64,000 nt of DNA from an uncultured Ruficoccus sp. (lineage in GTDB: Bacteria; Verrucomicrobiota; Verrucomicrobiia; Opitutales; Cerasicoccaceae). Location: contig OZ223496.1 of NCBI GenBank assembly GCA_965140785.1, positions 143,947 to 207,946 of the forward strand, in the 5' to 3' direction. Each line of letters starts with the position of its first letter. Position 1 is the stretch's first letter. The notes beneath the pieces were generated by a model that was not told the origin of the DNA, ran no database searches, and saw only the letters and a program-made list of their open reading frames with translations. Positions 1 to 64,000 of the stretch are shown in pieces. A program made the translations under genes and the position numbers.

Positions 1-1959
1 CAGGACCTGCAGGAGGAGCTGGACGACGTCCGGGTGGGCCTTTTCGATCTCGTCGAAGAGGATGCACGAGTACGGCTTGCGGCGAACGGCCTCGGTGAGC
101 TGGCCGCCCTCCTCGTACCCGACGTAGCCCGGGGGCGAGCCGATCAGTCGGCTGACCGCGAACTTCTCCATGTACTCGGACATGTCGATCTGGATGAGCG
201 AATCCATGTCGCCGAACATCTGCTCGGCCAGGATCTTGGCCAGGTGGGTCTTCCCCACCCCGGTCGGTCCCATGAACATGAACGAGCCGATCGGGCGGCG
301 CGGGTCCTTGAGGTCGGCGCGCGAGCGGCGCAGGGCCTTGGCGATGACCTCGGTGGCCGGGTCCTGCCCGATGATGACCTTCTGAAGTTCGCTTTCGAGG
401 GCGAGCAGCTTCTTGCTCTCGGCCTGCTCCATGCGGGTGAGCGGGATGCCGGTCCAGTCGGAGACCACGCGGTGCAGGTCGTCCACGTCAACCGTGATCT
501 GCTGCTCCTCGCGGTTCTGCTTCCACTCCTCGATCATCTCCTCGCGCTTGGCGCGGAGCTGCTTCTCGCGGTCGCGGTACTTGGCGGCTTCCTCGAAATG
601 CTGCTTGCTGATGGCGTCTTCCTTCTGCGTGCAGACCTCCTCGATCTCCTTCGCCATGTCCTCGATTTCGGGCGGGCGGTTGAGCGAGTCGATCCGGGCG
701 CGGGAACCGGCCTCGTCGAGCACGTCAATCGCCTTGTCCGGCAGGAACCGGGCGGTGATGTAACGGTCGGAGAGCTTGGCGGCGGCTTCGAGGGCCTCGT
801 CGGTGTAAATGACCTTGTGGTGATCCTCGTACTTGCTGCGGATGCCCTTCAGGATCTTGACCGTGTCCTCGATGTTCGGGGCCTCGACCTTGACCGACTG
901 GAAGCGGCGATCCAGGGCGCTGTCCTTTTCGATGTACTTGCGGTACTCGGCCAGGGTGGTGGCACCGATGCACTGCAACTCGCCGCGGCTGAGGGCGGGC
1001 TTGAAGATGTTCGAGGCGTCCATGGCGCCTTCGGCGGCACCGGCCCCGACGATCGTGTGCAGCTCGTCGATGAAGATGATGATGTTCTTGGCGCGGCGGA
1101 TTTCGTCCATCACGGCCTTGATCCGCTCCTCGAACTGGCCGCGGTACTTGGTCCCGGCCACCATGAGGGCGAGGTCGAGCGTGATGACGCGCTTGTCCGC
1201 CAGCAGTTCGGGAACGATGCCCGAGGAAATTTCCTGCGCCAGCCCTTCGACGATGGCCGTCTTACCGACCCCGGCTTCCCCGATGAGGACCGGGTTGTTC
1301 TTGGTGCGGCGGCAGAGGATCTGAATGACCCTGCGAATTTCCTGCTTGCGCCCAATGACCGGGTCTAGCTCGCCGTTGCGGGCCAGCTCGGTCAGGTCGC
1401 GTCCGAAAGCCTTCAGGGCCGGGGTCTTGACCTCTTTCTTTTCCTCGGCGGCGCTGGCCTGGGTCGGGCCCGAGCCCGCTCCGGTCGGCTCCTCGCCGGG
1501 CTCGCCGGCGAAGTTCGGGTCCAGTTCGGCCAAAATGGCGTTGCGGCACTGTTCGATGTCCACGTCCAGGCTTTTGAGGACGCGGGCGGCCACCCCTTCG
1601 CCTTCGCGCAGAAGGCCGAGCAGGATGTGTTCGGTGCCGATATAGGAATGGTTCAGCGCCTTGGCTTCCTTACCGGCGAGGGCGAGGACCTTTTTGACGC
1701 GGGGGGTATAGGGGATGTTGCCACTGGGCTTGGTTTCAGGCCCGGTGCCGACCTGCTTCTCGACGGCGGAACGGACCGTTTCCAGGTCCAGACCCATCTT
1801 TTGCAGGACGTTCACGGCCACCCCCTGGCCAAGGTTAATGAGTCCGAGCAGCAGGTGCTCGGTCCCGACATAATTATGATGAAAACGGTCAGCCTCCTTG
1901 CGCGCGAGCGCCAGGACCTGCTGGGCACGGGGGGTGAAGTTGTTCATTGGCTCCGGCAT
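1..1959 (-). CDS. clpC: ATP-dependent Clp protease ATP-binding subunit ClpC (3' part lies outside the window)
   Basis: Translated by hand on the minus strand. It begins [35 protein letters not shown] (Clp N-domain) and reads [12 protein letters not shown] near the window edge. It lies downstream of mcsA-mcsB. An alternative ATG is at 1947. Confidence 0.95.
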
Positions 1960-2058
1960 GTGATTATAGTCGTAAGGGATCGTTTATCATTTCACGTTAT
2001 TTGTCAAAAGCATGGGACTAATAGTGAGTTAGAATGTGCCATGCTCGTTTTGTTCATT

Positions 2059-3141
2059 TCACTCAAAGGTCAGAGGCGGGATGCGACCGATTTCTTCCCG
2101 TAAAAGTCGGGCACGGGCCGTGTCGCGCATGTCGCTCTCAATCGGTTCGAACGCGGCCAGCTGGATATGGCCGGGCTGCATTTCAATCAACAGGCGGTCC
2201 ACCGGGACACGCCAGGTTTCGGCGATGAACCCGCAGTCGATGCCAAATCTCAGGAGCGACAGGTGGTTCATAGCTTCAGCAGAGCTTAAAAGATGCCCGT
2301 TTTGCAAAATTCCGTAGGCGCGGCCAATCTTGTCGCGAATTTTCTCCGGTTTGAGCTCCAGCAGGCGTTCACGGGCGTTCTTCTCCTGCTCGATAATGGA
2401 GCTGATCGCCTCGCGCTCCAAGCGCTCGATAATGTCGTTCTCGCTCTCGCCCAGGGTCTGCTGGTTGGAAATCTGGAAAATGCTGCCCGAGGCATCCGAG
2501 CCCTCGCCGAAAAGCCCGCGCACGACCATGCCCATCTGGTTGACGGCGCGGATGACTTTTTCCATGTCGTTGGCCATGACGAGACCGGGCAAATGCATCA
2601 TGACCGAAGCGCGCATGCCGGTTCCCAGGTTGGTCGGGCAGGCGGTCAGGTAGCCCAGGTCCTCGGAAAAGGCGAAGTCGAGCAGGCTCTCAAGCTGGTT
2701 GTCGATGGCGTCGATAATCTGCCAAATATCCTCGAAACCGCGCCCGGTGCGCAGCACCTGGATGCGCAGGTGGTCCTCCTCGTTGATCATGATCGAGCAG
2801 GCCTGGTCGCGGCTGATGATGACCCCGGCGGATTCCTCCCCCTGGGACAGCTCGCGGCTGATCAGGTGGCGCTCGACCAGGACCTGGCGCTCCAGCTCAG
2901 AAAGTTCGTTCAGGTGCAGGACAGTGCCCTTCTGCATCTGCGGCAACTGTGCCACGGCCTTTTCACAGGCGGCCAGAATTTCCCGGCGCTGGGTCTTTTT
3001 GGCCCAGCCGGGAAAGGCGCGCCCGTCGAGGTTGCGCGCGAGGCGAATGCGGGAACTCATCACGATGGGTTCCCCCGGTGCCCCGCCGCTGGTCAGTTCG
3101 GCGTTGGCGTCGAGAAGGGGTTTTATCGTCATCGAATTCAA
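2059..3141 (-). CDS. mcsB: Protein arginine kinase McsB
   Basis: Guanido-kinase motifs SSRIRLARN, INEEDHLRIQ and LTACPTNLGTG; located between mcsA and clpC. Confidence 0.95.
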   Translation of the reverse strand: MNSMTIKPLLDANAELTSGGAPGEPIVMSSRIRLARNLDGRAFPGWAKKTQRREILAACEKAVAQLPQMQKGTVLHLNELSELERQVLVERHLISRELSQGEESAGVIISRDQACSIMINEEDHLRIQVLRTGRGFEDIWQIIDAIDNQLESLLDFAFSEDLGYLTACPTNLGTGMRASVMMHLPGLVMANDMEKVIRAVNQMGMVVRGLFGEGSDASGSIFQISNQQTLGESENDIIERLEREAISSIIEQEKNARERLLELKPEKIRDKIGRAYGILQNGHLLSSAEAMNHLSLLRFGIDCGFIAETWRVPVDRLLIEMQPGHIQLAAFEPIESDMRDTARARLLREEIGRIPPLTFE

Positions 3142-3144
3142 AGA

Positions 3145-3660
3145 TCAGCGAGCCGGAGGCTCGGCCTGGGATTTGAGTTGGTCGAGTTCGTCGCGATAAC
3201 GGGCGGCGTCCTCGTATTTTTCCTGCTCGACCGCATGGGCCAGCCGGTCCTGCAGGCGGTTGATCGCCTTGCGCAGACTGACGCGGTGGAGCATCTCATG
3301 GGGAATTTTCCCGATGTGATGGGAGTCCCGGTGCATGTTCTTAAGCATCGGAGTGATCAGCTTTTCAAAGGCTTCGTAGCAGTCCGGGCAGCCCAGACGA
3401 CCGGTGCGCTTGAAGTCGCGCGGCGTGCAGCCGCACGAGGGGCACACCATGGACGGGCCTTCCACGTGCTCGGAACCGACGGAAGCCTCCATGTTCTTGG
3501 CCATGAAGTCCGCCAGGGAAAAGCCTTCCGGGTCGGTCACGCCCTTTTGCTGGGCGCACTCTTCGCACAGGTCCACTTTCTGGATCTGGTTATTGATTAT
3601 CTGCGTCAGGTGCACCGTGGCAAGCTTGCCGCAGATGTCACATACTAGCGATTCACCCAT
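3145..3660 (-). CDS. mcsA: McsA (CxxC zinc motifs plus UVR domain), activator of McsB
   Basis: Four CxxC motifs (CDIC, CEEC, CPSC, CPDC) and a C-terminal EKYEDAARYRD UVR motif. Confidence 0.92.
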   Translation of the reverse strand: MGESLVCDICGKLATVHLTQIINNQIQKVDLCEECAQQKGVTDPEGFSLADFMAKNMEASVGSEHVEGPSMVCPSCGCTPRDFKRTGRLGCPDCYEAFEKLITPMLKNMHRDSHHIGKIPHEMLHRVSLRKAINRLQDRLAHAVEQEKYEDAARYRDELDQLKSQAEPPAR

Positions 3661-3867
3661 GTCTTATATCTATCACAACTTGCCTGATAAGAAAAGGCTG
3701 ATTGAATAATCGGCATATTTCATGCCCGTTTCAGTTTTCCTTCCCCAAAAAGAGGTCCATCGCCCCGACAAGCGAGCGCAAAACACCGGTAAGTTACTGG
3801 TAAAACCACCAATAACCTTGACCCCCGGGGGTGTGGGATAATCTTTTGGGGTCAAAGGAATGATTCC

Positions 3868-5205
3868 ATGCCCCTTTCCCGTCTCACCATTCTCCTCCCC
3901 ACGCTTCTCTGCCTCCTGACCGCCCGGGCTTGGGGAGCCGAGGCGCAGCTCCAGTCCGGCCCCCTCGTCGGCTACGTCGAAATGCGCGAGGCCGCCCTCT
4001 GGGTCCAGACCACCGATTCCGCCCTGGTCCAGTTCTTTTACTGGCCCGACGACCAGCCCGACCAGCGCGCCCACACCCCCTCCGCCCTCACTCAGCAGGA
4101 AAACGCCTACACCGCCACCCTGATCACGGACCGCCTCCAGCCCGGCACGAAGTACCGCTACGAGCTCACGCTCGACGGGGACAAGGTTCCGCTGGATTTT
4201 GAGACGACTTTCACCACCCCGCCGGATTACCGCGACCGCACCCCGCCGCCGGACTTCACCGTCGCCCTCGGCGGCGGCAACTATGTCAACGAGCAGCGCT
4301 ACGACCCGCCCAACCGCATCCCCGGCGACAGCTACCACATCCTGCTCGCCCTCATGGCCAAGGACCCGGCCTTCATGATCTGGCTGGGTAACAATATTTA
4401 CCTGCGTGAAGCCGACTGGGGCTCGCGCTCAGGCATGCTCGCCCGCTACCGGCACAACCGCGCCCAGCCCGAGCTTCAGCCGCTCATGGCCTCCGTACCC
4501 AGCGTCGCCACCTGGAGCAGCCACGACTACGGCCCTCCCGGAGCCGACCGCTATTTCCTGGGCCGTAATCACGCCCGCGAGGCCTTCCGCCTGTACTGGC
4601 CCAACCCCGACTACGGCCTCGACGAAGACCTCGGTCTGGCCTGCTCAGTCCGCTGGGGCGACGCGGAATTTTTCATCCTCGACGACCGCTCCTTCCGCGA
4701 CCTGACCTCGCTCTCCGAGGAGCGCAAGGAAATCCTCGGAAAAACTCAGGTCAAGTGGCTGCTCGAATCCCTGCGCAAGAGCACCGCCACCTTCAAAGTC
4801 ATCGTCATGGGCTCGCCCTTCCTCAATCCGGTGGAAGACGCCGCCCACTACAGCGCCGCCAAGGCCGAGCGCGACAAGCTCCTGCAACAGATCACGTGGG
4901 GCGAAATCGGCGGCCTCTTTTTCGTCAGCGGCGGCAAGGAGTTTGGCGAACTGACCAAGGTGGTCCGCTCCAGCGCCCCGGATATTTACGAGGTCACCGT
5001 CGGCCCCATGACCGGTCGCCCGGCCAAAGATACCGGCGAACTCAACTACTTCCGCGTCCCCGGCACCACGGTCTTCGACCGCCAGTTCGCTACCCTGCGC
5101 TTCCAAGGCCCCGAAGGCAGCCGCCAGCTCACCGTCACCGTCTATAACGCCGACGGCATCGAGCAGTGGTCCCGCACCTTCAACCGCTCAGAGATGGGCG
5201 AGTAG
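3868..5205 (+). CDS. Secreted alkaline phosphatase D (PhoD)-family protein with degenerate metal ligands
   Basis: Signal peptide, N-terminal LQSGPLVG...WVQT domain, and PhoD-like segments WLGNNIY, WSSHDYG and FFILDDRSFR. Confidence 0.8.
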   Translation: MPLSRLTILLPTLLCLLTARAWGAEAQLQSGPLVGYVEMREAALWVQTTDSALVQFFYWPDDQPDQRAHTPSALTQQENAYTATLITDRLQPGTKYRYELTLDGDKVPLDFETTFTTPPDYRDRTPPPDFTVALGGGNYVNEQRYDPPNRIPGDSYHILLALMAKDPAFMIWLGNNIYLREADWGSRSGMLARYRHNRAQPELQPLMASVPSVATWSSHDYGPPGADRYFLGRNHAREAFRLYWPNPDYGLDEDLGLACSVRWGDAEFFILDDRSFRDLTSLSEERKEILGKTQVKWLLESLRKSTATFKVIVMGSPFLNPVEDAAHYSAAKAERDKLLQQITWGEIGGLFFVSGGKEFGELTKVVRSSAPDIYEVTVGPMTGRPAKDTGELNYFRVPGTTVFDRQFATLRFQGPEGSRQLTVTVYNADGIEQWSRTFNRSEMGE

Positions 5206-5232
5206 CAGGTATACGCGTCCCGACATAACGCG

Positions 5233-5571
5233 TCATCCCGGCACGTAATCCAACAGATGCCTGACCGTCTGGAGAGGTAATTTTCGCAAGAATCCAAACA
5301 TTAAATAGGGCAACAAGGGCGAAGTCCACATCAGGCACCAAGCCAACCGCCAGTAGTGGCGTTTATCCGTCCAGCGCGCAAAGACTGCCAGCCCCAGCCC
5401 AGCCATTTGCAGCCAAAGCATGCCCCGGAACATCACACCGGGCACACCCCCGTCAGACGAGTGGCTCGGAACAATCGTACCAATCAATAACGTCAAATAG
5501 AATCCGGTCAGCAGATAGGGGAAGAGCTTTATCGGACGGGACTCGTCTGCGGATGGATCCAGTTCAGGCAT
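5233..5571 (-). CDS. Small hypothetical membrane protein (paralogue of 5791-6165)
   Basis: About three hydrophobic segments; aligns by eye with the neighbouring ORF. Confidence 0.6.
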   Translation of the reverse strand: MPELDPSADESRPIKLFPYLLTGFYLTLLIGTIVPSHSSDGGVPGVMFRGMLWLQMAGLGLAVFARWTDKRHYWRLAWCLMWTSPLLPYLMFGFLRKLPLQTVRHLLDYVPG

Positions 5572-5790
5572 CGCTGTTAAAAAAGGGTGATTTCGGTTCC
5601 AGGGCAGGCGGGCAGTCCCCCGCGGCCAGTTTTTGTGCGAAAGGCTGAGGAATGCATGACGGCGCCCAAGCGGTCAGATAAACCCAGATGGGTGCACCCC
5701 ACATCGTCCACCACGTCAACCGCATCGGGTTCGATTCGCCAATGGGTCGAAGGGCGGGCCGCATTTCACGGGACATGACGTCGTCCTCCC

Positions 5791-6165
5791 TCACGCATCC
5801 ACCCAGAAAAAGATTTTCGTCAGCCAGAACCATTCCTGCCGGGATAGGTGACGCATCCAGGCGAACATCAGGCTCGGCAAAAATGGCGAGCTCAGAAGAA
5901 AAAACCAGGCCACTCGCAACAGCGAACGCCGCTCCCACAGACGGGCTGCAATCGCAATCCCAGAGGCGCACCCGATAAGCGCAAACCGACCGTGCGCGAG
6001 AGCTGAGCTCCGCCCCCAGTCATCGCTGACCGTGGGCAGGATCAACCCGATCACGACAAAAACGACGGCCATCAGCCCGAAGTTTAACAGCCGCACCGGC
6101 GGCGGGTCCATTAAGGCGGAATCCGGGGTATAGAGCTTAAAATCGCTCACCCCTTTAATTATCAC
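5791..6165 (-). CDS. Small hypothetical membrane protein (paralogue of 5233-5571)
   Basis: About three hydrophobic segments; SPFLPSLMFAWMRHL matches SPLLPYLMFGFLRKL. Start uncertain. Confidence 0.6.
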   Translation of the reverse strand: MIIKGVSDFKLYTPDSALMDPPPVRLLNFGLMAVVFVVIGLILPTVSDDWGRSSALAHGRFALIGCASGIAIAARLWERRSLLRVAWFFLLSSPFLPSLMFAWMRHLSRQEWFWLTKIFFWVDA

Positions 6166-6187
6166 ATTCGGAAATATCCCCGCTCTC

Positions 6188-6342
6188 GCGATTCAAAAAA
6201 TACTGTAGCCCGAATGGTTACATGGCTAAACGGCTGATGGTTAATTGCTGGATGCTGAGAGTAGAAAACAACAATTAGCCACTTAAACCATTTAGCCATT
6301 ATGCCTTTCGAAAGGGGCTACGATTTTATTTGAACCGCTCTA
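6188..6342. repeat. Nested inverted-repeat (MITE/REP-like) element
   Basis: Outer arms are gcgattcaaaaaatactgtagccc and gggctacgattttatttgaaccgctcta. Inner periodic arms lie at 6222-6250 and 6269-6299. Confidence 0.7.
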
Positions 6343-6396
6343 AACAAGCGATTTCCGTTTGGATGCCGCGGGGCTTGGGGGGCGCGGAGCCCCCGC

Positions 6397-7623
6397 TCAC
6401 TTCGGGTACACGAAGTCCGGCTGGGAGATGCTATTGAGGCGGCCGGAGGGCAGCTTGGTCTTTTTGCCGGTCTCGGTGTCGATGATCCAGAGGGTTTCCT
6501 GGCCGCGGGCCGAGTAGGTGGCCACGAGGTGGCGACCGTCGTTGAGCCAGCGCGGCTGGCTGAAGCTGCCGCCCCCGCCGGTGAGGAACTGGCTCTTGCG
6601 CCCAGACAGGTCGTAGAGCGCGATCTGGTAGCCGCCCCGGGTCGAGGCGGTAAAGGCGATGGTGTTGGCACCGGAAACCGGGTTCCAGGCCGGCTCCGTG
6701 CAGTAGCCGCTGATGTTCGTCGGCAGGCGGCTGGGACGGCCCCCGCGCGCCGAGACCACGAACAGCTGCGGTCCGCCGAGTTGGTCGCTGGTCAAGACCA
6801 GTTGGCCGCTGTCGGGCGACCAGTCCGGGTCGCTCTCCACGCTACGGCGGGTGCCCTGGGTAACGAGCTGCGGACGCTGCCCATCGGCCCCGGCCACGTA
6901 CACCTCGGGCGAACCGGAGGAAGACAGCACCATGGCGATGTTGCGCCCGGAGGGACTGAAGACCGCCCCGGTATTCGTCCCCTTGTAACCGGCCACCGTG
7001 ACGCGGCGGCCCGTGTCCAGATCGATGAGAAAGATATCCGGAAAGCCCGTGCGGTAGTAGCCGGTGTAAAGGAGCTTGCGCCCGTCGGGCGCCCAGCGCG
7101 GGTGCTGCGAGTAGGAGCCATCCTGGGTCAGGCGCTTGACGTTACGGAAAAACAGGTCGCTGGTGTAAATCTCCTGGCGCTTGCCGTTTGCGGTCACGAA
7201 GGCGAGCTTACCGGCGAAGTAGCCGGGCTTGCCCGTGGTGCGCAGGACGGCCAGGTCGGCGGCGCGCAGGGCGGCATCCATCAGGCTGTTGCCGCGAACG
7301 GTTTCGTTGAGCTGGGTCACCGCCGGACGTCCGGACTGGATCTGGAGATTGACGGCGTTCGCCCCCGCCGGATTGATGACAAAGTTAAAGGTGCCCGAAC
7401 CGGCCTTGACCACACGGAAGCCCCCGTGCGTAGAGAACGCGACCTCCAGCAGCCCGGCGATGTCGGCGTTTGAGCTGACGAGCGAGATCGCCTTCTCGCC
7501 ACGGTCGACGACGCCCTTGATCTCGCCCCCCTGCAAGGCCGATTGAGCGTGGGCGGCAGGACGGGCGGCAAAAAGGAGAGCGGACAGAGAAAGGAACCAG
7601 AAAAAGCGGGTGGCAACTGTCAT
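6397..7623 (-). CDS. tolB: TolB-like periplasmic beta-propeller protein
   Basis: Signal peptide from MTVATRFFWF; PD40-type repeats (HPRWAPDGR, AVFSPSGR, DPDWSPDSG, EPAWNP, QPRW). Confidence 0.85.
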   Translation of the reverse strand: MTVATRFFWFLSLSALLFAARPAAHAQSALQGGEIKGVVDRGEKAISLVSSNADIAGLLEVAFSTHGGFRVVKAGSGTFNFVINPAGANAVNLQIQSGRPAVTQLNETVRGNSLMDAALRAADLAVLRTTGKPGYFAGKLAFVTANGKRQEIYTSDLFFRNVKRLTQDGSYSQHPRWAPDGRKLLYTGYYRTGFPDIFLIDLDTGRRVTVAGYKGTNTGAVFSPSGRNIAMVLSSSGSPEVYVAGADGQRPQLVTQGTRRSVESDPDWSPDSGQLVLTSDQLGGPQLFVVSARGGRPSRLPTNISGYCTEPAWNPVSGANTIAFTASTRGGYQIALYDLSGRKSQFLTGGGGSFSQPRWLNDGRHLVATYSARGQETLWIIDTETGKKTKLPSGRLNSISQPDFVYPK

Positions 7624-7813
7624 ATCTCTAGAGACAAACAATTTCCTCCGCGCGTTGAAACGAAAATCGGGAAGAAAACACATTTTCTGCGCCTCCTCTC
7701 TTCTGGCGCGCATCCGCAACACCGATTTAGGCTTATTCTTCGTTTTTTTCCCGTAACCCTCACTGACCCTTGCCAAAGCTGGCATTTTCCACATGGGTAG
7801 AACTTTTCCACTC

Positions 7814-8890
7814 ATGAACGAAGACACGCTTTTAGCCGCCCTCAAGCAGGTGAAATACCCCGGATTCAGCCGGGACATCGTCTCCTTTGGCCTCGTCTCC
7901 GGCGCCAAGGTCGAAGGCAACCGCGCCGTGATCGGCCTGGCCGTGACCACCGCCGACGAGCGCATTCCCCCGCTGCTCAAGCAGGACGTGGAGCGCGCCC
8001 TCTCCCAGATCGAGGGCATCGAGGGCGCGGACGTCACCGTCACTGTGAGCGCGCCGAAGACACCCCCGCCCCCCGCCGGCGGTAAAAAGCGCGACGTCAC
8101 CGGCCCGGCCCAGCAACAGCTCCCCGGCGTGAAAAAGATCATCGCCGTCGCCTCCGGCAAAGGCGGCGTGGGCAAGAGCACTTTCGCCGTCAACCTCGCC
8201 TGCGCCTTTGACAAGCTCCTCTCCGAGCAGGGCCGCCCCCATCAGGTCGGCCTCATGGACTGCGACATTTACGGCCCCTCCGTCCCACTCATGATGGGCA
8301 TTAACTCACGTCCCGAGGTCCGCGACAACATGCTCACCCCGCTGGAGAACTTCGGCATCCGGGTCATGTCGATGGGCTTCCTGCTCGACGAATCCACCCC
8401 CGTGGTCTGGCGCGGCCCGATGGTCATGAAGACCATCCAGCAGTTCGCCGCCAATGTGGACTGGGGAGAAATGGACATCCTCGTGGTGGACCTGCCGCCG
8501 GGCACCGGCGACGCGCAGCTCTCGCTCGTGCAGACCCTGCCGCTGGACGGAGCCGTCATCGTGACCACCCCGCAGAGCGTGGCCGTCAACGTCACCCGCC
8601 GCGGGGCCATGATGTTCGGCAAGGTCAATGTCCCCCTACTCGGCGTGGCCGAAAACATGAGCTACCTCGAAAACCCGGACGGCTCGAAAAACTTTGTCTT
8701 CGGCCAGGGCGGCGGCGCCATCGCCGCGCGCGACCTGGAAACCGAGCTGCTCGGCCAGGTGCCGCTCGACCCGGCCATCGGCCAGGGCAGCGACCGCGGC
8801 ATCCCCATGGTCGTCGGCAGCCCCGACAGTACCGCCGGCGAATCCTTTGTCGCCATGGCGAAAACCCTACTGCAAAAACTCAACCTGTAG
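7814..8890 (+). CDS. mrp: Mrp/NBP35 (ApbC) Fe-S cluster carrier ATPase
   Basis: N-terminal FeS-assembly domain, ASGKGGVGKST Walker A, DCDIYGPS and DLPPGTGD. Confidence 0.93.
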   Translation: MNEDTLLAALKQVKYPGFSRDIVSFGLVSGAKVEGNRAVIGLAVTTADERIPPLLKQDVERALSQIEGIEGADVTVTVSAPKTPPPPAGGKKRDVTGPAQQQLPGVKKIIAVASGKGGVGKSTFAVNLACAFDKLLSEQGRPHQVGLMDCDIYGPSVPLMMGINSRPEVRDNMLTPLENFGIRVMSMGFLLDESTPVVWRGPMVMKTIQQFAANVDWGEMDILVVDLPPGTGDAQLSLVQTLPLDGAVIVTTPQSVAVNVTRRGAMMFGKVNVPLLGVAENMSYLENPDGSKNFVFGQGGGAIAARDLETELLGQVPLDPAIGQGSDRGIPMVVGSPDSTAGESFVAMAKTLLQKLNL

Positions 8891-9045
8891 AAAGTTGCCC
8901 CTGCACGTGATAGACTATCGGCTTGCCCGTTAAGGAGAAGACGCCCTCAATGCGGCTTTACAAACGCGGGACGTTCGGTATTACTAAAGTCACCTAAATG
9001 CTAATAACGCGATACGCTATCGCACCCAGGTCAACCCGGCCAGCC

Positions 9046-9270
9046 ATGAAAACCCCCTCACGCAGATCCCCCAGCAACGGTAAGGATTTCGTCCAGCGCT
9101 CCAGTTTGTATCAGGAGTTTCTGGCCGAGCGTGAGGAAATTCTCAAACACAAGTGGCTGGAATCCGAAAAAGCCGGTCATGACATTGGGTTCGAGCGGGC
9201 GCTCCTGGACTGGATTCGCAACCATCGTGACGACTGGCGGGCAGGCCGCCAGGCTCAACCGAGCAACTAG
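9046..9270 (+). CDS. Small DUF4032-like protein
   Basis: EREEILKHKWLESEKAGHDIGFERALLDW motif, which I recognise as typical of Verrucomicrobia. Confidence 0.75.
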   Translation: MKTPSRRSPSNGKDFVQRSSLYQEFLAEREEILKHKWLESEKAGHDIGFERALLDWIRNHRDDWRAGRQAQPSN

Positions 9271-9532
9271 CCCACGAGCGCCGGTGGACTGAGACAAGCC
9301 GCGGAAGGCTCCCATCCGCGGACAAGGGAGATTGCGTGACTTTATACTCCCAGGCAGCGAAATATCGACCGATGTAAAACTTGGCAAATTGCTTGCCTGC
9401 TGCCGGGGTAGTCGCCTCTCGGCGCCGTAGGGGCGTGGCCCCTGATCGCTGCTCCAGCCGGAGCCTGCATTTTTCTGCTTGCATCGTCGGGGGCAAGGGG
9501 TATGTTGGCACGCTTTTCAACACCCAGTAGCC

Positions 9533-9712
9533 ATGCCCAGAGACGTCGTAATCATCGAATGCACGGAAGCCCGCAAGGAAGGCAAGCAAGCCTCCCGCTA
9601 TATGACCACGCGCAATAAGAAGCTTTCCCAGGAAAAGGTTGAACTCAAGAAGTACAACCCGCACCTGCGCCGCCACACGGTGCACAAGGAAATCCGCAGC
9701 GCGGCCCACTAA
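9533..9712 (+). CDS. rpmG: 50S ribosomal protein L33
   Basis: RYMTTRNKK...[19 protein letters not shown]. Confidence 0.95.
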
Positions 9713-9738
9713 GCAGCGGAGCTGACAGTTTTTCACGG

Positions 9739-9769
9739 AACCGGCGTTCTAGGGACGCCGGTTTTTTTT
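9739..9769 (+). terminator. Rho-independent terminator of rpmG
   Basis: Stem aaccggcgtt / gacgccggtt followed by a T run. Confidence 0.85.
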
Positions 9770-10071
9770 GCAGGGCATGCCCTGCACCCTCGGTGCTAGC
9801 GCACCGGGATGCCTTTGCCGGGAGCAAAGGCATGGGCAACGGCGGTTAACGCCAACCCGAACGAACCTCGGGCCATCTCTTTGGCACGATGCCGTATCTT
9901 GAGAGGCTCGTGCGCTGACTCGCTGAGGCTCGCAGGGTGGCGCGGGTACAATACCGTCAATCACCTTTCACAGGTAAAGCCACCCTCCCTTCGGGGCAGG
10001 AGCCTTTCTGGCTCCGATGGGGCGTAGCCCCATCCAGATGCGGAGCATCTAGGGTGCAGGGCATGCCCTGC
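9770..10071. repeat. About 300-bp non-coding element bounded by ~42-bp inverted repeats
   Basis: 9770-9811 is inverted relative to 10031-10071. The first 21 bp (gcagggcatgccctgcaccct) match exactly and contain a 16-bp palindrome. Confidence 0.8.
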
Positions 10072-11495
10072 TAGAAGTCGATCTGGAGCTGGAGGCCCAG
10101 CACGAGCGCGTCGTCTAGCTGATTGGCGGCTCCGGGATTGATGACACCCTGGATGTTGGGCTGGACATAGAAATACTCCGTCACCTGATAGCGATAGCTC
10201 AGTTCCAGTTCGACTTCGTAGTCCTGCGGCGGCACGCCGGCCCGACTCTGGGAGTCCGAGTAGCTGCTGCTGAAGTTCAGCCAGGCCGCGCCGAAAGAGA
10301 GGATGTCCTTGTCCCGGCCCGGCAGGAGACCCCGGTAGTACAGCCCGCCGCTGGTGAAAAAGTCGGCGGCCTGGGCGACATCGTCGCTTCATGTTGAACT
10401 GCCCGCTGCTCCAGAAGTACAGCCCCTGAATTTGCTCCAGAAAGCCCTCGGACTGCCCCCACACCTGCTCGGCCTGCATGCGCTCGGAGTTTTCCTCCTG
10501 CACGGGAGTGCCCTCGCGGTAGAGGTTCTGCTCGATCAGGTAGTAGAAGCCGCCGATGTTGTGGGCTGTGCCCCCGGTATGCGTGGGAAAGGGACCGGTA
10601 AAAATCCAGCCGCCCAGGGCGTACTTGCCGGGCAGGCCCGTCGCGTTCTTGGACCAGTCCTTCTTGTAGCCGATCTCGGACATGATATTGGCCCCCTGAT
10701 TGAAATTGAAGCTGAAATCCGTCCCGTGGTTTATCCACGTCGGCCAGGCTATTGTCCGCCCCGTAGGCCCCGGCCATACCGTAGAAGCCGTCGTTATCCC
10801 CGGTCCGAACACCGCCGCGGATCAGCGCACCCCAAGTCGTGACCGGGTAGGCGTTGAACGACCCCATGAAAAAGAAACCGATCGGCTGCCCGTCGAAGGC
10901 GTTGTTCATGTAGAAGGCGAAGGCGTCGGAGTGCGAGAAGTCGTCAAACTGTGCGATACGTCCGGCCTTGATGGCGAAGTGCCCGTCCAGCAAGACCTGC
11001 TCCAGATAGAGGTTGACCAGGCGGTAACTCTCGTTGCCGTAAAGCTGCTGCACGTTGATCACGTTGTGAATCTTGCTCAGGGTGAGGCTGGTACCACTGC
11101 GCACCGACAGGCTGGTGAAGAAGGTCAGCCCCTCCAAACCGGCAAGCTTGTCCAAGTCCGCGCCAAAGTTGACCCCGGTGCTGTTGAGCTGAGTCACGCC
11201 CTGATCCTGCCCGCCGACGGGATTGCCCGCCACGTTAAGGGCGAAGGAAACGTTTCAGGTCGATCCCCATGTCCTCCAGCGCGGGGCGGGCGCCCCAGGC
11301 GTCGCCGAATAGGTAGTCGCGCGTGGCCATGTCTTCCCAGAAGGAATCGGGCTCAGACGCGCTCGTCTCCGTGGCGGTGGCCGCAGGCGTGGCCGGTAAA
11401 GCCGTATTCTCGACGGCTGGAGGCTCGGCGGCTTCAAGAACTCCGCCCGCACATAAGCACAGGCACAACAAACGAATCGGTAGGGGGGTACGCAT
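10071..11495 (-). CDS. OprB-family carbohydrate-selective porin (three single-base frameshifts)
   Basis: Signal peptide and LFGDAWGARPALEDMG start, then GNPVGG, and ends QPNIQGVINPG...VLGLQLQIDF* with a terminal Phe. The frame changes near 11255, 10730 and 10390. Confidence 0.85.
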
Positions 11496-11775
11496 CGTTC
11501 AAACAGGGGTTGGAGTGGACAGTGAACGAAACCGGCAAGTAACAGAAAATGCCAGGTTCCGTTATGGGGGTATCGCGTCTCATGCGCTGAGTTTAATCTA
11601 TACCAGTAAGCCCCCGACTAACAAGATAAATCGTATCCGTTTAACATGACAACGCCCTAACGGTGCGTCGATTTACCGACTGAAAAACGGCGGCGGGATT
11701 TCTCCGGTCAGGCCAGAAAAACGCTCCCGGCGGAAAAGCCTCGCAACCCGCGAAACCGGGTCACAGAACGCCGGA

Positions 11776-13131
11776 TTAAAGGCTGCTTGAGTGCGAGCGT
11801 ACAATCAGCGGCAGCATCTGCCCACGCCGGAATAGCGTGACCTGCCCGCTGCTGGCGGAAACCACCATCGCGATGCAGTCGGTGGCGATGGAGATGGCGT
11901 TGGCCGCGGCGTGACGGGTACCCAGACCGCTGGGCAGCTCGTGGCTGTAGTCCGGGGCGTGAATCATACTCCCGGCCGCCTCCAGCACACCGTCGCCGTT
12001 GATCAGGAACGCCCCGTCGATGAAGGAGAATTCCTTCACCGTCTCGTCCATGAAGGGATTGAGGATGTTGCGCTCCTCCCGCTCGTAGCCTTGAAAGGGG
12101 TTGAGCACGAGCTGCTTCACGTAGGGCTTGATCTTCTCGGCCTCGCCGATGACAAAGAGCGTGCCGATCGGCTTGCCCTCACGGCCCTCGACGGAGAGCT
12201 CGGTGGCGATGCCGAGCACACGCTCGAGGACCTCCGGCTTGACCGAGGCCGGCAGCATATCGCTCTGGCGGGTGAAGACCGACTGGAACTCCCGCTCTAC
12301 ATCCACCACCACCAGCGTGTCGAACTGATTACTCTGCGGGATGCCTCCGACGCAGCAGAGCCGCTCGTTACTCTTGATCAGGCCGCGGGTCAGCCCGATG
12401 AGCATCGCGCTGCGCAACTGGGAAAGGCGGTTGAAGCCGAACGCGCGCACCGGGATAATGGAGTTGAAGGCGCGCTTGGCCTGCGCCACCTCCGAGACTG
12501 ACTGGGTGACGAGCAGGGTTTTGAAGTCCCCGAAATCGTCGGCGGCGTCCACGCCCCCGGCAAAGGTATCCCCAAAAACCATGACCGCTGAGCACTTTGC
12601 GCCGGTGGCGATCTTGACGGCCTCACGCAGGATGAGGCGGTTAAATTTGTTGTCCTTGGTGCGCTTCTGGTCGCGCGGCCGGCCAAAGGCGTCAGCCACG
12701 TTCTTGCGCAACGTCTCGACATCGGGCGAGGCGATGAGCCGCTCGACCATAGCAGGCTCCTGAAAAGTCCGCGCGAGCGAGGCCAATACATTGAGGTAGG
12801 ACTTTTCACGCTCGGAGGCCAGCAGCAGGAAAATCAATCGCAGGTCCTTGTACTCGCCGTGCCCGTCGAACTCCAGCCCGTCCGGGCAACGTCCGATAGC
12901 GAACATGTACGGACGCTTCATCGGGATGCGCACGTGCGGCAGGGCAATCCCGCTGCCCAGATAGGTCGTCATCGTCTGCTCCCGCTCCAGTAGCTCCTCC
13001 AGCAACTGCTTGCGGTTGAACTTCTGGCCGGGCGTGTCGCAGACCTCGAGCAGTTCCTTCAGCGCACCTTCGAGGTCACGGCTGACCAGGTCGACAATCC
13101 GGTTTTTGGCGATGTAACGGTCCAGGCGCAT
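11776..13131 (-). CDS. Fusion of PTS EIIA (Ntr/Fru-type) domain and diadenylate cyclase (DisA_N) domain
   Basis: N-terminal REQTMTTYLGSGIALPH (EIIA phospho-His motif); C-terminal IDGAFLI and GLGTRHAAA cyclase motifs. Confidence 0.88.
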   Translation of the reverse strand: MRLDRYIAKNRIVDLVSRDLEGALKELLEVCDTPGQKFNRKQLLEELLEREQTMTTYLGSGIALPHVRIPMKRPYMFAIGRCPDGLEFDGHGEYKDLRLIFLLLASEREKSYLNVLASLARTFQEPAMVERLIASPDVETLRKNVADAFGRPRDQKRTKDNKFNRLILREAVKIATGAKCSAVMVFGDTFAGGVDAADDFGDFKTLLVTQSVSEVAQAKRAFNSIIPVRAFGFNRLSQLRSAMLIGLTRGLIKSNERLCCVGGIPQSNQFDTLVVVDVEREFQSVFTRQSDMLPASVKPEVLERVLGIATELSVEGREGKPIGTLFVIGEAEKIKPYVKQLVLNPFQGYEREERNILNPFMDETVKEFSFIDGAFLINGDGVLEAAGSMIHAPDYSHELPSGLGTRHAAANAISIATDCIAMVVSASSGQVTLFRRGQMLPLIVRSHSSSL

Positions 13132-13305
13132 GAGAGACTCAGGGGTTGGCAGTCGGTTCGGAGGGTGAGGAAACGGAAAAGGGAACGCCGGCGAACATTC
13201 GGGCGGCTCGCGGCTCAGGTTCAAACCAAACCGGCGGCTGCCTTCTCAGGCGAACGTGCGCTGTTTTGCTTCCCTGGGTTTCTGCCATCCGCTTACTGTC
13301 CTAAC

Positions 13306-13680
13306 CTAGCTCTCCCACTTGAGGCCGCCTTTTTTCATCTCGTAGGCGAAGCCGACCGTCAAAATAAACAGGAAAAACAGGACCGGCAGCAGAATCGGTA
13401 GTTGGCCCACGATGAACTCGCGGTAAACCAGCACCCACGGGATGAGGAAGACGACCTCGATATCGAAAAGGATGAACAGCATCGCCACGACGTAGAACTT
13501 CACCCCGAAGCGCGGGTGGAATTTGCCGGTGGACACCAGGCCGCATTCATAGGCGGCATCCTTGGTATAATTGCCCTTGGCCCGCTGGCCGAACATATGG
13601 CTGGCGATCAGAATGCCCGCTGCAATCGCAACGGCCAAAACAATCTGAATCAGGACGGGAACGTAGGCTTCGACGCTCAT
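13306..13680 (-). CDS. nuoA: NADH-quinone oxidoreductase subunit A
   Basis: YECG, KFYVVAMLFILFDIEVVFLIPW and terminal KKGGLKWE. Confidence 0.95.
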   Translation of the reverse strand: MSVEAYVPVLIQIVLAVAIAAGILIASHMFGQRAKGNYTKDAAYECGLVSTGKFHPRFGVKFYVVAMLFILFDIEVVFLIPWVLVYREFIVGQLPILLPVLFFLFILTVGFAYEMKKGGLKWES

Positions 13681-13896
13681 GAGCGTTAATCCAAACCAAG
13701 CCGGCGCTTTTGGCAAGACGCTTTGTCATCAAAAGCAATCCCGCCCGCGACCTCGACGAATAAATCCGCATCCCCTCCGCGCGCCGAACTGCCTTATTCT
13801 TTTAAGAAGAACGCCAGCCAAATGGTCGGGCGCACTGTTTGTGTCCATCCAATTGGAGTAGACACTGGCGCGCCCGCCCCTATATCCATATCGGGC

Positions 13897-14610
13897 ATGC
13901 CATCCTTTATCCTGCGCCGCTTTGTCTGCCTTTTTCCGTTAGCGCTTCTGATTTACCTACTGACTGGCTGCGCCCCCTCCGCCACTCCGTCTCCAGCAAA
14001 CGGTTCGCCCATGGCAGTGGACTCAGACCCGTCCGTCGAAGCTGAGGAGATTACGCCCGCAAACATCGCCAAATGGTGCCAATGCGACATCGAACTCACG
14101 CCCACCGATGTCTCTGCAGAGATGATAAAATCAGGCCACCCCCCTGGCACCTGGGCCTACAACTACACGCGCAAAGGCACTCCCACTCCCCTCCTCACGA
14201 TTATCATCTCTCCGTTAAGTGAGGAACTCCGTCTCATGATTATCTCGCTGTCCATCGTTGATGGTATACGCCGCGAGTCCCGACAACCAGACCCGTTCTC
14301 CATCGCTCTGAGCTACGCCCTGAACAAATCAGTCCCGACTCCCAACGATTATTACCCGCTGATTCGCTTTGAGGACAGTGGCTTTAAGGGATGGATGATG
14401 ATGGTGGATGAAGTTGAAAGCGGGCTCTCTGGTTTGGTTTTCGGCGTATCGGAACAGTACGATAAAGAGTTTCTGCTCCTGTTCCCACCTTCTGATGACG
14501 GGCAAGAATCCTTGTTTTCCCTCAGCCCCCTCGAGGAAAATGCCTTGTTGCAACGCTTATTCAGGCAAGTGGCCGCTCAGATCGCCGCCGAGAGTTCCAA
14601 CCAACCGTAG
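13897..14610 (+). CDS. Hypothetical lipoprotein, lower GC than its flanks
   Basis: Signal peptide with lipobox LTG-C followed by a Pro/Ser/Ala linker. Confidence 0.65.
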   Translation: MPSFILRRFVCLFPLALLIYLLTGCAPSATPSPANGSPMAVDSDPSVEAEEITPANIAKWCQCDIELTPTDVSAEMIKSGHPPGTWAYNYTRKGTPTPLLTIIISPLSEELRLMIISLSIVDGIRRESRQPDPFSIALSYALNKSVPTPNDYYPLIRFEDSGFKGWMMMVDEVESGLSGLVFGVSEQYDKEFLLLFPPSDDGQESLFSLSPLEENALLQRLFRQVAAQIAAESSNQP

Positions 14611-14973
14611 GGACTCGCAACCGCTTCCCGCGTACCGTTCCTTCACTTTCCAGAAGAGTGCCAGCCAGACCGTGGGCTTGCCCGCCGGTGTAAACTCGAC
14701 CCGGTGGCGGCGGTGGGCGCGAATGAGCAGGTGATCGCCAGGAGCGAGTTCGCGTACATCCGCCTCGTCCTCGAAGCGCAGCCCTGCCGCCCCCTCGACC
14801 AGCAGCACCCACTCGTGCTCCTCCTGGTCGTACCAAAAGTCCGGCGGTGAGGCTTGCCCCTGCGAGACGATCCGCTCCAGCCGAAAACTCCCCGCCCCGC
14901 GCAGCAGCACGTCCGTCACCTCGTCCGGGAGCGCCTCGGGCAGATCGCGGAAAAGATTCTCGCACCGATCCAT
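14557..14973 (-). CDS. Cupin-domain protein
   Basis: LERIVSQGQASP, WYDQEEHEWV and AHRRHRVE. The true stop is probably the TGA at 14643-14645 if one A in the run near 14648 is spurious. Confidence 0.85.
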   Translation of the reverse strand: MDRCENLFRDLPEALPDEVTDVLLRGAGSFRLERIVSQGQASPPDFWYDQEEHEWVLLVEGAAGLRFEDEADVRELAPGDHLLIRAHRRHRVEFTPAGKPTVWLALFWKVKERYAGSGCESLRLVGTLGGDLSGHLPE

Positions 14974-15055
14974 GCAGATGTGCTTATGCTCCCGCTTGCC
15001 CCCTTGACGATGGAAAAGCGGGGGTAAATGCCATTTACTGCTTTACACATCATAA

Positions 15056-15073
15056 CATCAAGATACGTTGATG
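15056..15073. promoter_or_regulatory. Palindromic operator upstream of metF (candidate SahR/ArsR-type site)
   Basis: CATCAA-gatacg-TTGATG ending 5 bp before the metF ATG. Confidence 0.5.
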
Positions 15074-15078
15074 CGTCT

Positions 15079-15980
15079 ATGAATAAACCCGGTCGCGCCA
15101 TTTCCGACATGCTTTCAGCGGGAGAGCCCGTCTTTTCCGTAGAATTTTATCCCCCCAAAACTGAGGAGGGGGCCCGCCAGATCCTGCGCTCCGGCAAGGC
15201 CCTGTCCGCGTTCGCACCCGACTTCGTCTCCATCACCTACGGGGCCGGGGGCTCCACCCGTGAGCGCACGCTGGAGTACGGCGAGCTGCTGCGCGACCTC
15301 TTCAATTTCGAGGTCATGCCGCACCTGACCTGCGTGGGCCACTCCCGCGACGAGTTGACCGGCATCCTGGAGCGCTTCCAGCAGGCGGGCTTCCGCAACA
15401 TCATGACCCTGCGCGGCGACCCGCCCAAGGGCAAAACAGACTTCCAGCCGCACCCCGACGGCCTGCGCTACGCCTCGGAGCTGGTCGGCTTCATCCGCGA
15501 GCGTTTCCCTCACTTCTGCCTCGGCGTGGCCGGCTACCCCGAGAAGCATCCCGAGTCCCCCAGCCTGGAGGACGACCTCGGCCGCCTCTGCCATAAGGTC
15601 GCCCAGGGCGCGGACTTCATCACCACCCAGCTCTTTTTCGACAACGCCGACTACTTTTTCCTTCGTGGATAAATGCCGTGCCCACGGCATCAAGCAGCCC
15701 ATCATCCCCGGCATCCTCCCGGCCCTTTCGCTCGACCAGGTGAAGAAGTTCTGCGGCTTCTGCCAGGCCACCCTGCCCGACGAACTCGTCCGCCAACTCG
15801 AAGCCGTCGGCGGCGACGAGGGACGCCGAACGCCGCGTCGGCGTGGAGTGGGCGCACGCCCAGGTCAAACAACTCCTGGAGGCCGGTGCCCCCGGCGTGC
15901 ACCTCTACATCCTCAACCGCTCCGCCTCCGCCATCGACCTGGTCCAGGCCCTGCATAGCGACGGCATCCTGCGCCGCTAG
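15079..15980 (+). CDS. metF: 5,10-methylenetetrahydrofolate reductase (two frameshifts)
   Basis: FSVEFYPPK, SITYGAGGS, LRGDPP, AGYPEKH and ITQLFFD. It continues PIIPGILP and HLYILNRS in shifted frames (near 15658 and 15820). Confidence 0.92.
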
Positions 15981-16038
15981 GCAATATCGGTGCAATAACT
16001 GCCTGAAAGCCTTGAATAAGGAACACAGAGCCCTCTCC

Positions 16039-16130
16039 CACCCCGAAGGAGTTGCACGGTTTAAGCCCCGGGTTGCCCAGCTACCCGGGGAGAAATCGGC
16101 TCTTTATTTCTTCAACCCTGAAGGGGTTGC
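16039..16130. repeat. REP-like palindromic cluster
   Basis: caccccgaaggagttgc ... ccccgggttgcccagctacccgggg ... caaccctgaaggggttgc. Confidence 0.65.
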
Positions 16131-16247
16131 GCTCCGCGTCCCTTTTCGAGCCGAAAAGACCCCCGTCTATCTGCTCGCTTGTTTATCTGACCAGGCCCTA
16201 AAATCTGCGTGCACTCAGGAAAAAGGGTGCTTTAATAAGCTTTTGCC

Positions 16248-16899
16248 ATGAAACGTTCGGCCATCAAGCGCGAAGTCGATTTGCAGATCCTGGGCGACTG
16301 GGTCCGCGAGGGCGCGCGCGTGCTCGACCTCGGCTGCGGGCGGGGTATCTTCCTCGAATACCTGCGCCAGACCAAGCACACCTGGGGCCTCGGCGTGGAC
16401 AACCAGATGGACAAGGTCACCGGCTGCATCAAGCGCGGCGTCAGCGTGTACCAAGGCGACATCGAGCAGGCCATGCGGCAGTTTCCGGACGACTTTTTCG
16501 ACTGGGTCCTGTGTTCGCGTACCTTGCAGGAGCTGAGCCGCCCGCAAGACATCATTCGCGAGTCTTTACGCGTGGGCAAACGCTTCGCCGTCGGCTTCGT
16601 CAACCACGGCTACTGGCGCAACCCGCCTGCACCTGCTCTGGCACGGACGCCGCATCATCAACGAGGTCTTCCCCGAAGGCTGGGGCGAAAGCCGTCGCCT
16701 CAATCCCATCGCGGTCGGCGACTTCGAGGACTTCTGCGCCCGCGAGGGGCTGGTCATTACCCGCCGGGCCTACCTGCGCGGCGACTGGCATACCCCCTGC
16801 AAGTTTTTCCCCGGCCTCTTCGCCGGCTACGTGCTCTACGAAATTACCAATGGCAACGGGACACCGGCGGCCCATAAAAGCACCGCTCCCACCCGCTAA
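16248..16899 (+). CDS. metW: Methionine biosynthesis methyltransferase-like protein MetW (one frameshift near 16623)
   Basis: VLDLGCGRG SAM motif, SRTLQE and FVNHGYWRN, continuing RLHLLWHGR in the shifted frame; adjacent to metF. Confidence 0.85.
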
Positions 16900-16963
16900 C
16901 TTTCCCGCCACGGATGATGCCCTGGCGTTGGCGGCGGGCCCGTGTTCCTGGAGCGCTTTCGCC

Positions 16964-17497
16964 CTAAGCGACCGGCTGCGTATCGCCGTGCGCACGTGCA
17001 CGCTCCTCCTGCTCGGCTTGGGCCATCAACTGCTGGGCCAGGGCAACCTGCACAAATTCCGTCAGCTTCTCGGAGGGAGCGTCCGCCCGGGCGCCCTTGG
17101 GCAGCTCGGCGAGATTGCGGATAATTTGCACCGGCGTGCCGATGAGTCCCCAGGGGAACCCCCACCACCCCACCACGAGGCAGCCCAGCGCGGAGGCCAC
17201 TTTCTTCTTCACCCCGCAGCGGTTACAGCAGACCTCCGGTTTGCTGCTCCAGGAGGACATGAGAATAATTGACCAGATAAAATGCGACTGGTGGACGTCC
17301 ACCGGCCCCGCCTTGCCGCATTTGGGACAATTCCCTTGATGAACCGTAATCACCTGCTCGGCCAGGACATCAGGCGGCACCTGGTCGGCCACACGAAGGA
17401 TGTGAGCCGTGATCAGACAGCGATCATTACAGTAAGAGTGGGTACCATCGCTTTTACCCCCGATGATGAAGGAATTACAGTGCGCACAACGAGCCAT
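16964..17497 (-). CDS. Hypothetical Cys-rich (zinc-ribbon) membrane protein
   Basis: CAHC, CNDRC, CPKC and CNRC motifs plus a GWWGFPWG transmembrane segment. Confidence 0.7.
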   Translation of the reverse strand: MARCAHCNSFIIGGKSDGTHSYCNDRCLITAHILRVADQVPPDVLAEQVITVHQGNCPKCGKAGPVDVHQSHFIWSIILMSSWSSKPEVCCNRCGVKKKVASALGCLVVGWWGFPWGLIGTPVQIIRNLAELPKGARADAPSEKLTEFVQVALAQQLMAQAEQEERARAHGDTQPVA

Positions 17498-17710
17498 GAC
17501 GGGAAACAATAGAGAGTTGCTGGTAACAAGTTCAGGCCACGTTGTATCAACAAACCTGATACTGCGCAACCACCAATTAATTATACTTTATTATCAATCC
17601 AGCGATCACCTCAGCGATCCAACGGCAGGGAACAATCCGCCCCCGCCGGTATAGCGGGATACACGGACGCCCTTGGCCGTGCCCTTCTGTTGTGCTTCGA
17701 TCCTGATTAA

Positions 17711-19837
17711 CTACAGCGAAGAACGCTCCAGCCGCCAACACCCCTCATCCTCGCTGATGCGGGTGATCTGGCCCAGGTGGGATTCGGTCACGCTGAAAGC
17801 CGCGCCGTCCGCTTCCACCTTCAGCTTCCAGTGCCGGGCGGCTCCCGGAGCCTCGACCACCGCCGCGTAGCCCTCCTCCTGATGCAAATGCCAGCCAGCG
17901 ACGCTTCCCGGATCATCCAGGCAGATGGCGTGCACGGCAGTGAAGCTCTCCCGCGCCTGCGACTCCTGCCAACGCGCCAGCAGTCCGCTACCGGGCTTGC
18001 CTTCGCCAAGGTGCGCAGGCAGCGGATGATAGGCGTCGTGCAGGTAGCCGTAGAGCGGCCCATTGAGTTGTCCCGAGCCAAGGTGAAAGAGCTTCATCCC
18101 GGCATGGCCACGGCGGGCGACCAGCCGATCCGGCGGCACGAGCTTGAGGTCAAGCCGCCCGTCCCGGTTATTGAGCAGCCACGACCAACTGGGCGTGACC
18201 GGTTCATCGGCGCGGATGCGGTCGATCACGAAAAGCACATGACTCCCGCCCAGCAGCCAGAAGCGCGAAAACTCCCGTAGCGGCTCCCCGTAGGCAGCCG
18301 ATGCTTCGCTACCAATAACGGATATCTCCCCGCTGCGTTCGGCCAGCAGCCGACGGGCTCCACGGTCCACCGGCTCGCCATTGCCGCCTTCGGTGTCCAT
18401 CTTACGGCGCGGAGGCGTGTGCTGCTGCAGGAGCACCCCGGAGGAGGCCACGGTGAAGCAGCAGGTGTTGTGGGTCAGCGTCGAGATATCGATCCCGTGG
18501 ATCAGGTTGCGGTAGCAGCTGTGGCCGGGATCGACGAGAAGACGTTCCTCATTATGCGTAAGGATAAAGCTGTTCAGGTCCCCGTGAAGGTGCGCCACGG
18601 CGTGCAGCGGCTCACCGCCGCCCCGCACGGCCAGCACGGTGCGTCCGCCCCACTCGTCGCGGGCCAGTACATCCCCGCAACTGAAGTGCTCCAGCGGTCC
18701 CAACCCCGCCTCCTCCGGCGTAATCGCCCCGGCAGCCTGAGCCAGCAGGGGCAGCGTCAGAAAGCCAAAGTCATTGACGAAGCCGAAGCTCGCGAGGTCC
18801 TGCGGCTGGCGCTCGTAACAGGGCACATAAAACCGGTCAAAAAGCCAACGGGCCAGCCCGGCCTCGACCGGCAGCTTTTCCCGGCCCCGCACGGCGATGT
18901 GCAGCAAATTGTCCGCCGAGGCGCGGTAGAGGGCTGCGCTGTCATTAAAGTTCACACTGCGCGGCCAGTCGCGGCCGTCCCAGCCGCTCAGAGGGCGCGA
19001 GTAGAGGTACGAGACCGCATCCCAGCGCGGCTTGCGCGCATAGGGCTCGATCGGCAGTTCCCCGTCAAGCTCGGGCCACCGCCGTACCAGTGCCTCGCGC
19101 GCATACACCAGCCCGGTCATCGCGTAGTTACCGTACTGGAGAGATTCACCATACGAGCCGTCCGGTTGAAAAAGATCCACGCAACGCTTGAACTCCGCCA
19201 CCGCGAACGCCATCGCATCCCCGTCGTCAAGCACCGCTGCCGGCACCGCCAGTCCGCCCGTCAGGATGCAGCGCCAGTTCGACAGGCCTCGGGTGGTCTC
19301 CAGCCAGTTGCGGCATAGCATCATGCCTTTTTCCCGGAGCGCTTGCACAATCTCGCCGCGCTCGCCGTCGGTGAAAACGCCCGGTGCCAAGTCCAGCACA
19401 ACGGCCAGCGCCCAGCTCAGATGCGCCGTCTCCAAGTGCCCCTTCGGCGGGTTTACCACATGATCCCGGAAGGGCGGACCGATCCAGTCTTTAAGCGGAC
19501 GCCGGGCCACGGCCAGCGTTGTCTCCCGCAGCCAGCCGGCCAATTGCGCATCCGCCTTGAGCGCATGGGCCATGGCCGCGTCAGTCAGGTACTCCGAGGC
19601 GCAGTGCCACCACTCGCATGTGGTCTGCTCATCCCCCAAGCCAGGCGAGGAAGCCCGCCGCGAGGTGCGGTTAAGCAGCGTCCAGAAAAAGCCGTTGAGA
19701 GGGCTGGTCCGCTGACCGGTGGCCAACAGTTGCCGCTCGTTTTCGCTCAAAAACAGAGGTTGCTCCGAAACGGGAGCGAGGGAAGGATGCCCGGCAGAAG
19801 CTGCCGGGGCGCTGGGGGTTAAAGCGGAGTCAGCCAT
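17711..19837 (-). CDS. Heparinase II/III-like polysaccharide lyase family protein
   Basis: DGSYGESLQYGNY, NFND and HLHGDLNSFIL...LVDPG...HNT motifs. Confidence 0.8.
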   Translation of the reverse strand: MADSALTPSAPAASAGHPSLAPVSEQPLFLSENERQLLATGQRTSPLNGFFWTLLNRTSRRASSPGLGDEQTTCEWWHCASEYLTDAAMAHALKADAQLAGWLRETTLAVARRPLKDWIGPPFRDHVVNPPKGHLETAHLSWALAVVLDLAPGVFTDGERGEIVQALREKGMMLCRNWLETTRGLSNWRCILTGGLAVPAAVLDDGDAMAFAVAEFKRCVDLFQPDGSYGESLQYGNYAMTGLVYAREALVRRWPELDGELPIEPYARKPRWDAVSYLYSRPLSGWDGRDWPRSVNFNDSAALYRASADNLLHIAVRGREKLPVEAGLARWLFDRFYVPCYERQPQDLASFGFVNDFGFLTLPLLAQAAGAITPEEAGLGPLEHFSCGDVLARDEWGGRTVLAVRGGGEPLHAVAHLHGDLNSFILTHNEERLLVDPGHSCYRNLIHGIDISTLTHNTCCFTVASSGVLLQQHTPPRRKMDTEGGNGEPVDRGARRLLAERSGEISVIGSEASAAYGEPLREFSRFWLLGGSHVLFVIDRIRADEPVTPSWSWLLNNRDGRLDLKLVPPDRLVARRGHAGMKLFHLGSGQLNGPLYGYLHDAYHPLPAHLGEGKPGSGLLARWQESQARESFTAVHAICLDDPGSVAGWHLHQEEGYAAVVEAPGAARHWKLKVEADGAAFSVTESHLGQITRISEDEGCWRLERSSL

Positions 19838-19921
19838 AGGAAAATCGATTCCACCGATTTAATCACAAAAGCGCCGCCCGCGTCTATAGCCCGGGATGAC
19901 ATCGCTTTAACTATATTGACA

Positions 19922-20982
19922 TTACCCCGTTGCGTAACCGGGCAATTGAGCGATCTGTCGGCGACACGGCAACGAGGCCAGCGTGTCCAGAAAAAGCCCC
20001 ACCCGTGGGTCGCTACGCAGGTCGCGCGGCAGCACAAGGTCGAAGTGCCCCTCCAGCAGCGGCACAAAGTCCAAGCCCGTAGGAACGCGCCACCGCCCGC
20101 AGGCCCAGCGCGGCGTCCACGACCCCGGCGTTCACCAGTTGCGCACCCGCCGCGTGGCTGTGCACCGTCAAGGGCAGCGCCGGAGGCAGTTCCGAGCCCT
20201 GATCCCTCAACAGCATCTCTATCATGCTGTGATGGGCCGAGCCGGGCTCCCGGTTGGCGAAACGCACATCCGCTCGCAAAAAGATCCTCAACGCGGCGGA
20301 TGCTTTTCGGATTTCCAGCCGCCACCATGATCCCCTGCTCCCAGGAGGCGAACGGGATCAGGTCGTACTCGAAAGGTAGCCCAAAAGCCCGCACCCTCTC
20401 CGTGTTGAGCGAGCCGCTCTCGTCGGAGTAGTGCACCCCGGCCAGATGACACTGCCCGGCGGCCAGCCGCCGCAGCCCGTCCGTGCTGGAGACATTGCGC
20501 CACAGTGCACGCACCGCCCCCTGGCTCTCCCGTTCGGCCATACGCGCAGCGATGGCCAGCCCCGGGTCGCAACCGCAGATCACGACCGAATCCGGCAGCT
20601 TGCTCAGCGGCTGCATGGGCTGAATCTGGAGCACACCGTCCGCCTGCTCGACGACACCGTCGGCCAAGTCGAAACTCCCCGCCGCGTCACATGGGATCGC
20701 GTACCACTGATCGCGCACGCGGGCCAGTTGGCAGCGCCCCTCCACCAACCCCGGCCAGGCCTGTACCGGCCACTCCTCCGGCAGCGGGAAAAGCTCCTCC
20801 ACCGAACACGTCAAGGCCCGGGCCAGCCGCAGGGCAACCTCGATCCCCGGCTTGGACCGCCCGCTCTCCACCGCATGGATCAACTGCCGCGACAATCCCG
20901 CCTGCCGGGCCAGGTCCGACTGCGACCAGCCCAGCTCCTTGCGGAATCTTTGTATAAAATTGCTGACCAAGAAAGTGTCCAC
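19922..20982 (-). CDS. XRE HTH plus PBP-like (molybdate-binding-type) transcriptional regulator (two frameshifts)
   Basis: WSQSDLARQAGLSRQ HTH, GCDPGL, FANREPGS and an LPGY terminus, spread across three frames. Confidence 0.8.
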
Positions 20983-21388
20983 AACGGCGACGATGAGAGT
21001 TTTTTGGAGGATAAAAGTAATTGCCTGGCCAGAAGCAGAAAATGCCCCCACAGGCCTGACAAAAATATAATACATCCCAGTCCCAGCAGAAGCCAAGCCA
21101 AACCGCGTCCAGACGCTCCGCCCTCGTTCAGCCCATGCGGACACAAAGCCGCCGCGTGAGCGCCACCTCCCGACGCACAATGCGGTTCCCCGAGCAAAAA
21201 GCACACCTGTTTTCAGGGGAAATAAGAGCGCATCAATGCGCAGCCCCCAGGCGCAAACCTATCCTGCCACCCCAGGCAGCGCAGAGAACGGGGGCCTTCG
21301 CTACAAAAGTAGCGTGGTTGTGGGTCAGTGTGCTGGCCCCCGCTCCCTGCGCGGCCCGGAGCCGCGTAGTGGAATTTAACTACGAGTT

Positions 21389-22844
21389 CTAATTCATCGC
21401 CACGTCGGACTCACTGCCGTCGGGCTCTTCCAGCGGCTGCCAGCCGCCGCCGAGCACGGCGTAGAGCTTCACCTGATTGGTCAGGCGGGTCAGTTCCATC
21501 GAGACGAGTTCGAGCTGGGCGGCGTAAAGTTCACGCTCCGAGTCGAGCACGCTTCAGGTAGCTGTCGAGCCCGCGCACGTAGCGCAAATCGGAAAGACGG
21601 TTGACCTCCGACTCGGACTGCACAAACTCCCGCTGCGCCGTCAACTGCTGGAGGATGGTCCCGCGCACCGCCAGGGTGTCCGCCACTTCGCGAAAGCTTT
21701 CCTGAATGACCTGCTCGTACTCGGCCACGGCGATTTCCTTGTCCGTCTCGCTGACGCGGGCTGCCGCCCACGTGCGCGGGTCGAAGATCGGCATCGTGAT
21801 CTGCGCCCCGTACATCCACATGCCCTGCCCCGACTTGAACAGCCCGGAGAGGTCGCTGCTGGCCGTCCCCGCCGCGGCGGTCAGCGAGATGCGCGGAAAG
21901 AATGCCGCCCGGGCCGCGCCGATGTTCGCGTTGGCCGCCATGAGCTTGTGTTCGGCCTCCATGATGTCCGGGCGGTTCAGCAGCACGAGCGAGGAGATGC
22001 CCGCCGAGATGGGAGCGGGCGGTTCCACCGATGCAAGATCGCCGGGCAGCAAATCGTCCGGCACAGTCGTTCCCGCCAGCAGGTTGAGCGCGTTCGTATC
22101 GATCGCGATCAGTTGGATAAAGGTGACGAGCGAAACCTGCGCGGCATCCACCTGCGCCTGCGCCCGGTGCACATCGAGCGACGGGCTCAGCCCGCGGTCG
22201 AAGCGGCGCTTGACCAGGTCGAGCGCGTCCGCGCGGGTTTTCAGGGTGGTCTTGGCCAGCTCCAGCCGCGCCTGATCGGCGGCCAGGGTCAGGTAAGTGG
22301 TGGCCACCTGCGAGATCAACATCGTCTGCACGCTACGGCTGGCCTGAGCACTGGCAAAATACTCCTGCAAGGCCGCGTCGGACATGCTGCGGATGCGCCC
22401 GAACAGATCCAGCTCCCACGAGGCGAAGCCCATGTCCACGCTGTATTGAGAAGCTGTGGCAGGCGTCGCCGAGTAGGACAGGTCCCCCGGCGTGCGGGCA
22501 CGCTGGGCGCTGGCCCCGGCGTTGACGGTTGGCAGCAGCCTGGAACGCTCGATATTGTACATATCGCGCATACGCTGGACGTTCAGCGTAGCCACGCGCA
22601 GGTCGCGGTTGTTCTCCAGGGTCAAGGCGACGACGGCGCGCAACTTCTCGTCGGTATAGAAATCCTGCCAGGGCAAGTGACCGGCGGCGGGCGCATCGGA
22701 CACGGCGTCGTCGAGCGTGTAGGCATCCCCTTCCGGAAAATCGACCGGGATGGGCGCGGGCGGACGCTCGTAGTCGGGAGCCATACTGCACCCGGCCAGA
22801 AGCGCGGAAGCGCAGGTCAGAAGAAAATAGACGTGCTTGTTCAT
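21389..22844 (-). CDS. RND efflux outer membrane factor lipoprotein (OprM/NodT family; frameshift near 21553)
   Basis: Lipobox LAG-C, WELDLFG, RPDIMEAE and NIGAARAAFFP; ends LYAVLGGGW in the shifted frame. Confidence 0.92.
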
Positions 22845-22863
22845 GGAACTGAGCGTTGCGGAC

Positions 22864-25800
22864 TTAGGAGGTGGCCTGCCGGTTGCGGGCGGCCTGTTCC
22901 CGCTTCTTCTTGCTGAAGAGCCGTCCGGTTCTTTCGATTAAAACGTAAAACAGCGGCGCGAAGATCGTGACGAGGAAGGTTGAGGTGACCACGCCCCCGA
23001 GCACGCTCGTACCGATCGCCTTTTGCGCCCCGGCCCCGGCCCCGGTCGCCATGGCCAGCGGCAGCACGCCGAAACCGAACGCAAGCGAAGTCATCAGGAT
23101 CGGACGCAGCCGCAGCTTGGCCGCCTCCAGCGTGGCATCGAGCACGCGCATGCCCTCGTCCATCCGCTGCTTGGCGAACTGCACGATGAGGATGGCGTTT
23201 TTCGTCGTCAGCCCGAGCGTAGTCAGCAGGCCGATCTGGAAATACACGTCGTTGGGCAGACCGCGCATGGACGAGGCGATGACACCCCCAATCACCCCCA
23301 ACGGCAGGGCCAGCAGGACGGAGATCGGGATGGTCCAGCTCTCATAGAGCGCGGCCAGACACAGGAAGATAACGAGGATGGAAAAGGCGTACAGCGGCGC
23401 GGTCTGCGAACCGGCCTGCCGCTCCTGATAGGAGAGCCCGTTCCAGTCGAAGCCGATGCCCTCGGGCAGCTTTTCGACGAAGCTCTCCATCGTGGCCATG
23501 GCCTGCCCAGAGCTGACGCCCGCCGCCGGTTCGCCCAAAATGTTGATCGAGGGAAAAGCGTTATAACGCTCGAGCTTCGGCGAACCGTAGGACCAGTGCC
23601 CGGTGGCAAAGGATGAGAACGGCACCATCCGCCCCTCCAGATTGCGCACGTAAAGCTTGTCGAGGTCCTCGGGCTGCATCCGGTAGGGAGCATCGGCCTG
23701 CACATACACGCGCTTGACGCGCCGGCCTGAATGAAGTCGTTCACGTACGCGCTGCCGAAGCTGGCCGAGATGGTGTTGTGGATGGCCTCGATCGGCACCC
23801 CGAGCGAACCGGCCTTTTCCCAGTCCACGTCGATGCGGTACTCGGGCACGTCTTCGAGACCGTTGGGACGGACCTTGATCAGCGTGGGGTCCTGCGCCGC
23901 CATGCCGAGTAGCTGGTTGCGCGCTTCCATCAGCTTCTCGTGGCCGAGACCGCCGCGGTCGAGCAGCTCGAAGTCAAAGCCCTTGGCGTGCCCCAATTCG
24001 AGCACTGCCGGCGGCGGAAAGGCGAACACGAGCCCGTTGCGAATCGTGGAAAAATGCGCCATCGCGCGGGCCGCCACGGAGTTCACGTCCAATCCCTCAC
24101 CCTGACGTTCGTCCCAGTCGCGCAGCTTAACAAAGCCCAGGCCGGAGTTCTGCCCGCGTCCGGAAAAGCTCGTCCCGGAGATCGCCATGACGGACTCGAC
24201 CGCATCAGCTTCCTCCTCCGTGAAGTAGCGCGAAACCTCGCGCATGATTTCCCGCGTCTGCTCCAGCGTGGAGTTCCCCGGCAGCATGGTCTGCACCATG
24301 AGCACCCCCTGGTCCTCGTTGGGCAGGTAGGCGGTCGGCATACGCATGAACAGGTAGCCCATGCCCACGGCGATAAGGATAAAGGCCGCGAGGTAGCGCA
24401 GCTGCTTGGCCAGCGCCTGGCCGACCACACGCAGGTAAAAATCGCGCGCACGGAAGAACATCCGGTCGAACCAGACGAAGAACGGACGGAACAGCTTGAA
24501 GCCCGACTCGGCGGCCTCGTGGCCCTTTTCCACCGGCTTGAGCAGCGTGGCACAGAGCACTGGCGTGAGCACGAGCGCGACCACCACCGACAACATCATG
24601 GCCGCGATGATCGTGACCGAGAACTGCCGATAGATGACCCCCGTCGAACCGGCGAAAAATGCCATCGGCCCAAACACCGCCGAGAGCACCAGGCCGATCC
24701 CGATCAGCGCCGGGGTGATCTCGTCCATCGACTTGCGGGTGGCCTCGAAGGGCTTCAGCCCCTCCTCGGTCATGATACGCTCGACGTTTTCAACGACCAC
24801 GATGGCGTCGTCCACCAGCAGACCGATGGCCAGCACCATGGCGAACATGGTCAGCATGTTGATCGAGAAACCAAAGAGCCCGAGCACCGCGAAGGTCCCC
24901 AGGATAACCACCGGCACGGCGATAGTCGGGATCAGCGTCGCGCGGATATTCCCCATGAACAGGTACATGACCAGGAACACCAGAACGATGGCCTCGAAGA
25001 GCGTGTGAACCACCCCCTCGATAGCGACCTCGACGAACGGTGTCGTGTCGTACGGATACACGACCTTCATCCCGCTGGGGAAGTACTGGCTCATCTCGTC
25101 CAGGCGGGTGCGAATATTCTTCGCCGTCTCCAGCGCGTTCGCGCCGGAAGCCTGGCGCACCGCCAGGGCGGCGGCGGGCACGCCGTTGTACTCGTTCTCG
25201 ACGTCGTACGACTCCGCGCCCAGCTCGGTCCGTGCCACGTCCTTGACGCGCACGATGGAGCCGTCCGGGTTGATCCGCAGCGGGATTTCAGCGAACTCCT
25301 CGGGCGTCTTCAGCAGGCTCTGTACGACGATGGCAGCGTTGAGCCGCTGCCCTTCAACAGCTGGGGCGGCCCCGAACTGACCGGCCGAGATCTCGACGTT
25401 GTAGGCCTGCAAACCGTTTATCACGTCCTGCACCGTCATCTGATACTCGGTCAGCCGGTCGGGGCTCACCCAAATTCTCATGGAGTACTGCGTACCGAAG
25501 ACCTCGACCTCGCCGACGCCGGGCACGCGCGAGAGCACCTTCTCCAGGTTCGACTGCGCGTAGTCGCGCAGGCCGTTACCGTCCATGCTGCCGTCCTCGG
25601 AGATGAGGCCGACGATCATGAGGTAATTGCGTGTGGACTTGCTCACGCGCACGCCCTGACGCTGCACCACCTCGGGAAGACTGGCCATGGCGAGCTGGAG
25701 CTTGTTCTGCACCTGCGACCACGCCATGTCCGGGTCCACCCCGGGCGCGAAGGTCAGCTCGATACGCGAACTGCCGGAGGAGTCGCTGGTGGCGCTCATG

Positions 25801-26033
25801 TACAGCAGTTGGTCGAAGCCGGTCATCTTCTGCTCGATGATCTGGGTCACGCTGTTCTCCACCGTCTCAGCCGAGGCTCCCGGATAAAAGGCCGTGATGG
25901 CGATCGAGGGCGGCGCGATCGGCGGGTACTGCGAGACCGGCAGCGTGTAGATGGCCAGCAGGCCTGCCACCATCAGGATGATGGCGATGACCCAGGCAAA
26001 AACCGGACGGACTAGAAAGAATCTCGATAACAT
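22864..26033 (-). CDS. acrB: RND efflux permease, AcrB/MexB family (frameshift near 23722)
   Basis: MLSRFFLVRPVFAWVIAI, GLLVDDAIVVVENV, KNAILIV and LRLRPILMTS. Confidence 0.93.
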
Positions 26034-26115
26034 GTCGGCACTTGGTGGTTGGGGCCGTGACGCGGGAACGCGCTTCGGCTCACAGGCAAATTACTTGGCG
26101 TCTGAGGCGAGAGGA

Positions 26116-27354
26116 TCAGTTCCCCTTTTGCGCTTGCGCGCCAGCCGGGGCCGGTGCGGTGGTGGGACCGGCCTCGGGGTCGAAGGCCACGGCCTTGACC
26201 TGGGCGCCGGGGCGGACTTTCTGCGAGCCCTCGACAATCACCCGGTCCCCGGCCTCCAGGCCGGAGGTGACGAGCCAGCGCCCCTCAATCGAGCGGTCGA
26301 TCTGGAGCACCCGCTGCTGCACGGTGCCGGACTCGTCAACGATCAGCGTGATCGCCTCGCCCTTGGGGTTACGCGAAACCCCCTGCTGCGTGAGCAGGAT
26401 GGCCTGGTCGTTGACGCCTTCCTTGACCTCGACACGCACATACATCCCCGGCAGCAACAAACCCTCGGGATTGGGAAAAACCATCCGCAGGATAACGGAC
26501 CCGGTGGTGGGATCAACCGTCACCTCCTGAAACTGCACCGCCCCCTTCTCGGGATAACGCGTGCCGTCCTCGAAAATCAGCTCCGCCTCGTTGACCGTGT
26601 CGTTGTCGCGGTTGAGGTGACCGCCGGCCAGACGGCGCTTGAGCGCCAGCAGTTCGCTGGTGGACTGCGGTACGTCCACGTAGATCGGGTCGAGTTGCTG
26701 AATCGTGGCCAGCGCCTGCGCCTGATAGGCGGTTACGATCGCCCCGTCCGTCACCGTGGAGCGCCCGATGCGGCCCGAAATTGGAGCCTTGATTTTAGTA
26801 TAGTCCAAATTGATCTGTGCGGTCTGGAGCGCGGCCTGCGCCTGCTCCACCGCAGCCTGCGCCGCAGCCAGAGTGGCCAGGGCCACATCGAGGTCCGTCG
26901 AGGCCTGGTCCCGCTCGGAGGCCGCCACTGCCTTTTCCTCATAAAGCGCACCGTAGCGCTCTTCGTTGATTTTGGCCAGGGAGAGGGAAGCCTGCGTCTG
27001 TTCGACTCTCTTTTCGGCCGCTGCCAGGTTCGCCTTCGCGCTGGCCACCTCCGCCTCGAAGGGTGCCGCGTCGATCTGGTAAAGCACCTCGCCCGCCTCC
27101 ACCTCGGCCCCTTCGGTGAAGAGACGCTTCTGGAGCAATCCGCTGACCTGCGGACGGATTTCGGCCACCCGGAAGCTGGCCGTCCGGCCCGGCAGCTCGG
27201 TCTTCAACACCGCCGACTCGGACTCGACCGTCACTGTCGTGACCAAGGGCTTACCAGGAGCCGGAGCCGCCTTCTGACCGCCGCCGCAACCGGCCAGCAG
27301 GCCGCACAAAGCGAGCGCACCCGAGGGAATTAAATACTTGGCTGATATCTTCAT
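26116..27354 (-). CDS. acrA: RND periplasmic adaptor (AcrA/MexA family) lipoprotein
   Basis: Lipobox LAG-C, AEIRPQVSG, APISGRIG and LLPGMYV. Confidence 0.92.
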   Translation of the reverse strand: MKISAKYLIPSGALALCGLLAGCGGGQKAAPAPGKPLVTTVTVESESAVLKTELPGRTASFRVAEIRPQVSGLLQKRLFTEGAEVEAGEVLYQIDAAPFEAEVASAKANLAAAEKRVEQTQASLSLAKINEERYGALYEEKAVAASERDQASTDLDVALATLAAAQAAVEQAQAALQTAQINLDYTKIKAPISGRIGRSTVTDGAIVTAYQAQALATIQQLDPIYVDVPQSTSELLALKRRLAGGHLNRDNDTVNEAELIFEDGTRYPEKGAVQFQEVTVDPTTGSVILRMVFPNPEGLLLPGMYVRVEVKEGVNDQAILLTQQGVSRNPKGEAITLIVDESGTVQQRVLQIDRSIEGRWLVTSGLEAGDRVIVEGSQKVRPGAQVKAVAFDPEAGPTTAPAPAGAQAQKGN

Positions 27355-27591
27355 GACTGACGAAAAAGGCTGATCGCAAATACGCCCACCGGAATGATGA
27401 CCCGGCGGCGAAAAACCCAGGCCGACTTGCCCCGGGCGCTTGCACCATCTATTATTCAAACACAAATTTCATTAATAGCTTGCGCTGTCAAGCGATTAAC
27501 CTTAACTTTATTTGAATAATCGCTAAAAAAAACCTTAGACATGCCGCCGGTTTCCGATAACTGAAGGGGATACCCCTTACTTTTCCCATCT

Positions 27592-28257
27592 GTGCCCAAC
27601 GTCAAAAATAACGCCTCCGCCCAGGAAACCTGTCGCAAGCTGCTCGAAGCTGCCGGTGAGGTTTTCGCCGAACGCGGCCTCCATGCCGCCACCATCAAGG
27701 AGATCACCACCCGGGCGGGCGTGAACGGGGCGGCCATCAACTACCACTTCAGCGACAAGTTCGAGCTCTACGCCGCCGTCATCCGCTACGCCGTGGGCAA
27801 CAAGCCCTGCGTCACCCAGCTCTCCCCCGAAGACGCCACCCCGGAGGAACGCCTGCGCGACCACATCGCGATGCAGATCGACGACATGTACTCGCGCAAC
27901 CGTCCGACCTGGCATGCCACGCTCATTGCCCACGAACTGGCCCAGCCGACCGACGCGCTCAAGGCCGTCATGGACGAGCTCATCCGTCCCCGTATCACCC
28001 TGAGCACCGCTATCATCGCCGACATCCTCGGCCCCGGTGCCACGGAGAAAGAAATCACCTACTCCAGCATGAGCATCGGCGGCCAGTGTTTTCTCTACAC
28101 CTATCATCAGGAATTGATCAAGTACGCCTACCCCAAGCTGGCCAAATGCCACAACCGCGACGAGATCATCGACCACATCACCTTTTTCTCCCTCTCCGCG
28201 CTTCAGGCCATGCGCGAGAAGATCCGCGCCCGCGAGCGGGCAGAGGCCAGCCAGTAG
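27592..28257 (+). CDS. TetR-family regulator (CecR/YbiH-like), divergent from the efflux operon
   Basis: LLEAAGEVFAERGLHAATIKEITTRAGVNGAAINYHF HTH. Confidence 0.9.
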   Translation: MPNVKNNASAQETCRKLLEAAGEVFAERGLHAATIKEITTRAGVNGAAINYHFSDKFELYAAVIRYAVGNKPCVTQLSPEDATPEERLRDHIAMQIDDMYSRNRPTWHATLIAHELAQPTDALKAVMDELIRPRITLSTAIIADILGPGATEKEITYSSMSIGGQCFLYTYHQELIKYAYPKLAKCHNRDEIIDHITFFSLSALQAMREKIRARERAEASQ

Positions 28258-28427
28258 GCCGCCCCCAGGATCCGCCGGTGCTTCTTCCGGCAACGGGCTG
28301 GGCATCCCTCAGCCGCGCTCAACCGAGTGAGCAGCTTTTCCGGACCGGGCCTTGACCCGAACCGCGCAAGCGGGCTGAATAGACGACAACCACGCGTTAA
28401 CGCCTTCGCCCCGCACACACTTTTCAA

Positions 28428-29264
28428 ATGAAAGACAAACTCGCCCACCTCAACGAAACCTCCCCCCTGCGCTGGTGCTTCTCCAGCATGGGCTGCGCCG
28501 AACTGAGCCTGCCCGACATAGCCGCCCTGGCCGAATCCGCCGGCATCAGCCGCGTCGAACTGCGCGCCGTCGGCGGTAAGATTGACATCCCCGCTCTGGC
28601 CGCCGAGGAAAAATGGCTCGACCAGGATCCGCAAACGCTGCTCGGCGGGCATCCCGTCGAGGTCGTCGCTTTCAACACCTCCGCCTGGCTCTCCAAACCC
28701 TTCGCCGAGTGCCTGGAGGAAATTCAGAGCTTTGCCCCGCTGGTGAAACACTTCGGCGCGCACTCGCTGCGGGCGTTCGACGGCGCACTCGACCTGCAAG
28801 CCGATCCCGACAGCGCCTGGCGCTGGCTCGACGAATGGGAAAAAGTCCGCGCCGCCCATGGCTGGGACTTTACCCTCTCCATCGAGACGCACGACTCGCT
28901 CTTCACCGCCGAAGAGGTCGAGAAGTTATTTTCCAAAGGCCACGAGCACATCAGCCTGCTGTGGGACTCGCACCACACCTGGCGCAAAAAGGGTCTGGAC
29001 CCGCTCGAAAGCTGGGCCACGCTCAAGCCCTGGACCTCCCACATCCACATCAAGGACAGCCTCTCCATCCCCAGCGCCAAGCTGCCCTACACCTACACCG
29101 AGCCGGGCCGGGGAGAATTCCAGCTGCGCGCCCTCCTCCATCAACTCGAAGCCGACGGCTTCACCGGCCCGGTCAGCCTGGAGTGGGAAAAACTCTGGCA
29201 CCCGGAGATGGCCCCGCTCGATCAGGCCCTGCGCGCCCTCGGCGAGACCGTAAGCGCAGGGTGA
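28428..29264 (+). CDS. Sugar phosphate isomerase/epimerase (xylose isomerase-like TIM barrel)
   Basis: Metal-ligand motifs IETHD, WDSHH, HIHIKD and SLEWE. Confidence 0.85.
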   Translation: MKDKLAHLNETSPLRWCFSSMGCAELSLPDIAALAESAGISRVELRAVGGKIDIPALAAEEKWLDQDPQTLLGGHPVEVVAFNTSAWLSKPFAECLEEIQSFAPLVKHFGAHSLRAFDGALDLQADPDSAWRWLDEWEKVRAAHGWDFTLSIETHDSLFTAEEVEKLFSKGHEHISLLWDSHHTWRKKGLDPLESWATLKPWTSHIHIKDSLSIPSAKLPYTYTEPGRGEFQLRALLHQLEADGFTGPVSLEWEKLWHPEMAPLDQALRALGETVSAG

Positions 29265-29379
29265 GCGTATCCTCGCTACACCCCTCCGAGCCTTCAGCCA
29301 CCAGCAACCGAATCCACCCGGTTGTATGAGAAGCGGGCAAGGGTAAGATTCGGAATAAGCTTTGCCCGGCTCCCATGCC

Positions 29380-33431
<4,052 letters not shown>

Positions 33432-33510
33432 GTGGCTGGCGGCTGGCCGGTCAAAAAATGACAGACGCCCGCCCAGAATGCTGTCGCCAGTCTTTCGGGA
33501 ACGCTCTTTA

Positions 33511-34458
33511 ATGGATGAACAGTCACGGCTTTTTCGCTACCCCCCCATGATTCAGACGGAAAAACGAGCCCTCAGGATTAACATCGCCGCCAATGCCCTT
33601 TTCGCGGTGGCCGGGTTCGCCTTCGCCCTGTCCACCCGATCGGAGGCGATCCTGCTGGACAGCATATACTCGCTGATCACCCTGCTGTTCTCCATCGTGA
33701 CCTGGCACGTGGCCGATCTGGTCATGCGCCCCGACTCGGACAAGTACCCCTTCGGCTATGTCGTGTACGAGCCGCTGGTCAATTTATTCAAGGGCCTGCT
33801 CCTGATCACCGTGGCGGTGTACGCGATGTTCACCGCCATCGGCAGCCTGAGAGCCGGCGGCACCCCCATCCATACCCAGATGGCATTCATGTACGGGCTG
33901 GTCGCCACCGCCGGCTGTGCCACCATGGCCATTTACTTCAAGCACGTGGCCCGCAAAACCCACTCCACCTTAGTGGAGACCGACGCGCATAACTGGATCA
34001 TGGACACCGTGTTGAGCGCCTCGGTCATGGCCGCCTTCGGGCTGAGCTGGTTGCTGAGCCTCAGCGGGCACACCCACTACCTCAACTATGTGGACCCGCT
34101 GGTCGTGGCCTTCCTCTCTTTGCTGGTCATGCCGGTGCCCGTCCGCATTATTCGCCACAACTGGGCACAGATCGTGGCGCGGGCCCCCGCCGACGAATTG
34201 ATCCAGGAGATCGAGGGTCTGCTCAACGCGGCCGCTCCCCCCGAGCAGTGGCCGCAGCGCGAAGTCCGCGTCCAGCAGCACGGTCGCCTCATCACCGTGC
34301 ACGTCTATTTCGTGGTCCAGACCGGCACCGTCCAGCAGTTCGACCGCTGCCGAGAAATGATCGACAAAACGCTCAAGCAGCACTTCCCCTACCTCGCGCT
34401 CGACGTGGCCTTCGTGGGCGACGAGGTCTGGGCCCGCCGCGCCTCGGGCGACGCCTGA
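33511..34458 (+). CDS. Cation diffusion facilitator (CDF) transporter
   Basis: SEAILLD, YPFGY and YVDP motifs; about six transmembrane helices. An alternative start is at 33547. Confidence 0.85.
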   Translation: MDEQSRLFRYPPMIQTEKRALRINIAANALFAVAGFAFALSTRSEAILLDSIYSLITLLFSIVTWHVADLVMRPDSDKYPFGYVVYEPLVNLFKGLLLITVAVYAMFTAIGSLRAGGTPIHTQMAFMYGLVATAGCATMAIYFKHVARKTHSTLVETDAHNWIMDTVLSASVMAAFGLSWLLSLSGHTHYLNYVDPLVVAFLSLLVMPVPVRIIRHNWAQIVARAPADELIQEIEGLLNAAAPPEQWPQREVRVQQHGRLITVHVYFVVQTGTVQQFDRCREMIDKTLKQHFPYLALDVAFVGDEVWARRASGDA

Positions 34459-34578
34459 AATAGTCCGCCCCCCGCCCCGATAGCTAGTGAAAAAACCGTT
34501 ACGATTTCACGCGGTCTGGCAATAGGCGTTGACAACCGAACGACTTTCGCCAGCCTGCTCTTTATACTTTTCTAGAAG

Positions 34579-34691
34579 ATGATGACCTGCAACCGCCATG
34601 TTCCGATTTCCGTACGCTTAGCCGCGGGGCGCAGGTAGTTTTTGTATCCATCTTTGATCTACCCAGACCCGCGAACGTCCGCGGGTTTTTT
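34579..34691 (+). promoter_or_regulatory. Leader peptide (MMTCNRHVPISVRLAAGRR) and transcription attenuator upstream of the MATE gene
   Basis: uORF at 34579-34638; terminator acccgcg-aacgtc-cgcgggt plus T run at 34667-34691; alternative pairing of cgcggg..ggtag with ctacc..cccgcg; TTGACA at 34529. Confidence 0.7.
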
Positions 34692-34746
34692 CGTTTTTGG
34701 ACTGGAAAAACCGGCGGCTCTGCCCCCACCGACAACTTTTCCCGCC

Positions 34747-36132
34747 ATGACTTTCTTTTCCCGACTGACCCACGAATCCCGCCCTACCCTGACCCTGGCT
34801 TGTCCGCTCATCGCTGGTCAGCTCAGCTATATGCTAACCGCCCTGGCCGACACGGTCATGATCGGACGTCTCGGGGTGACCCCGCTGGCCACAGCGACCT
34901 TCGCCAATACCCTGCTGCACCTGCCGCTGATGTTCAGCATCGGGCTGACACTGGCCGTCTCCATCCAGGTCTCCCAGGCCCGGGGGGCGCAGCAGCCCGC
35001 CCTCGCCCGCTCGGCTTTGCGCCACGGCATGGTCATATCCGCGGCGATGGCCCTGCTCACCATCATAGGCGCGGCTCTCGCCCTGCCCATACTGCCTTAT
35101 TTTCAACAACCGCCGGAGGTCATCGCGGCCGCGCCCGGCTATTTTCTGCTGGTAGCGGTGTCGTTCATGCCCGCCATGGGCTCGATGGTGATCAAGAACC
35201 ACGCCGACGCCATGAACCGGCCCTGGTCGCCACTGTTTATCCTCCTCGCCGGGGTGGGCGCGAATGTGTTCCTCAACTGGCTGCTCATCTACGGAAACTG
35301 GGGCATGCCCGCCTGGGGGCTGGAAGGCGCCGGACTGGCCACCCTGCTGGCTCGCGCCTTCACCCTGGCGGCTCTGGTCGGTTGGTGCCGGAGGGACCGC
35401 CGGCTGCGCGAATGGGTGCCCGTGCGCTGGCTGCAAGCCCCCGACTGGTCCGAGCTGCGTAAGCTCTGGGCACTGGGCTGGCCGACCAGCCTGCAACTGC
35501 TGGCCGAGATCAGCGCCTTCGTCATGGCCACGCTGATCATCGGCACGCTCGGGTCCGAGGCGCTGGCCGCCCACCAGGTGGCCCTCACCTGCGCGGGCAC
35601 CGTGTACATGGTACCGGTCGGGCTCTCGCAGGCGATTACCGTGCGCGTTGGCGAAGCCTACGGCGCGTGTCGATTCAGTGCGCTGCGCCCGATCCTCACG
35701 GGCGGTTGGCTGATGGGCGGGCTCTTCACCCTTTTCAGCGCGAGCGCGTTCCTGCTCTTTCGCACTCAGATCGCGGGGTGGTTCATCCCGATGGAAGAGG
35801 CCCAGGCGTTGGCCGCCGCCCTGCTGCTGGTGGCCGCGGTCTTCCAGTTCAGCGATGCCATGCAGATTATTTCGGTCGGGGCTCTGCGCGGCCTCGGCGA
35901 AGTGCGCTTCCCGGCCTGGCTTTCGTTCTTCGCCTGCTGGTTCATCTCCATCCCGGTCGGCTGGATCCTGGCCTACCCGCTGGACTGGGGCGTAACCGGC
36001 ATCTGGTGGGGTTTCACCGCCGGACTGGCCGTGATGGCGCTGACCTTCGGCGCCCACGCCTGGCGCAAAACCGCCCCCACCGCCCCACGGCCGCCTTATC
36101 TGGTGCCGAACGCAACCGCCGAGGCTTCTTAG
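34747..36132 (+). CDS. MATE-family (NorM-like) efflux transporter
   Basis: DTVMIGRLG, NWLLIYGNWGMPAWGLEGAGLAT and FQFSDAMQ. Confidence 0.92.
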   Translation: MTFFSRLTHESRPTLTLACPLIAGQLSYMLTALADTVMIGRLGVTPLATATFANTLLHLPLMFSIGLTLAVSIQVSQARGAQQPALARSALRHGMVISAAMALLTIIGAALALPILPYFQQPPEVIAAAPGYFLLVAVSFMPAMGSMVIKNHADAMNRPWSPLFILLAGVGANVFLNWLLIYGNWGMPAWGLEGAGLATLLARAFTLAALVGWCRRDRRLREWVPVRWLQAPDWSELRKLWALGWPTSLQLLAEISAFVMATLIIGTLGSEALAAHQVALTCAGTVYMVPVGLSQAITVRVGEAYGACRFSALRPILTGGWLMGGLFTLFSASAFLLFRTQIAGWFIPMEEAQALAAALLLVAAVFQFSDAMQIISVGALRGLGEVRFPAWLSFFACWFISIPVGWILAYPLDWGVTGIWWGFTAGLAVMALTFGAHAWRKTAPTAPRPPYLVPNATAEAS

Positions 36133-36266
36133 TTTACCGGGGGCTCCGCGCCTCCGCAGCTTGCTCCAGTCGTGAGAGCGGTCACCCTTGATCACAGAGG
36201 CCCGTTCGACGACTTTCTCGAATCCCCGGGAAGAGTGTACCCCAGCTTTTGAGCGGGCGCGAACGC

Positions 36267-37613
36267 TCAGGCTTCCGGCGGCGAGCCGGAGCGGGTGGAA
36301 GGCTTGGGCGGGCGCACCTCCCGGTAGAAAATCAGGAAGAAAGGAATGCTCAGGAAGAGCAGGATCATGGCGTCGCGGGCCAGGCGCACCTCCGAGCCGA
36401 TCAGGGCCCACATGCAGTAGCCGATGGCCAGCACCGTGACCGCGAGCGCGGCGGCCTTCTGACGGCCCGCCACCTGACGCCGGCGCACCGAGAACAGGAA
36501 CGCGACCGCGCAGTAGAGGTACGGCAGCAGGTTGAGAATGATGGCCACGTCGATGATGATGTTGAACTGCTCAGTCAGCGAGGGCGAGGCCGTCACCAGA
36601 ATGATGATCGACATGAGAATGCCGGAAATGACGAGGTTGAAAACCGGCACGCCCTTACGGCTGGTGCGGGCGTAGATACGCGGGAACATCCCGTCGCCCG
36701 CTGCGGCCTGTGCCGATTGGCTGATGGTGAGTGTCCAGCCCACGAGCGAGCCCCCGGCCTTGAGGATGGCGGCCCCGGCGATGATCAGGGCCCCGACCTT
36801 ACCCACGGTCTGGAGCGCAGCGGCGGAGAAAGGGTCGTCCGACTTGGCCAGCTCGGGAGCGGGGATGATTCCCATCAACACGGTGCAGGTACTCACGTAC
36901 AGGATCGTGGCGATGAGCAGGCCCAGCAGCGTGGCCAGCGGCACGTTGCGCTTCGGGTTGTCGATAACCCCCGCCGAAACCGAGGCGCTCTCCACCCCCA
37001 TAAAGGCCCACAACGCATAGGTGGCACTGGTGGAGATCGCACCGATGGTCGTCTCGCCCTTGGGCAGCCAGCCATCGAGGAAGGTTTTTCCGTCAAACCA
37101 GAACCAGCCAAAGACCGCCACCGCGATCAACGGCACCATCGCCGTGACGGTGGACCAGCCTGTAAGCAGGCCGACGACGCGCGGCCCCAGAATATTAAAA
37201 AAGGTCGCCAGCCACACCACGATCAAAGCGCCAATCAGAGTCAGCGCCGGGGCCTTGAGCGCGGGGCAAAAGGCCGTGCAGTAGCCGATCACGGTGGCGG
37301 CCACCGCGACGTTGCCCACCAGGTTGGCCGTCCAGTACACGTAGTTGGTCTGGAAGCCCAAGTATGGGCCGAAGGTGTTGCGCGCATAGGCGTAGGGGCC
37401 GCCGGGCTCCGGGTCGGTCGCCCCAAGAAAGGCGAACATCAGCCCGATCGAGGCCGCTCCGACCGATGCCACCACCCAGCCCAGGATGGAGGCCGTTCCC
37501 ACCGAGGCCATGCTCACCGGCAGCAGAAAGATTCCCGTTCCGACCATGTTCACCGTGACCAGCATGGTGGCGGAGAACAGACCCATTTTGCATTTTGATG
37601 AACTCGGTACCAT
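36267..37613 (-). CDS. APC-family basic amino acid/polyamine antiporter (PotE/CadB/AdiC-like)
   Basis: NMVGTGIFLLP, GGPYAY and WAFMGVES. Confidence 0.88.
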   Translation of the reverse strand: MVPSSSKCKMGLFSATMLVTVNMVGTGIFLLPVSMASVGTASILGWVVASVGAASIGLMFAFLGATDPEPGGPYAYARNTFGPYLGFQTNYVYWTANLVGNVAVAATVIGYCTAFCPALKAPALTLIGALIVVWLATFFNILGPRVVGLLTGWSTVTAMVPLIAVAVFGWFWFDGKTFLDGWLPKGETTIGAISTSATYALWAFMGVESASVSAGVIDNPKRNVPLATLLGLLIATILYVSTCTVLMGIIPAPELAKSDDPFSAAALQTVGKVGALIIAGAAILKAGGSLVGWTLTISQSAQAAAGDGMFPRIYARTSRKGVPVFNLVISGILMSIIILVTASPSLTEQFNIIIDVAIILNLLPYLYCAVAFLFSVRRRQVAGRQKAAALAVTVLAIGYCMWALIGSEVRLARDAMILLFLSIPFFLIFYREVRPPKPSTRSGSPPEA

Positions 37614-37633
37614 CCGGCGGTGCTGTCCTTATT

Positions 37634-38392
37634 TTAAGAGTGATGCCCAGGCGGCGCAGGAGCCTCTCCGGCTCCGGCATCCCCCCGCAGGGGTGCGAAA
37701 AAAGATTCCAGGTCGCCCTCGCCACTGCCCCAGAGAAAGGGTGCGACTTGCTCCGGCCTCGGGGCGGGCTCCTTGCCGGCGTCGTCGGGCATGGGGATGG
37801 GCGCACCCGGGACGCTCAGCAGTGGAAAGAGTCCCGTCCATGGTGTGAAGGGCTGGTCAATGTCGCGGGTCGGCGGCAGGTCCTGATTGAACTTGGCCGA
37901 GGCGTCGCGCAGGTTGACCTCGGCCACGGCGGTGGCGGCGAGCTCCTGCTCCGTGACTGGACGCAGGCTCTCCCAGCGCCCCGGAAAGACGCGGTCGGAG
38001 ATGGCCTTGAGCGCGGTCAGGTGCTCCTCGTCTTCCAGCACGCGGCCCTCGCCAAAGCAGATGGCGCAGGCATAGGTCATATTGTGCGCGAAGGCCGAGC
38101 GGGCCAACACGAAGCCGTGCAACAGCGTAAAAGCACAACAGACCGTCTGTCCCGAGGACAGGACCTTCATCAGGCGACTGGCGCGCGAACCGTGAAAAAA
38201 CAGCTTCTCGCCCTCGCGGGCGTGCAGTGAGGGAATCAGGCGCGGCTCGCCGTCCTCGACGAAGGAGATGTGGCAGTACGGCGCGCGGTCGATGATACGG
38301 TGAATGACGGCCCGGTCATGGCTGCCGTGCGAAGGATCACGGTGCAGCTTCGTGCGGCCGGATTTGCTGGGGGCGGGTTGGTCGGAACTCAT
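37634..38392 (-). CDS. Pyridoxamine 5'-phosphate oxidase-like (NimA-type) flavin-binding protein
   Basis: FFHGSRASR and GFVLARSAFAHNMTY. Confidence 0.8.
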   Translation of the reverse strand: MSSDQPAPSKSGRTKLHRDPSHGSHDRAVIHRIIDRAPYCHISFVEDGEPRLIPSLHAREGEKLFFHGSRASRLMKVLSSGQTVCCAFTLLHGFVLARSAFAHNMTYACAICFGEGRVLEDEEHLTALKAISDRVFPGRWESLRPVTEQELAATAVAEVNLRDASAKFNQDLPPTRDIDQPFTPWTGLFPLLSVPGAPIPMPDDAGKEPAPRPEQVAPFLWGSGEGDLESFFAPLRGDAGAGEAPAPPGHHS

Positions 38393-38516
38393 GATACTGG
38401 CCTCCTCTGCTAGCAGAAAAGCTGCCATGCGCACGCGGGTAGCACAGGTATTAGCCGCCTTCTCCTGGTTGAACTCATTCCGTTGTCGGGGAGGATCATC
38501 GTAATCTTAAAATAAG

Positions 38517-40751
38517 CTACTTCTGAACCAGCAGGTAGTAGGTGCCGTCCTCGGCCTCGATGCCGTGGGTGTCGTGCTCGAAGCCCGGCAGGGCGCGGTC
38601 CCACTCCTGCAAGGCCAGCAGGTAGCGCATGAACGGCTCGTCCGCGGTGCCCATTTCCTCGCCCGGCATGACCAGCGGGATACCCGGAGGGTACGGCACC
38701 AGGCCGGTCGCCGCCACACGCCCGGCGGCCTGGGCCAACGGGATGCGCTCGACCTCGCCCGCCACCAACCGTTGATAGGCTTCGGCAGGGATCATCTTCA
38801 TTGCCGGTAGCCGGGAGAAAGCGTCGTCCTGCGCATCGAGTTGGCCAGTGGACGCCAGGGTCTGCATCATGAGCGCGGCCAGGTCGCGCAGCCCCAGGCG
38901 CGGGTAGAGCCCGGCAACATGGGGAATGCAGCGCGCCAGCGGCGTGTTCGCGTCGAAGTCGTCCTTGAAGGCGAGCATGGCGTGCACGAGCGTGCTCCAC
39001 TTGGCATTGGTGATGCCGAGCGAGAACAGGAACAGCACGGTAAAGTCGGTCGTCTTCTCCACCACAATGCCGCGCCCGTCGAGATAGGCGGTCAGCAGCG
39101 AGGCCGGAAAACCGGAAAGGTCGAGGCTCCCGTCCTGGTTCAGACCGGGGGTGAGGACGGAGACCTTGATCGGGTCGAGCATGCAGTAGTCGTCCTCCAG
39201 CTTGAAGCCGTGCCAGGTGTCCCGCGGGTGCAGCACCCAGCAAGAGGGATCGGTGGCCAGCCGGTCGGGCGAGACCTCCTCGAAGGGCACGGGCCCGTCC
39301 TCGCCGGAGACTTTCTCGGGATTCCAGGTGCGGAAGAACCAGTCGTCGCGGTCACGGTGAGAACGCCACAGGGTCATCACGCTCTGGCGGAAGGCGATGG
39401 CTTCCCGGATGGACTGCTCGACCAGCAGCGTGCCGCCCTGCCCCTCCATCATGGCCGCGCTCACATCGTTGGAGGCGATGAGCGGGTAAAAGGGCGAGGT
39501 CGAGGCGTGCATCATGAACGACTCGTTGAAGCGCGCGTGCTCGATGTTGCTGCGGCCCTCGCGCATGTGGATGAACGAGGCCTGCGAAAAAGCGGCCAGG
39601 AGCTTGTGCGTCGAGTGGGTGGCGAAAAGCGTCGGCGCGTCGGCGGGCTGTTCGCCCGGCTCCCCGCGCATGGCGTAGCGCCCCTCGTAGAGGGGGTGGA
39701 AACGCGCGTAGCCGTACCAGGCTTCGTCGAAGTGGATGCGATCGATCTTGTCGCCAATGACCTCCAACACGCGGTCCACATTATACGTCAACCCGTCGTA
39801 GGTGGAGTTGGTGATAACGGCGTGAACCGGCGGCTCACCCTCGACCGGGTACAGGCCCGAGGTCGGAATCGGCCCGATAATGCCGTAGCGGTTACGCGTG
39901 GGCATGAGGTAGGTCGGCACCGCACCGGTCAGGGTCAGTCCCTGCTCGTTGGACTTGTGGCAGTTGCGGTCCACCAGCACACGCTGGCCACGCACGACGC
40001 TGGCCATCCAGATGACGCGGTTGGAGGTGGAGGTGCCATTGGTCACGCTGTAGCTGCGGTGTGCCCCGAAGACACGGGCGGCGAATTTCTCGCCCTCGCC
40101 AATGGGGCCGCTGTGGTCGAGCAGCGAGCCCAGCTCGCCCACGCTGATCGAGAGGTCGGAGCGGAAAATTGCCTCGCCAAAGTAATCGTAGAACTTGCGC
40201 CCGGCGGGGGATTTCTGAAAAGCCACCCCGCCGGTGTGGCCGGGCGTGTGCCAGGAGTACTCGTGCACCAGGTCGAAGTCGATCAGCGCCTGCGCCATCG
40301 GCCCGAGCATGTGACGGCTGTAGTCGCGGATGGCGGCGTAGATGCGTCCGCCAATAAAGGGTGCGCTGTCCTCCATCAGCCAGATTAACTCGGAGACCAT
40401 ACGCAACAGGCGCTCGGGCAGGACGGTGGTCTTTTCACGCGTGGTCAGCAAAAAGACCGGGATGTGCTCGTTGCACTGGCGCACGTAAGAGATAAAGGCC
40501 TCGGCCTCGCCGTGCGGATCGTCCGGACGGGCATCGAGCTGCCAGTCCACCAGCACCCCGTGCAGGCCCGCGTCCGAGCCGAAGATACTGTAACCATCCT
40601 CCGAGCCGGGGGCGCGGGAAACCTCGACCCCGTTGGCCTCCAGTTCGTCCACCAGGGTGCGGGCGGCACGGCCCGCCGCAGTGGTCTTTTCGATGTGATG
40701 GCTCACGAGCAAAATCCGCAAGCGTGCGATATTGGAACGGCGTTCTAGCAT
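38517..40751 (-). CDS. adiA: Inducible Orn/Lys/Arg decarboxylase (AdiA-like, with wing domain)
   Basis: WHTPGHTGG, TNGTSTSN, DRNCHKS, HFDEAW and the PLP-lysine motif ATHSTHKLL. Confidence 0.88.
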   Translation of the reverse strand: MLERRSNIARLRILLVSHHIEKTTAAGRAARTLVDELEANGVEVSRAPGSEDGYSIFGSDAGLHGVLVDWQLDARPDDPHGEAEAFISYVRQCNEHIPVFLLTTREKTTVLPERLLRMVSELIWLMEDSAPFIGGRIYAAIRDYSRHMLGPMAQALIDFDLVHEYSWHTPGHTGGVAFQKSPAGRKFYDYFGEAIFRSDLSISVGELGSLLDHSGPIGEGEKFAARVFGAHRSYSVTNGTSTSNRVIWMASVVRGQRVLVDRNCHKSNEQGLTLTGAVPTYLMPTRNRYGIIGPIPTSGLYPVEGEPPVHAVITNSTYDGLTYNVDRVLEVIGDKIDRIHFDEAWYGYARFHPLYEGRYAMRGEPGEQPADAPTLFATHSTHKLLAAFSQASFIHMREGRSNIEHARFNESFMMHASTSPFYPLIASNDVSAAMMEGQGGTLLVEQSIREAIAFRQSVMTLWRSHRDRDDWFFRTWNPEKVSGEDGPVPFEEVSPDRLATDPSCWVLHPRDTWHGFKLEDDYCMLDPIKVSVLTPGLNQDGSLDLSGFPASLLTAYLDGRGIVVEKTTDFTVLFLFSLGITNAKWSTLVHAMLAFKDDFDANTPLARCIPHVAGLYPRLGLRDLAALMMQTLASTGQLDAQDDAFSRLPAMKMIPAEAYQRLVAGEVERIPLAQAAGRVAATGLVPYPPGIPLVMPGEEMGTADEPFMRYLLALQEWDRALPGFEHDTHGIEAEDGTYYLLVQK

Positions 40752-40765
40752 AATGAAGCGTAAGG

Positions 40766-41008
40766 TTAGCGGGATTGTGCAGAGGAGGACGGGAAATCGG
40801 AGGGAGGGGTGGGGGCGCCGGGGTGCACGCGCCCGTGCGCCAACAGCTCCGTCTGGCGCACGTCGATACCGCTCTCTTCGGGCGAGGCGGGCATCTTGCC
40901 GCGAGCGGTTATCGAGGGAGCGGCATCCGATTTGGCGGGGGGCCAGAGGTTGTGGCCGATGAAGATGCCGGCCACGAGAACGAGAAGAATGATCAGGATT
41001 TCGTGCAT
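40766..41008 (-). CDS. Small single-pass membrane protein inside the adi operon
   Basis: ATG start overlaps the adiC end, an N-terminal hydrophobic helix is present, and the ORF fills the gap to adiA. Confidence 0.55.
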
Positions 41009-42360
41009 GGCTCTGACAAGGGAGTTTGCGCGTGATCGGGCTTGCCCTCGTGTTCGTGCGGCGGCTCATCGCCCTGTCGCAGGCGGTTAAGGCTGTAGCA
41101 GGCCGCACTGATCAGCACGATCACAGCCAGCCAGCCCACCTGTTTGGCATTGGAGCCGAGGATGGCCCACGAGCAGTAGGCCAGCGCGATAACGATGATG
41201 CCGCCCGTGACCCACTTGTTGCCGCCGCTCTTGACAAAGCGGATCAAGGCCGCGGCCACGTAGAGGTAGGCCACCACGGTCATCAGCACCGCGATGGACG
41301 AGATGACCCCGAACTCCTTGCTCGCGGAGGGCGAGACCGTCAGCAGTTGCGTCCCGGTCATGAGAAAGCCGACGATGATCAGGCCCTTGACCGGCACGCC
41401 GTGCTTGTTGGCGTGGCTGAAGACTTTGGGGAACAGCCCGTCGTCAGCGGCGGCCTTGGCCGTCTGCGCGGTGGCGAGAATCCACCCCCCGAGCGAGCCC
41501 AGACAACCGGCAGCGGCGCAGATGCTCACAGCGGCCCCGCCGATCTCACCGAAAACCAGCTTGGCACAGTCGGCGAAGGGGGCCGCCGACTTGACCAACT
41601 GCTCGTTGGGGATCGCACCCATGATAGCCGTGCACGAGAGCACATAGGTGACCGCAGCCAGCACGACACCGCCGATGGTCGCGATGGGCACGTTCTTTTT
41701 CGGGTTCTCCACCACCCCGGCAGCAACCGCAGCGGTCTCGACCCCGATGAAGGACCACAGGGTGACGTTGAGCACGCCCTGAATGGCCCCGAAGTCGCCT
41801 TTACCGGAGACGTTCCAGGCCTCCATGTAGGTCTTGCCGCTGAACTTGAGCCAGCCGAGAATGGCCACGCCCACGATGGCGATCAGCGCCAGCACCGTCG
41901 TGTATGACTGCACGTGGGTGGTCAGCCGTGGGCCGAGGATATTGAGAAAAGTGAAGAGCCAGATCATGGCCAGGCACGCGATGGCCAGCACCCAGGGGGA
42001 GTTGAGCGCCGGGACGAAATAACTCAGGTAGCCCACCCCGACCACGGCCAGGGCGACGTTGCCGATCCAACTCGCCAGCCAGTAGAGCAGATTCGTCTGG
42101 TAGCCGACGAAGGAGCCGAAGTTGCGCCGCGCGTAGGCGTAGGAGCCGCCGGGGCTGTCGTCGATCGCGGACATCTTCGCGTAAACCATGGCCAGGCAAA
42201 CCGCCCCGGTGATGGTCACGGCCCAGCCAAAGATGGCAATGCCGCCGGTGGCAGCGAGGTTGGCCGGGAGCATGAATACGCCCGAGCCCATGATATTACC
42301 GGCCACCATCAGCGTCGCGGGCACGACGCCGACCTTGCCAGCGTGTTTGGCTAATCCCAT
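40993..42360 (-). CDS. adiC: Arginine/agmatine antiporter
   Basis: Close resemblance to E. coli Adi[27 protein letters not shown] and TLWSFIGVE. Confidence 0.9.
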
Positions 42361-42374
42361 GGGGACTCTTTCGT

Positions 42375-43898
42375 TTAGGGGTTGAAGCTGTAACGAGAAG
42401 TAAACTGGAAGCGGACGGCGTCGCCGTCGGCACCGTTGACGGCGTTTTTGCGGCCGTAGAGCAGCTCGGCTCCGATGGTGAGGTGCGGCAGGATCTGCCA
42501 GACCAGGTTCCCCGAGGCGTAGTAGGTCTGGCGCATGACGGTGGACATGGGCGGGGTCAGACCGAGCAGGGCGCTGTCGTCGATATCGACATAGCCGACG
42601 GTGAAGGTGGAGCTGAGCGCGTCGCTCCAGTTGTGCGTGTAGCCCGCGCCGAAGCCCCAGGCCTCGAAGGTCTGGAGGTTGCCCGCGCTATCGACGTAGC
42701 CGTCGAGCCCGAGCCCGTAGGCATCCTGAATATAGTTGGCGTAGCCACTGCCGAAGTTCGCCCAGCCCATGATCAGGTCGTCAGGGGTGAAGCTCCAACT
42801 GCCCGTCAACGACAGGCCCCAGCCCAACGCGTCGGAGGTGCCGGTGCTGGTCTGGGCCGAGAAGCTGCTTAAGAGGCCGGCAGTCTGTACGTGCCAGGTC
42901 TCGCCCTTCACACCCAAAGCCATCACGGTATCGGGCAGGCGCTGGTTGGCGGAGGCGTTGGCCAGGCTCGGGTCGGCCTCTTCGATGGAGATCTTGCCGT
43001 AGAGGCTGGCCGCCTCACCCTCCAGCAGGGTACGCGTGTAGCGGATTTGCGCATTGTAGTCGATGAGGAGGGAGTTGGGGCCCTCGTAGTCGAGGGTGGC
43101 CGGGATGACGTCGGCGTCGGTGAACGCACTGTAGCCGTAGCCGATGCGCAGGCCCTGCCACTCGCCGTAAAAGTTAAGCAGGTAATAGCCGTATTGGGAG
43201 GTATTGGCATTGGCGAAGAAGTTGTTCGCGTAAACAATGCTGAGCGGCCCCTGCCCAGTTTCGAGGATGCCGTTAAAGGCCAGAGTGGACTGGCGGAAGC
43301 TGACCGTGCTGTTGAGCCCGCCCCCGTAATCGGCCTGCCCGAAGACCGGCAGAGCCGAGGTGATAAACTCGCCGGGGCTATTGGCATTGGTCGAGTCCAC
43401 CAACACATCTGCCTGGGCGATGAGGGAAAATTTCACGTAAGCCTGCGTCCCGAAGACCGGGATGTAGCCCTTGGGTACGTTAGCGGGGATTTTGTCCACC
43501 GGCAGGTTCGCAGCGGCCTCGGCCTTGGCCTGCTCGGCGGCCGGGGTTCTCGCCACGGCCGGAGCCGCTGCCGAGGGCGTGCTCACCGTGTGCGGTTTTT
43601 CCACCTCGGTAGCCGGAGTCTTGGCGGACTGCGCCGTGCTGGCAGTAGCGGCAACAGCCGGGCGAGCGGTGGAAGGAGCCGAAGACGGGGTGGAGGAAGC
43701 GGCGTCGGAGGTTTGCAGGCGCTGGTTCTCTTCCCGCAGGGCGGTGACTTCGCTCTCCAGTTGCGAAATACGCTGCTCCATCGCCTCGAGCTTTTTCAAG
43801 AGCAAGGCCGCGGTCGCGGGGTCAGTATCTTCAGCCGCCCGTCCTGTCGGACACGACAGGCACATCAGCAAGGCAACGAAGAAGGAAACGCGAATCAT
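42375..43898 (-). CDS. DcaP-family outer-membrane porin with N-terminal coiled coil
   Basis: Signal peptide, coiled coil, Ala/Pro/Thr linker, DYEGPN, and a beta-barrel end ([10 protein letters not shown]). Confidence 0.8.
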
Positions 43899-44089
43899 AG
43901 ATTCTAATAATCTATGCCCAAAACATAACTAGCCTTTGCCAGCCATTGGCAACTGCAAAAGTACACTTTTTGAGGACTCCGATCCGCAACAAATGAGCGA
44001 CAAGCCCTACCGCGCCGGGGAGGGGGTCGGCTGGATGCCTTGGATCGGCGCTCCGGTTTCCCGGGGCCGGACAACGGAAGCGAAGCGAC

Positions 44090-46234
44090 CTACTTGCTCA
44101 GCAGGAAGGCGAAGCCCCGGAAGGGTTTGCCCGCGGGCAGCGTCAGGCTCTGAGCCGAGCAGGTGGGCGCATCCGTGGTTTCGTCCCACAGGGAGGCTTC
44201 AAGCTTCCATTCGCCGGGCACCGGGATGTCGATGTACAGCGGGCCGCAGGAGAGTCCTTCGTAGGTGTGAACCACTATCAACGCGCGGTCGCCGTCGGCG
44301 TTCTCGCGCCAAATACCGGACCAGCCCTCGGGATGGCCCCAATGGAATGGCGTCTCGCCGAGGAAGCGCGTGCGGCCCTCGCGAATGAGCGGGGCGGCCT
44401 GCTGGTAGAAGCCGATGGCCTCCTTGACCGTTTCCACCTGCGCGTCGCTCAGGTCGTGAACGGGACCGGACAGGCACATGCGTCCGTACAGTGTAGCGGA
44501 AAGTGAATACATCAACCGCTCAGGAGAATCGTCCGGATAGAGTACCGCCCAGATCTGCGACTGCCGCGGCGGCAGCAGGTAGTGCAACTGGCGGGCGATG
44601 ATCGGGATATTCTGCGACTCGTGCGCGTCGGAAAACGAGCTCATCGAGGTCAGCGCCATCATCGAGGGCTCCAGGCGATGGCCGCCGGAAGAGCAGTTCT
44701 CGATCACGAGGTCGCCTACCTTTTCCCGCAGCCGCTGGAAGGTCCGGTAAACACCCTCGACATGACGACGCAGGCCTTCGCCGAGCGAGTCGGGATGATC
44801 AATACCGACGCCGAGGTGGTCGTTGTAATCGACCTTGAGGTAGCCGAATCCGTTGTCGGCCAGAAAGTCCATCAGCTTCTCGTCGAGGTAGGCCTCGACC
44901 CAGGGGTCGTTCAGGTCCCAGAAGCGGCGGGTGCCCGAGCGCAGGGGGCGTCCGTCGCGCTGGACGTGGTGGTCGGTTTGCTCAAAAGCCTTCGAGCCGG
45001 GGTTACAGACCTCGAACTCGAACCACACCCCGGGCACGAAGCCAAGCTTACGCAGTTCGTCGCAGGTCGCCTTGATGCCGTGCGGAAACTTTTCCGTGTC
45101 CACGATCCAGTCACCGTTGGACTGCATGGTGGCCTCCGGCGGGCGCTTGGCCCAGCCGTCGTCGATGACGAGATATTTGACACCGGTGCCCTGGAGACGA
45201 CGGGCGAGCGCGATTGTCTTATCATGGCTGGGCGATCCCCAGTTGGTGCACCATTCGTTGAACATGACCGGCAGCTCTTCCTCGGAGGCGGGCAGGTCGT
45301 TCAGGCGGCTTTCCTGAAGGGAGACGAGCTTGTGCGTGAGGTCTTCGAGCGTGCCCTGCACGCAGGCCAGGTGCGCCACGGGGGAGGTGAAGTGCTCGCC
45401 CGGCTGCAGGACCTTGCGCCAGTGGCCGAATTCGAAGTCGGCCAGCCCGCCGGAAATCGAAACCGCGTCGCCCCGGCGCGTGATCTCCATCTGCCAGGAG
45501 CCGGCCCAGGCCAGTTGTGCGCCCCAGAGGACGCCGGCCTCGGTGTCTTCCACCGCGAGGAAGGGGAAAAACTTGCGCACGGGCATGGTACCGACCTGCC
45601 CAAAGCGCTCGGAGCAGGTGTTGAAGCCTGACCAACTGCGGATGAGCTGAAAGTCCTCGATGGGGCGGCACTCGTGGCGGCCTTCATGGCTCCACCAGGT
45701 GCGGAAGCGGTGGATCTTCAGGCGGCCCGGCGCATCGTCGGCGGCAAAGGGGGTGAGCCCGGACAGCACAAAGCTGCTGAGGTTCTCCAGCGTGACCGGC
45801 TCGGGACCATCGTTGGTCACCGTGGTCCAGGAACGCAGCGTGCCCTCGACGGCAGTCGGCTCCAGGTACTGGCGAATTTTCAGGCCATGACGCGGGTTTT
45901 CCAATTCGGTCACGAGGGTGCCCGGATCACAGGCCACCGTGCTCTCACCCGCCGCCTCGACCATCCGCAGTTCCTTCGTGGTCGAGCTGTCCTGCATGGA
46001 GGACCCGGAGAGGAAGTTCATCGCTGCCGGGTCTTCGGCCAGCTTGAGCTGCACCATACTGTCGGGCGAGAGGATGGTGGGAGACTTTCTTCGACACTCC
46101 GGCAGGCCGGTGATTTCCTGGCGGTGCTCAACCACCTGTTCCTTTATTTCCTGCGGGCACAGCCGCAGCTCGATTCCTCCGTTAGCATCCACCACGCGGT
46201 TGACGCACACTCCGTTCAGTTCTTCCGATTTCAA
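44090..46234 (-). CDS. Alpha-galactosidase, GH36
   Basis: FNEW, LVIDDGW, YLKVDYN and IENCSSGG. Confidence 0.88.
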   Translation of the reverse strand: MKSEELNGVCVNRVVDANGGIELRLCPQEIKEQVVEHRQEITGLPECRRKSPTILSPDSMVQLKLAEDPAAMNFLSGSSMQDSSTTKELRMVEAAGESTVACDPGTLVTELENPRHGLKIRQYLEPTAVEGTLRSWTTVTNDGPEPVTLENLSSFVLSGLTPFAADDAPGRLKIHRFRTWWSHEGRHECRPIEDFQLIRSWSGFNTCSERFGQVGTMPVRKFFPFLAVEDTEAGVLWGAQLAWAGSWQMEITRRGDAVSISGGLADFEFGHWRKVLQPGEHFTSPVAHLACVQGTLEDLTHKLVSLQESRLNDLPASEEELPVMFNEWCTNWGSPSHDKTIALARRLQGTGVKYLVIDDGWAKRPPEATMQSNGDWIVDTEKFPHGIKATCDELRKLGFVPGVWFEFEVCNPGSKAFEQTDHHVQRDGRPLRSGTRRFWDLNDPWVEAYLDEKLMDFLADNGFGYLKVDYNDHLGVGIDHPDSLGEGLRRHVEGVYRTFQRLREKVGDLVIENCSSGGHRLEPSMMALTSMSSFSDAHESQNIPIIARQLHYLLPPRQSQIWAVLYPDDSPERLMYSLSATLYGRMCLSGPVHDLSDAQVETVKEAIGFYQQAAPLIREGRTRFLGETPFHWGHPEGWSGIWRENADGDRALIVVHTYEGLSCGPLYIDIPVPGEWKLEASLWDETTDAPTCSAQSLTLPAGKPFRGFAFLLSK

Positions 46235-46444
46235 TGCAGGTAATGGCTAAAATGACGTTTGTGGCGCGCCCCGTCCGCCGGATGTGGCAGGAAGGGCAAG
46301 CCAGAAGCCCAGCAGCATGGCCCGCCGTTTCCGACAATCCAAGCCAAATCCTCAGGCCGTCGCTTCTACGGTTAAAAAAGAGCCTGTTTGTCCTACCCCA
46401 GTGCAGCCCACCCTGGCCAAAATAGACTTGCCTCCGTATATATC

Positions 46445-46459
46445 ATATGCAAAACATAT
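46445..46459. promoter_or_regulatory. Short palindrome, candidate operator of the IclR-like regulator
   Basis: ATATG-caaaa-CATAT just upstream of the regulator start, in the divergent promoter region. Confidence 0.35.
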
Positions 46460-46466
46460 TCCATAA

Positions 46467-47219
46467 ATGAAATTAAATGACCCATTGGCTCTCTGTCGGG
46501 CGGAGACGACGGCCCCGGCCCTGAGCCGCGGGCTGGCCATCATGGCCAGCCTGGCGGAGGAAGCTCCGCTGTCCCTGGAAAAGCTCTCCAGCCGCCTGAG
46601 CCTGCCCAAGGCCTCGGTCTTTCGCCTGCTGGGCACACTCGAAACCGTAGGCATGATCCGCAAGACCGCGCAGAAGACCTACGAACCACTCTGGCAGTTC
46701 CAGCCCGCCGCCGACCCGCGCGTACTGTTGCGCAACAAGCTCGAAGGGCGGATGTCCGCCCTGGCCGAAGCCACCGGCTGCACCATTGAGTGGTACGAAC
46801 CCGCCACCGAGGGCATGCGTCTGGTCCTTCAAAAACATCCCCAGAGCGAGCTGTGTGTGAAGGTCGGGCCTGGCTTCGTACGCATCTGGGGCGTGGAGCT
46901 GGAGGCCGTCACTCTGCTGGGCTACGCCCTTTACCCGCAAGCCCCGGCCCCCGAACCGATCGATTTCTACGTATCGAACGGCGTCAAGAAAACCCTTTCT
47001 CCCGCCAAAGCCTCCCGTCACATCGCCCAGGCTCGCGAAGAAAAAACCGCCGCTGATCACGCCTACAACACAAACGGTGTGCGCCGCTTCGCCGTCAGCG
47101 TCAGCGACCCCGAGACGGGGGACTTCCTGGGTGTGCTCGCCCTGGCCGAGGCCTACCACTTCAACGAACGCCCCGGAGTGGACACCTATTTCGAACAACT
47201 CAACAACCTCCTGCAGTAG
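46467..47219 (+). CDS. IclR-type HTH transcriptional regulator
   Basis: APALSRGLAIM...LPKASVFRLLGTLETVG. Confidence 0.82.
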   Translation: MKLNDPLALCRAETTAPALSRGLAIMASLAEEAPLSLEKLSSRLSLPKASVFRLLGTLETVGMIRKTAQKTYEPLWQFQPAADPRVLLRNKLEGRMSALAEATGCTIEWYEPATEGMRLVLQKHPQSELCVKVGPGFVRIWGVELEAVTLLGYALYPQAPAPEPIDFYVSNGVKKTLSPAKASRHIAQAREEKTAADHAYNTNGVRRFAVSVSDPETGDFLGVLALAEAYHFNERPGVDTYFEQLNNLLQ

Positions 47220-47226
47220 CAACACC

Positions 47227-48780
<1,554 letters not shown>

Positions 48781-48803
48781 GCCGCCTGACGCTTCCGCTT
48801 TCG

Positions 48804-48838
48804 AGCCCCTCTCCGGAACGTCCGGCGAGGGGCTTTTC
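48804..48838 (+). terminator. Terminator downstream of the sulfatase gene
   Basis: agcccct-ctccgga...tccggcg-aggggct followed by ttt. Confidence 0.65.
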
Positions 48839-48871
48839 AGTACCTCGGTGTGACACCTGCCATCGTGATAC

Positions 48872-49145
48872 TAGAGCACTTTCGTTTTAATCTGTCGCCC
48901 TCGGCTGAGCTGATTTTAAGTTCTGGCAAGGCTCTTTCAAGGGACTTGGGCTGGAAGCCCTGGCCCCTTGAAAGGAACGCCGCCAGGCTTAAAATCAGCC
49001 AGTCCATTCGGATGGGGTCTGTCTTGCGGCTCGCGGCGTTGGCTGGGGGACTTACGGGCTTCCAGCCCGCTACGCCCCCAGCCGCCTGGCGAGCCTTCAA
49101 GACATTTCCCCACCGAGTGCGACTGATTAAAACGAAAGTGCTCTA
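48872..49145. mobile_element. MITE-like element, 274 bp, with 33-bp terminal inverted repeats and two internal hairpins
   Basis: Terminal repeats at 48872-48904 and 49113-49145 match at 31/33 positions and end in TA (TAGAGC...GCTCTA). No credible ORF inside. Confidence 0.8.
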
Positions 49146-49194
49146 TTTTCAAACTGGAATGATGAACTTGGGTCTTCTCAGAAAGGATCGTTTT

Positions 49195-49270
49195 TTTAAT
49201 AGGGAGGTCGGGAAGTCGGAGAGAGTGGGTCGCTACTTTCTTTTCGATCTTCCCGACCTTCCTGTTAAAT
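49195..49270. repeat. Cargo-free hairpin of the repeat family that flanks the GxxExxY gene
   Basis: 49248-49270 (tcttcccgaccttcctgttaaat) is identical to 58005-58027 and pairs with the left arm that starts at 49195. Confidence 0.85.
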
Positions 49271-49316
49271 CCCACTCTTTTGAGCAAAGCAGATGGAAGG
49301 GGTAGAAAATGGCACC

Positions 49317-50099
49317 TCACCCCTTCCCCCGCAACTGGCGTGGAGAACAGCCGAAGACCCGGCGGATGACCTTGTTGAAGTGCTGGAGGTCGGGGAGCCC
49401 GACTTCACAGGCCACGACCTTGACCGAAAGGTCCGAGTGGACCAGCAATTCGCGGGCGCGGTCCGTGCGCAGCTTGCGCAGCCAGGCTTGCGGAGTCATG
49501 CCGGTGTGGCGCTTGAGGACGCGGATGAACTGGTTGTGAGAGACCCGGCAGCGGCGGGCCAGCTCGGCCACGGTCGGGCAGGCGGCCATCTCCTGCTGAC
49601 AGATGCGGGCGGCCTGGTCCACCAACCGCAGATGGGTGGTTGATTCGTGCGGACAGCGCTCCACCGCCGCCAGGCCGAAAAGCACATCCCATAATCGCGC
49701 GTCAGTGCGCCGGGGGTCTTCCTCGCGGTAGCCGACCACCTCCAGCAGACGTTCCCGCAGCGCATCCAGCCGCGCCTCCGCCGGGAAAAACCGCGCCCGC
49801 ACGCGCGGGGCCGATGGCGGTACCGGCAGGCGGAAATGCGTGTACAGATGCTCCGAGCGCCCACGATAAAAATACGTGACCGCCTGTCCCGGAGGGACCA
49901 GTGAGACCGAACCCGGATGCAGTGAAAAGGTCTCCTCACCGGCCAGCAGTTCACCCTCGTAGCCGTAGAAGTGCAAGGCCCAGCAATCCCTTAGCAGAAA
50001 GCTCTCCCGGTCCACATGCTGGCCATGAACGACACAGGCCAGCCGCAGGGCTTCGGGAGGATTCCGCAAGCATTGGACCCAGGGGCAATCATTATCCAT
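49317..50099 (-). CDS. AraC-family transcriptional regulator
   Basis: SVKVVACEVGLPDLQHFNKVIRRVFGCSP. Confidence 0.9.
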   Translation of the reverse strand: MDNDCPWVQCLRNPPEALRLACVVHGQHVDRESFLLRDCWALHFYGYEGELLAGEETFSLHPGSVSLVPPGQAVTYFYRGRSEHLYTHFRLPVPPSAPRVRARFFPAEARLDALRERLLEVVGYREEDPRRTDARLWDVLFGLAAVERCPHESTTHLRLVDQAARICQQEMAACPTVAELARRCRVSHNQFIRVLKRHTGMTPQAWLRKLRTDRARELLVHSDLSVKVVACEVGLPDLQHFNKVIRRVFGCSPRQLRGKG

Positions 50100-50182
50100 G
50101 GTGAATATATACCACTTACGCCCCGTGTTAGACAAGCGTTTAGGCTTTTGCCCGGCACAAATAATCGACAGGGTTAATCTCT

Positions 50183-52226
50183 ATGAAAGAGCCCCTTCGT
50201 TTCCGCCAGATTCACCTCGATTTTCATACCTCGGGCGCCATCGACCAGATCGGCTCGCGCTTCGACAAGCAGGCCTACCAGGAGATGCTTCAGCGCGCCG
50301 CGGTCAACAGCATCACGACCTTCGCCACCTGCCACCACGGCTGGAGCTACTACGACACGAAGATCGGCCAGCGCCATCCGCACCTCAAGTACGACCTGCT
50401 GCGCGCCCAGTTCGACGCCTGCAAGGAAATCGACATCAACGTCCCCATCTACCTGACCGCAGGGGTGCACAATGTTATGGCCGAGGAGCACCCCGAGTGG
50501 CGCATGGTCTCCCCCGAGGGCAGCTACGCCGGCTGGACCGTTTCCCCGCTCAAGCCCGGCTTCAAGTGCATGAGCTTCCACTCGCCCTACCTCGACTACC
50601 TGTGCGAGCAGGTGCAGGAAGTGGTCAAACTTTTCCCCGAGGCCGACGGTATCTTTCTGGACATCATCATGCAGCAGGAGGACTGCTCGCAGTGGGCACT
50701 GGCCCATATGAAGGAAAAAGGCCTCGACCCCGACAAACCAGAGGACCGCCTCCAGAGCAAGGTCGATGCGCTTTTCAAGTACTACCAGCGCGTGACCGAG
50801 GCCGTGCGCAGCATCGATCCGCAGATGCGCATCTTCCACAACAGCGGGCACGTCGTCCCCGGCTACCGTGAGATTTTCCCGTACTTCAGTCACCTGGAGC
50901 TGGAGAGCCTGCCCACCGGCGGCTGGGGCTACGACCACTTCCCCCTATCGGCCAAGTACGCCCACACGCTCGATCTGGATTTCCTCGGGATGACGGGCAA
51001 GTTCCACTCGACCTGGGGCGAGTTCGGCGGCTTCAAGTCGCCCAACGCCCTGCGCTACGAGTGCTGCGCCATGCTCGCCTATGGCTCCAAGTGCAGCATC
51101 GGCGACCAGCTCCACCCCACCGGCCAGCTCGACGCCAGCACCTACGAAATCATTGGCGAGGCCTACCGCGAGGTCGCACGCAAGGAAGCCTTCGTCCAGG
51201 ACGCGAAGAACGTGGCTGACGTGGCCCTGCTCAGCAGTGTTTCGACCCGCGCCGCCGAAGCCTTCAGCGCCAAAGCCGGACGTGATGAAGCCTCCGACAC
51301 CGGCGCGGGCCGCGTCCTGCTGGAGGAGCACATCCTCTTTGATGTGATCGACACGGAGGCGGACTTTTCCCCCTATAAGATGCTCGTCCTGCCCGACGAC
51401 GTCACCATGGATGCCGACCTGGAGGCCAAGCTCAAGGCCTACCTAACAGAGGGCGGCAAGCTCTTCCTGACCGGCGACAGTGGCATCGACCCCGAGCGGG
51501 GCATGCTCTTCGACGTGGGTGGCGAGGTCGGCGAACTTTCCGAATTCCTCCCCGACTACATCCTGCCGATCGAGGGCCTGCAGTCGGATTTCGTGGCCAG
51601 CCCGATGGTCATGTACGCCAAGAGCCGCCGCCTGAAAGTCACCGACGGCGACTCCCTGGGCGAGGTGTACGACCCGTACTTCAACCGCACCTGGGACCAC
51701 TTCTGCAGTCACCAGCACGCTCCCGCCCGGCCCGATCCTTCTGGCTTCGCCTGCGGTTCACACAAGGGCAATGTGCTCTATCTGGCCCACCCGGTCTTCT
51801 CGATCTACCGCACCCCTCGGTCAGGTCGCCCTGCGCCAGGTCATCGGGCGGGCTCTGCGCCGCCTGCTGGGCGACGACGAGAGCCTTTCGCTCAGCGGCC
51901 TGCCCTCGACCGGCCGGGTGACCCTCACACACCAGCCGGAGCATAAGCGCCACATCCTGCACCTGCTCTACGCCAACACCCTCAACCGCGGGGGCGCCAC
52001 TAAACTTCACGGAGGCAATATCGCCGGGATGCAGATGTCCTACGAGGTGATTGAGGAGCTGATGCCGGTGGAGAATATCGACATCGAGTTGCGCCTGGAG
52101 GGACCGGTCAAGAGCGTCACACTGGAGCCCGAGGGTGAGGCTCTGGACTTCGAACAGGCTGGCGGCGGGCTCAAGCTGCGCCTGCCCCGGCTGTTGTGCC
52201 ACCAGATGATCGCCTTGAACGCCTGA
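50183..52226 (+). CDS. Glycoside hydrolase of the GH151/GHL6 alpha-L-fucosidase type, with trimerisation domain (frameshift near 51815)
   Basis: RFRQIHLDFHTS, CHHGWSYY, DGIFLDI and ELESLPTGGWGY. The C-terminus continues in ORF 51771-52226. Confidence 0.8.
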
Positions 52227-52266
52227 GCGTGACCAATCGCCAATTTTAGCGAATTTATCCCGTCCG

Positions 52267-52311
52267 AAAAGACCGGAGCCGGACCCTCAATGTCCGCCTC
52301 CGGCCTTTTTT
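52267..52311. terminator. Terminator-like hairpin with A and T tails
   Basis: aaaagaccggagccggac ... gtccgcctccggcctttttt. Confidence 0.6.
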
Positions 52312-52560
52312 ATAATACGCCCTGAAGCCCGGCGCGGAACATGACTCCGGAGCCTGGCCGTAGTATTCCATACGAGCAGGACATATTCCTGTAAAATAAT
52401 GGCTAAAGTTACTGATAAAAGGAGCGATATAGTCATCGAGCATACCTAATTAACGCCCGAGAGGGCACGCCTGATGTTTGCATCCCAGCTCGCACCGGGT
52501 GACTGAGTGTTTCCCCCTTTTCGCCCAAGCGGGCGGAAGCATTTTTTTTAACCTGTGACG

Positions 52561-53217
52561 ATGACGACAAATCCCAAACGGACCCCCGTACGCATAGTGG
52601 TTGTTGACGGCCATGAAATTGTTCGTCGCGGCCTTGAGCACCTGCTCAGCGCCTGCGAAGATCTCTGCATTGTCGGTTCCGTCCCGGATTTGGCCAGCGC
52701 CCGCGAATCCATCCTTTCCAACCAGCCGAATGTCGTGGTGCTCGACATGATGCTGCCCGACGGCAAGGGCTACCAACTGCTGCCCTGGATCAAGCAGAAC
52801 CTCCCCGGCTCCGCCGTGGTCTGCCTGAACTCCAACCAGGACCAGGAAATGATCCACGAAGCCATCTCCAAGGGCGTGGACGGGCTCATCCCCAAGAATG
52901 CCGACAGCGAGACCATCATCGACACCATCCGGCGGACCGCCCGGGGAGAGTGCTATGTGGACAGCGACATCCTGCTCTCCGCGTTTCACCACAGCCAGCC
53001 CGGCTCCAGCCCGCTGGATATCCTTTCCCAGCAGGAGTCGCGCGTGCTGACGCTCATGGCCGAGGGCATGACCAACCGTGAGATCGCCGCCCGCATGGGC
53101 CTGAGCGAAAAAACGGTCAAAAACTACAGCTCGCACATGATGTCCAAGCTCGGCGTCACCCGCCGCACCGAGGCCGCCGCGCTCTTCTGGAAGCACGAAA
53201 AAAGCGCCCGCATCTGA
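52561..53217 (+). CDS. NarL/LuxR-family response regulator (orphan)
   Basis: Receiver domain (VVLDMMLPD) plus LuxR HTH (GMTNREIAARMGLSEKTVKNY). Confidence 0.9.
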   Translation: MTTNPKRTPVRIVVVDGHEIVRRGLEHLLSACEDLCIVGSVPDLASARESILSNQPNVVVLDMMLPDGKGYQLLPWIKQNLPGSAVVCLNSNQDQEMIHEAISKGVDGLIPKNADSETIIDTIRRTARGECYVDSDILLSAFHHSQPGSSPLDILSQQESRVLTLMAEGMTNREIAARMGLSEKTVKNYSSHMMSKLGVTRRTEAAALFWKHEKSARI

Positions 53218-53352
53218 AGGCAACGTAGCACGAGACTGCAACCGACCGCCGAAAGCGGGGTTTCCCTATTCGCTCCCGGGGGCGGAAGCGGCCAACTCTA
53301 GGCTTTTACCCGCCCGCTCCCTGCGCTAGGCTGGGGGCCAATTACGCGACCC

Positions 53353-53991
53353 ATGAAGCCCTCCGCCCTCTTCCGTACCGTTCTGCTCGCACTGCTGCCC
53401 CTGCTGACGGCCCTTCCCGCCGCCAACGGCTCCCTTATCATCCGCTACGGGGAGATTAACAACCCCGGCATCTTCGGCGTGCAGTTTCCCAATGAACTGT
53501 CCTTTTACGGGCGCGCCGACATGGTGTACGCCATTTCGCTCCAGCAGTACCAGACCGGTCCCTATCTGGTCACGGAAATGGTGGTGGACATCGGCGGGGT
53601 GACCTCGCAGTTCCGCGTTTACGCGACTGAGCCCTTCGATGCGGCATCGACCCTCCAGAAACGACTCCCGGACGGCACGCCCGGTGCGGTCAAGCAGCAG
53701 ACCGGCGTCCCGCCCGCCGTCCAGAAGCTGCGCAAAAAGGGCGAGGAAACCCTCGATCCGAGCCAAAGTGGCCTCGTGGTCAAGGACTACCCCGTCGCCA
53801 CCCACGCCAAGACCATCGAGTACCGCCTGAGCAAGGCCGAGGACGTCCAGGACCTCTACGAGGCCATGATGGACCTCTACATCCGCCGCGGGCGCGAGGC
53901 CGTCGTCAGCCGCCGCGAAAGCGTGGACAATTCCGAGGAAATCAAGCAGGAGATCAATCGCCTCGGCGGCACGCTGTTCGCATTTGAGTGA
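53353..53991 (+). CDS. Hypothetical secreted protein
   Basis: Signal peptide and host-like codon usage. Confidence 0.75.
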   Translation: MKPSALFRTVLLALLPLLTALPAANGSLIIRYGEINNPGIFGVQFPNELSFYGRADMVYAISLQQYQTGPYLVTEMVVDIGGVTSQFRVYATEPFDAASTLQKRLPDGTPGAVKQQTGVPPAVQKLRKKGEETLDPSQSGLVVKDYPVATHAKTIEYRLSKAEDVQDLYEAMMDLYIRRGREAVVSRRESVDNSEEIKQEINRLGGTLFAFE

Positions 53992-54022
53992 GCCAGACGA
54001 AGGGCTCCCCTCTACATCTGCG

Positions 54023-54346
54023 TCAGCCTGCCTGCGGGGGACGGGTATTGCGCTCAATGGCGACCTGACAGAGTGCCAATTGGGCTTCCATTCTCAGTTT
54101 TTGCCCTTTCGCCTGGCCGCTAGACCAGCCAAGAAGTCCGAAAACGGCCCCGGCAATCAGGATCTCGTTACCACCGATGGCAAGGCAGGAACTCTCGCTC
54201 GCAGCCGGTAGCATCATCATGACAGCCCCAAAAATTGCACCGATGAGGGTGTAAACAAAAGCTATCCGCAGGGCCAGGCCCCGGGCTTGCTTGTAGAGCC
54301 GCTCTGCTTCTTTGATAATCACAGACTCGTCATACGGTACAGCCAT
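54023..54346 (-). CDS. Small hypothetical membrane protein
   Basis: Two transmembrane segments; lower GC than its neighbours. Confidence 0.6.
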   Translation of the reverse strand: MAVPYDESVIIKEAERLYKQARGLALRIAFVYTLIGAIFGAVMMMLPAASESSCLAIGGNEILIAGAVFGLLGWSSGQAKGQKLRMEAQLALCQVAIERNTRPPQAG

Positions 54347-54547
54347 GGCAGGAGGGGTTACGGGGTTGGTTGCTACGGGATTCGCTCTATGCGAATGCCC
54401 GTTATCCCGCCATCAAAGAACCCGCCTTTCCGTTTGTCAATAATCCTCACATTGACGCACACCCAGCTATGCCTTTGGCTGCGGTTTGGCTAAACTACGA
54501 CGATAATCCCGTCCGTCCCGCCGCTTTTCCCTTGTAGCCGGGCGGAC

Positions 54548-55855
54548 ATGGAACACATTAGAAAAAATATGTGCTGGTGGCATTGGTGCCGCGGGCTTGT
54601 TCCCGTCATTCTCTTTACCCTGTGCGCGCATGAAAGCGCGGCCCAGGCCTCGTTTCGCAATGGCGGATTGGTCATCCCTTTGCAGCCGTCGGACGAAGAC
54701 GTCAACCCCGCCCTGGACGTAAGCGACATGGCCTCGGTGCGCACGCTCGCGCCCGGCGCCCCGCTGACACAGATCCCGCCGGAGACGCTGGAGCGTTTCG
54801 GCGAATACATCGCCGGACTCTGCCAGGACTACGGCCTGCCCGGCATGGCCATGGCTGTCGTGCAGGACGGCAAGGTCGTCCTGCAGCAGACGCTCGGCTA
54901 TGCCAATGTCAAAACCGGCGAGCGCATCACCGAGCACACGCGCTTCAATGCCGGACCGGCCACCCAGGCGCTGACCTCCCTGCTCGCGGCCACCCTGGAG
55001 GACGCCACCTTTACCTACGACAAGCCCGCCCAGAAGCTCTGGCCGCGGTTCCGCATGAGTGCGCCCGAACTCTCCAGCGAGGTCACGATCCGGCAGCTCC
55101 TGACCATGACCGCCGGTATCCCCGACTACACCGACAATATCCTCGACCCGGCCTGGGCACGCCCCGAGGACGTGCTGGCGGTCATCGCGCAGGCCCCCGT
55201 CATGGCCAACCCCGGCCAGCGCTTCAACGTCAGCCAGGTCAGTGTCGCTGCCGCCGGCTACCTCCTGCCCCGCGCCGCCGGCCGCGAAGGCGAATTTTAC
55301 GAGGATTACGTCGAAACCGTGCAGGAGCAGATTTTCACCCCGCTCGGCATGACGGACTCGACCTTTTCGCTCGCTGAGGCGCAGGCCTCCGGCCAGATGG
55401 CCAGCGCCCACCAGGACGCCGAGCGGGGCCGCTACGACCCCACCGGCTTCTGGCAGCCCGAGCAGAACGCCTTCGCCCCCGCCATCGGCCTCAAATCCAG
55501 CCTTCACGACATGACCCGCTGGCTCCTGACTGAGCTGGCCATGGGCACGGCTCCGGACGGCACCCCCATCGCCGACCCGGTCAGCGTCCGCGAGCGCTGG
55601 CAGCCCGCCCGCACCGAGGACAGCCGCAACTACGGCATGGGCTGGTCCCGCCGCTACTACCGCAATGTGGAAATCATTGGCACCGAGGGCAGTTACGACC
55701 GCCACAGCGTGGCCATGGCCATTTTCCCCGGCTACCGCACGGGCTTCGTCGCCCTCATCAACGCCGACAGCCCCGACGCGCAGAAAGTTCTGACCGAGCT
55801 CCCCCTCGGCATCGCCGAAATGCTCAAGTCCACCGAGACCAAGAGCGGGCGCTAA
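54548..55855 (+). CDS. Beta-lactamase/serine-hydrolase-fold protein lacking the SxxK motif
   Basis: PGMAMAVVQDG, VTIRQLLTMTAG, IFTPLGMTDS and YGMGW; catalytic motifs are substituted. Confidence 0.85.
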   Translation: MEHIRKNMCWWHWCRGLVPVILFTLCAHESAAQASFRNGGLVIPLQPSDEDVNPALDVSDMASVRTLAPGAPLTQIPPETLERFGEYIAGLCQDYGLPGMAMAVVQDGKVVLQQTLGYANVKTGERITEHTRFNAGPATQALTSLLAATLEDATFTYDKPAQKLWPRFRMSAPELSSEVTIRQLLTMTAGIPDYTDNILDPAWARPEDVLAVIAQAPVMANPGQRFNVSQVSVAAAGYLLPRAAGREGEFYEDYVETVQEQIFTPLGMTDSTFSLAEAQASGQMASAHQDAERGRYDPTGFWQPEQNAFAPAIGLKSSLHDMTRWLLTELAMGTAPDGTPIADPVSVRERWQPARTEDSRNYGMGWSRRYYRNVEIIGTEGSYDRHSVAMAIFPGYRTGFVALINADSPDAQKVLTELPLGIAEMLKSTETKSGR

Positions 55856-55941
55856 GCGGGTCAAATAGTCCGCCAGCCGGACTGTTTGGTTGACCTTGGC
55901 CAGAAATCTGCTTTGTTGGATTGTTTGAATCCATTCCGGTC

Positions 55942-56343
55942 ATGACCGTCGAAATCCTCAAAAGTAAAATCCTCCGGGCAGAAGTCACCGAAGCCGAAGC
56001 GGACTATGAAGGCAGCCTTGCCATTGACAAGAGCTTCATGGAGCGCATCGGCCTGCTGCCCTACGAAAAAATCCTGGTCGGTAACATCACCAACGGCGAG
56101 CGGCTGGAAACCTACGCCATTGAGGCGCCCGCCGGCTCCGGCACCTTCGCCCTCAACGGCGCCGCCGCCCACAAGGGCAAGCCCGGCGACCTGCTGGTGA
56201 TCATGAACTTCGCGCAGATGCCGTACGAGGAAGCCAAGATCTGGAAGCCCCGCGTCGTCGTGCTGGCCGACCACAACCGCACGATCATTAAGGAGCGCGG
56301 GCCCGACGGCGAAACCGGCGAGCCCTTCCGCGTTGCCTCCTGA
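55942..56343 (+). CDS. panD: Aspartate 1-decarboxylase
   Basis: YEGSLAID self-cleavage site, NGERLETY and NGAAAH. Confidence 0.93.
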
Positions 56344-56465
56344 TCGCCCCCGATTCAGGGGATTTTTACCGTAATGAAAGCCCCCGCACGGGCTTCTATT
56401 TGTCCGCCGTGCCCGCAAACTCTGTTGACGGCAGCGCGGATTCTGTTTCGCTAAGCAACTTTTCC

Positions 56466-57548
56466 ATGAGCTATAAACTCTTCATTCCCGGTCCGATCCA
56501 GGTGTCGGAAAAAACCTATCGCGCCATGACGACGCCCGTCGTCGGCCACCGCAGCAAGGACTTCGTGGAGCTGTTCCAGTCCGTCCAGCCCCGGCTCCAG
56601 CAGCTTTTTTACACGCAGGACCCGGTCTTCATCAGCACCAGCAGCGCCTGGGGCGTGATGGAAGGCTCCCTGCGCAACGTGGTCAAAAAGAAGGTCCTCA
56701 ACTGCTGCTCGGGCGCCTTCTCGGACAAGTGGTACGACGTCTCCCTGCGCTGCGGCCTCCAGGCCAAGGAACTCAAGTATGAGTGGGGCACCCCGATCGA
56801 CCCCGAGGACATCCGCAAGGAGCTGGCCACCGGCGAATTCGACGCCATCACGATTATCCACAACGAGACCTCGACCGGTACCATGAACCCGATTGAGGAC
56901 ATCGCCGCGGTGCTCAAGGAGTTCCCCGACGTGATTTCCATCGTGGACACGGTCAGCTCGTTCTCGGCCATGAAGATCGATAAGGACGCGCTCGGGCTCG
57001 ACGTCATGCTGACCGGCTCGCAAAAGGCCCTCGCCCTGCCCCCCGGCCTGGCGCTGCTCTCCGTCTCGGAAAAGGCCCTCCAGCGCGCCGAGACCGTGGA
57101 TGACCGCGGCTACTACTTCGATTTCGTCGAGTTCAAGAAGAACTACGACAAGGGCATGACCCCGAGCACGCCGGTCATTCCGCTCATCTACGCGCTCAAG
57201 AGCAAGCTGGAGGACATCTTCGAGGAGGGACTGGAAGCCCGCTACGCCCGCCACCAGCGCCTGAACAACCTCGTGCGCGACTGGATTACCAAAAACGGCA
57301 TGGAGCTGCTCCCGCCGCCCGAATTCGGCTCGGTCACGCTCAACTGCATCAAGAACCTGCGCGAAATCGACCTGCCCAAGCTCAACGAAGCCCTCAAGAG
57401 CCAGTACCACTGCGTCATCGACGGCGGCTACGGCAAGCTCAAGGGCAAGGCCTTCCGTATCTCCAACATGGGCGACGAGACCGACGCAACCATGGCCGAG
57501 CTGCTCAGCGCCCTGGACACCCTCCTGCCCGAGTTCGCAGCCAAGTAA
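56466..57548 (+). CDS. Class V PLP aminotransferase (serine-pyruvate/alanine-glyoxylate type)
   Basis: FIPGP, HNETSTG, DTVSS and GSQKALALPPG. Confidence 0.92.
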   Translation: MSYKLFIPGPIQVSEKTYRAMTTPVVGHRSKDFVELFQSVQPRLQQLFYTQDPVFISTSSAWGVMEGSLRNVVKKKVLNCCSGAFSDKWYDVSLRCGLQAKELKYEWGTPIDPEDIRKELATGEFDAITIIHNETSTGTMNPIEDIAAVLKEFPDVISIVDTVSSFSAMKIDKDALGLDVMLTGSQKALALPPGLALLSVSEKALQRAETVDDRGYYFDFVEFKKNYDKGMTPSTPVIPLIYALKSKLEDIFEEGLEARYARHQRLNNLVRDWITKNGMELLPPPEFGSVTLNCIKNLREIDLPKLNEALKSQYHCVIDGGYGKLKGKAFRISNMGDETDATMAELLSALDTLLPEFAAK

Positions 57549-57554
57549 AGGGTT

Positions 57555-57590
57555 AATATTTAACAGGAAGGACGGAAAGAAGCGGAAAGG
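57555..57590 (+). repeat. Left inverted-repeat arm of the GxxExxY cassette
   Basis: aatatttaacaggaagg (57555-57571) is the exact reverse complement of 58014-58030; the imperfect match extends to the ATG. Confidence 0.9.
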
Positions 57591-57992
57591 ATGCACGACA
57601 AATACGAAAGAGCCGACGGACTGACAAAAGCTGTCATTGACTCGGCCTTTCGTGTGCACCGCCATTTCGGTCCCGGACTGCTTGAATCTATCTACCAGAA
57701 GGCCCTTTCGCGTGACTTGACGCTGGAAGGCCTCCAGATAGAGACCGAGCTGACTATTCCGATCGAATACCGCGGTGCGGTCTTCACCGAATATGTCCGC
57801 GCCGATATCTTTGTCGAAAAATCCCTGCTGGTGGAACTGAAGGTCTCAGAGGCGTTCCGCCCGGAGCATATCTCCCAGACCCTCAGCTACATGAAGCTGC
57901 TCGATGTTCCGATCGGGTTGATTTTCAACTTCTTTGAATCCGAGTTCCGGAAAGGAATTCGCAGGTTAACCTTGAAAGGTGCCGATAAATAG
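57591..57992 (+). CDS. GxxExxY protein (PD-(D/E)xK nuclease-like fold)
   Basis: GPGLLESIY motif, RADIFV...VELKV, and 133-aa length. Confidence 0.92.
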   Translation: MHDKYERADGLTKAVIDSAFRVHRHFGPGLLESIYQKALSRDLTLEGLQIETELTIPIEYRGAVFTEYVRADIFVEKSLLVELKVSEAFRPEHISQTLSYMKLLDVPIGLIFNFFESEFRKGIRRLTLKGADK

Positions 57993-58030
57993 CCCTTCTT
58001 CCGTTCTTCCCGACCTTCCTGTTAAATATT
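57993..58030 (-). repeat. Right inverted-repeat arm of the GxxExxY cassette
   Basis: cccttcttccgttcttcccgaccttcctgttaaatatt starts immediately after the stop codon. Confidence 0.9.
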
Positions 58031-58032
58031 CC

Positions 58033-60543
58033 ATGAAAACCCTTGTCATAGCGGAGAAACCCAGTGTCGCCGGCGACCTTGCCCGCGTCCTCGGACGCAT
58101 TCCTAAAAAAGGCGACCACTACGAGAATGACGAATACGTCATCGACTCGGCGGTCGGTCACCTCGTCGAGCTCATCATGCCTGAGGACATCAGCGCCGAC
58201 TACAAACGCTGGACCCTCAAGACGCTCCCCATCGTCCCCAAGACCTTCAAGCTCCGCCCCATTGACAAGACGAAGAAGAAGTTTCAGGAGCTCAAAAAGC
58301 ACATCGCCCGCGACGATGTCGGCATGATCATCAACGCCTGTGACGCCGGACGCGAGGGCGAGCTGATCTTCACCTACATCATGGAGCTGGCCAAGGGTAA
58401 CAAAAAGGAAATCCGCCGCCTGTGGATGTCCTCCATGACCCCGCAGGCCATCCGCGACGCTTTCGCCAACCTGCGCTCCGCCGACGAGATGCGTCCCCTC
58501 CAGGACGCCGCCCGCTCCCGCTCCGAAGCCGACTGGCTGATCGGGATCAACGGCACCCGCGGGGCCACCGTGCAGTTTGGCCGCCGCGGCGGCACCGCCG
58601 CCACTGTCGGGCGCGTCCAGACCCCCACCCTGACCCTCGTTTACGAGCGCGAGTGCGAGATCCGCAACTTTAAGTCCCGCCCTTACTGGCGCATCCTGGC
58701 CGACTTCGGCGTCCACGCCGGCGAGTACCCGGGCGTTTACCAGAAACCGGGCTTCAAGAAGGGCGATGACGAGCACGACCGCGCCGACCGCCTCTGGGAA
58801 AAGGAGCAGGCCGAGCAAATCCTGCGCGAGGTCCAGGCCGCCGGCACCGCCGCCGTGACCGAGGAAAAGAAGCGCAGCAAGCAGGCCTCCCCGCGCCTTT
58901 ACGACCTGACCACCCTCCAGCGCGAGGCCAACAACCGCTACGGCTTCCCGGCCGGGATGACCCTCAACATCGCCCAGGCCCTCTACGAGAAGCACAAGAT
59001 GATCACCTACCCGCGAACGGATTCGCGGGCCCTCCCCGAGGACTACGGCCACACCGTGCGCGACACCCTGGCCAGCCTGCCCGAACCCTATGCCGTGCAC
59101 GCCGAGAAAGTCCTCGGCAACGACTGGGTCCACACCGGCAACAAGCGTATCTTTAATAACAAGCAGGTCAGCGATCACTTCGCCATCATCCCGACCAACA
59201 CCTCCCCGAAGAAACTCCAGGAGCGCGAGCAGAAGATCTACGACATGATCACGCGGCGCTTCATGGCGGTGTTCTTCCCCTCGGCCGAGTACGATGTGAC
59301 CACCCGCATGAGCGCGCTCGGCGGCCACACCTTTAAGACCGAGGGCAAGGTGCTCGTCGTCCCCGGCTGGCTCGAAGTTTACGGCAAAGGCGGCAACGGC
59401 GAAGACAACCTCCCCCCGCTCTCCCCCGAGGACGGCTCTCCCGCGCAAGCCAAGCTCGCGCAGGCCCAGATGGAAGAAGACCAGACCCGCCCGCCCCCGC
59501 GCTACACCGAGGCCACCCTCCTGGCTGCCATGGAAGGCGCGGGCAAGTTCGTCGAGGACGAGGAGCTGCGCGAAGCCATGAAGGAACGCGGTCTGGGCAC
59601 CCCCGCTACCCGCGCCGCCACCATCGACCACCTGGTCAAAGAGCGCTACATCGAGCGCGAAGGCCGCGAGCTGGCCCCGACCCAGAAGGCCGAGGATCTG
59701 GTCAAATTCCTGCGCACCTTCAAGATCGACGCCCTCACCCGCCCCGAACTGACCGGCGAGTGGGAACACAAGCTGCGCCAGATGGAGGAGGGCGAACTCT
59801 CCCGCGAGCAGTTCATGCAAGGCATCACCTCGATGACCGAGGAGATGATCAAAAACCTCAACGCCCCGCCCCCAGCCAAGGAGACCCACCTGCGCTCCCC
59901 CCTCGACGACACCCCGCTGCTCGAAGACCACCGCGCGTGGTTCTCGCAGGAGTCGCTCGATGTGCGCGGTCGCGCCATCCCGAAAGTTTCCGTCAACAAG
60001 GTCATTGGCAACCGCAAGCTCGTCCCCGACGAGGTCGAACAGCTCCTGAAAAAGGGCGAGATCGGCCCGCTCGACGGCTTCAAATCGCGCCAGGGCAAGG
60101 CCTTCTCCGCCCTGCTCAAGCTGGCCGAAAAAGATAACGGCTCCCTCCGCGTCGAGCTCGACTTCGGCGACAGCGGCAACGACGATGAGGACATCGACCT
60201 GTCGCAGTTCCCCGTCGTAGGCACCTCGCCGGTGGATGGCTCCCCCGTCCACGAGACGCCCAACGCCTACATCTCCGAGGGTAAAGACGCCAAAGGCAAG
60301 GCCACCTTCCGCATGAGCCGCAACATGCTCGGCAAAGCCCTCCCGCCCGAGCAGATCAAGAAACTTCTGACCGAGAAAAAGACGGACCTGATCAAGGGCT
60401 TCCGCTCGAACCGCACCAAGCGCCTTTTCGACGCCTTCCTCATTCTCAAGGACGATGGCAAGATCGGCTTCGAGTTTCCCCCGCGCCCGCCGCGCAAAAA
60501 GGCGGCTAAAAAAGCGGCCAAAAGTGCCGAGCAGGAAGGCTGA
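58033..60543 (+). CDS. topB: DNA topoisomerase III (type IA)
   Basis: IAEKPSVA, NACDAGREGE, GRVQTPTL and ITYPRTDS, with C-terminal repeats and a basic tail. Confidence 0.92.
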   Translation: MKTLVIAEKPSVAGDLARVLGRIPKKGDHYENDEYVIDSAVGHLVELIMPEDISADYKRWTLKTLPIVPKTFKLRPIDKTKKKFQELKKHIARDDVGMIINACDAGREGELIFTYIMELAKGNKKEIRRLWMSSMTPQAIRDAFANLRSADEMRPLQDAARSRSEADWLIGINGTRGATVQFGRRGGTAATVGRVQTPTLTLVYERECEIRNFKSRPYWRILADFGVHAGEYPGVYQKPGFKKGDDEHDRADRLWEKEQAEQILREVQAAGTAAVTEEKKRSKQASPRLYDLTTLQREANNRYGFPAGMTLNIAQALYEKHKMITYPRTDSRALPEDYGHTVRDTLASLPEPYAVHAEKVLGNDWVHTGNKRIFNNKQVSDHFAIIPTNTSPKKLQEREQKIYDMITRRFMAVFFPSAEYDVTTRMSALGGHTFKTEGKVLVVPGWLEVYGKGGNGEDNLPPLSPEDGSPAQAKLAQAQMEEDQTRPPPRYTEATLLAAMEGAGKFVEDEELREAMKERGLGTPATRAATIDHLVKERYIEREGRELAPTQKAEDLVKFLRTFKIDALTRPELTGEWEHKLRQMEEGELSREQFMQGITSMTEEMIKNLNAPPPAKETHLRSPLDDTPLLEDHRAWFSQESLDVRGRAIPKVSVNKVIGNRKLVPDEVEQLLKKGEIGPLDGFKSRQGKAFSALLKLAEKDNGSLRVELDFGDSGNDDEDIDLSQFPVVGTSPVDGSPVHETPNAYISEGKDAKGKATFRMSRNMLGKALPPEQIKKLLTEKKTDLIKGFRSNRTKRLFDAFLILKDDGKIGFEFPPRPPRKKAAKKAAKSAEQEG

Positions 60544-60548
60544 ACCTT

Positions 60549-61160
60549 ATGTTAAAAATTCCTCCCGGCGATTTCGACGGCGCCATCTTCGACTGCGACG
60601 GCACCCTGGCCGACTCTATGCCCGTGCATTACCACGCCTGGGTAAAGGCCTTCAAGGCGCACGGGGCGAAGTTCGACTTTCCCTGGGACCTGTTCTACTC
60701 CATGGCCGGGACCGGCCTGGAAGACTCCGTCATCCAGCTCAACGCCCGCTTCAAGGACCGCCTCGACCCCAAGGCCGTGGTCAAGACCCAGATGGAGATG
60801 CTCGACCAGCTCCACCACGAGGTCACGCCTATCGTCGAGGTCGTCGAGCTGGCCCGCCACTACGCCGAAACCGGCAAAAAAGTCTCCGTCTCCTCCGGCG
60901 GCACCTACCGCCACGTCCACGAGACCCTCCACAACATCGGCGTGCACGACCTCTTTCCGGTCATCATCACCCGCGAAGACTACGCCCACAGCAAGCCCGC
61001 CCCGGACTGCTTCCTGCTCGCCGCCGAACGCATGGGCGTAAAACCCGAGAGCTGCCTCGTCTTCGAGGACAGCCACCTCGGCATCGCCGCTGCCGAATCC
61101 GCCGGCATGGCCTCCGTCTATGTCCAACCCGAAGCCTACTCCAAAGGCGCGGGAATTTAG
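60549..61160 (+). CDS. HAD-family phosphatase (YqaB/beta-PGM-like)
   Basis: FDCDGTLADS, KPAPD and FEDS. Confidence 0.92.
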   Translation: MLKIPPGDFDGAIFDCDGTLADSMPVHYHAWVKAFKAHGAKFDFPWDLFYSMAGTGLEDSVIQLNARFKDRLDPKAVVKTQMEMLDQLHHEVTPIVEVVELARHYAETGKKVSVSSGGTYRHVHETLHNIGVHDLFPVIITREDYAHSKPAPDCFLLAAERMGVKPESCLVFEDSHLGIAAAESAGMASVYVQPEAYSKGAGI

Positions 61161-61167
61161 GATTTAA

Positions 61168-61211
61168 GAGCAGGTCTCGAAGCGCACGAAGAAGACACGA
61201 AGATCACGAAG
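61168..61211 (+). repeat. Left inverted-repeat arm (CACGAAG units)
   Basis: 61184-61211 matches the reverse complement of 61574-61601 at 27/28 positions. Confidence 0.88.
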
Positions 61212-61220
61212 GTTTGAAGA

Positions 61221-61541
61221 TTAAGCCCGTAACACCATCAGATTATCGCTGCATCCGGACAACAGATTGACAACGGCTCCCACCACTTTGTGAAAAAGCA
61301 TGCAAGACTCAGTGCCCTGCATAAGGAGGTACTGTTGATAACCGTCACCCGGATCAACTAACTTCGTCGTCACTGTGTTGCCTGTCGCAGGATCTAGCCA
61401 ATTAGTGTCGTAACCTTCGCCAGACACGAATCCATCCCAGTCCCTCAGCTCGTGGGACAAATCAACTGGCACCGAAAAATAAGAATATATCCTGAGCTGA
61501 TTCGTCATCCTAGAGCCTTCCTTGAATGCATCAATGGGCAT
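61221..61541 (-). CDS. Hypothetical low-GC protein enclosed by inverted repeats
   Basis: 106-aa ORF filling nearly all the space between the arms; composition is atypical for the window. Confidence 0.6.
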   Translation of the reverse strand: MPIDAFKEGSRMTNQLRIYSYFSVPVDLSHELRDWDGFVSGEGYDTNWLDPATGNTVTTKLVDPGDGYQQYLLMQGTESCMLFHKVVGAVVNLLSGCSDNLMVLRA

Positions 61542-61573
61542 GATCTGACTTGAGATATAATGGGCAGGTTCAG

Positions 61574-61617
61574 CTTTGTGATCTTCGTGTCTTCTTCGTG
61601 CCCTTTGTGACCTTCTC
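61574..61617 (-). repeat. Right inverted-repeat arm (CTTCGTG units)
   Basis: ctttgtgatcttcgtgtcttcttcgtgccctttgtgaccttctc, ending 3 bp from the menB stop codon. Confidence 0.88.
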
Positions 61618-61620
61618 CCC

Positions 61621-62460
61621 CTAGGGTAGCCAGGGGAATTGGCCGAAGTCGGGTTTGCGCTTGTCCACGTAGGCGCGGCGGCCTTCGTCGCCCTGCTCGG
61701 TCAGGTAATAGAGGAGCGTGGCATTGCCGGCCAGTTCCTGTAGCCCCTGCTGGCCGTCCACGTCGGCGTTGAACGCGCTCTTGAGGCAGCGGATGGCGAG
61801 CGGGCTGTGCTGCATGATCTCGCGGCCCCACTGCACGCCCTCGTCCTGAAGTTTTTCCACAGGGACGACGGCGTTGACCAGGCCCATTTCCTTCGCCTGC
61901 TGGGCGTTGTATTGGCGGCACAAATACCAAATCTCGCGGGCTTTTTTCTGGCCGACGATGCGGGCCAGGTAGCTGGAGCCAAAGCCCCCGTCGAAGCTGC
62001 CAACCTTCGGCCCGGTCTGGCCAAAGACGGCGTTGTCGGCGGCGATGGTCAGATCGCAGACCACGTGCAGGACGTGCCCGCCGCCGATGGCGTACCCGGC
62101 CACGAGCGCGATCACCACCTTCGGCATGGAGCGGATGAGCTTTTGCAGGTCGAGGACGTTGAGGCGCGGCACCCCGTCCTTGCCCTGATAGCCGCCGGCC
62201 TGATGGCCGCGGATCTTCTGGTCGCCCCCGGCGCAGAAGGCGAACTTACCGTCGGTCTGCGGATTAGCCCCCGTCAGCAGGACCACGCCCACGGCGGGGT
62301 CCTCGCGCGCGTCGGTGAAGGCCGCGATCATCTCGGTCACCGTGTCCGGCGTAAAGGCGTTGCGCCGGTGCGGGCGGTTGATCGTCACACGGGCGATACC
62401 CTCGCCCGCGAGCTTTTCGTAAACGATTTCTTCAAAGTCACAGACCTTCGTCCAGTTCAT
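61621..62460 (-). CDS. menB: 1,4-dihydroxy-2-naphthoyl-CoA synthase
   Basis: [23 protein letters not shown] and [12 protein letters not shown]. Confidence 0.95.
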
Positions 62461-62613
62461 GGGGCAAACCTTGGCAAACTTCCCGCCCGATGACAAGCCG
62501 GACAACGCCCCGCCCGACCGCGTATCCGGCGATCCCTACGGCCCTATTTTCAGAAGGCCGGACCTGTTCGGGCCTGCCACAAAAAAGCACGCTCCGGTCA
62601 GGACTGATCCGGG

Positions 62614-64000
62614 TCAGGACTGGTCCGGCTCAGAAGCTTTCGAAGACCGGCCCGCGTTTTTGCGCTTGTCCGGGTGGGCGTTTTTTTTAGCCGCCTTCTT
62701 TTTGCGGGGCGGACGGGCGGCCTTTTTACGCGGAGCCTCTGGGGTGGCTTGGGATGCCGCCTCATTGGATTTCGGCGGAGTCTCCCTCGCCTTGGCCTTG
62801 GAGGCAGGTTCCACAGACGGGGAAGCACCCTCAGCGGATTTGTTCTCGCGCCGGGGACGACGGGAGCGGGATCTTTTATTCGGGGCGGCTGCCTCGCGGG
62901 AACGCCGAGGCGCTTGCTCCACATTTGATTCATCTGATTCATCGGGCGGCGAATCTGGCGCGGCACGCCATTTACTCTCGCCGTTGGAGCCATCGAGCAG
63001 TTGATGACGGAAGGGCACATCGTCCGCCGCGTCAGTCTCGACCTCGATCAGACGAATGCCCTGCTGCGGCAGTTTGCTCACGAGCCGGTCCAGCTCGGGC
63101 CAGTCCCTGGGCTTGCAATACTCGATCCCGTGGGCGGCGGCGAGCTTCTCGAAATCCACCCGCTGGGGCGTGGTAAAAAATTCCTCGAAGGGCGGATCGA
63201 ACTGCGCGATGGGCAAGTTTTCGAAGATGCGTCCGCCGCCGTTGTTAATCATGACGACGGTCAGGCTGCCGCGCAGGCGCGAAGCGTGCAGCAGGCCGTT
63301 CACATCGTGAAGAAAAGCCAGGTCGCCCGTCAACAAAACGGCGGGACGCCCCCCATGGGCGAGTCCGAGCGCGGTCGAGAGCGTGCCGTCGATGCCGTTG
63401 GCTCCGCGATTGGCATGCACGAGGTAGCCGCGCTCCGAGGGCTGCCAGAACAACTCCGCGTCGCGCACCGGCATGCTCGCCGCGACCGTGACCGGCGTTT
63501 TTTCCGGCAGGCGACGCGAAAGCAGCCAGGGAATTTTGCCCTCGAAGAAGACCTCGCACGCGCGTAGTTGTTTTTGGATACGCTCGCCCGCCGCGCGGTC
63601 CTGCTTAATCCATTCGGAGGCGTATCTGCCCAGCGGGGACGGTCGCATATCCAGCGGCTCGGCGTAAACGTCATCGCCGAGGCGCAGATGCGTGGCGCGG
63701 GTGTGGATGCTGTCGAGGTTGCGATAGGAGCCGTCGATGACGAGCGTCTCGGCCTCGGCATCCGCCAGCCAGTTGCGCAAAACCTTGCTCGTGGGCAGGT
63801 CGCCAAACTGGAGCACAAAGTCCGGGCGGTGCGCCTCGGCCCACTTGCGCTCGCGCAGCAGCGCGTGGTAGTTACCCACCAGCGGGGCCTCCTTGGGCGC
63901 GTGAGCACGCACGGGCGAAAGCACGTCGGCCAGGACCGGCCAACCGAGCTGGCGGGCCATGCCCAGCACCGTCTCGGCGTAGGCAGCGGGATTCTCTGCC
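62614..64000 (-). CDS. menD: SEPHCHC synthase MenD (5' part lies outside the window), with a long basic C-terminal tail
   Basis: ASMPVRD, ANRGANGIDGTLS, GDLAFLHD and NNGGGRIF; adjacent to menB. Confidence 0.93.
   Translation of the reverse strand, partial: AENPAAYAETVLGMARQLGWPVLADVLSPVRAHAPKEAPLVGNYHALLRERKWAEAHRPDFVLQFGDLPTSKVLRNWLADAEAETLVIDGSYRNLDSIHTRATHLRLGDDVYAEPLDMRPSPLGRYASEWIKQDRAAGERIQKQLRACEVFFEGKIPWLLSRRLPEKTPVTVAASMPVRDAELFWQPSERGYLVHANRGANGIDGTLSTALGLAHGGRPAVLLTGDLAFLHDVNGLLHASRLRGSLTVVMINNGGGRIFENLPIAQFDPPFEEFFTTPQRVDFEKLAAAHGIEYCKPRDWPELDRLVSKLPQQGIRLIEVETDAADDVPFRHQLLDGSNGESKWRAAPDSPPDESDESNVEQAPRRSREAAAPNKRSRSRRPRRENKSAEGASPSVEPASKAKARETPPKSNEAASQATPEAPRKKAARPPRKKKAAKKNAHPDKRKNAGRSSKASEPDQS

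What the first reader, a model, noticed from the sequence alone, without database searches (positions are those of the whole stretch)
6188..61617. Candidate system: periodic-hairpin gene cassettes, in several arm families, loaded and empty
Seen: three unrelated arm families share one design within 64 kb. Each is a 30-45 bp inverted repeat built from 7-11 nt tandem units with strong strand asymmetry, placed in intergenic gaps. They are the GGAAG type (loaded at 57555-58030, empty at 49195-49270), the CACGAAG type (loaded at 61168-61617) and the ATGGCTAA type (empty at 6222-6299). No transposase or integrase is in the window, and the only recognisable cargo is a nuclease-fold protein. Inference: this may be a dispersed, non-IS gene-cassette system defined by structure rather than sequence, possibly mobilised or processed by GxxExxY-like proteins. 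I cannot verify from the sequence alone that it is undescribed.
Basis: inference. Interest (0 to 1): 0.78.

Follow-up and report, generated by a model that had tools for sequence, protein, structure and literature searches.

The report
Hairpin-boxed mini-gene cassettes and relics
Small genes, mostly for a tiny nuclease, sit inside long DNA hairpins whose arms are short tandem repeats, and many gene-less copies of these hairpins lie between ordinary genes; the design resembles the intervening sequences of ribosomal RNA genes and recurs in many bacterial phyla.

Summary
Three of the four inverted repeats are strong; the one at 6222-6299 is weak and lies inside a 155-bp dispersed repeat. The pattern is genome-wide: 70 non-redundant intergenic hairpins with tandem-unit arms, 45 further GGAAG-type arm matches and 55 solo arms. 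All five GxxExxY loci and both four-helix-bundle loci of this genome lie between such arms. Across phyla, 55 of 78 GxxExxY loci have flanking inverted repeats, against 24 of 3406 control genes. The arm families are not unrelated, and arm type follows cargo type. The window's GxxExxY cassette is old, inherited vertically through three genera and under strong purifying selection. It is lost or replaced in sister species. The architecture matches the ORF-bearing intervening sequences of 23S rRNA, but here it sits between protein genes. How the elements move, and whether RNA processing occurs, remains untested. My seven paper searches found no description of the gene-hairpin link. The Geobacter metallireducens genome paper recorded similar paired repeat sites. 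This scan had already noted the same thing in at least 30 other genomes.

The parts
57555..57581 (.). 5' arm of the loaded GGAAG-type cassette (tandem GGAAG/GGAAA units). The cargo's ATG follows about 10 nt after the listed arm and directly after the paired region.
57591..57992 (+). Cargo gene: a 133-aa GxxExxY protein with a PD-(D/E)XK nuclease fold. The catalytic D72/E82/K84 positions are conserved.
58004..58030 (.). 3' arm of the loaded GGAAG-type cassette. The topoisomerase ATG lies just behind it.
49195..49269 (.). Gene-less GGAAG-type hairpin (21-nt arms, 33-nt loop). It is not present in the shorter orthologous spacers of G001 and G003.
61168..61211 (.). 5' arm of the CACGAAG-type element (four units).
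61221..61541 (-). A 106-aa orphan ORF filling the loop. It is co-oriented with the enoyl-CoA hydratase gene upstream of it. Its coding status is uncertain.
61574..61617 (.). 3' arm of the CACGAAG-type element.
6222..6299 (.). Weak ATGGCTAA-type hairpin, the inner part of a roughly 155-bp dispersed repeat (6188-6344).

Best explanation
These are members of one widespread class of palindromic intergenic elements. Two inverted arms, each made of 3-5 tandem purine-rich units of 7-11 nt, enclose either one small gene that fills the loop or only a short unique loop. The enclosed gene is a GxxExxY nuclease, a four-helix-bundle '23S rRNA IVS' protein, or occasionally an orphan ORF. A loaded element works like an ORF-bearing intervening sequence of 23S rRNA placed between protein genes. 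It has no promoter of its own and lies co-oriented inside host gene strings, so it is transcribed by read-through. Its 27-44 bp terminal stem would form in that transcript and be cut by RNase III. That cut would release the cargo mRNA and separate it from the host message. The cassette in this window is a long-term resident: it is vertically inherited, and both the protein and the arm sequence are under constraint. Gene-less hairpins and solo arms are derivatives, arising by loss of cargo and, for some families, by MITE-like spread. Arm pairing is kept at the DNA (Watson-Crick) level, probably by repeat slippage and template switching within the palindrome together with selection. Shown: anatomy, association, conservation, turnover and polarity. 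Inferred: read-through expression, RNase III cutting, and the way the derivatives arise and spread.
For: Association in this genome: all 5 PF13366 loci and both PF05635 loci lie between tandem-unit arms, each with its own unit type. Across phyla, 55 of 78 testable GxxExxY loci have a flanking inverted repeat scoring 15 or more. Median element length is 503 nt and the stop codon lies a median 11 nt from the 3' arm. In the phylum, 23 of 28 testable four-helix-bundle loci have such repeats. The control in this genome is 8 of 770 small and 16 of 2636 larger genes. Likeness to IVS: the Coxiella IVS is 428 nt with a 28-bp terminal stem, an S23p ORF in the loop and RNase III cuts in mid-stem (PMC4990558, abstract and passages). 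Resident status: the cassette occupies the same aminotransferase-topoisomerase spacer in G000, G003, G012, G014 and G007. All five copies are 133 aa, dN/dS is 0.06-0.08, and synonymous differences between genera are 0.82-0.90. The terminal stem has 29 pairs, most of them invariant and 5 with compensatory double changes. Orientation: the cargo is co-directional with the upstream gene at 56 of 68 and with the downstream gene at 52 of 62 callable cross-phylum loci. The nine loaded elements of this genome are co-oriented with the gene upstream. Placement: the 70 elements lie in 42 tandem, 23 convergent and 5 divergent spacers, against 2299/673/647 spacers genome-wide, and they often fill the spacer to within 30 nt. 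Polarity: 111 arms have their partner on the expected side and 0 on the other. Turnover: sister species carry other unit types, other cargo or no hairpin at the same spacers.
Against: No RNA data could be obtained, so neither transcription nor cutting was shown. Isolated mismatches in the arms are not enriched for G.U on the cargo's sense strand: 18 are G.U-compatible and 38 are A.C (similar). This gives no sign that pairing is selected in the sense RNA. The window's elements lie between protein genes, and this genome's 23S rRNA gene has no insertion. Loops of gene-less hairpins show no remnant of GxxExxY genes, so derivation by cargo loss is not demonstrated for them. Only one case, the G004 spacer, looks like a deletion derivative by eye. 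The periodicity of the arms is not explained by an RNase III role.
Confidence: 0.5

Rival explanations
1. A repeat-and-nuclease partnership like REPIN-RAYT. Each single-copy GxxExxY nuclease (and, in its own cassettes, the four-helix-bundle protein) recognises the unit array of its own arms. It cuts or copies gene-less hairpins of the same unit type and so spreads and maintains them. The gene flanked by its own repeats would be the master copy.
For: Arm type follows cargo type: 30 of 52 against 0 of 23. Each loaded cassette of this genome has gene-less arms of the same unit type elsewhere in the genome. The gene is single-copy, vertically inherited and under purifying selection, as I recall is reported for RAYTs. 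The nuclease catalytic residues are conserved in 76 aligned sequences. Some families are amplified in one species only, for example the 155-bp repeat with about 40 listed copies in G003 against 2 in G000. Genomes with the orthologous cassette have 45, 90 and 24 GGAAG-type arm matches. REPINs are inverted REP doublets next to a RAYT (PMC3116915, abstract).
Against: Genomes without the orthologue still carry many GGAAG-type arms (G002 37, G008 33, G004 13). These genomes are relatives of one another and not independent. A PD-(D/E)XK nuclease alone has no known strand-transfer chemistry (established knowledge). Four-helix-bundle cargo is not a nuclease. Loops within a family are unrelated and unique: 45 of 50 loops match only themselves, unlike copies of a replicating unit. 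GxxExxY paralogues in this genome are only 27-38% identical, so there has been no recent copying of loaded elements.
Confidence: 0.27
2. Host hairpins first. The tandem-unit palindromes would be host elements, such as arrays of binding sites for a nucleoid or regulatory protein, or mRNA-stability or insulating structures at gene ends. Small selfish genes would have settled in their loops secondarily.
For: The hairpins are depleted from divergent (promoter) spacers and enriched in convergent ones. Gene-less hairpins far outnumber loaded ones. The Geobacter metallireducens genome paper recorded 24, 21 and 8 pairs of sites made of tandem hepta- to nonanucleotide repeats on opposite strands at variable distance, and proposed that global regulators (IHF/HU) bind them (PMC2700814, passages). 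rRNA IVSs replace the tips of existing helices (PMC4990558).
Against: Arm type follows the cargo, and five different types coexist in one host. Unit types differ between species at the same spacer, and many relatives have none there. In the nine CGCAAAG-type elements that I read, T runs precede the stem and A runs follow it, the reverse of an intrinsic terminator. No Rfam family matches.
Confidence: 0.13
3. A by-product of mutation with no function. Slippage would create the tandem units, and template switching in near-palindromes would perfect the pairing at any intergenic hairpin. The genes between arms would be there by coincidence.
For: Unit arrays can expand: 12 copies of an 8-nt unit at C18:108002-108102 and 12 of a 7-nt unit at C10:695984-696070. 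Pairing is Watson-Crick rather than wobble-tolerant. The unit sequence changes in all units and both arms together between species.
Against: The association with two particular gene families is about 70-fold above the control rate and holds across phyla. Arm sequence is conserved while synonymous sites are saturated. Polarity is strict, 111 to 0.
Confidence: 0.05

Closest known systems
ORF-bearing intervening sequences (IVS) of bacterial 23S rRNA genes (Coxiella burnetii, Leptospira; S23p / PF05635 ORF)
   Same: Both have a total length of about 430-500 nt, terminal inverted repeats that form a stem of about 28 bp or more, and one ORF of about 120-130 aa filling the loop. Neither has a promoter of its own and both are carried in a host transcript. 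Two cassettes of this genome hold the same protein family.
   Different: Here the elements lie between protein-coding genes, and this genome's 23S rRNA has none. The commonest cargo is a GxxExxY nuclease. The arms are tandem 7-11 nt units, and gene-less and solo-arm copies abound. RNase III cutting is proven for IVSs and is only inferred here.
REPIN-RAYT systems (REP doublets forming hairpins, with a REP-associated tyrosine transposase)
   Same: Both comprise many short intergenic hairpins built from inverted repeat pairs, together with a single-copy, vertically inherited gene that is itself flanked by the same repeats.
   Different: The flanked gene is a PD-(D/E)XK nuclease or a four-helix-bundle protein, not a Y1 HUH transposase. 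The genome's two Y1 genes carry a different repeat. Loops are unique rather than conserved, and the arms are tandem arrays.
Paired tandem-repeat sites of Geobacter metallireducens (classes 1-3, Aklujkar et al. 2009)
   Same: In both, sites of 3-5 tandem hepta- to nonanucleotide repeats are paired on opposite strands at variable distance in intergenic DNA. Geobacter GxxExxY loci in my sample carry GCAACG-type arms whose complement fits the class 1 consensus.
   Different: That paper read them as binding sites for global regulators. In the passages I read it draws no link to enclosed genes. I did not read its supplementary tables.
STRR (short tandemly repeated repetitive) sequences of heterocyst-forming cyanobacteria
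   Same: Both are tandem heptamer-type units in intergenic DNA that can lengthen helices. This is recalled knowledge; I saw only search listings.
   Different: STRRs are described, as far as I recall, as repeat arrays without an enclosed gene and in one phylum only. I did not compare them here.
MITEs whose inverted ends form RNase III-cleaved hairpins in mRNA (Correia/NEMIS elements of Neisseria; recalled, not read here)
   Same: Both are inverted-repeat elements co-transcribed with flanking genes.
   Different: MITEs have conserved internal sequence and a parent IS. Most families here have unique loops and no transposase. Only the 155-bp and about 150-bp families behave like MITEs.

Membership tests
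GxxExxY protein family (TIGR04256 / Pfam PF13366 PDDEXK_3) | Match to the family profiles above the curated cut-offs | tested here: met
   PF13366 scores 116.2 bits against a cut-off of 22. TIGR04256 scores 115.6 bits against a cut-off of 35.
GxxExxY protein family (TIGR04256 / Pfam PF13366 PDDEXK_3) | PD-(D/E)XK fold with the D...ExK catalytic residues | tested here: met
   D72 and K84 are invariant and E82 is at least 90% conserved in 76 sequences. The model has pLDDT 96.3. The nearest solved folds are Cas4, lambda-exonuclease-like nucleases and Hjc, with weak TM scores of 0.4-0.57.
ORF-bearing 23S rRNA intervening sequence (IVS) | Inserted at a helix tip of the 23S rRNA gene | tested here: not met
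   The window elements lie between protein genes. The genome's 23S gene matches the model over 2788 nt with no insertion.
ORF-bearing 23S rRNA intervening sequence (IVS) | Terminal inverted repeats forming a long stem that encloses one small ORF | tested here: met
ORF-bearing 23S rRNA intervening sequence (IVS) | ORF of the S23p / PF05635 family | tested here: not met
   The window's cargo is a GxxExxY protein and an orphan ORF. Two cassettes elsewhere in the genome do hold PF05635.
ORF-bearing 23S rRNA intervening sequence (IVS) | Excision from the transcript by RNase III cuts in the stem | not testable with these tools
   No RNA run is listed for this sequence.
REPIN-RAYT | Associated gene is a Y1 (HUH) tyrosine transposase, PF01797, flanked by the repeats | tested here: not met
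   The two PF01797 genes (C10:480168, C43:224747) are flanked by a different, non-periodic inverted repeat.
REPIN-RAYT | Inverted repeat doublets forming hairpins, many per genome, in extragenic space | tested here: met
REPIN-RAYT | The whole doublet, spacer included, is conserved among copies | tested here: not met
   45 of 50 loops match only themselves, and there is no true loop-to-loop similarity.
MITE | Conserved internal sequence, and a parent IS with transposase | tested here: not met
   Loops are unique. No transposase family was found in the 55 window gene calls. Exception: the 155-bp repeat at 6188-6344 is conserved over its whole length.
MITE | Target-site duplication at the ends | tested here: inconclusive
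   Many elements begin TTAAC and end GTTAA. This is part of the palindrome, and I could not define any empty-site comparison with clean ends.
Intrinsic transcription terminator | Short G+C-rich stem followed by a U run | tested here: not met
   Stems are 21-44 bp and loops reach 426 nt. In the CGCAAAG-type elements that I read, T runs precede the stem and A runs follow it on both strands.
Integron gene cassette | A single attC site at the 3' end of each cassette, and an IntI integrase with attI nearby | tested here: not met
   Arms flank both sides of the gene. No integrase family was found among the window gene calls. No attC model was run.

The most novel reading that the evidence does not exclude
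The tandem units are recognition arrays for the protein they enclose. Each small cargo protein would bind the repeats of its own arms: the GxxExxY nuclease on C[AG]CNNAG-type units, and the ring-forming four-helix-bundle protein on its C-poor units. On this reading the cassettes form a self-recognising, cross-phylum class of mobile or addictive gene cassette. That class would be distinct from insertion sequences, integron cassettes and REPIN-RAYT, and it would be the long-sought source of the ORF-bearing intervening sequences of rRNA genes.
Probability: 0.3. Interest if true: 0.85.

Novelty: new variant of a known kind. Interest (0 to 1): 0.66.

Why it matters
GxxExxY and four-helix-bundle '23S rRNA IVS' proteins are annotated in thousands of genomes with no known function. 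The origin of rRNA intervening sequences has been open since the 1990s; the Coxiella paper still calls it unclear. If both protein families live in one kind of tandem-repeat hairpin frame, mostly outside rRNA genes, the IVSs become a special case of a much larger element class. That gives concrete experiments: protein against its own arm units, and RNase III mapping. It also explains a large share of the unexplained intergenic palindromes in Verrucomicrobiota, Planctomycetota, Bacteroidota, Proteobacteria and other phyla. These include sites earlier read as regulator-binding sites in Geobacter. Practically, the arms mislead gene callers and assemblers, and they mark hot spots of spacer turnover between species.

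Tried and rejected
- **Expression.** No RNA holder is listed for the stretch.
- **Laying contigs of runs X1-X3.** One low-depth contig skips 57549-58031 and one skips 61216-61572, in both cases with what lies between unknown. They may come from a related organism in the sample or from arms of a paralogous hairpin, so I do not count them as strain polymorphism. One X2 contig skips 48733-49537 cleanly. X3 laid nothing.
- **Databases without a hit.** No Rfam family matched at the gathering score on the whole window or at E up to 1 on 57400-61800. The GxxExxY profile matched no solved structure by sequence. Four cargo proteins had no PADLOC hit.
- **The 106-aa ORF.** The homologue search returned only the query itself.
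- **Remnants in gene-less loops.** My own GxxExxY HMM found nothing better than E = 6.9 in 119 open segments of loops. I did not run those segments against Pfam and built no four-helix-bundle HMM.
- **Distant partners for solo arms.** Within 15 kb there were 6 on the expected side and 5 on the wrong side, that is, just neighbouring elements.
- **Test for RNA-level pairing.** There was no excess of sense-strand G.U.
- **Fold search.** It gave only generic nuclease folds.
- **First periodicity filter.** The filter was too noisy, picking up coding and AT-rich repeats, and I replaced it.
- **Paper searches that found no account of the gene-hairpin link:** 'GxxExxY'; 'rRNA intervening sequence protein' / 'four helix bundle protein'; STRR; heptanucleotide repeats + Geobacter + palindromic; PDDEXK_3 / PF13366 / TIGR04256 / TIGR02436; S23p + intervening sequence + RNase III + 23S rRNA; 'S23 ribosomal protein' + inverted repeat + intergenic.
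- **Earlier findings by sequence.** The look-up found nothing.
- **Comparison left out.** I did not compare the unknown cargo ORFs of G000, G003 and G004 with each other, so it stays open whether they form a third cargo family.


Full report
**What is in the window.** The window is G000:C25:143947-207946 of a 4.36-Mb, 50-contig assembly.
- Arms at 61168-61211 and 61574-61617 are 44 nt long, 89% complementary and 362 nt apart.
- Arms at 57555-57581 and 58004-58030 are 27 nt long, 93% complementary and 422 nt apart.
- Arms at 49195-49215 and 49249-49269 are 21 nt long, 90% complementary and 33 nt apart.

The arms consist of tandem units, GGAAG-type or CACGAAG-type, with 1-4 nt spacers. The gene-less hairpin at 49190-49275 folds far better than shuffles (z = -6.5). 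The one at 6215-6305 does not stand out (z = -1.9). Single arms do not fold on themselves.

The loop at 57591-57992 encodes a 133-aa GxxExxY / PDDEXK_3 protein. The loop ORF at 61221-61541 (- strand, 106 aa) has no family and no homologue other than itself. None of my 55 rough gene calls in the window matches a transposase or integrase family.

**The pattern is genome-wide.** My inverted-repeat scan of the whole genome (10-nt seeds, loops up to 2.5 kb) gave 300 pairs with arms of 20 nt or more. Of these, 103 had arms of at least 24 nt and at least 85% complementarity, and dozens of those were built of tandem units. Anchoring on tandem-unit arrays gave 77 candidate elements. After merging and removing genic and low-G+C-contig cases, 70 non-redundant intergenic elements remained.

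The GGAAG type escaped that screen. Its 3'-arm pattern has 45 matches in G000, against 1-2 for the reversed control.

Unit types include CACGAAG, CACAGAG, CGCAAAG, CGCGAAG, CACRGAT, CACAAAA, GTTTGAGA, AATGGCTA, GGTCATT, GTKCTTWG and an 11-nt CGGATGAA type. Most loops are 8-230 nt; nine elements hold an ORF.

Of 166 arms found by unit patterns, 111 have a complementary partner within 1.5 kb. The partner is always on the side that puts the purine-rich version 5' (111 to 0). The other 55 are solo arms. Apparent distant partners of solos are just neighbouring elements.

**Genes in the loops.** The genome has five PF13366 loci, one of them broken, and two PF05635 loci.
- All five GxxExxY loci lie between tandem-unit arms, each of a different unit type.
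- One four-helix-bundle gene lies between GTTTGAGA arms.
- The other has short 16-nt GTGCTTAGT-type arms, scoring 13.5 against a maximum of 12.0 in 200 shuffles.
- Two more loaded elements hold orphan ORFs: C14:33640-34115 and the window's CACGAAG element.

The four intact GxxExxY paralogues are only 27-38% identical but keep the GxxExxY motif and the D/E/K residues. They are therefore old lineages, not recent copies.

As a control I ran the same flank test on my gene calls for the genome. It was positive for 8 of 770 genes of 80-170 aa and for 16 of 2636 larger genes, and several of those eight are the cassettes themselves.

**Across phyla.** A scan of one genome per species returned 80 GxxExxY loci. 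They come from Planctomycetota, Verrucomicrobiota, several proteobacterial classes, Bacteroidota, Chloroflexota, Acidobacteriota, Gemmatimonadota, Ignavibacteriota, a Nostoc plasmid and others.
- Of 78 loci with enough flank, 55 have a flanking inverted repeat scoring 15 or more. Twenty shuffles per locus mostly peaked at 9-14.5.
- The arms are again tandem 8-9 nt units.
- Median element length is 503 nt (interquartile range 462-581).
- The stop codon lies a median 11 nt from the 3' arm.

PF05635 was found in 44 of 61 sampled Verrucomicrobiota genomes. Of 28 testable four-helix-bundle loci, 23 have such arms.

Arm type follows cargo type. At least two adjacent C[AG]CNNAG units occur in the 5' arm of 30 of 52 GxxExxY cassettes and of 0 of 23 four-helix-bundle cassettes. 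The arms of the latter are more varied and poor in C. The families are therefore not unrelated, and the class is not defined by structure alone.

**History of the window's loaded cassette.** I compared the aminotransferase-topoisomerase spacer in 20 relatives.
- The same GGAAG-armed GxxExxY cassette is present in G003 (same genus), in G012 and G014 (a second genus) and in G007 (a third).
- Two species of the same genus (G001, G002) have only a short ordinary hairpin there.
- G004, G008, G011, G013 and G015 have gene-less tandem-unit hairpins of other unit types.
- G009 has other sequence with an unrelated ORF.
- More distant genomes have short spacers without hairpins.

All five orthologues are 133 aa. 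dN/dS is 0.08 (G000 against G003) and 0.06 (G014 against G012). Synonymous differences between genera are 0.82-0.90, which is saturation. In the alignment of the five cassettes the terminal stem has 29 pairs. Most are invariant, five show compensatory double changes, and the breaks are mostly A.C. Both the protein and the arm sequence are therefore under long-term constraint. This is a resident gene, not a decaying parasite.

**Turnover at the other sites.**
- At the HAD-hydrolase / enoyl-CoA-hydratase spacer, G000 has CACGAAG arms with the orphan ORF.
- G003 has a homologous CACAAAG left arm followed by a different 146-aa ORF.
- G002 has a gene-less CACAGAG hairpin.
- G004 has a 132-aa ORF without arms, and G001 has other repeats.
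- The gene-less GGAAG hairpin at 49195-49269 and a 275-bp repeat beside it lie in a 597-nt spacer. The same spacer is only 93-125 nt in G001 and G003.
- The weak hairpin at 6222-6299 is the core of a 155-bp repeat. That repeat has about 40 listed copies in G003, two in G002 and one other in G000.

Species-level presence and absence is therefore shown, and for at least this family, amplification too.

**What the gene-less copies are.** Among 50 loops of 40 nt or more there is no true loop-to-loop similarity. Forty-five loops match nothing else in the genome. An HMM built from 40 GxxExxY sequences finds no remnant in the loops. Loop G+C has a median of 0.48, against about 0.60 for the genome.

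Most families are thus repeated arms around unique loops, unlike MITEs or REPINs. Two families are conserved over their whole length: the roughly 150-bp CGCGAAG element and the 155-bp element.

**Placement and orientation.** The 70 elements lie in 42 tandem, 23 convergent and 5 divergent spacers, against 2299, 673 and 647 spacers genome-wide. By my arithmetic that is about 1.8-fold enrichment in convergent and 0.4-fold in divergent spacers, with chi-square near 12 on 2 degrees of freedom. The elements often fill the spacer to within 30 nt on both sides.

The nine CGCAAAG-type elements I read are preceded by T runs and followed by A runs, the reverse of an intrinsic terminator. Cargo is co-directional with the upstream gene at 56 of 68 and with the downstream gene at 52 of 62 callable cross-phylum loci. 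In G000 all nine loaded elements are co-oriented with the gene upstream (the C26 case by reading the sequence).

**RNA or DNA?** No RNA run is listed. Isolated mismatches in the arms are not enriched for G.U on the cargo's sense strand: 12 + 6 are G.U-compatible against 25 + 13 that are A.C (the looser count agrees). That fits slippage plus template switching within the palindrome. It does not exclude a role for the stem in RNA.

**Possible mobilising genes.** The genome has two Y1 (RAYT/IS200-like) genes. They are flanked by their own non-periodic repeat, so they do not account for the periodic arms.

GGAAG-type arm counts are 45, 90 and 24 in the three sampled genomes that hold the orthologous gene. 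They are 37, 33, 13, 2, 1, 1, 0 and 0 in the family's eight sampled genomes without it. This is suggestive of a link but not strict, and the genomes are related to one another.

The predicted structure is confident (pLDDT 96.3). It resembles Cas4, lambda-exonuclease-type nucleases and Hjc only weakly. There is no solved relative by sequence and no defence-system model hit.

**Comparison with what is known.**
- The closest architecture is the ORF-bearing IVS of 23S rRNA. It is 428 nt long, has a 28-bp terminal stem and an S23p ORF in the loop, is cut by RNase III in mid-stem, and is of unclear origin (PMC4990558, abstract and passages).
- The closest system logic is REPIN-RAYT (PMC3116915, abstract).
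- The G. metallireducens genome paper recorded 24, 21 and 8 pairs of tandem hepta- to nonanucleotide repeat sites on opposite strands. It proposed that they bind regulators (PMC2700814, passages). I did not read its supplements.
- The PD-(D/E)XK survey lists PDDEXK_3 as of unknown function with multiple transfers (PMC3424549, one passage).
- Seven full-text searches found no account of the gene-hairpin link.
- This scan had already noted the same association in at least 30 other genomes (31 findings). Those are unchecked AI notes that agree with my result but are not independent support.

**Verdict.** It is wrong that the arm families are unrelated, and it is untested on mobilisation. I file it as a new variant of a known kind: IVS-like cassettes outside rRNA, with repeat-array arms and many gene-less relatives.

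Noticed in passing
window 48871-49145: A 275-bp inverted-repeat element (arms at 48866-48904 and 49113-49151, 39 nt, 90% complementary). At least 8 further copies in G000 are 91-98% identical, and G003 has weaker copies. It is MITE-like and distinct from the tandem-unit hairpins.
   Followed up: partly
window 9765-10076: An inverted repeat with 33-nt arms, 88% complementary and 246 nt apart, built round a GCAGGGCATGCCCTGC palindrome. A similar pair lies at C32:30725-31227. This is another repeat family.
   Followed up: no
G000 C10:480070-481078 and C43:224651-225655: Two Y1_Tnp (RAYT/IS200-like) genes of 309 aa. Each lies between 27-29 nt inverted repeats of a non-periodic family that also occurs at other places on C12 and C43.
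   Followed up: partly
G000 C47:135485-136069 and C10:84936-86050: Perfect or near-perfect 40-48 nt non-periodic inverted repeats. One encloses a 90-aa ORF and the other about 1 kb. The family is unexplained.
   Followed up: no
G000 C18:108002-108102 and C10:695984-696070: Expanded arrays of one arm unit, about 12 tandem copies of GTTTGAGA and of CCAATGA. This shows that the units can grow by slippage.
   Followed up: no
G000 contigs C9, C15, C20, C28, C41, C44: These contigs have 28-49% G+C in a genome of about 60% G+C. They may be contamination or foreign DNA in the assembly. I left them out of the element counts.
   Followed up: no
window 48733-49537: One contig of run X2 joins 48732 to 49538 with no differing letters. 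It skips the 275-bp repeat, the gene-less hairpin and the ends of both flanking genes. This is either a deletion variant or an assembly joint.
   Followed up: no
window 27451-27520: An AT-rich 32-nt palindrome with a 6-nt gap, lying between the efflux-pump operon and a TetR-family regulator gene. It looks like an operator.
   Followed up: no
L136 (G003) and L137 (G004), HAD/ECH spacer: Small ORFs of 146 and 132 aa, each with a hydrophobic N-terminal stretch, occupy the spacer that holds the orphan ORF in G000. I did not establish whether they are related to each other or to the C14 cargo.
   Followed up: no

Follow-up and report, generated by a model that had tools for sequence, protein, structure and literature searches.

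A GxxExxY gene enclosed by inverted word-array arms between an aminotransferase gene and topB, and its counterparts across phyla

Two described arrangements come closest to the locus reported here. In the REPIN/RAYT systems, as set out in the accessible parts of the published accounts (PMC3116915, PMC3337134, 10.1101/2021.07.10.451892), the gene encodes a Y1 HUH transposase, is present as a single copy per family, is vertically inherited and is flanked by inverted copies of a repeat built from REP palindromes. Many gene-less hairpins formed by that repeat lie scattered elsewhere, and several gene/repeat families can share one genome. The second arrangement is the ORF-bearing IVS of 23S rRNA genes. 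According to the available sections of one account (PMC4990558), the Coxiella IVS is closed by a terminal stem of 28 bp and carries the S23p ORF in its loop, with tandem heptamers ahead of the start codon, and RNase III cuts in mid-stem, which removes the SD.

The locus described here lies in a window of 64,000 nucleotides (C25:143947-207946) from a genome of 4.36 Mb in 50 contigs, coded G000. It consists of a GxxExxY gene set between two long inverted-repeat arms, an arrangement for which we found no description in the accessible parts of the literature on GxxExxY, PDDEXK_3, PF13366, IVS, REPIN/RAYT and MITE. In our estimate the chances are evenly balanced that the locus is an intact, long-resident, hairpin-armed GxxExxY cassette, a DNA element whose nuclease would act on its own arms.

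Layout of the locus and the GxxExxY protein

The GxxExxY ORF and its arms form a cassette of about 480 bp that occupies the gap between a class-V aminotransferase gene and topB (Table 1). The cassette is positioned between two protein genes, without the context of a 23S rRNA helix, and the aminotransferase-topB synteny is kept through the family and much of the order among the relatives compared. The boundaries of arm, ORF and arm given in the preliminary description, beginning 6 nt after the aminotransferase TAA and ending 2 nt before the topB ATG, were reproduced. So was the perfect inverted repeat of the outer 17 bp, with positions 57555-57571 and 58014-58030 fully complementary, and so were the repeat units of about 9 nt, three of which make up each arm as a C-R-G-R-A-A-G core plus 2-3 spacer bases. 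The hexamer AATATT does stand at both ends of the cassette, as had been noticed. Its further reading as a target duplication had to be given up, since the hexamer lies inside the inverted repeat and is seen again at the ends of a gene-less copy at C47:128367-128393.

Table 1. Features of the aminotransferase-topB interval and a further hairpin of the same arm family, in window coordinates
Feature	Position	Strand	Evidence or remark
Class-V aminotransferase, upstream host gene	56400..57548	+	PF00266 (Aminotran_5), E 4.7e-21; stop TAA 57546-57548
Spacer AGGGTT, 6 nt, from host stop to left arm	57549..57554	+	Read from sequence
Left arm, 36 nt, abutting the GxxExxY ATG	57555..57590	+	Terminal TTTAAC, then three C-R-G-R-A-A-G cores with spacers of 2-3 nt
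GxxExxY/PDDEXK_3 gene, 133 aa plus stop	57591..57992	+	PF13366 E 1.3e-33; TIGR04256 E 1.5e-33; stop TAG 57990-57992
Right arm, 38 nt, inverted copy of left arm	57993..58030	+	Ends 2 nt 5' of the topB ATG (58033)
topB, DNA topoisomerase III, downstream host gene	58033..60543	+	NF006032 1075 bits; PF01131 E 1.3e-115
Gene-less hairpin, same arm family, left arm decayed	49197..49270	.	Sequence match at C25:193188-193216, then sequence read

As an ungapped inverted repeat the arms match over 27 nt at 93% complementarity. A gapped alignment joins 33-36 nt with a score of 49, compared with 15.1±2.0 and a maximum of 25 in 300 shuffles (z 16.9), and a score of at least 40 was reached in just one of 1500 random windows of the same geometry from this genome. 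Chance or an ordinary terminator as the source of the arms is ruled out by the shuffles and the random windows.

The GxxExxY proteins of PF13366 and TIGR04256 form a large family, frequently with several copies per genome. The function of PF13366 was listed as unknown in a 2012 survey of the PD-(D/E)xK superfamily (PMC3424549). The protein encoded at this locus scores well above the curated cut-offs of both profiles (PF13366, 116.2 bits against 22; TIGR04256, 115.6 bits against 35). The name-giving motif reads G29-L-L-E32-S-I-Y35, D72 and E82-L-K84 are also present, and E32, Y35, D72, E82, K84 and N113 are invariant across 54 aligned sequences. No known transposase family matched the protein, PF13366 being the sole match. 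The PADLOC-DB defence models returned 0 families at E <=0.01, and no meaningful hit came from searching the PDB by sequence (best E 0.43).

An AF2 model of the 133-aa protein (pLDDT 94.5) predicts a generic PD-(D/E)xK core. The best Foldseek match was Cas4 SSO0001 (4ic1; E 6.4e-4, TM 0.42), and the VIA comparison gave Z values of 8.0 (3ijm), 7.6 (3s1s, the BpuSI nuclease domain), 7.3 (4ic1) and 6.2 (1gef, Hjc). The top VIA match, 3ijm, is an uncharacterised restriction-endonuclease-like protein. These solved PD-(D/E)xK nucleases share the nuclease core and the E...D...ExK signature with the GxxExxY protein, although none is a close relative of it. Because no VIA Z value exceeds 8, the matches speak for a common fold alone and give no indication of substrate.

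Arm architecture and recurrence

There are five GxxExxY loci in the genome, and in one of them a frameshift or TGA interrupts the reading frame. It had been predicted that other GxxExxY copies would also carry inverted repeats, and this was found at all five (scores 41-58, z 9-19). The five cassettes differ in sequence and are alike in build, with a terminal TTAAC, TTAGCC or CTCAC followed by 3-4 tandem units of 8-11 nt, and the arm upstream of the gene is purine-rich on the sense strand. The two PF05635 (23S_rRNA_IVP) genes likewise stand between unit-built arms, of other types, with scores of 37 and 27 where shuffles gave about 16±2. Pfam had no match for two further ORFs boxed by hairpins, which encode 132 aa and 106 aa. 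The genome also has a genuine Y1_Tnp gene (PF01797), which is separate and has terminal repeats of its own.

The units of the paralogues share a 7-nt core, C-R-C-R-R-A-(G/T), with a period of 8-9 nt, to which C-R-G-R-A-A-G corresponds at this locus. We compared arm with arm in 57 cassettes, the remainder of a set of 65 after removal of 8 in which the core pattern had no match. Mismatches fell at 66 of 1075 core positions and at 77 of 237 spacer positions, a ratio of 5.3. When uniform mismatches were simulated and classified in the same way, the ratio was 1.24 and in none of 200 runs rose above 2.23. Orthologous arms in different genera retain the core words and have altered spacers. With mismatches concentrated in the spacers and the cores kept, the arms behave as inverted arrays of recognition words and not as a stem required only to pair. 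That the arms are arrays of conserved 7-nt words with free spacers is a new point of this analysis, together with the agreement of arm type with the protein tree and the distribution of the arrays among genomes, both set out below.

The preliminary description had proposed that the arms pair in the mRNA or in ssDNA, loop the gene out and mask its RBS. In the mRNA these steps are energetically possible as modelled: in the predicted minimum-energy structure of 57540-58045 (-195.6 kcal/mol; shuffles -145.0±6.2, z -8.2) the arms are paired, and 57548-57554 pairs with 58038-58044 in topB codons 2-4, a stem that reaches into both host flanks. Extended to an RNA-level intervening cassette, this would mean that the arms pair in the aminotransferase-topB transcript and that RNase III cuts the stem, separating the host messages and removing or hiding the RBS of the cargo, so that the arms would serve processing and not mobility. 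The build is that of the Coxiella IVS as far as the available sections of its account go (PMC4990558), and cassettes built in this way also enclose the two PF05635 genes of this genome. Orientation is in line with this account as well as with the reading as a DNA element. All five cassettes of the genome are co-oriented with both neighbours and, by a rough ORF criterion applied to GC-rich DNA, the downstream gene lies on the cassette strand in 49 of 65 cassettes of relatives, while those placed between co-directional genes run with them in 28 cases and against them in 7. On the reading as a DNA element, the aminotransferase-topB transcript probably runs on through the cassette.

The arms themselves argue for something beyond mere pairing. 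Of their mismatches, 43 would be G·U in the sense strand, 66 would be G·U only in the antisense strand and 94 are transversions, so G·U-compatible changes are not in excess on the sense strand and wobble pairs give no sign of selection for pairing there. Spacer mismatches beside kept cores point to sequence-specific recognition, and neither the dispersal of near-identical gene-less copies nor the fresh insertion described below would be explained by processing. We regard the RNA-level account as unlikely; it could hold together with the reading as a DNA element.

The association of gene and arms was also found well beyond this genome. The set from relatives comprised the top 80 paralogue hits, of which 79 were usable; hits with internal stops, the G000 copies, the four orthologues and one hit near a contig start were excluded. 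As had been predicted for further copies, inverted repeats were present at most of these loci, with scores of at least 30 in 65, at least 34 in 60 and at least 40 in 52 of the 79, compared with 10, 4 and 1 of 1500 random windows. A cross-phylum set, limited to one genome per species and to the single protein clade gathered with an 8-sequence alignment, gave 80 loci, whose contig titles named at least 14 phylum-level groups. Scores of at least 34 were seen in 62 of the 79 usable ones. This protein clade maintains a (T)CTCAC terminus and CRCRRAG units across phyla. A control with cross-paired flanks from the clade reached 34 in 71 of 600 pairings, a high value because the arms of the clade share words across loci, and the random windows are the cleaner background. 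At some cross-phylum loci, as at the copy on contig C10, a complete hairpin stands on each side of the gene. Gene and arms are one heritable unit that recurs across phyla.

Arms also occur without the gene. A genome-wide inverted-repeat scan found many more hairpins of cassette build with no gene inside, and the arm of the topB locus forms a gene-less, short-loop hairpin at at least 13 other sites in this genome. These copies frequently sit in the middle of a bigger repeat, about 190 nt long, and some of them touch or break into hairpins of another family; hairpins nest in one another. In a nucleotide search the right-arm portion of the query, bases 1100-1130, matched at many dispersed places in the genome and its relatives. 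The arm pattern was counted 44 times in G000, 4-95 times in 10 of 15 family members and, outside the family, 0-1 times in each of 25 genomes. A reversed-pattern control used apart from the 41-genome CRCRRAG count below is not independent, as the tandem arrays that it picks up are the same ones read in a shifted register. An HMM search of 91 loops of at least 45 nt for gene remnants recovered only the 4 intact cassettes, and the 87 gene-less loops were negative. A 147-nt loop at C39:106749 has no similarity to the gene that occupies the same site in a congener (G002). The 87 loops without gene remnant rule out recent or simple deletion as the origin of the gene-less hairpins, a result that counts against the reading as an element whose nuclease acts on its own arms.

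These copies raise the question of whether the arms belong to the gene at all. The gene could be an invader, a free-standing homing nuclease gene that landed in the loops of hairpins the host already had, REP-like repeats or terminators for example, in which case the arms would be the host's. Gene-less hairpins far outnumber genes and their loops hold no trace of one, a relative can have a hairpin without gene at the orthologous site, and an arm family can persist in genomes that lack its cognate gene. This last point applies to the family at topB itself, for which six relatives without the orthologue have 4-33 arms (33 in G002, 21 in G008, 16 in G015, 10 each in G013 and G004), their best related protein being 37-43% identical. 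The comparison indicates that strict cognate dependence fails for this arm family, which also counts against the reading as an element whose nuclease acts on its own arms.

The protein tree argues against invasion. On a FastTree phylogeny of 69 proteins, crude arm-type labels change 26 times, compared with at least 34 (mean 40) in all of 300 shuffles, and well-supported protein clades share the terminal motif of their arms. The signal is inflated by orthologues, but the clades still include copies at different sites within one genome. By these sequence comparisons arm type follows the protein tree, and random invasion would not yield the constancy of arm terminus and words that one clade keeps across phyla.

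The distribution of the arrays agrees with this. CRCRRAG triple arrays were found in 26 of 27 related genomes with PF13366, a co-occurrence that is partly built in through the two arms per gene and that only about half of the positive genomes clearly exceed. Among 14 related genomes without PF13366 only one (G033) gave hits, 7 against 7 from the reversed control, which makes them spurious; in this sample most genomes that lack gene and arrays alike are of small size, 0.8-2.6 Mb, and the genomes, being related, do not count as independent samples. One genome of 4.9 Mb and 99% completeness (G009) has neither PF13366 genes nor arrays, and five of its congeners have both. Arrays were present in 4 of 5 genomes with PF13366 only and in 0 of 3 with PF05635 only. 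Arrays of the GTTTGA type, which box one of the PF05635 genes here, were found only in G000, G002 and G003, the three congeners that have a high-scoring orthologue of that gene. In the relatives searched, core-word arrays occur only in genomes holding a GxxExxY gene, the one spurious hit aside. We consider invasion of host hairpins quite improbable. The presence of one gene copy per arm family per genome argues against efficient homing, and this counts against the reading as an element whose nuclease acts on its own arms.

Inheritance, insertion and turnover

The aminotransferase-topB junction was read in 15 relatives. An orthologous cassette with the same arm type is present in one member of the same genus (G003), two of a second genus (G014, G012) and one of a third (G007), and their proteins are 83%, 72%, 70% and 66% identical to that of G000. 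Two other members of the same genus (G001, G002) have an unrelated spacer of 121-122 nt with an ordinary terminator-like hairpin. A gene-less hairpin of cassette build with other unit sequence occupies the junction in G004, G013, G015, G011 and G008, a different ORF lies there in G009, and three more distant genomes have a spacer of 30-55 nt with no hairpin. Public contigs add an algal-metagenome relative in which 57549 is joined to 58032 through 124 other letters, and a second low-depth strain in which 57548 is joined to 58032. The preliminary description had expected that collapse of the cassette would leave TAA-AGGGTT-AATATT-CC-ATG, a junction seen in none of the 15 relatives. The spacers of cassette-free congeners are unalignable here, and the locus offered no clean empty site.

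All five orthologues are exactly 133 aa long. dN/dS was 0.08 between G000 and G003 and 0.06 between G014 and G012, with dS >1 and synonymous sites saturated between genera. Orthology in three genera together with low dN/dS argues that the cassette at this locus is old, vertically inherited and under selection. From the sequences compared, it has been inherited vertically since before the split of the three genera, under strong purifying selection, and the variety of junctions indicates that it has been lost or replaced several times among relatives. The idea of a recent insertion at this locus was not borne out, the cassette being ancient and vertical in descent.

Such long residence might mean that the system has been domesticated, the nuclease and hairpins serving the cell in termination or insulation, in genome structure or in defence, with mobility incidental. 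Vertical descent across three genera at a dN/dS of 0.06-0.08 would fit, as would the repeated filling of the same intergenic gaps by hairpins of different families. A defence role found no counterpart among the PADLOC models. Two relatives of the same genus have lost both cassette and hairpin here with the neighbours undisturbed, and whole related genomes live without the system, which makes a host function of this kind very improbable in our view.

A clean insertion with an empty site, sought for the cassettes, was found at the paralogue on contig C3, which is absent from all four congeners. About 475 nt have been inserted in G000, flanked by an 18-nt direct duplication that spans the RBS and the overlapping TGA/ATG, and both host genes are intact. 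A further 19 and 12 bases lie beyond the arms. Such units do insert into intergenic gaps, and this genome has one fresh insertion. Cut-and-paste transposition would not usually leave a duplication of 18 nt together with 19 and 12 additional bases, which counts against the locus being a DNA element mobilised by its own nuclease. C3 gave the one clean insertion with a duplication, the spacers at the topB locus and the C10 copy being unalignable, and this too weighs against that reading. Two congeners have 37-39 nt of unrelated spacer in place of the C10 copy. The earlier proposal of a one-gene mobile or intervening cassette is upheld as to kind, a recurrent and insertable one-gene unit.

We mapped 19 cassettes from the same genus onto G000. 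An orthologous cassette was found for 5 loci (3 sites) and a contig break for 3 loci (1 site). In three congeners a GxxExxY cassette of the CACGAAG arm family lies at the place of the gap between contigs C18 and C40 of G000. A gene-less hairpin stood in place of the cassette at 5 further loci, of the same arm family at 1 locus and of a different family at 4 loci (3 sites). There was no hairpin at 2 loci and other DNA at 3 loci (2 sites), and 1 locus was placed by a single flank. At one of the two sites with other DNA, accounting for 2 of the 3 loci, only the right arm is left and adjoins low-GC DNA with other ORFs. These outcomes argue that spacer content turns over fast and that the arms are points of exchange. 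Arm families substitute for one another at shared sites, which simple insertion does not explain and which weighs against the reading as an element with a nuclease acting on its arms.

A possible nuclease-arm partnership and its known counterparts

The reading of the locus as a DNA element can be put as a sequence of steps, in which the link between protein and arms is one of association. The nuclease would recognise its own arms by their core words, whether these are presented as duplex ends or in an extruded hairpin, and may cut there. Cutting would then drive or maintain the copying of arm pairs, both those that enclose the gene and those that do not. In such a scheme the nuclease would stand to its arms much as RAYT stands to REPINs, although the enzyme is unrelated.

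A wider proposal, which we put forward tentatively and consider possible though doubtful, is that GxxExxY proteins are the mobilising enzymes of cross-phylum hairpin or terminal-repeat transposons of about 0.5 kb, which would read the 7-nt words of the arms and spread gene-less pairs in trans. The 23S IVS would then belong to the same class, with PF05635 as cargo. If this is true, GxxExxY cassettes would be the smallest autonomous bacterial elements. It would account for a class of intergenic hairpin repeats occupying the spacers of operons across many phyla, would offer an origin for the unexplained ORF-bearing 23S rRNA IVSs, and would add a second case, with an unrelated enzyme, of a long-lived repeat-gene partnership of the RAYT/REPIN type. 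With the inverted arrays of 7-nt words as a definite DNA partner of GxxExxY, the whole family gains a hypothesis that can be taken to the bench. For annotation, it would explain small genes that lie exactly between housekeeping genes, and the assembly breaks found there.

With insertion sequences and their MITEs the cassette shares terminal inverted repeats, tens of short gene-less copies per genome and nesting, and one cassette insertion has a flanking duplication. The cassette differs in that its protein belongs to no known transposase family and the gene-less loops are unrelated to the gene; its duplication is 18 nt long in the one instance. To our knowledge, the cassette is far smaller than any IS element.

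The likeness to the 23S IVSs of Coxiella and Leptospira is one of build. According to the sections available (PMC4990558), both are about 430-480 nt long and are closed by a terminal stem of about 28-36 bp, whose loop is taken up by a small ORF; heptamers stand in tandem beside the start codon, and the stem includes a purine-rich SD. Cassettes of this build with genes of PF05635, the IVS-protein family, are present in G000. The IVS sits in a 23S rRNA helix and carries S23p, whereas the cassette sits between protein genes and carries GxxExxY, again as far as those sections describe the IVS.

The likeness to REPIN/RAYT is one of organisation and extends, within the accessible parts of the accounts cited at the outset, to a vertically inherited gene in single copy per family between inverted repeat copies, the dispersal of the same repeat as many gene-less hairpins and the coexistence of several gene/repeat families in one genome. 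Within the same limits the systems differ in the enzyme, a Y1 HUH transposase there and a 133-aa PD-(D/E)xK nuclease here, in the repeat, REP palindromes there and arrays of 7-nt words here, and in the persistence of cassette repeats in relatives without the cognate gene, unlike REPIN/RAYT. Since the enzyme is not that of a RAYT and the location is not that of a 23S IVS, the cassette is a member of neither group. RAYT/REPIN may serve as its closest working analogy, and the ORF-bearing 23S IVS as its closest structural one.

Hairpin cassettes, among them those of the CACGAAG and CACAGAG arm families

A second hairpin cassette in the window is bounded by 44-nt arms with an inverted-repeat score of 63, and the 362 nt between them hold a minus-strand open reading frame (ORF) of 106 aa, for which a Pfam search returned no match. 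Hairpins of the same CACGAAG family were also observed that enclose no gene. The end of contig C18 and the start of contig C40, both contig termini in the source assembly (G000), map as the flanks of one GxxExxY (PF13366) cassette that is common to the congeners G001, G002 and G003. A sixth GxxExxY cassette of G000 may sit in this assembly gap and would probably belong to the CACGAAG family.

The ORF enclosed by a CACAGAG-family cassette on contig C14 had no match in a Pfam search and may represent a further cargo type for the same kind of cassette. A further site, on contig C47, is occupied in G002 and G004 by a GxxExxY cassette whose arms are of the CACAGAG type; in G000 only the right arm survives there, adjoining a low-GC stretch of ~850 nt. 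Two small ORFs lie in that stretch, one of them containing a CPFCG motif. In G000 the cargo and one arm have been swapped for other DNA. Two GxxExxY cassettes lie 1.1 kb apart in G003, and one of them occupies the site of the broken GxxExxY copy on C39 of G000.

Coordinates of cassettes, hairpins and repeats (C, contig; G000, GCA_965140785.1, unless G003 is given)
Feature	Position in window	Contig position	Detail
CACGAAG cassette	61168-61617	C25:205114-205563	CACGAAG-unit arms
CACGAAG hairpins without gene		C12:43961, C39:256342, C40:815	
CACAGAG cassette		C14:33640-34115	perfect 32-nt arms, 132-aa ORF
Site with one arm		C47:108311-109164	right arm alone kept
GxxExxY cassette pair		G003:C12:220071-220418 and 221518-221865	related arm types
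PF05635 gene in cassette		C47:64241-64756	
PF05635 gene in cassette		C26:43709-44130	
Scaffold sites		C2:25541, C22:24377, C34:72121, C47:141761, C10:17303	~190-nt inverted repeat
TAGAGCACTTTCG element	48866-49151	C25:192812-193097	
TAGAGCACTTTCG element, further copies		C13:97389, C14:14566, C26:188344, C39:251219	
GCAGGGCATGCCCTGC family	9770-10071	C25:153716-154017	
GCAGGGCATGCCCTGC family		C32:30714	
Y1_Tnp ORF		C43:224651-225655	308 aa, PF01797
27-nt repeats		around C43:224-227 kb, C12:34909, C10:294876	

PF05635 cassettes, scaffolds and other repeats

Both PF05635 genes of G000 (23S rRNA IVS protein family) are boxed by unit-built inverted repeats, and both cassettes are placed between co-directional housekeeping genes. 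The GTTTGA-unit arm type of the C47 cassette has dozens of gene-less copies and is restricted to the three congeners (G000, G002 and G003) with an orthologue of its gene.

Short hairpins with the arms of the aminotransferase-topB locus are usually central in a conserved ~190-nt inverted-repeat scaffold, other copies of which carry a hairpin of a different family. A separate dispersed element, with at least five copies in G000, consists of inverted repeats of ~33-39 nt (TAGAGCACTTTCG...) around ~100-210 nt. GC-rich palindromic inverted repeats of ~40 nt (GCAGGGCATGCCCTGC...) around 219-447 nt form a further repeat family.

A RAYT/TIRYT-like system

The first 149 residues of the ORF on contig C43 match PF01797 (Y1_Tnp, IS200-like; E 1.1e-9). 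Perfect 27-nt inverted repeats lie on both sides of this ORF and recur in the genome. With this ORF and its repeats, G000 has a genuine RAYT/TIRYT-like system alongside its GxxExxY cassettes.
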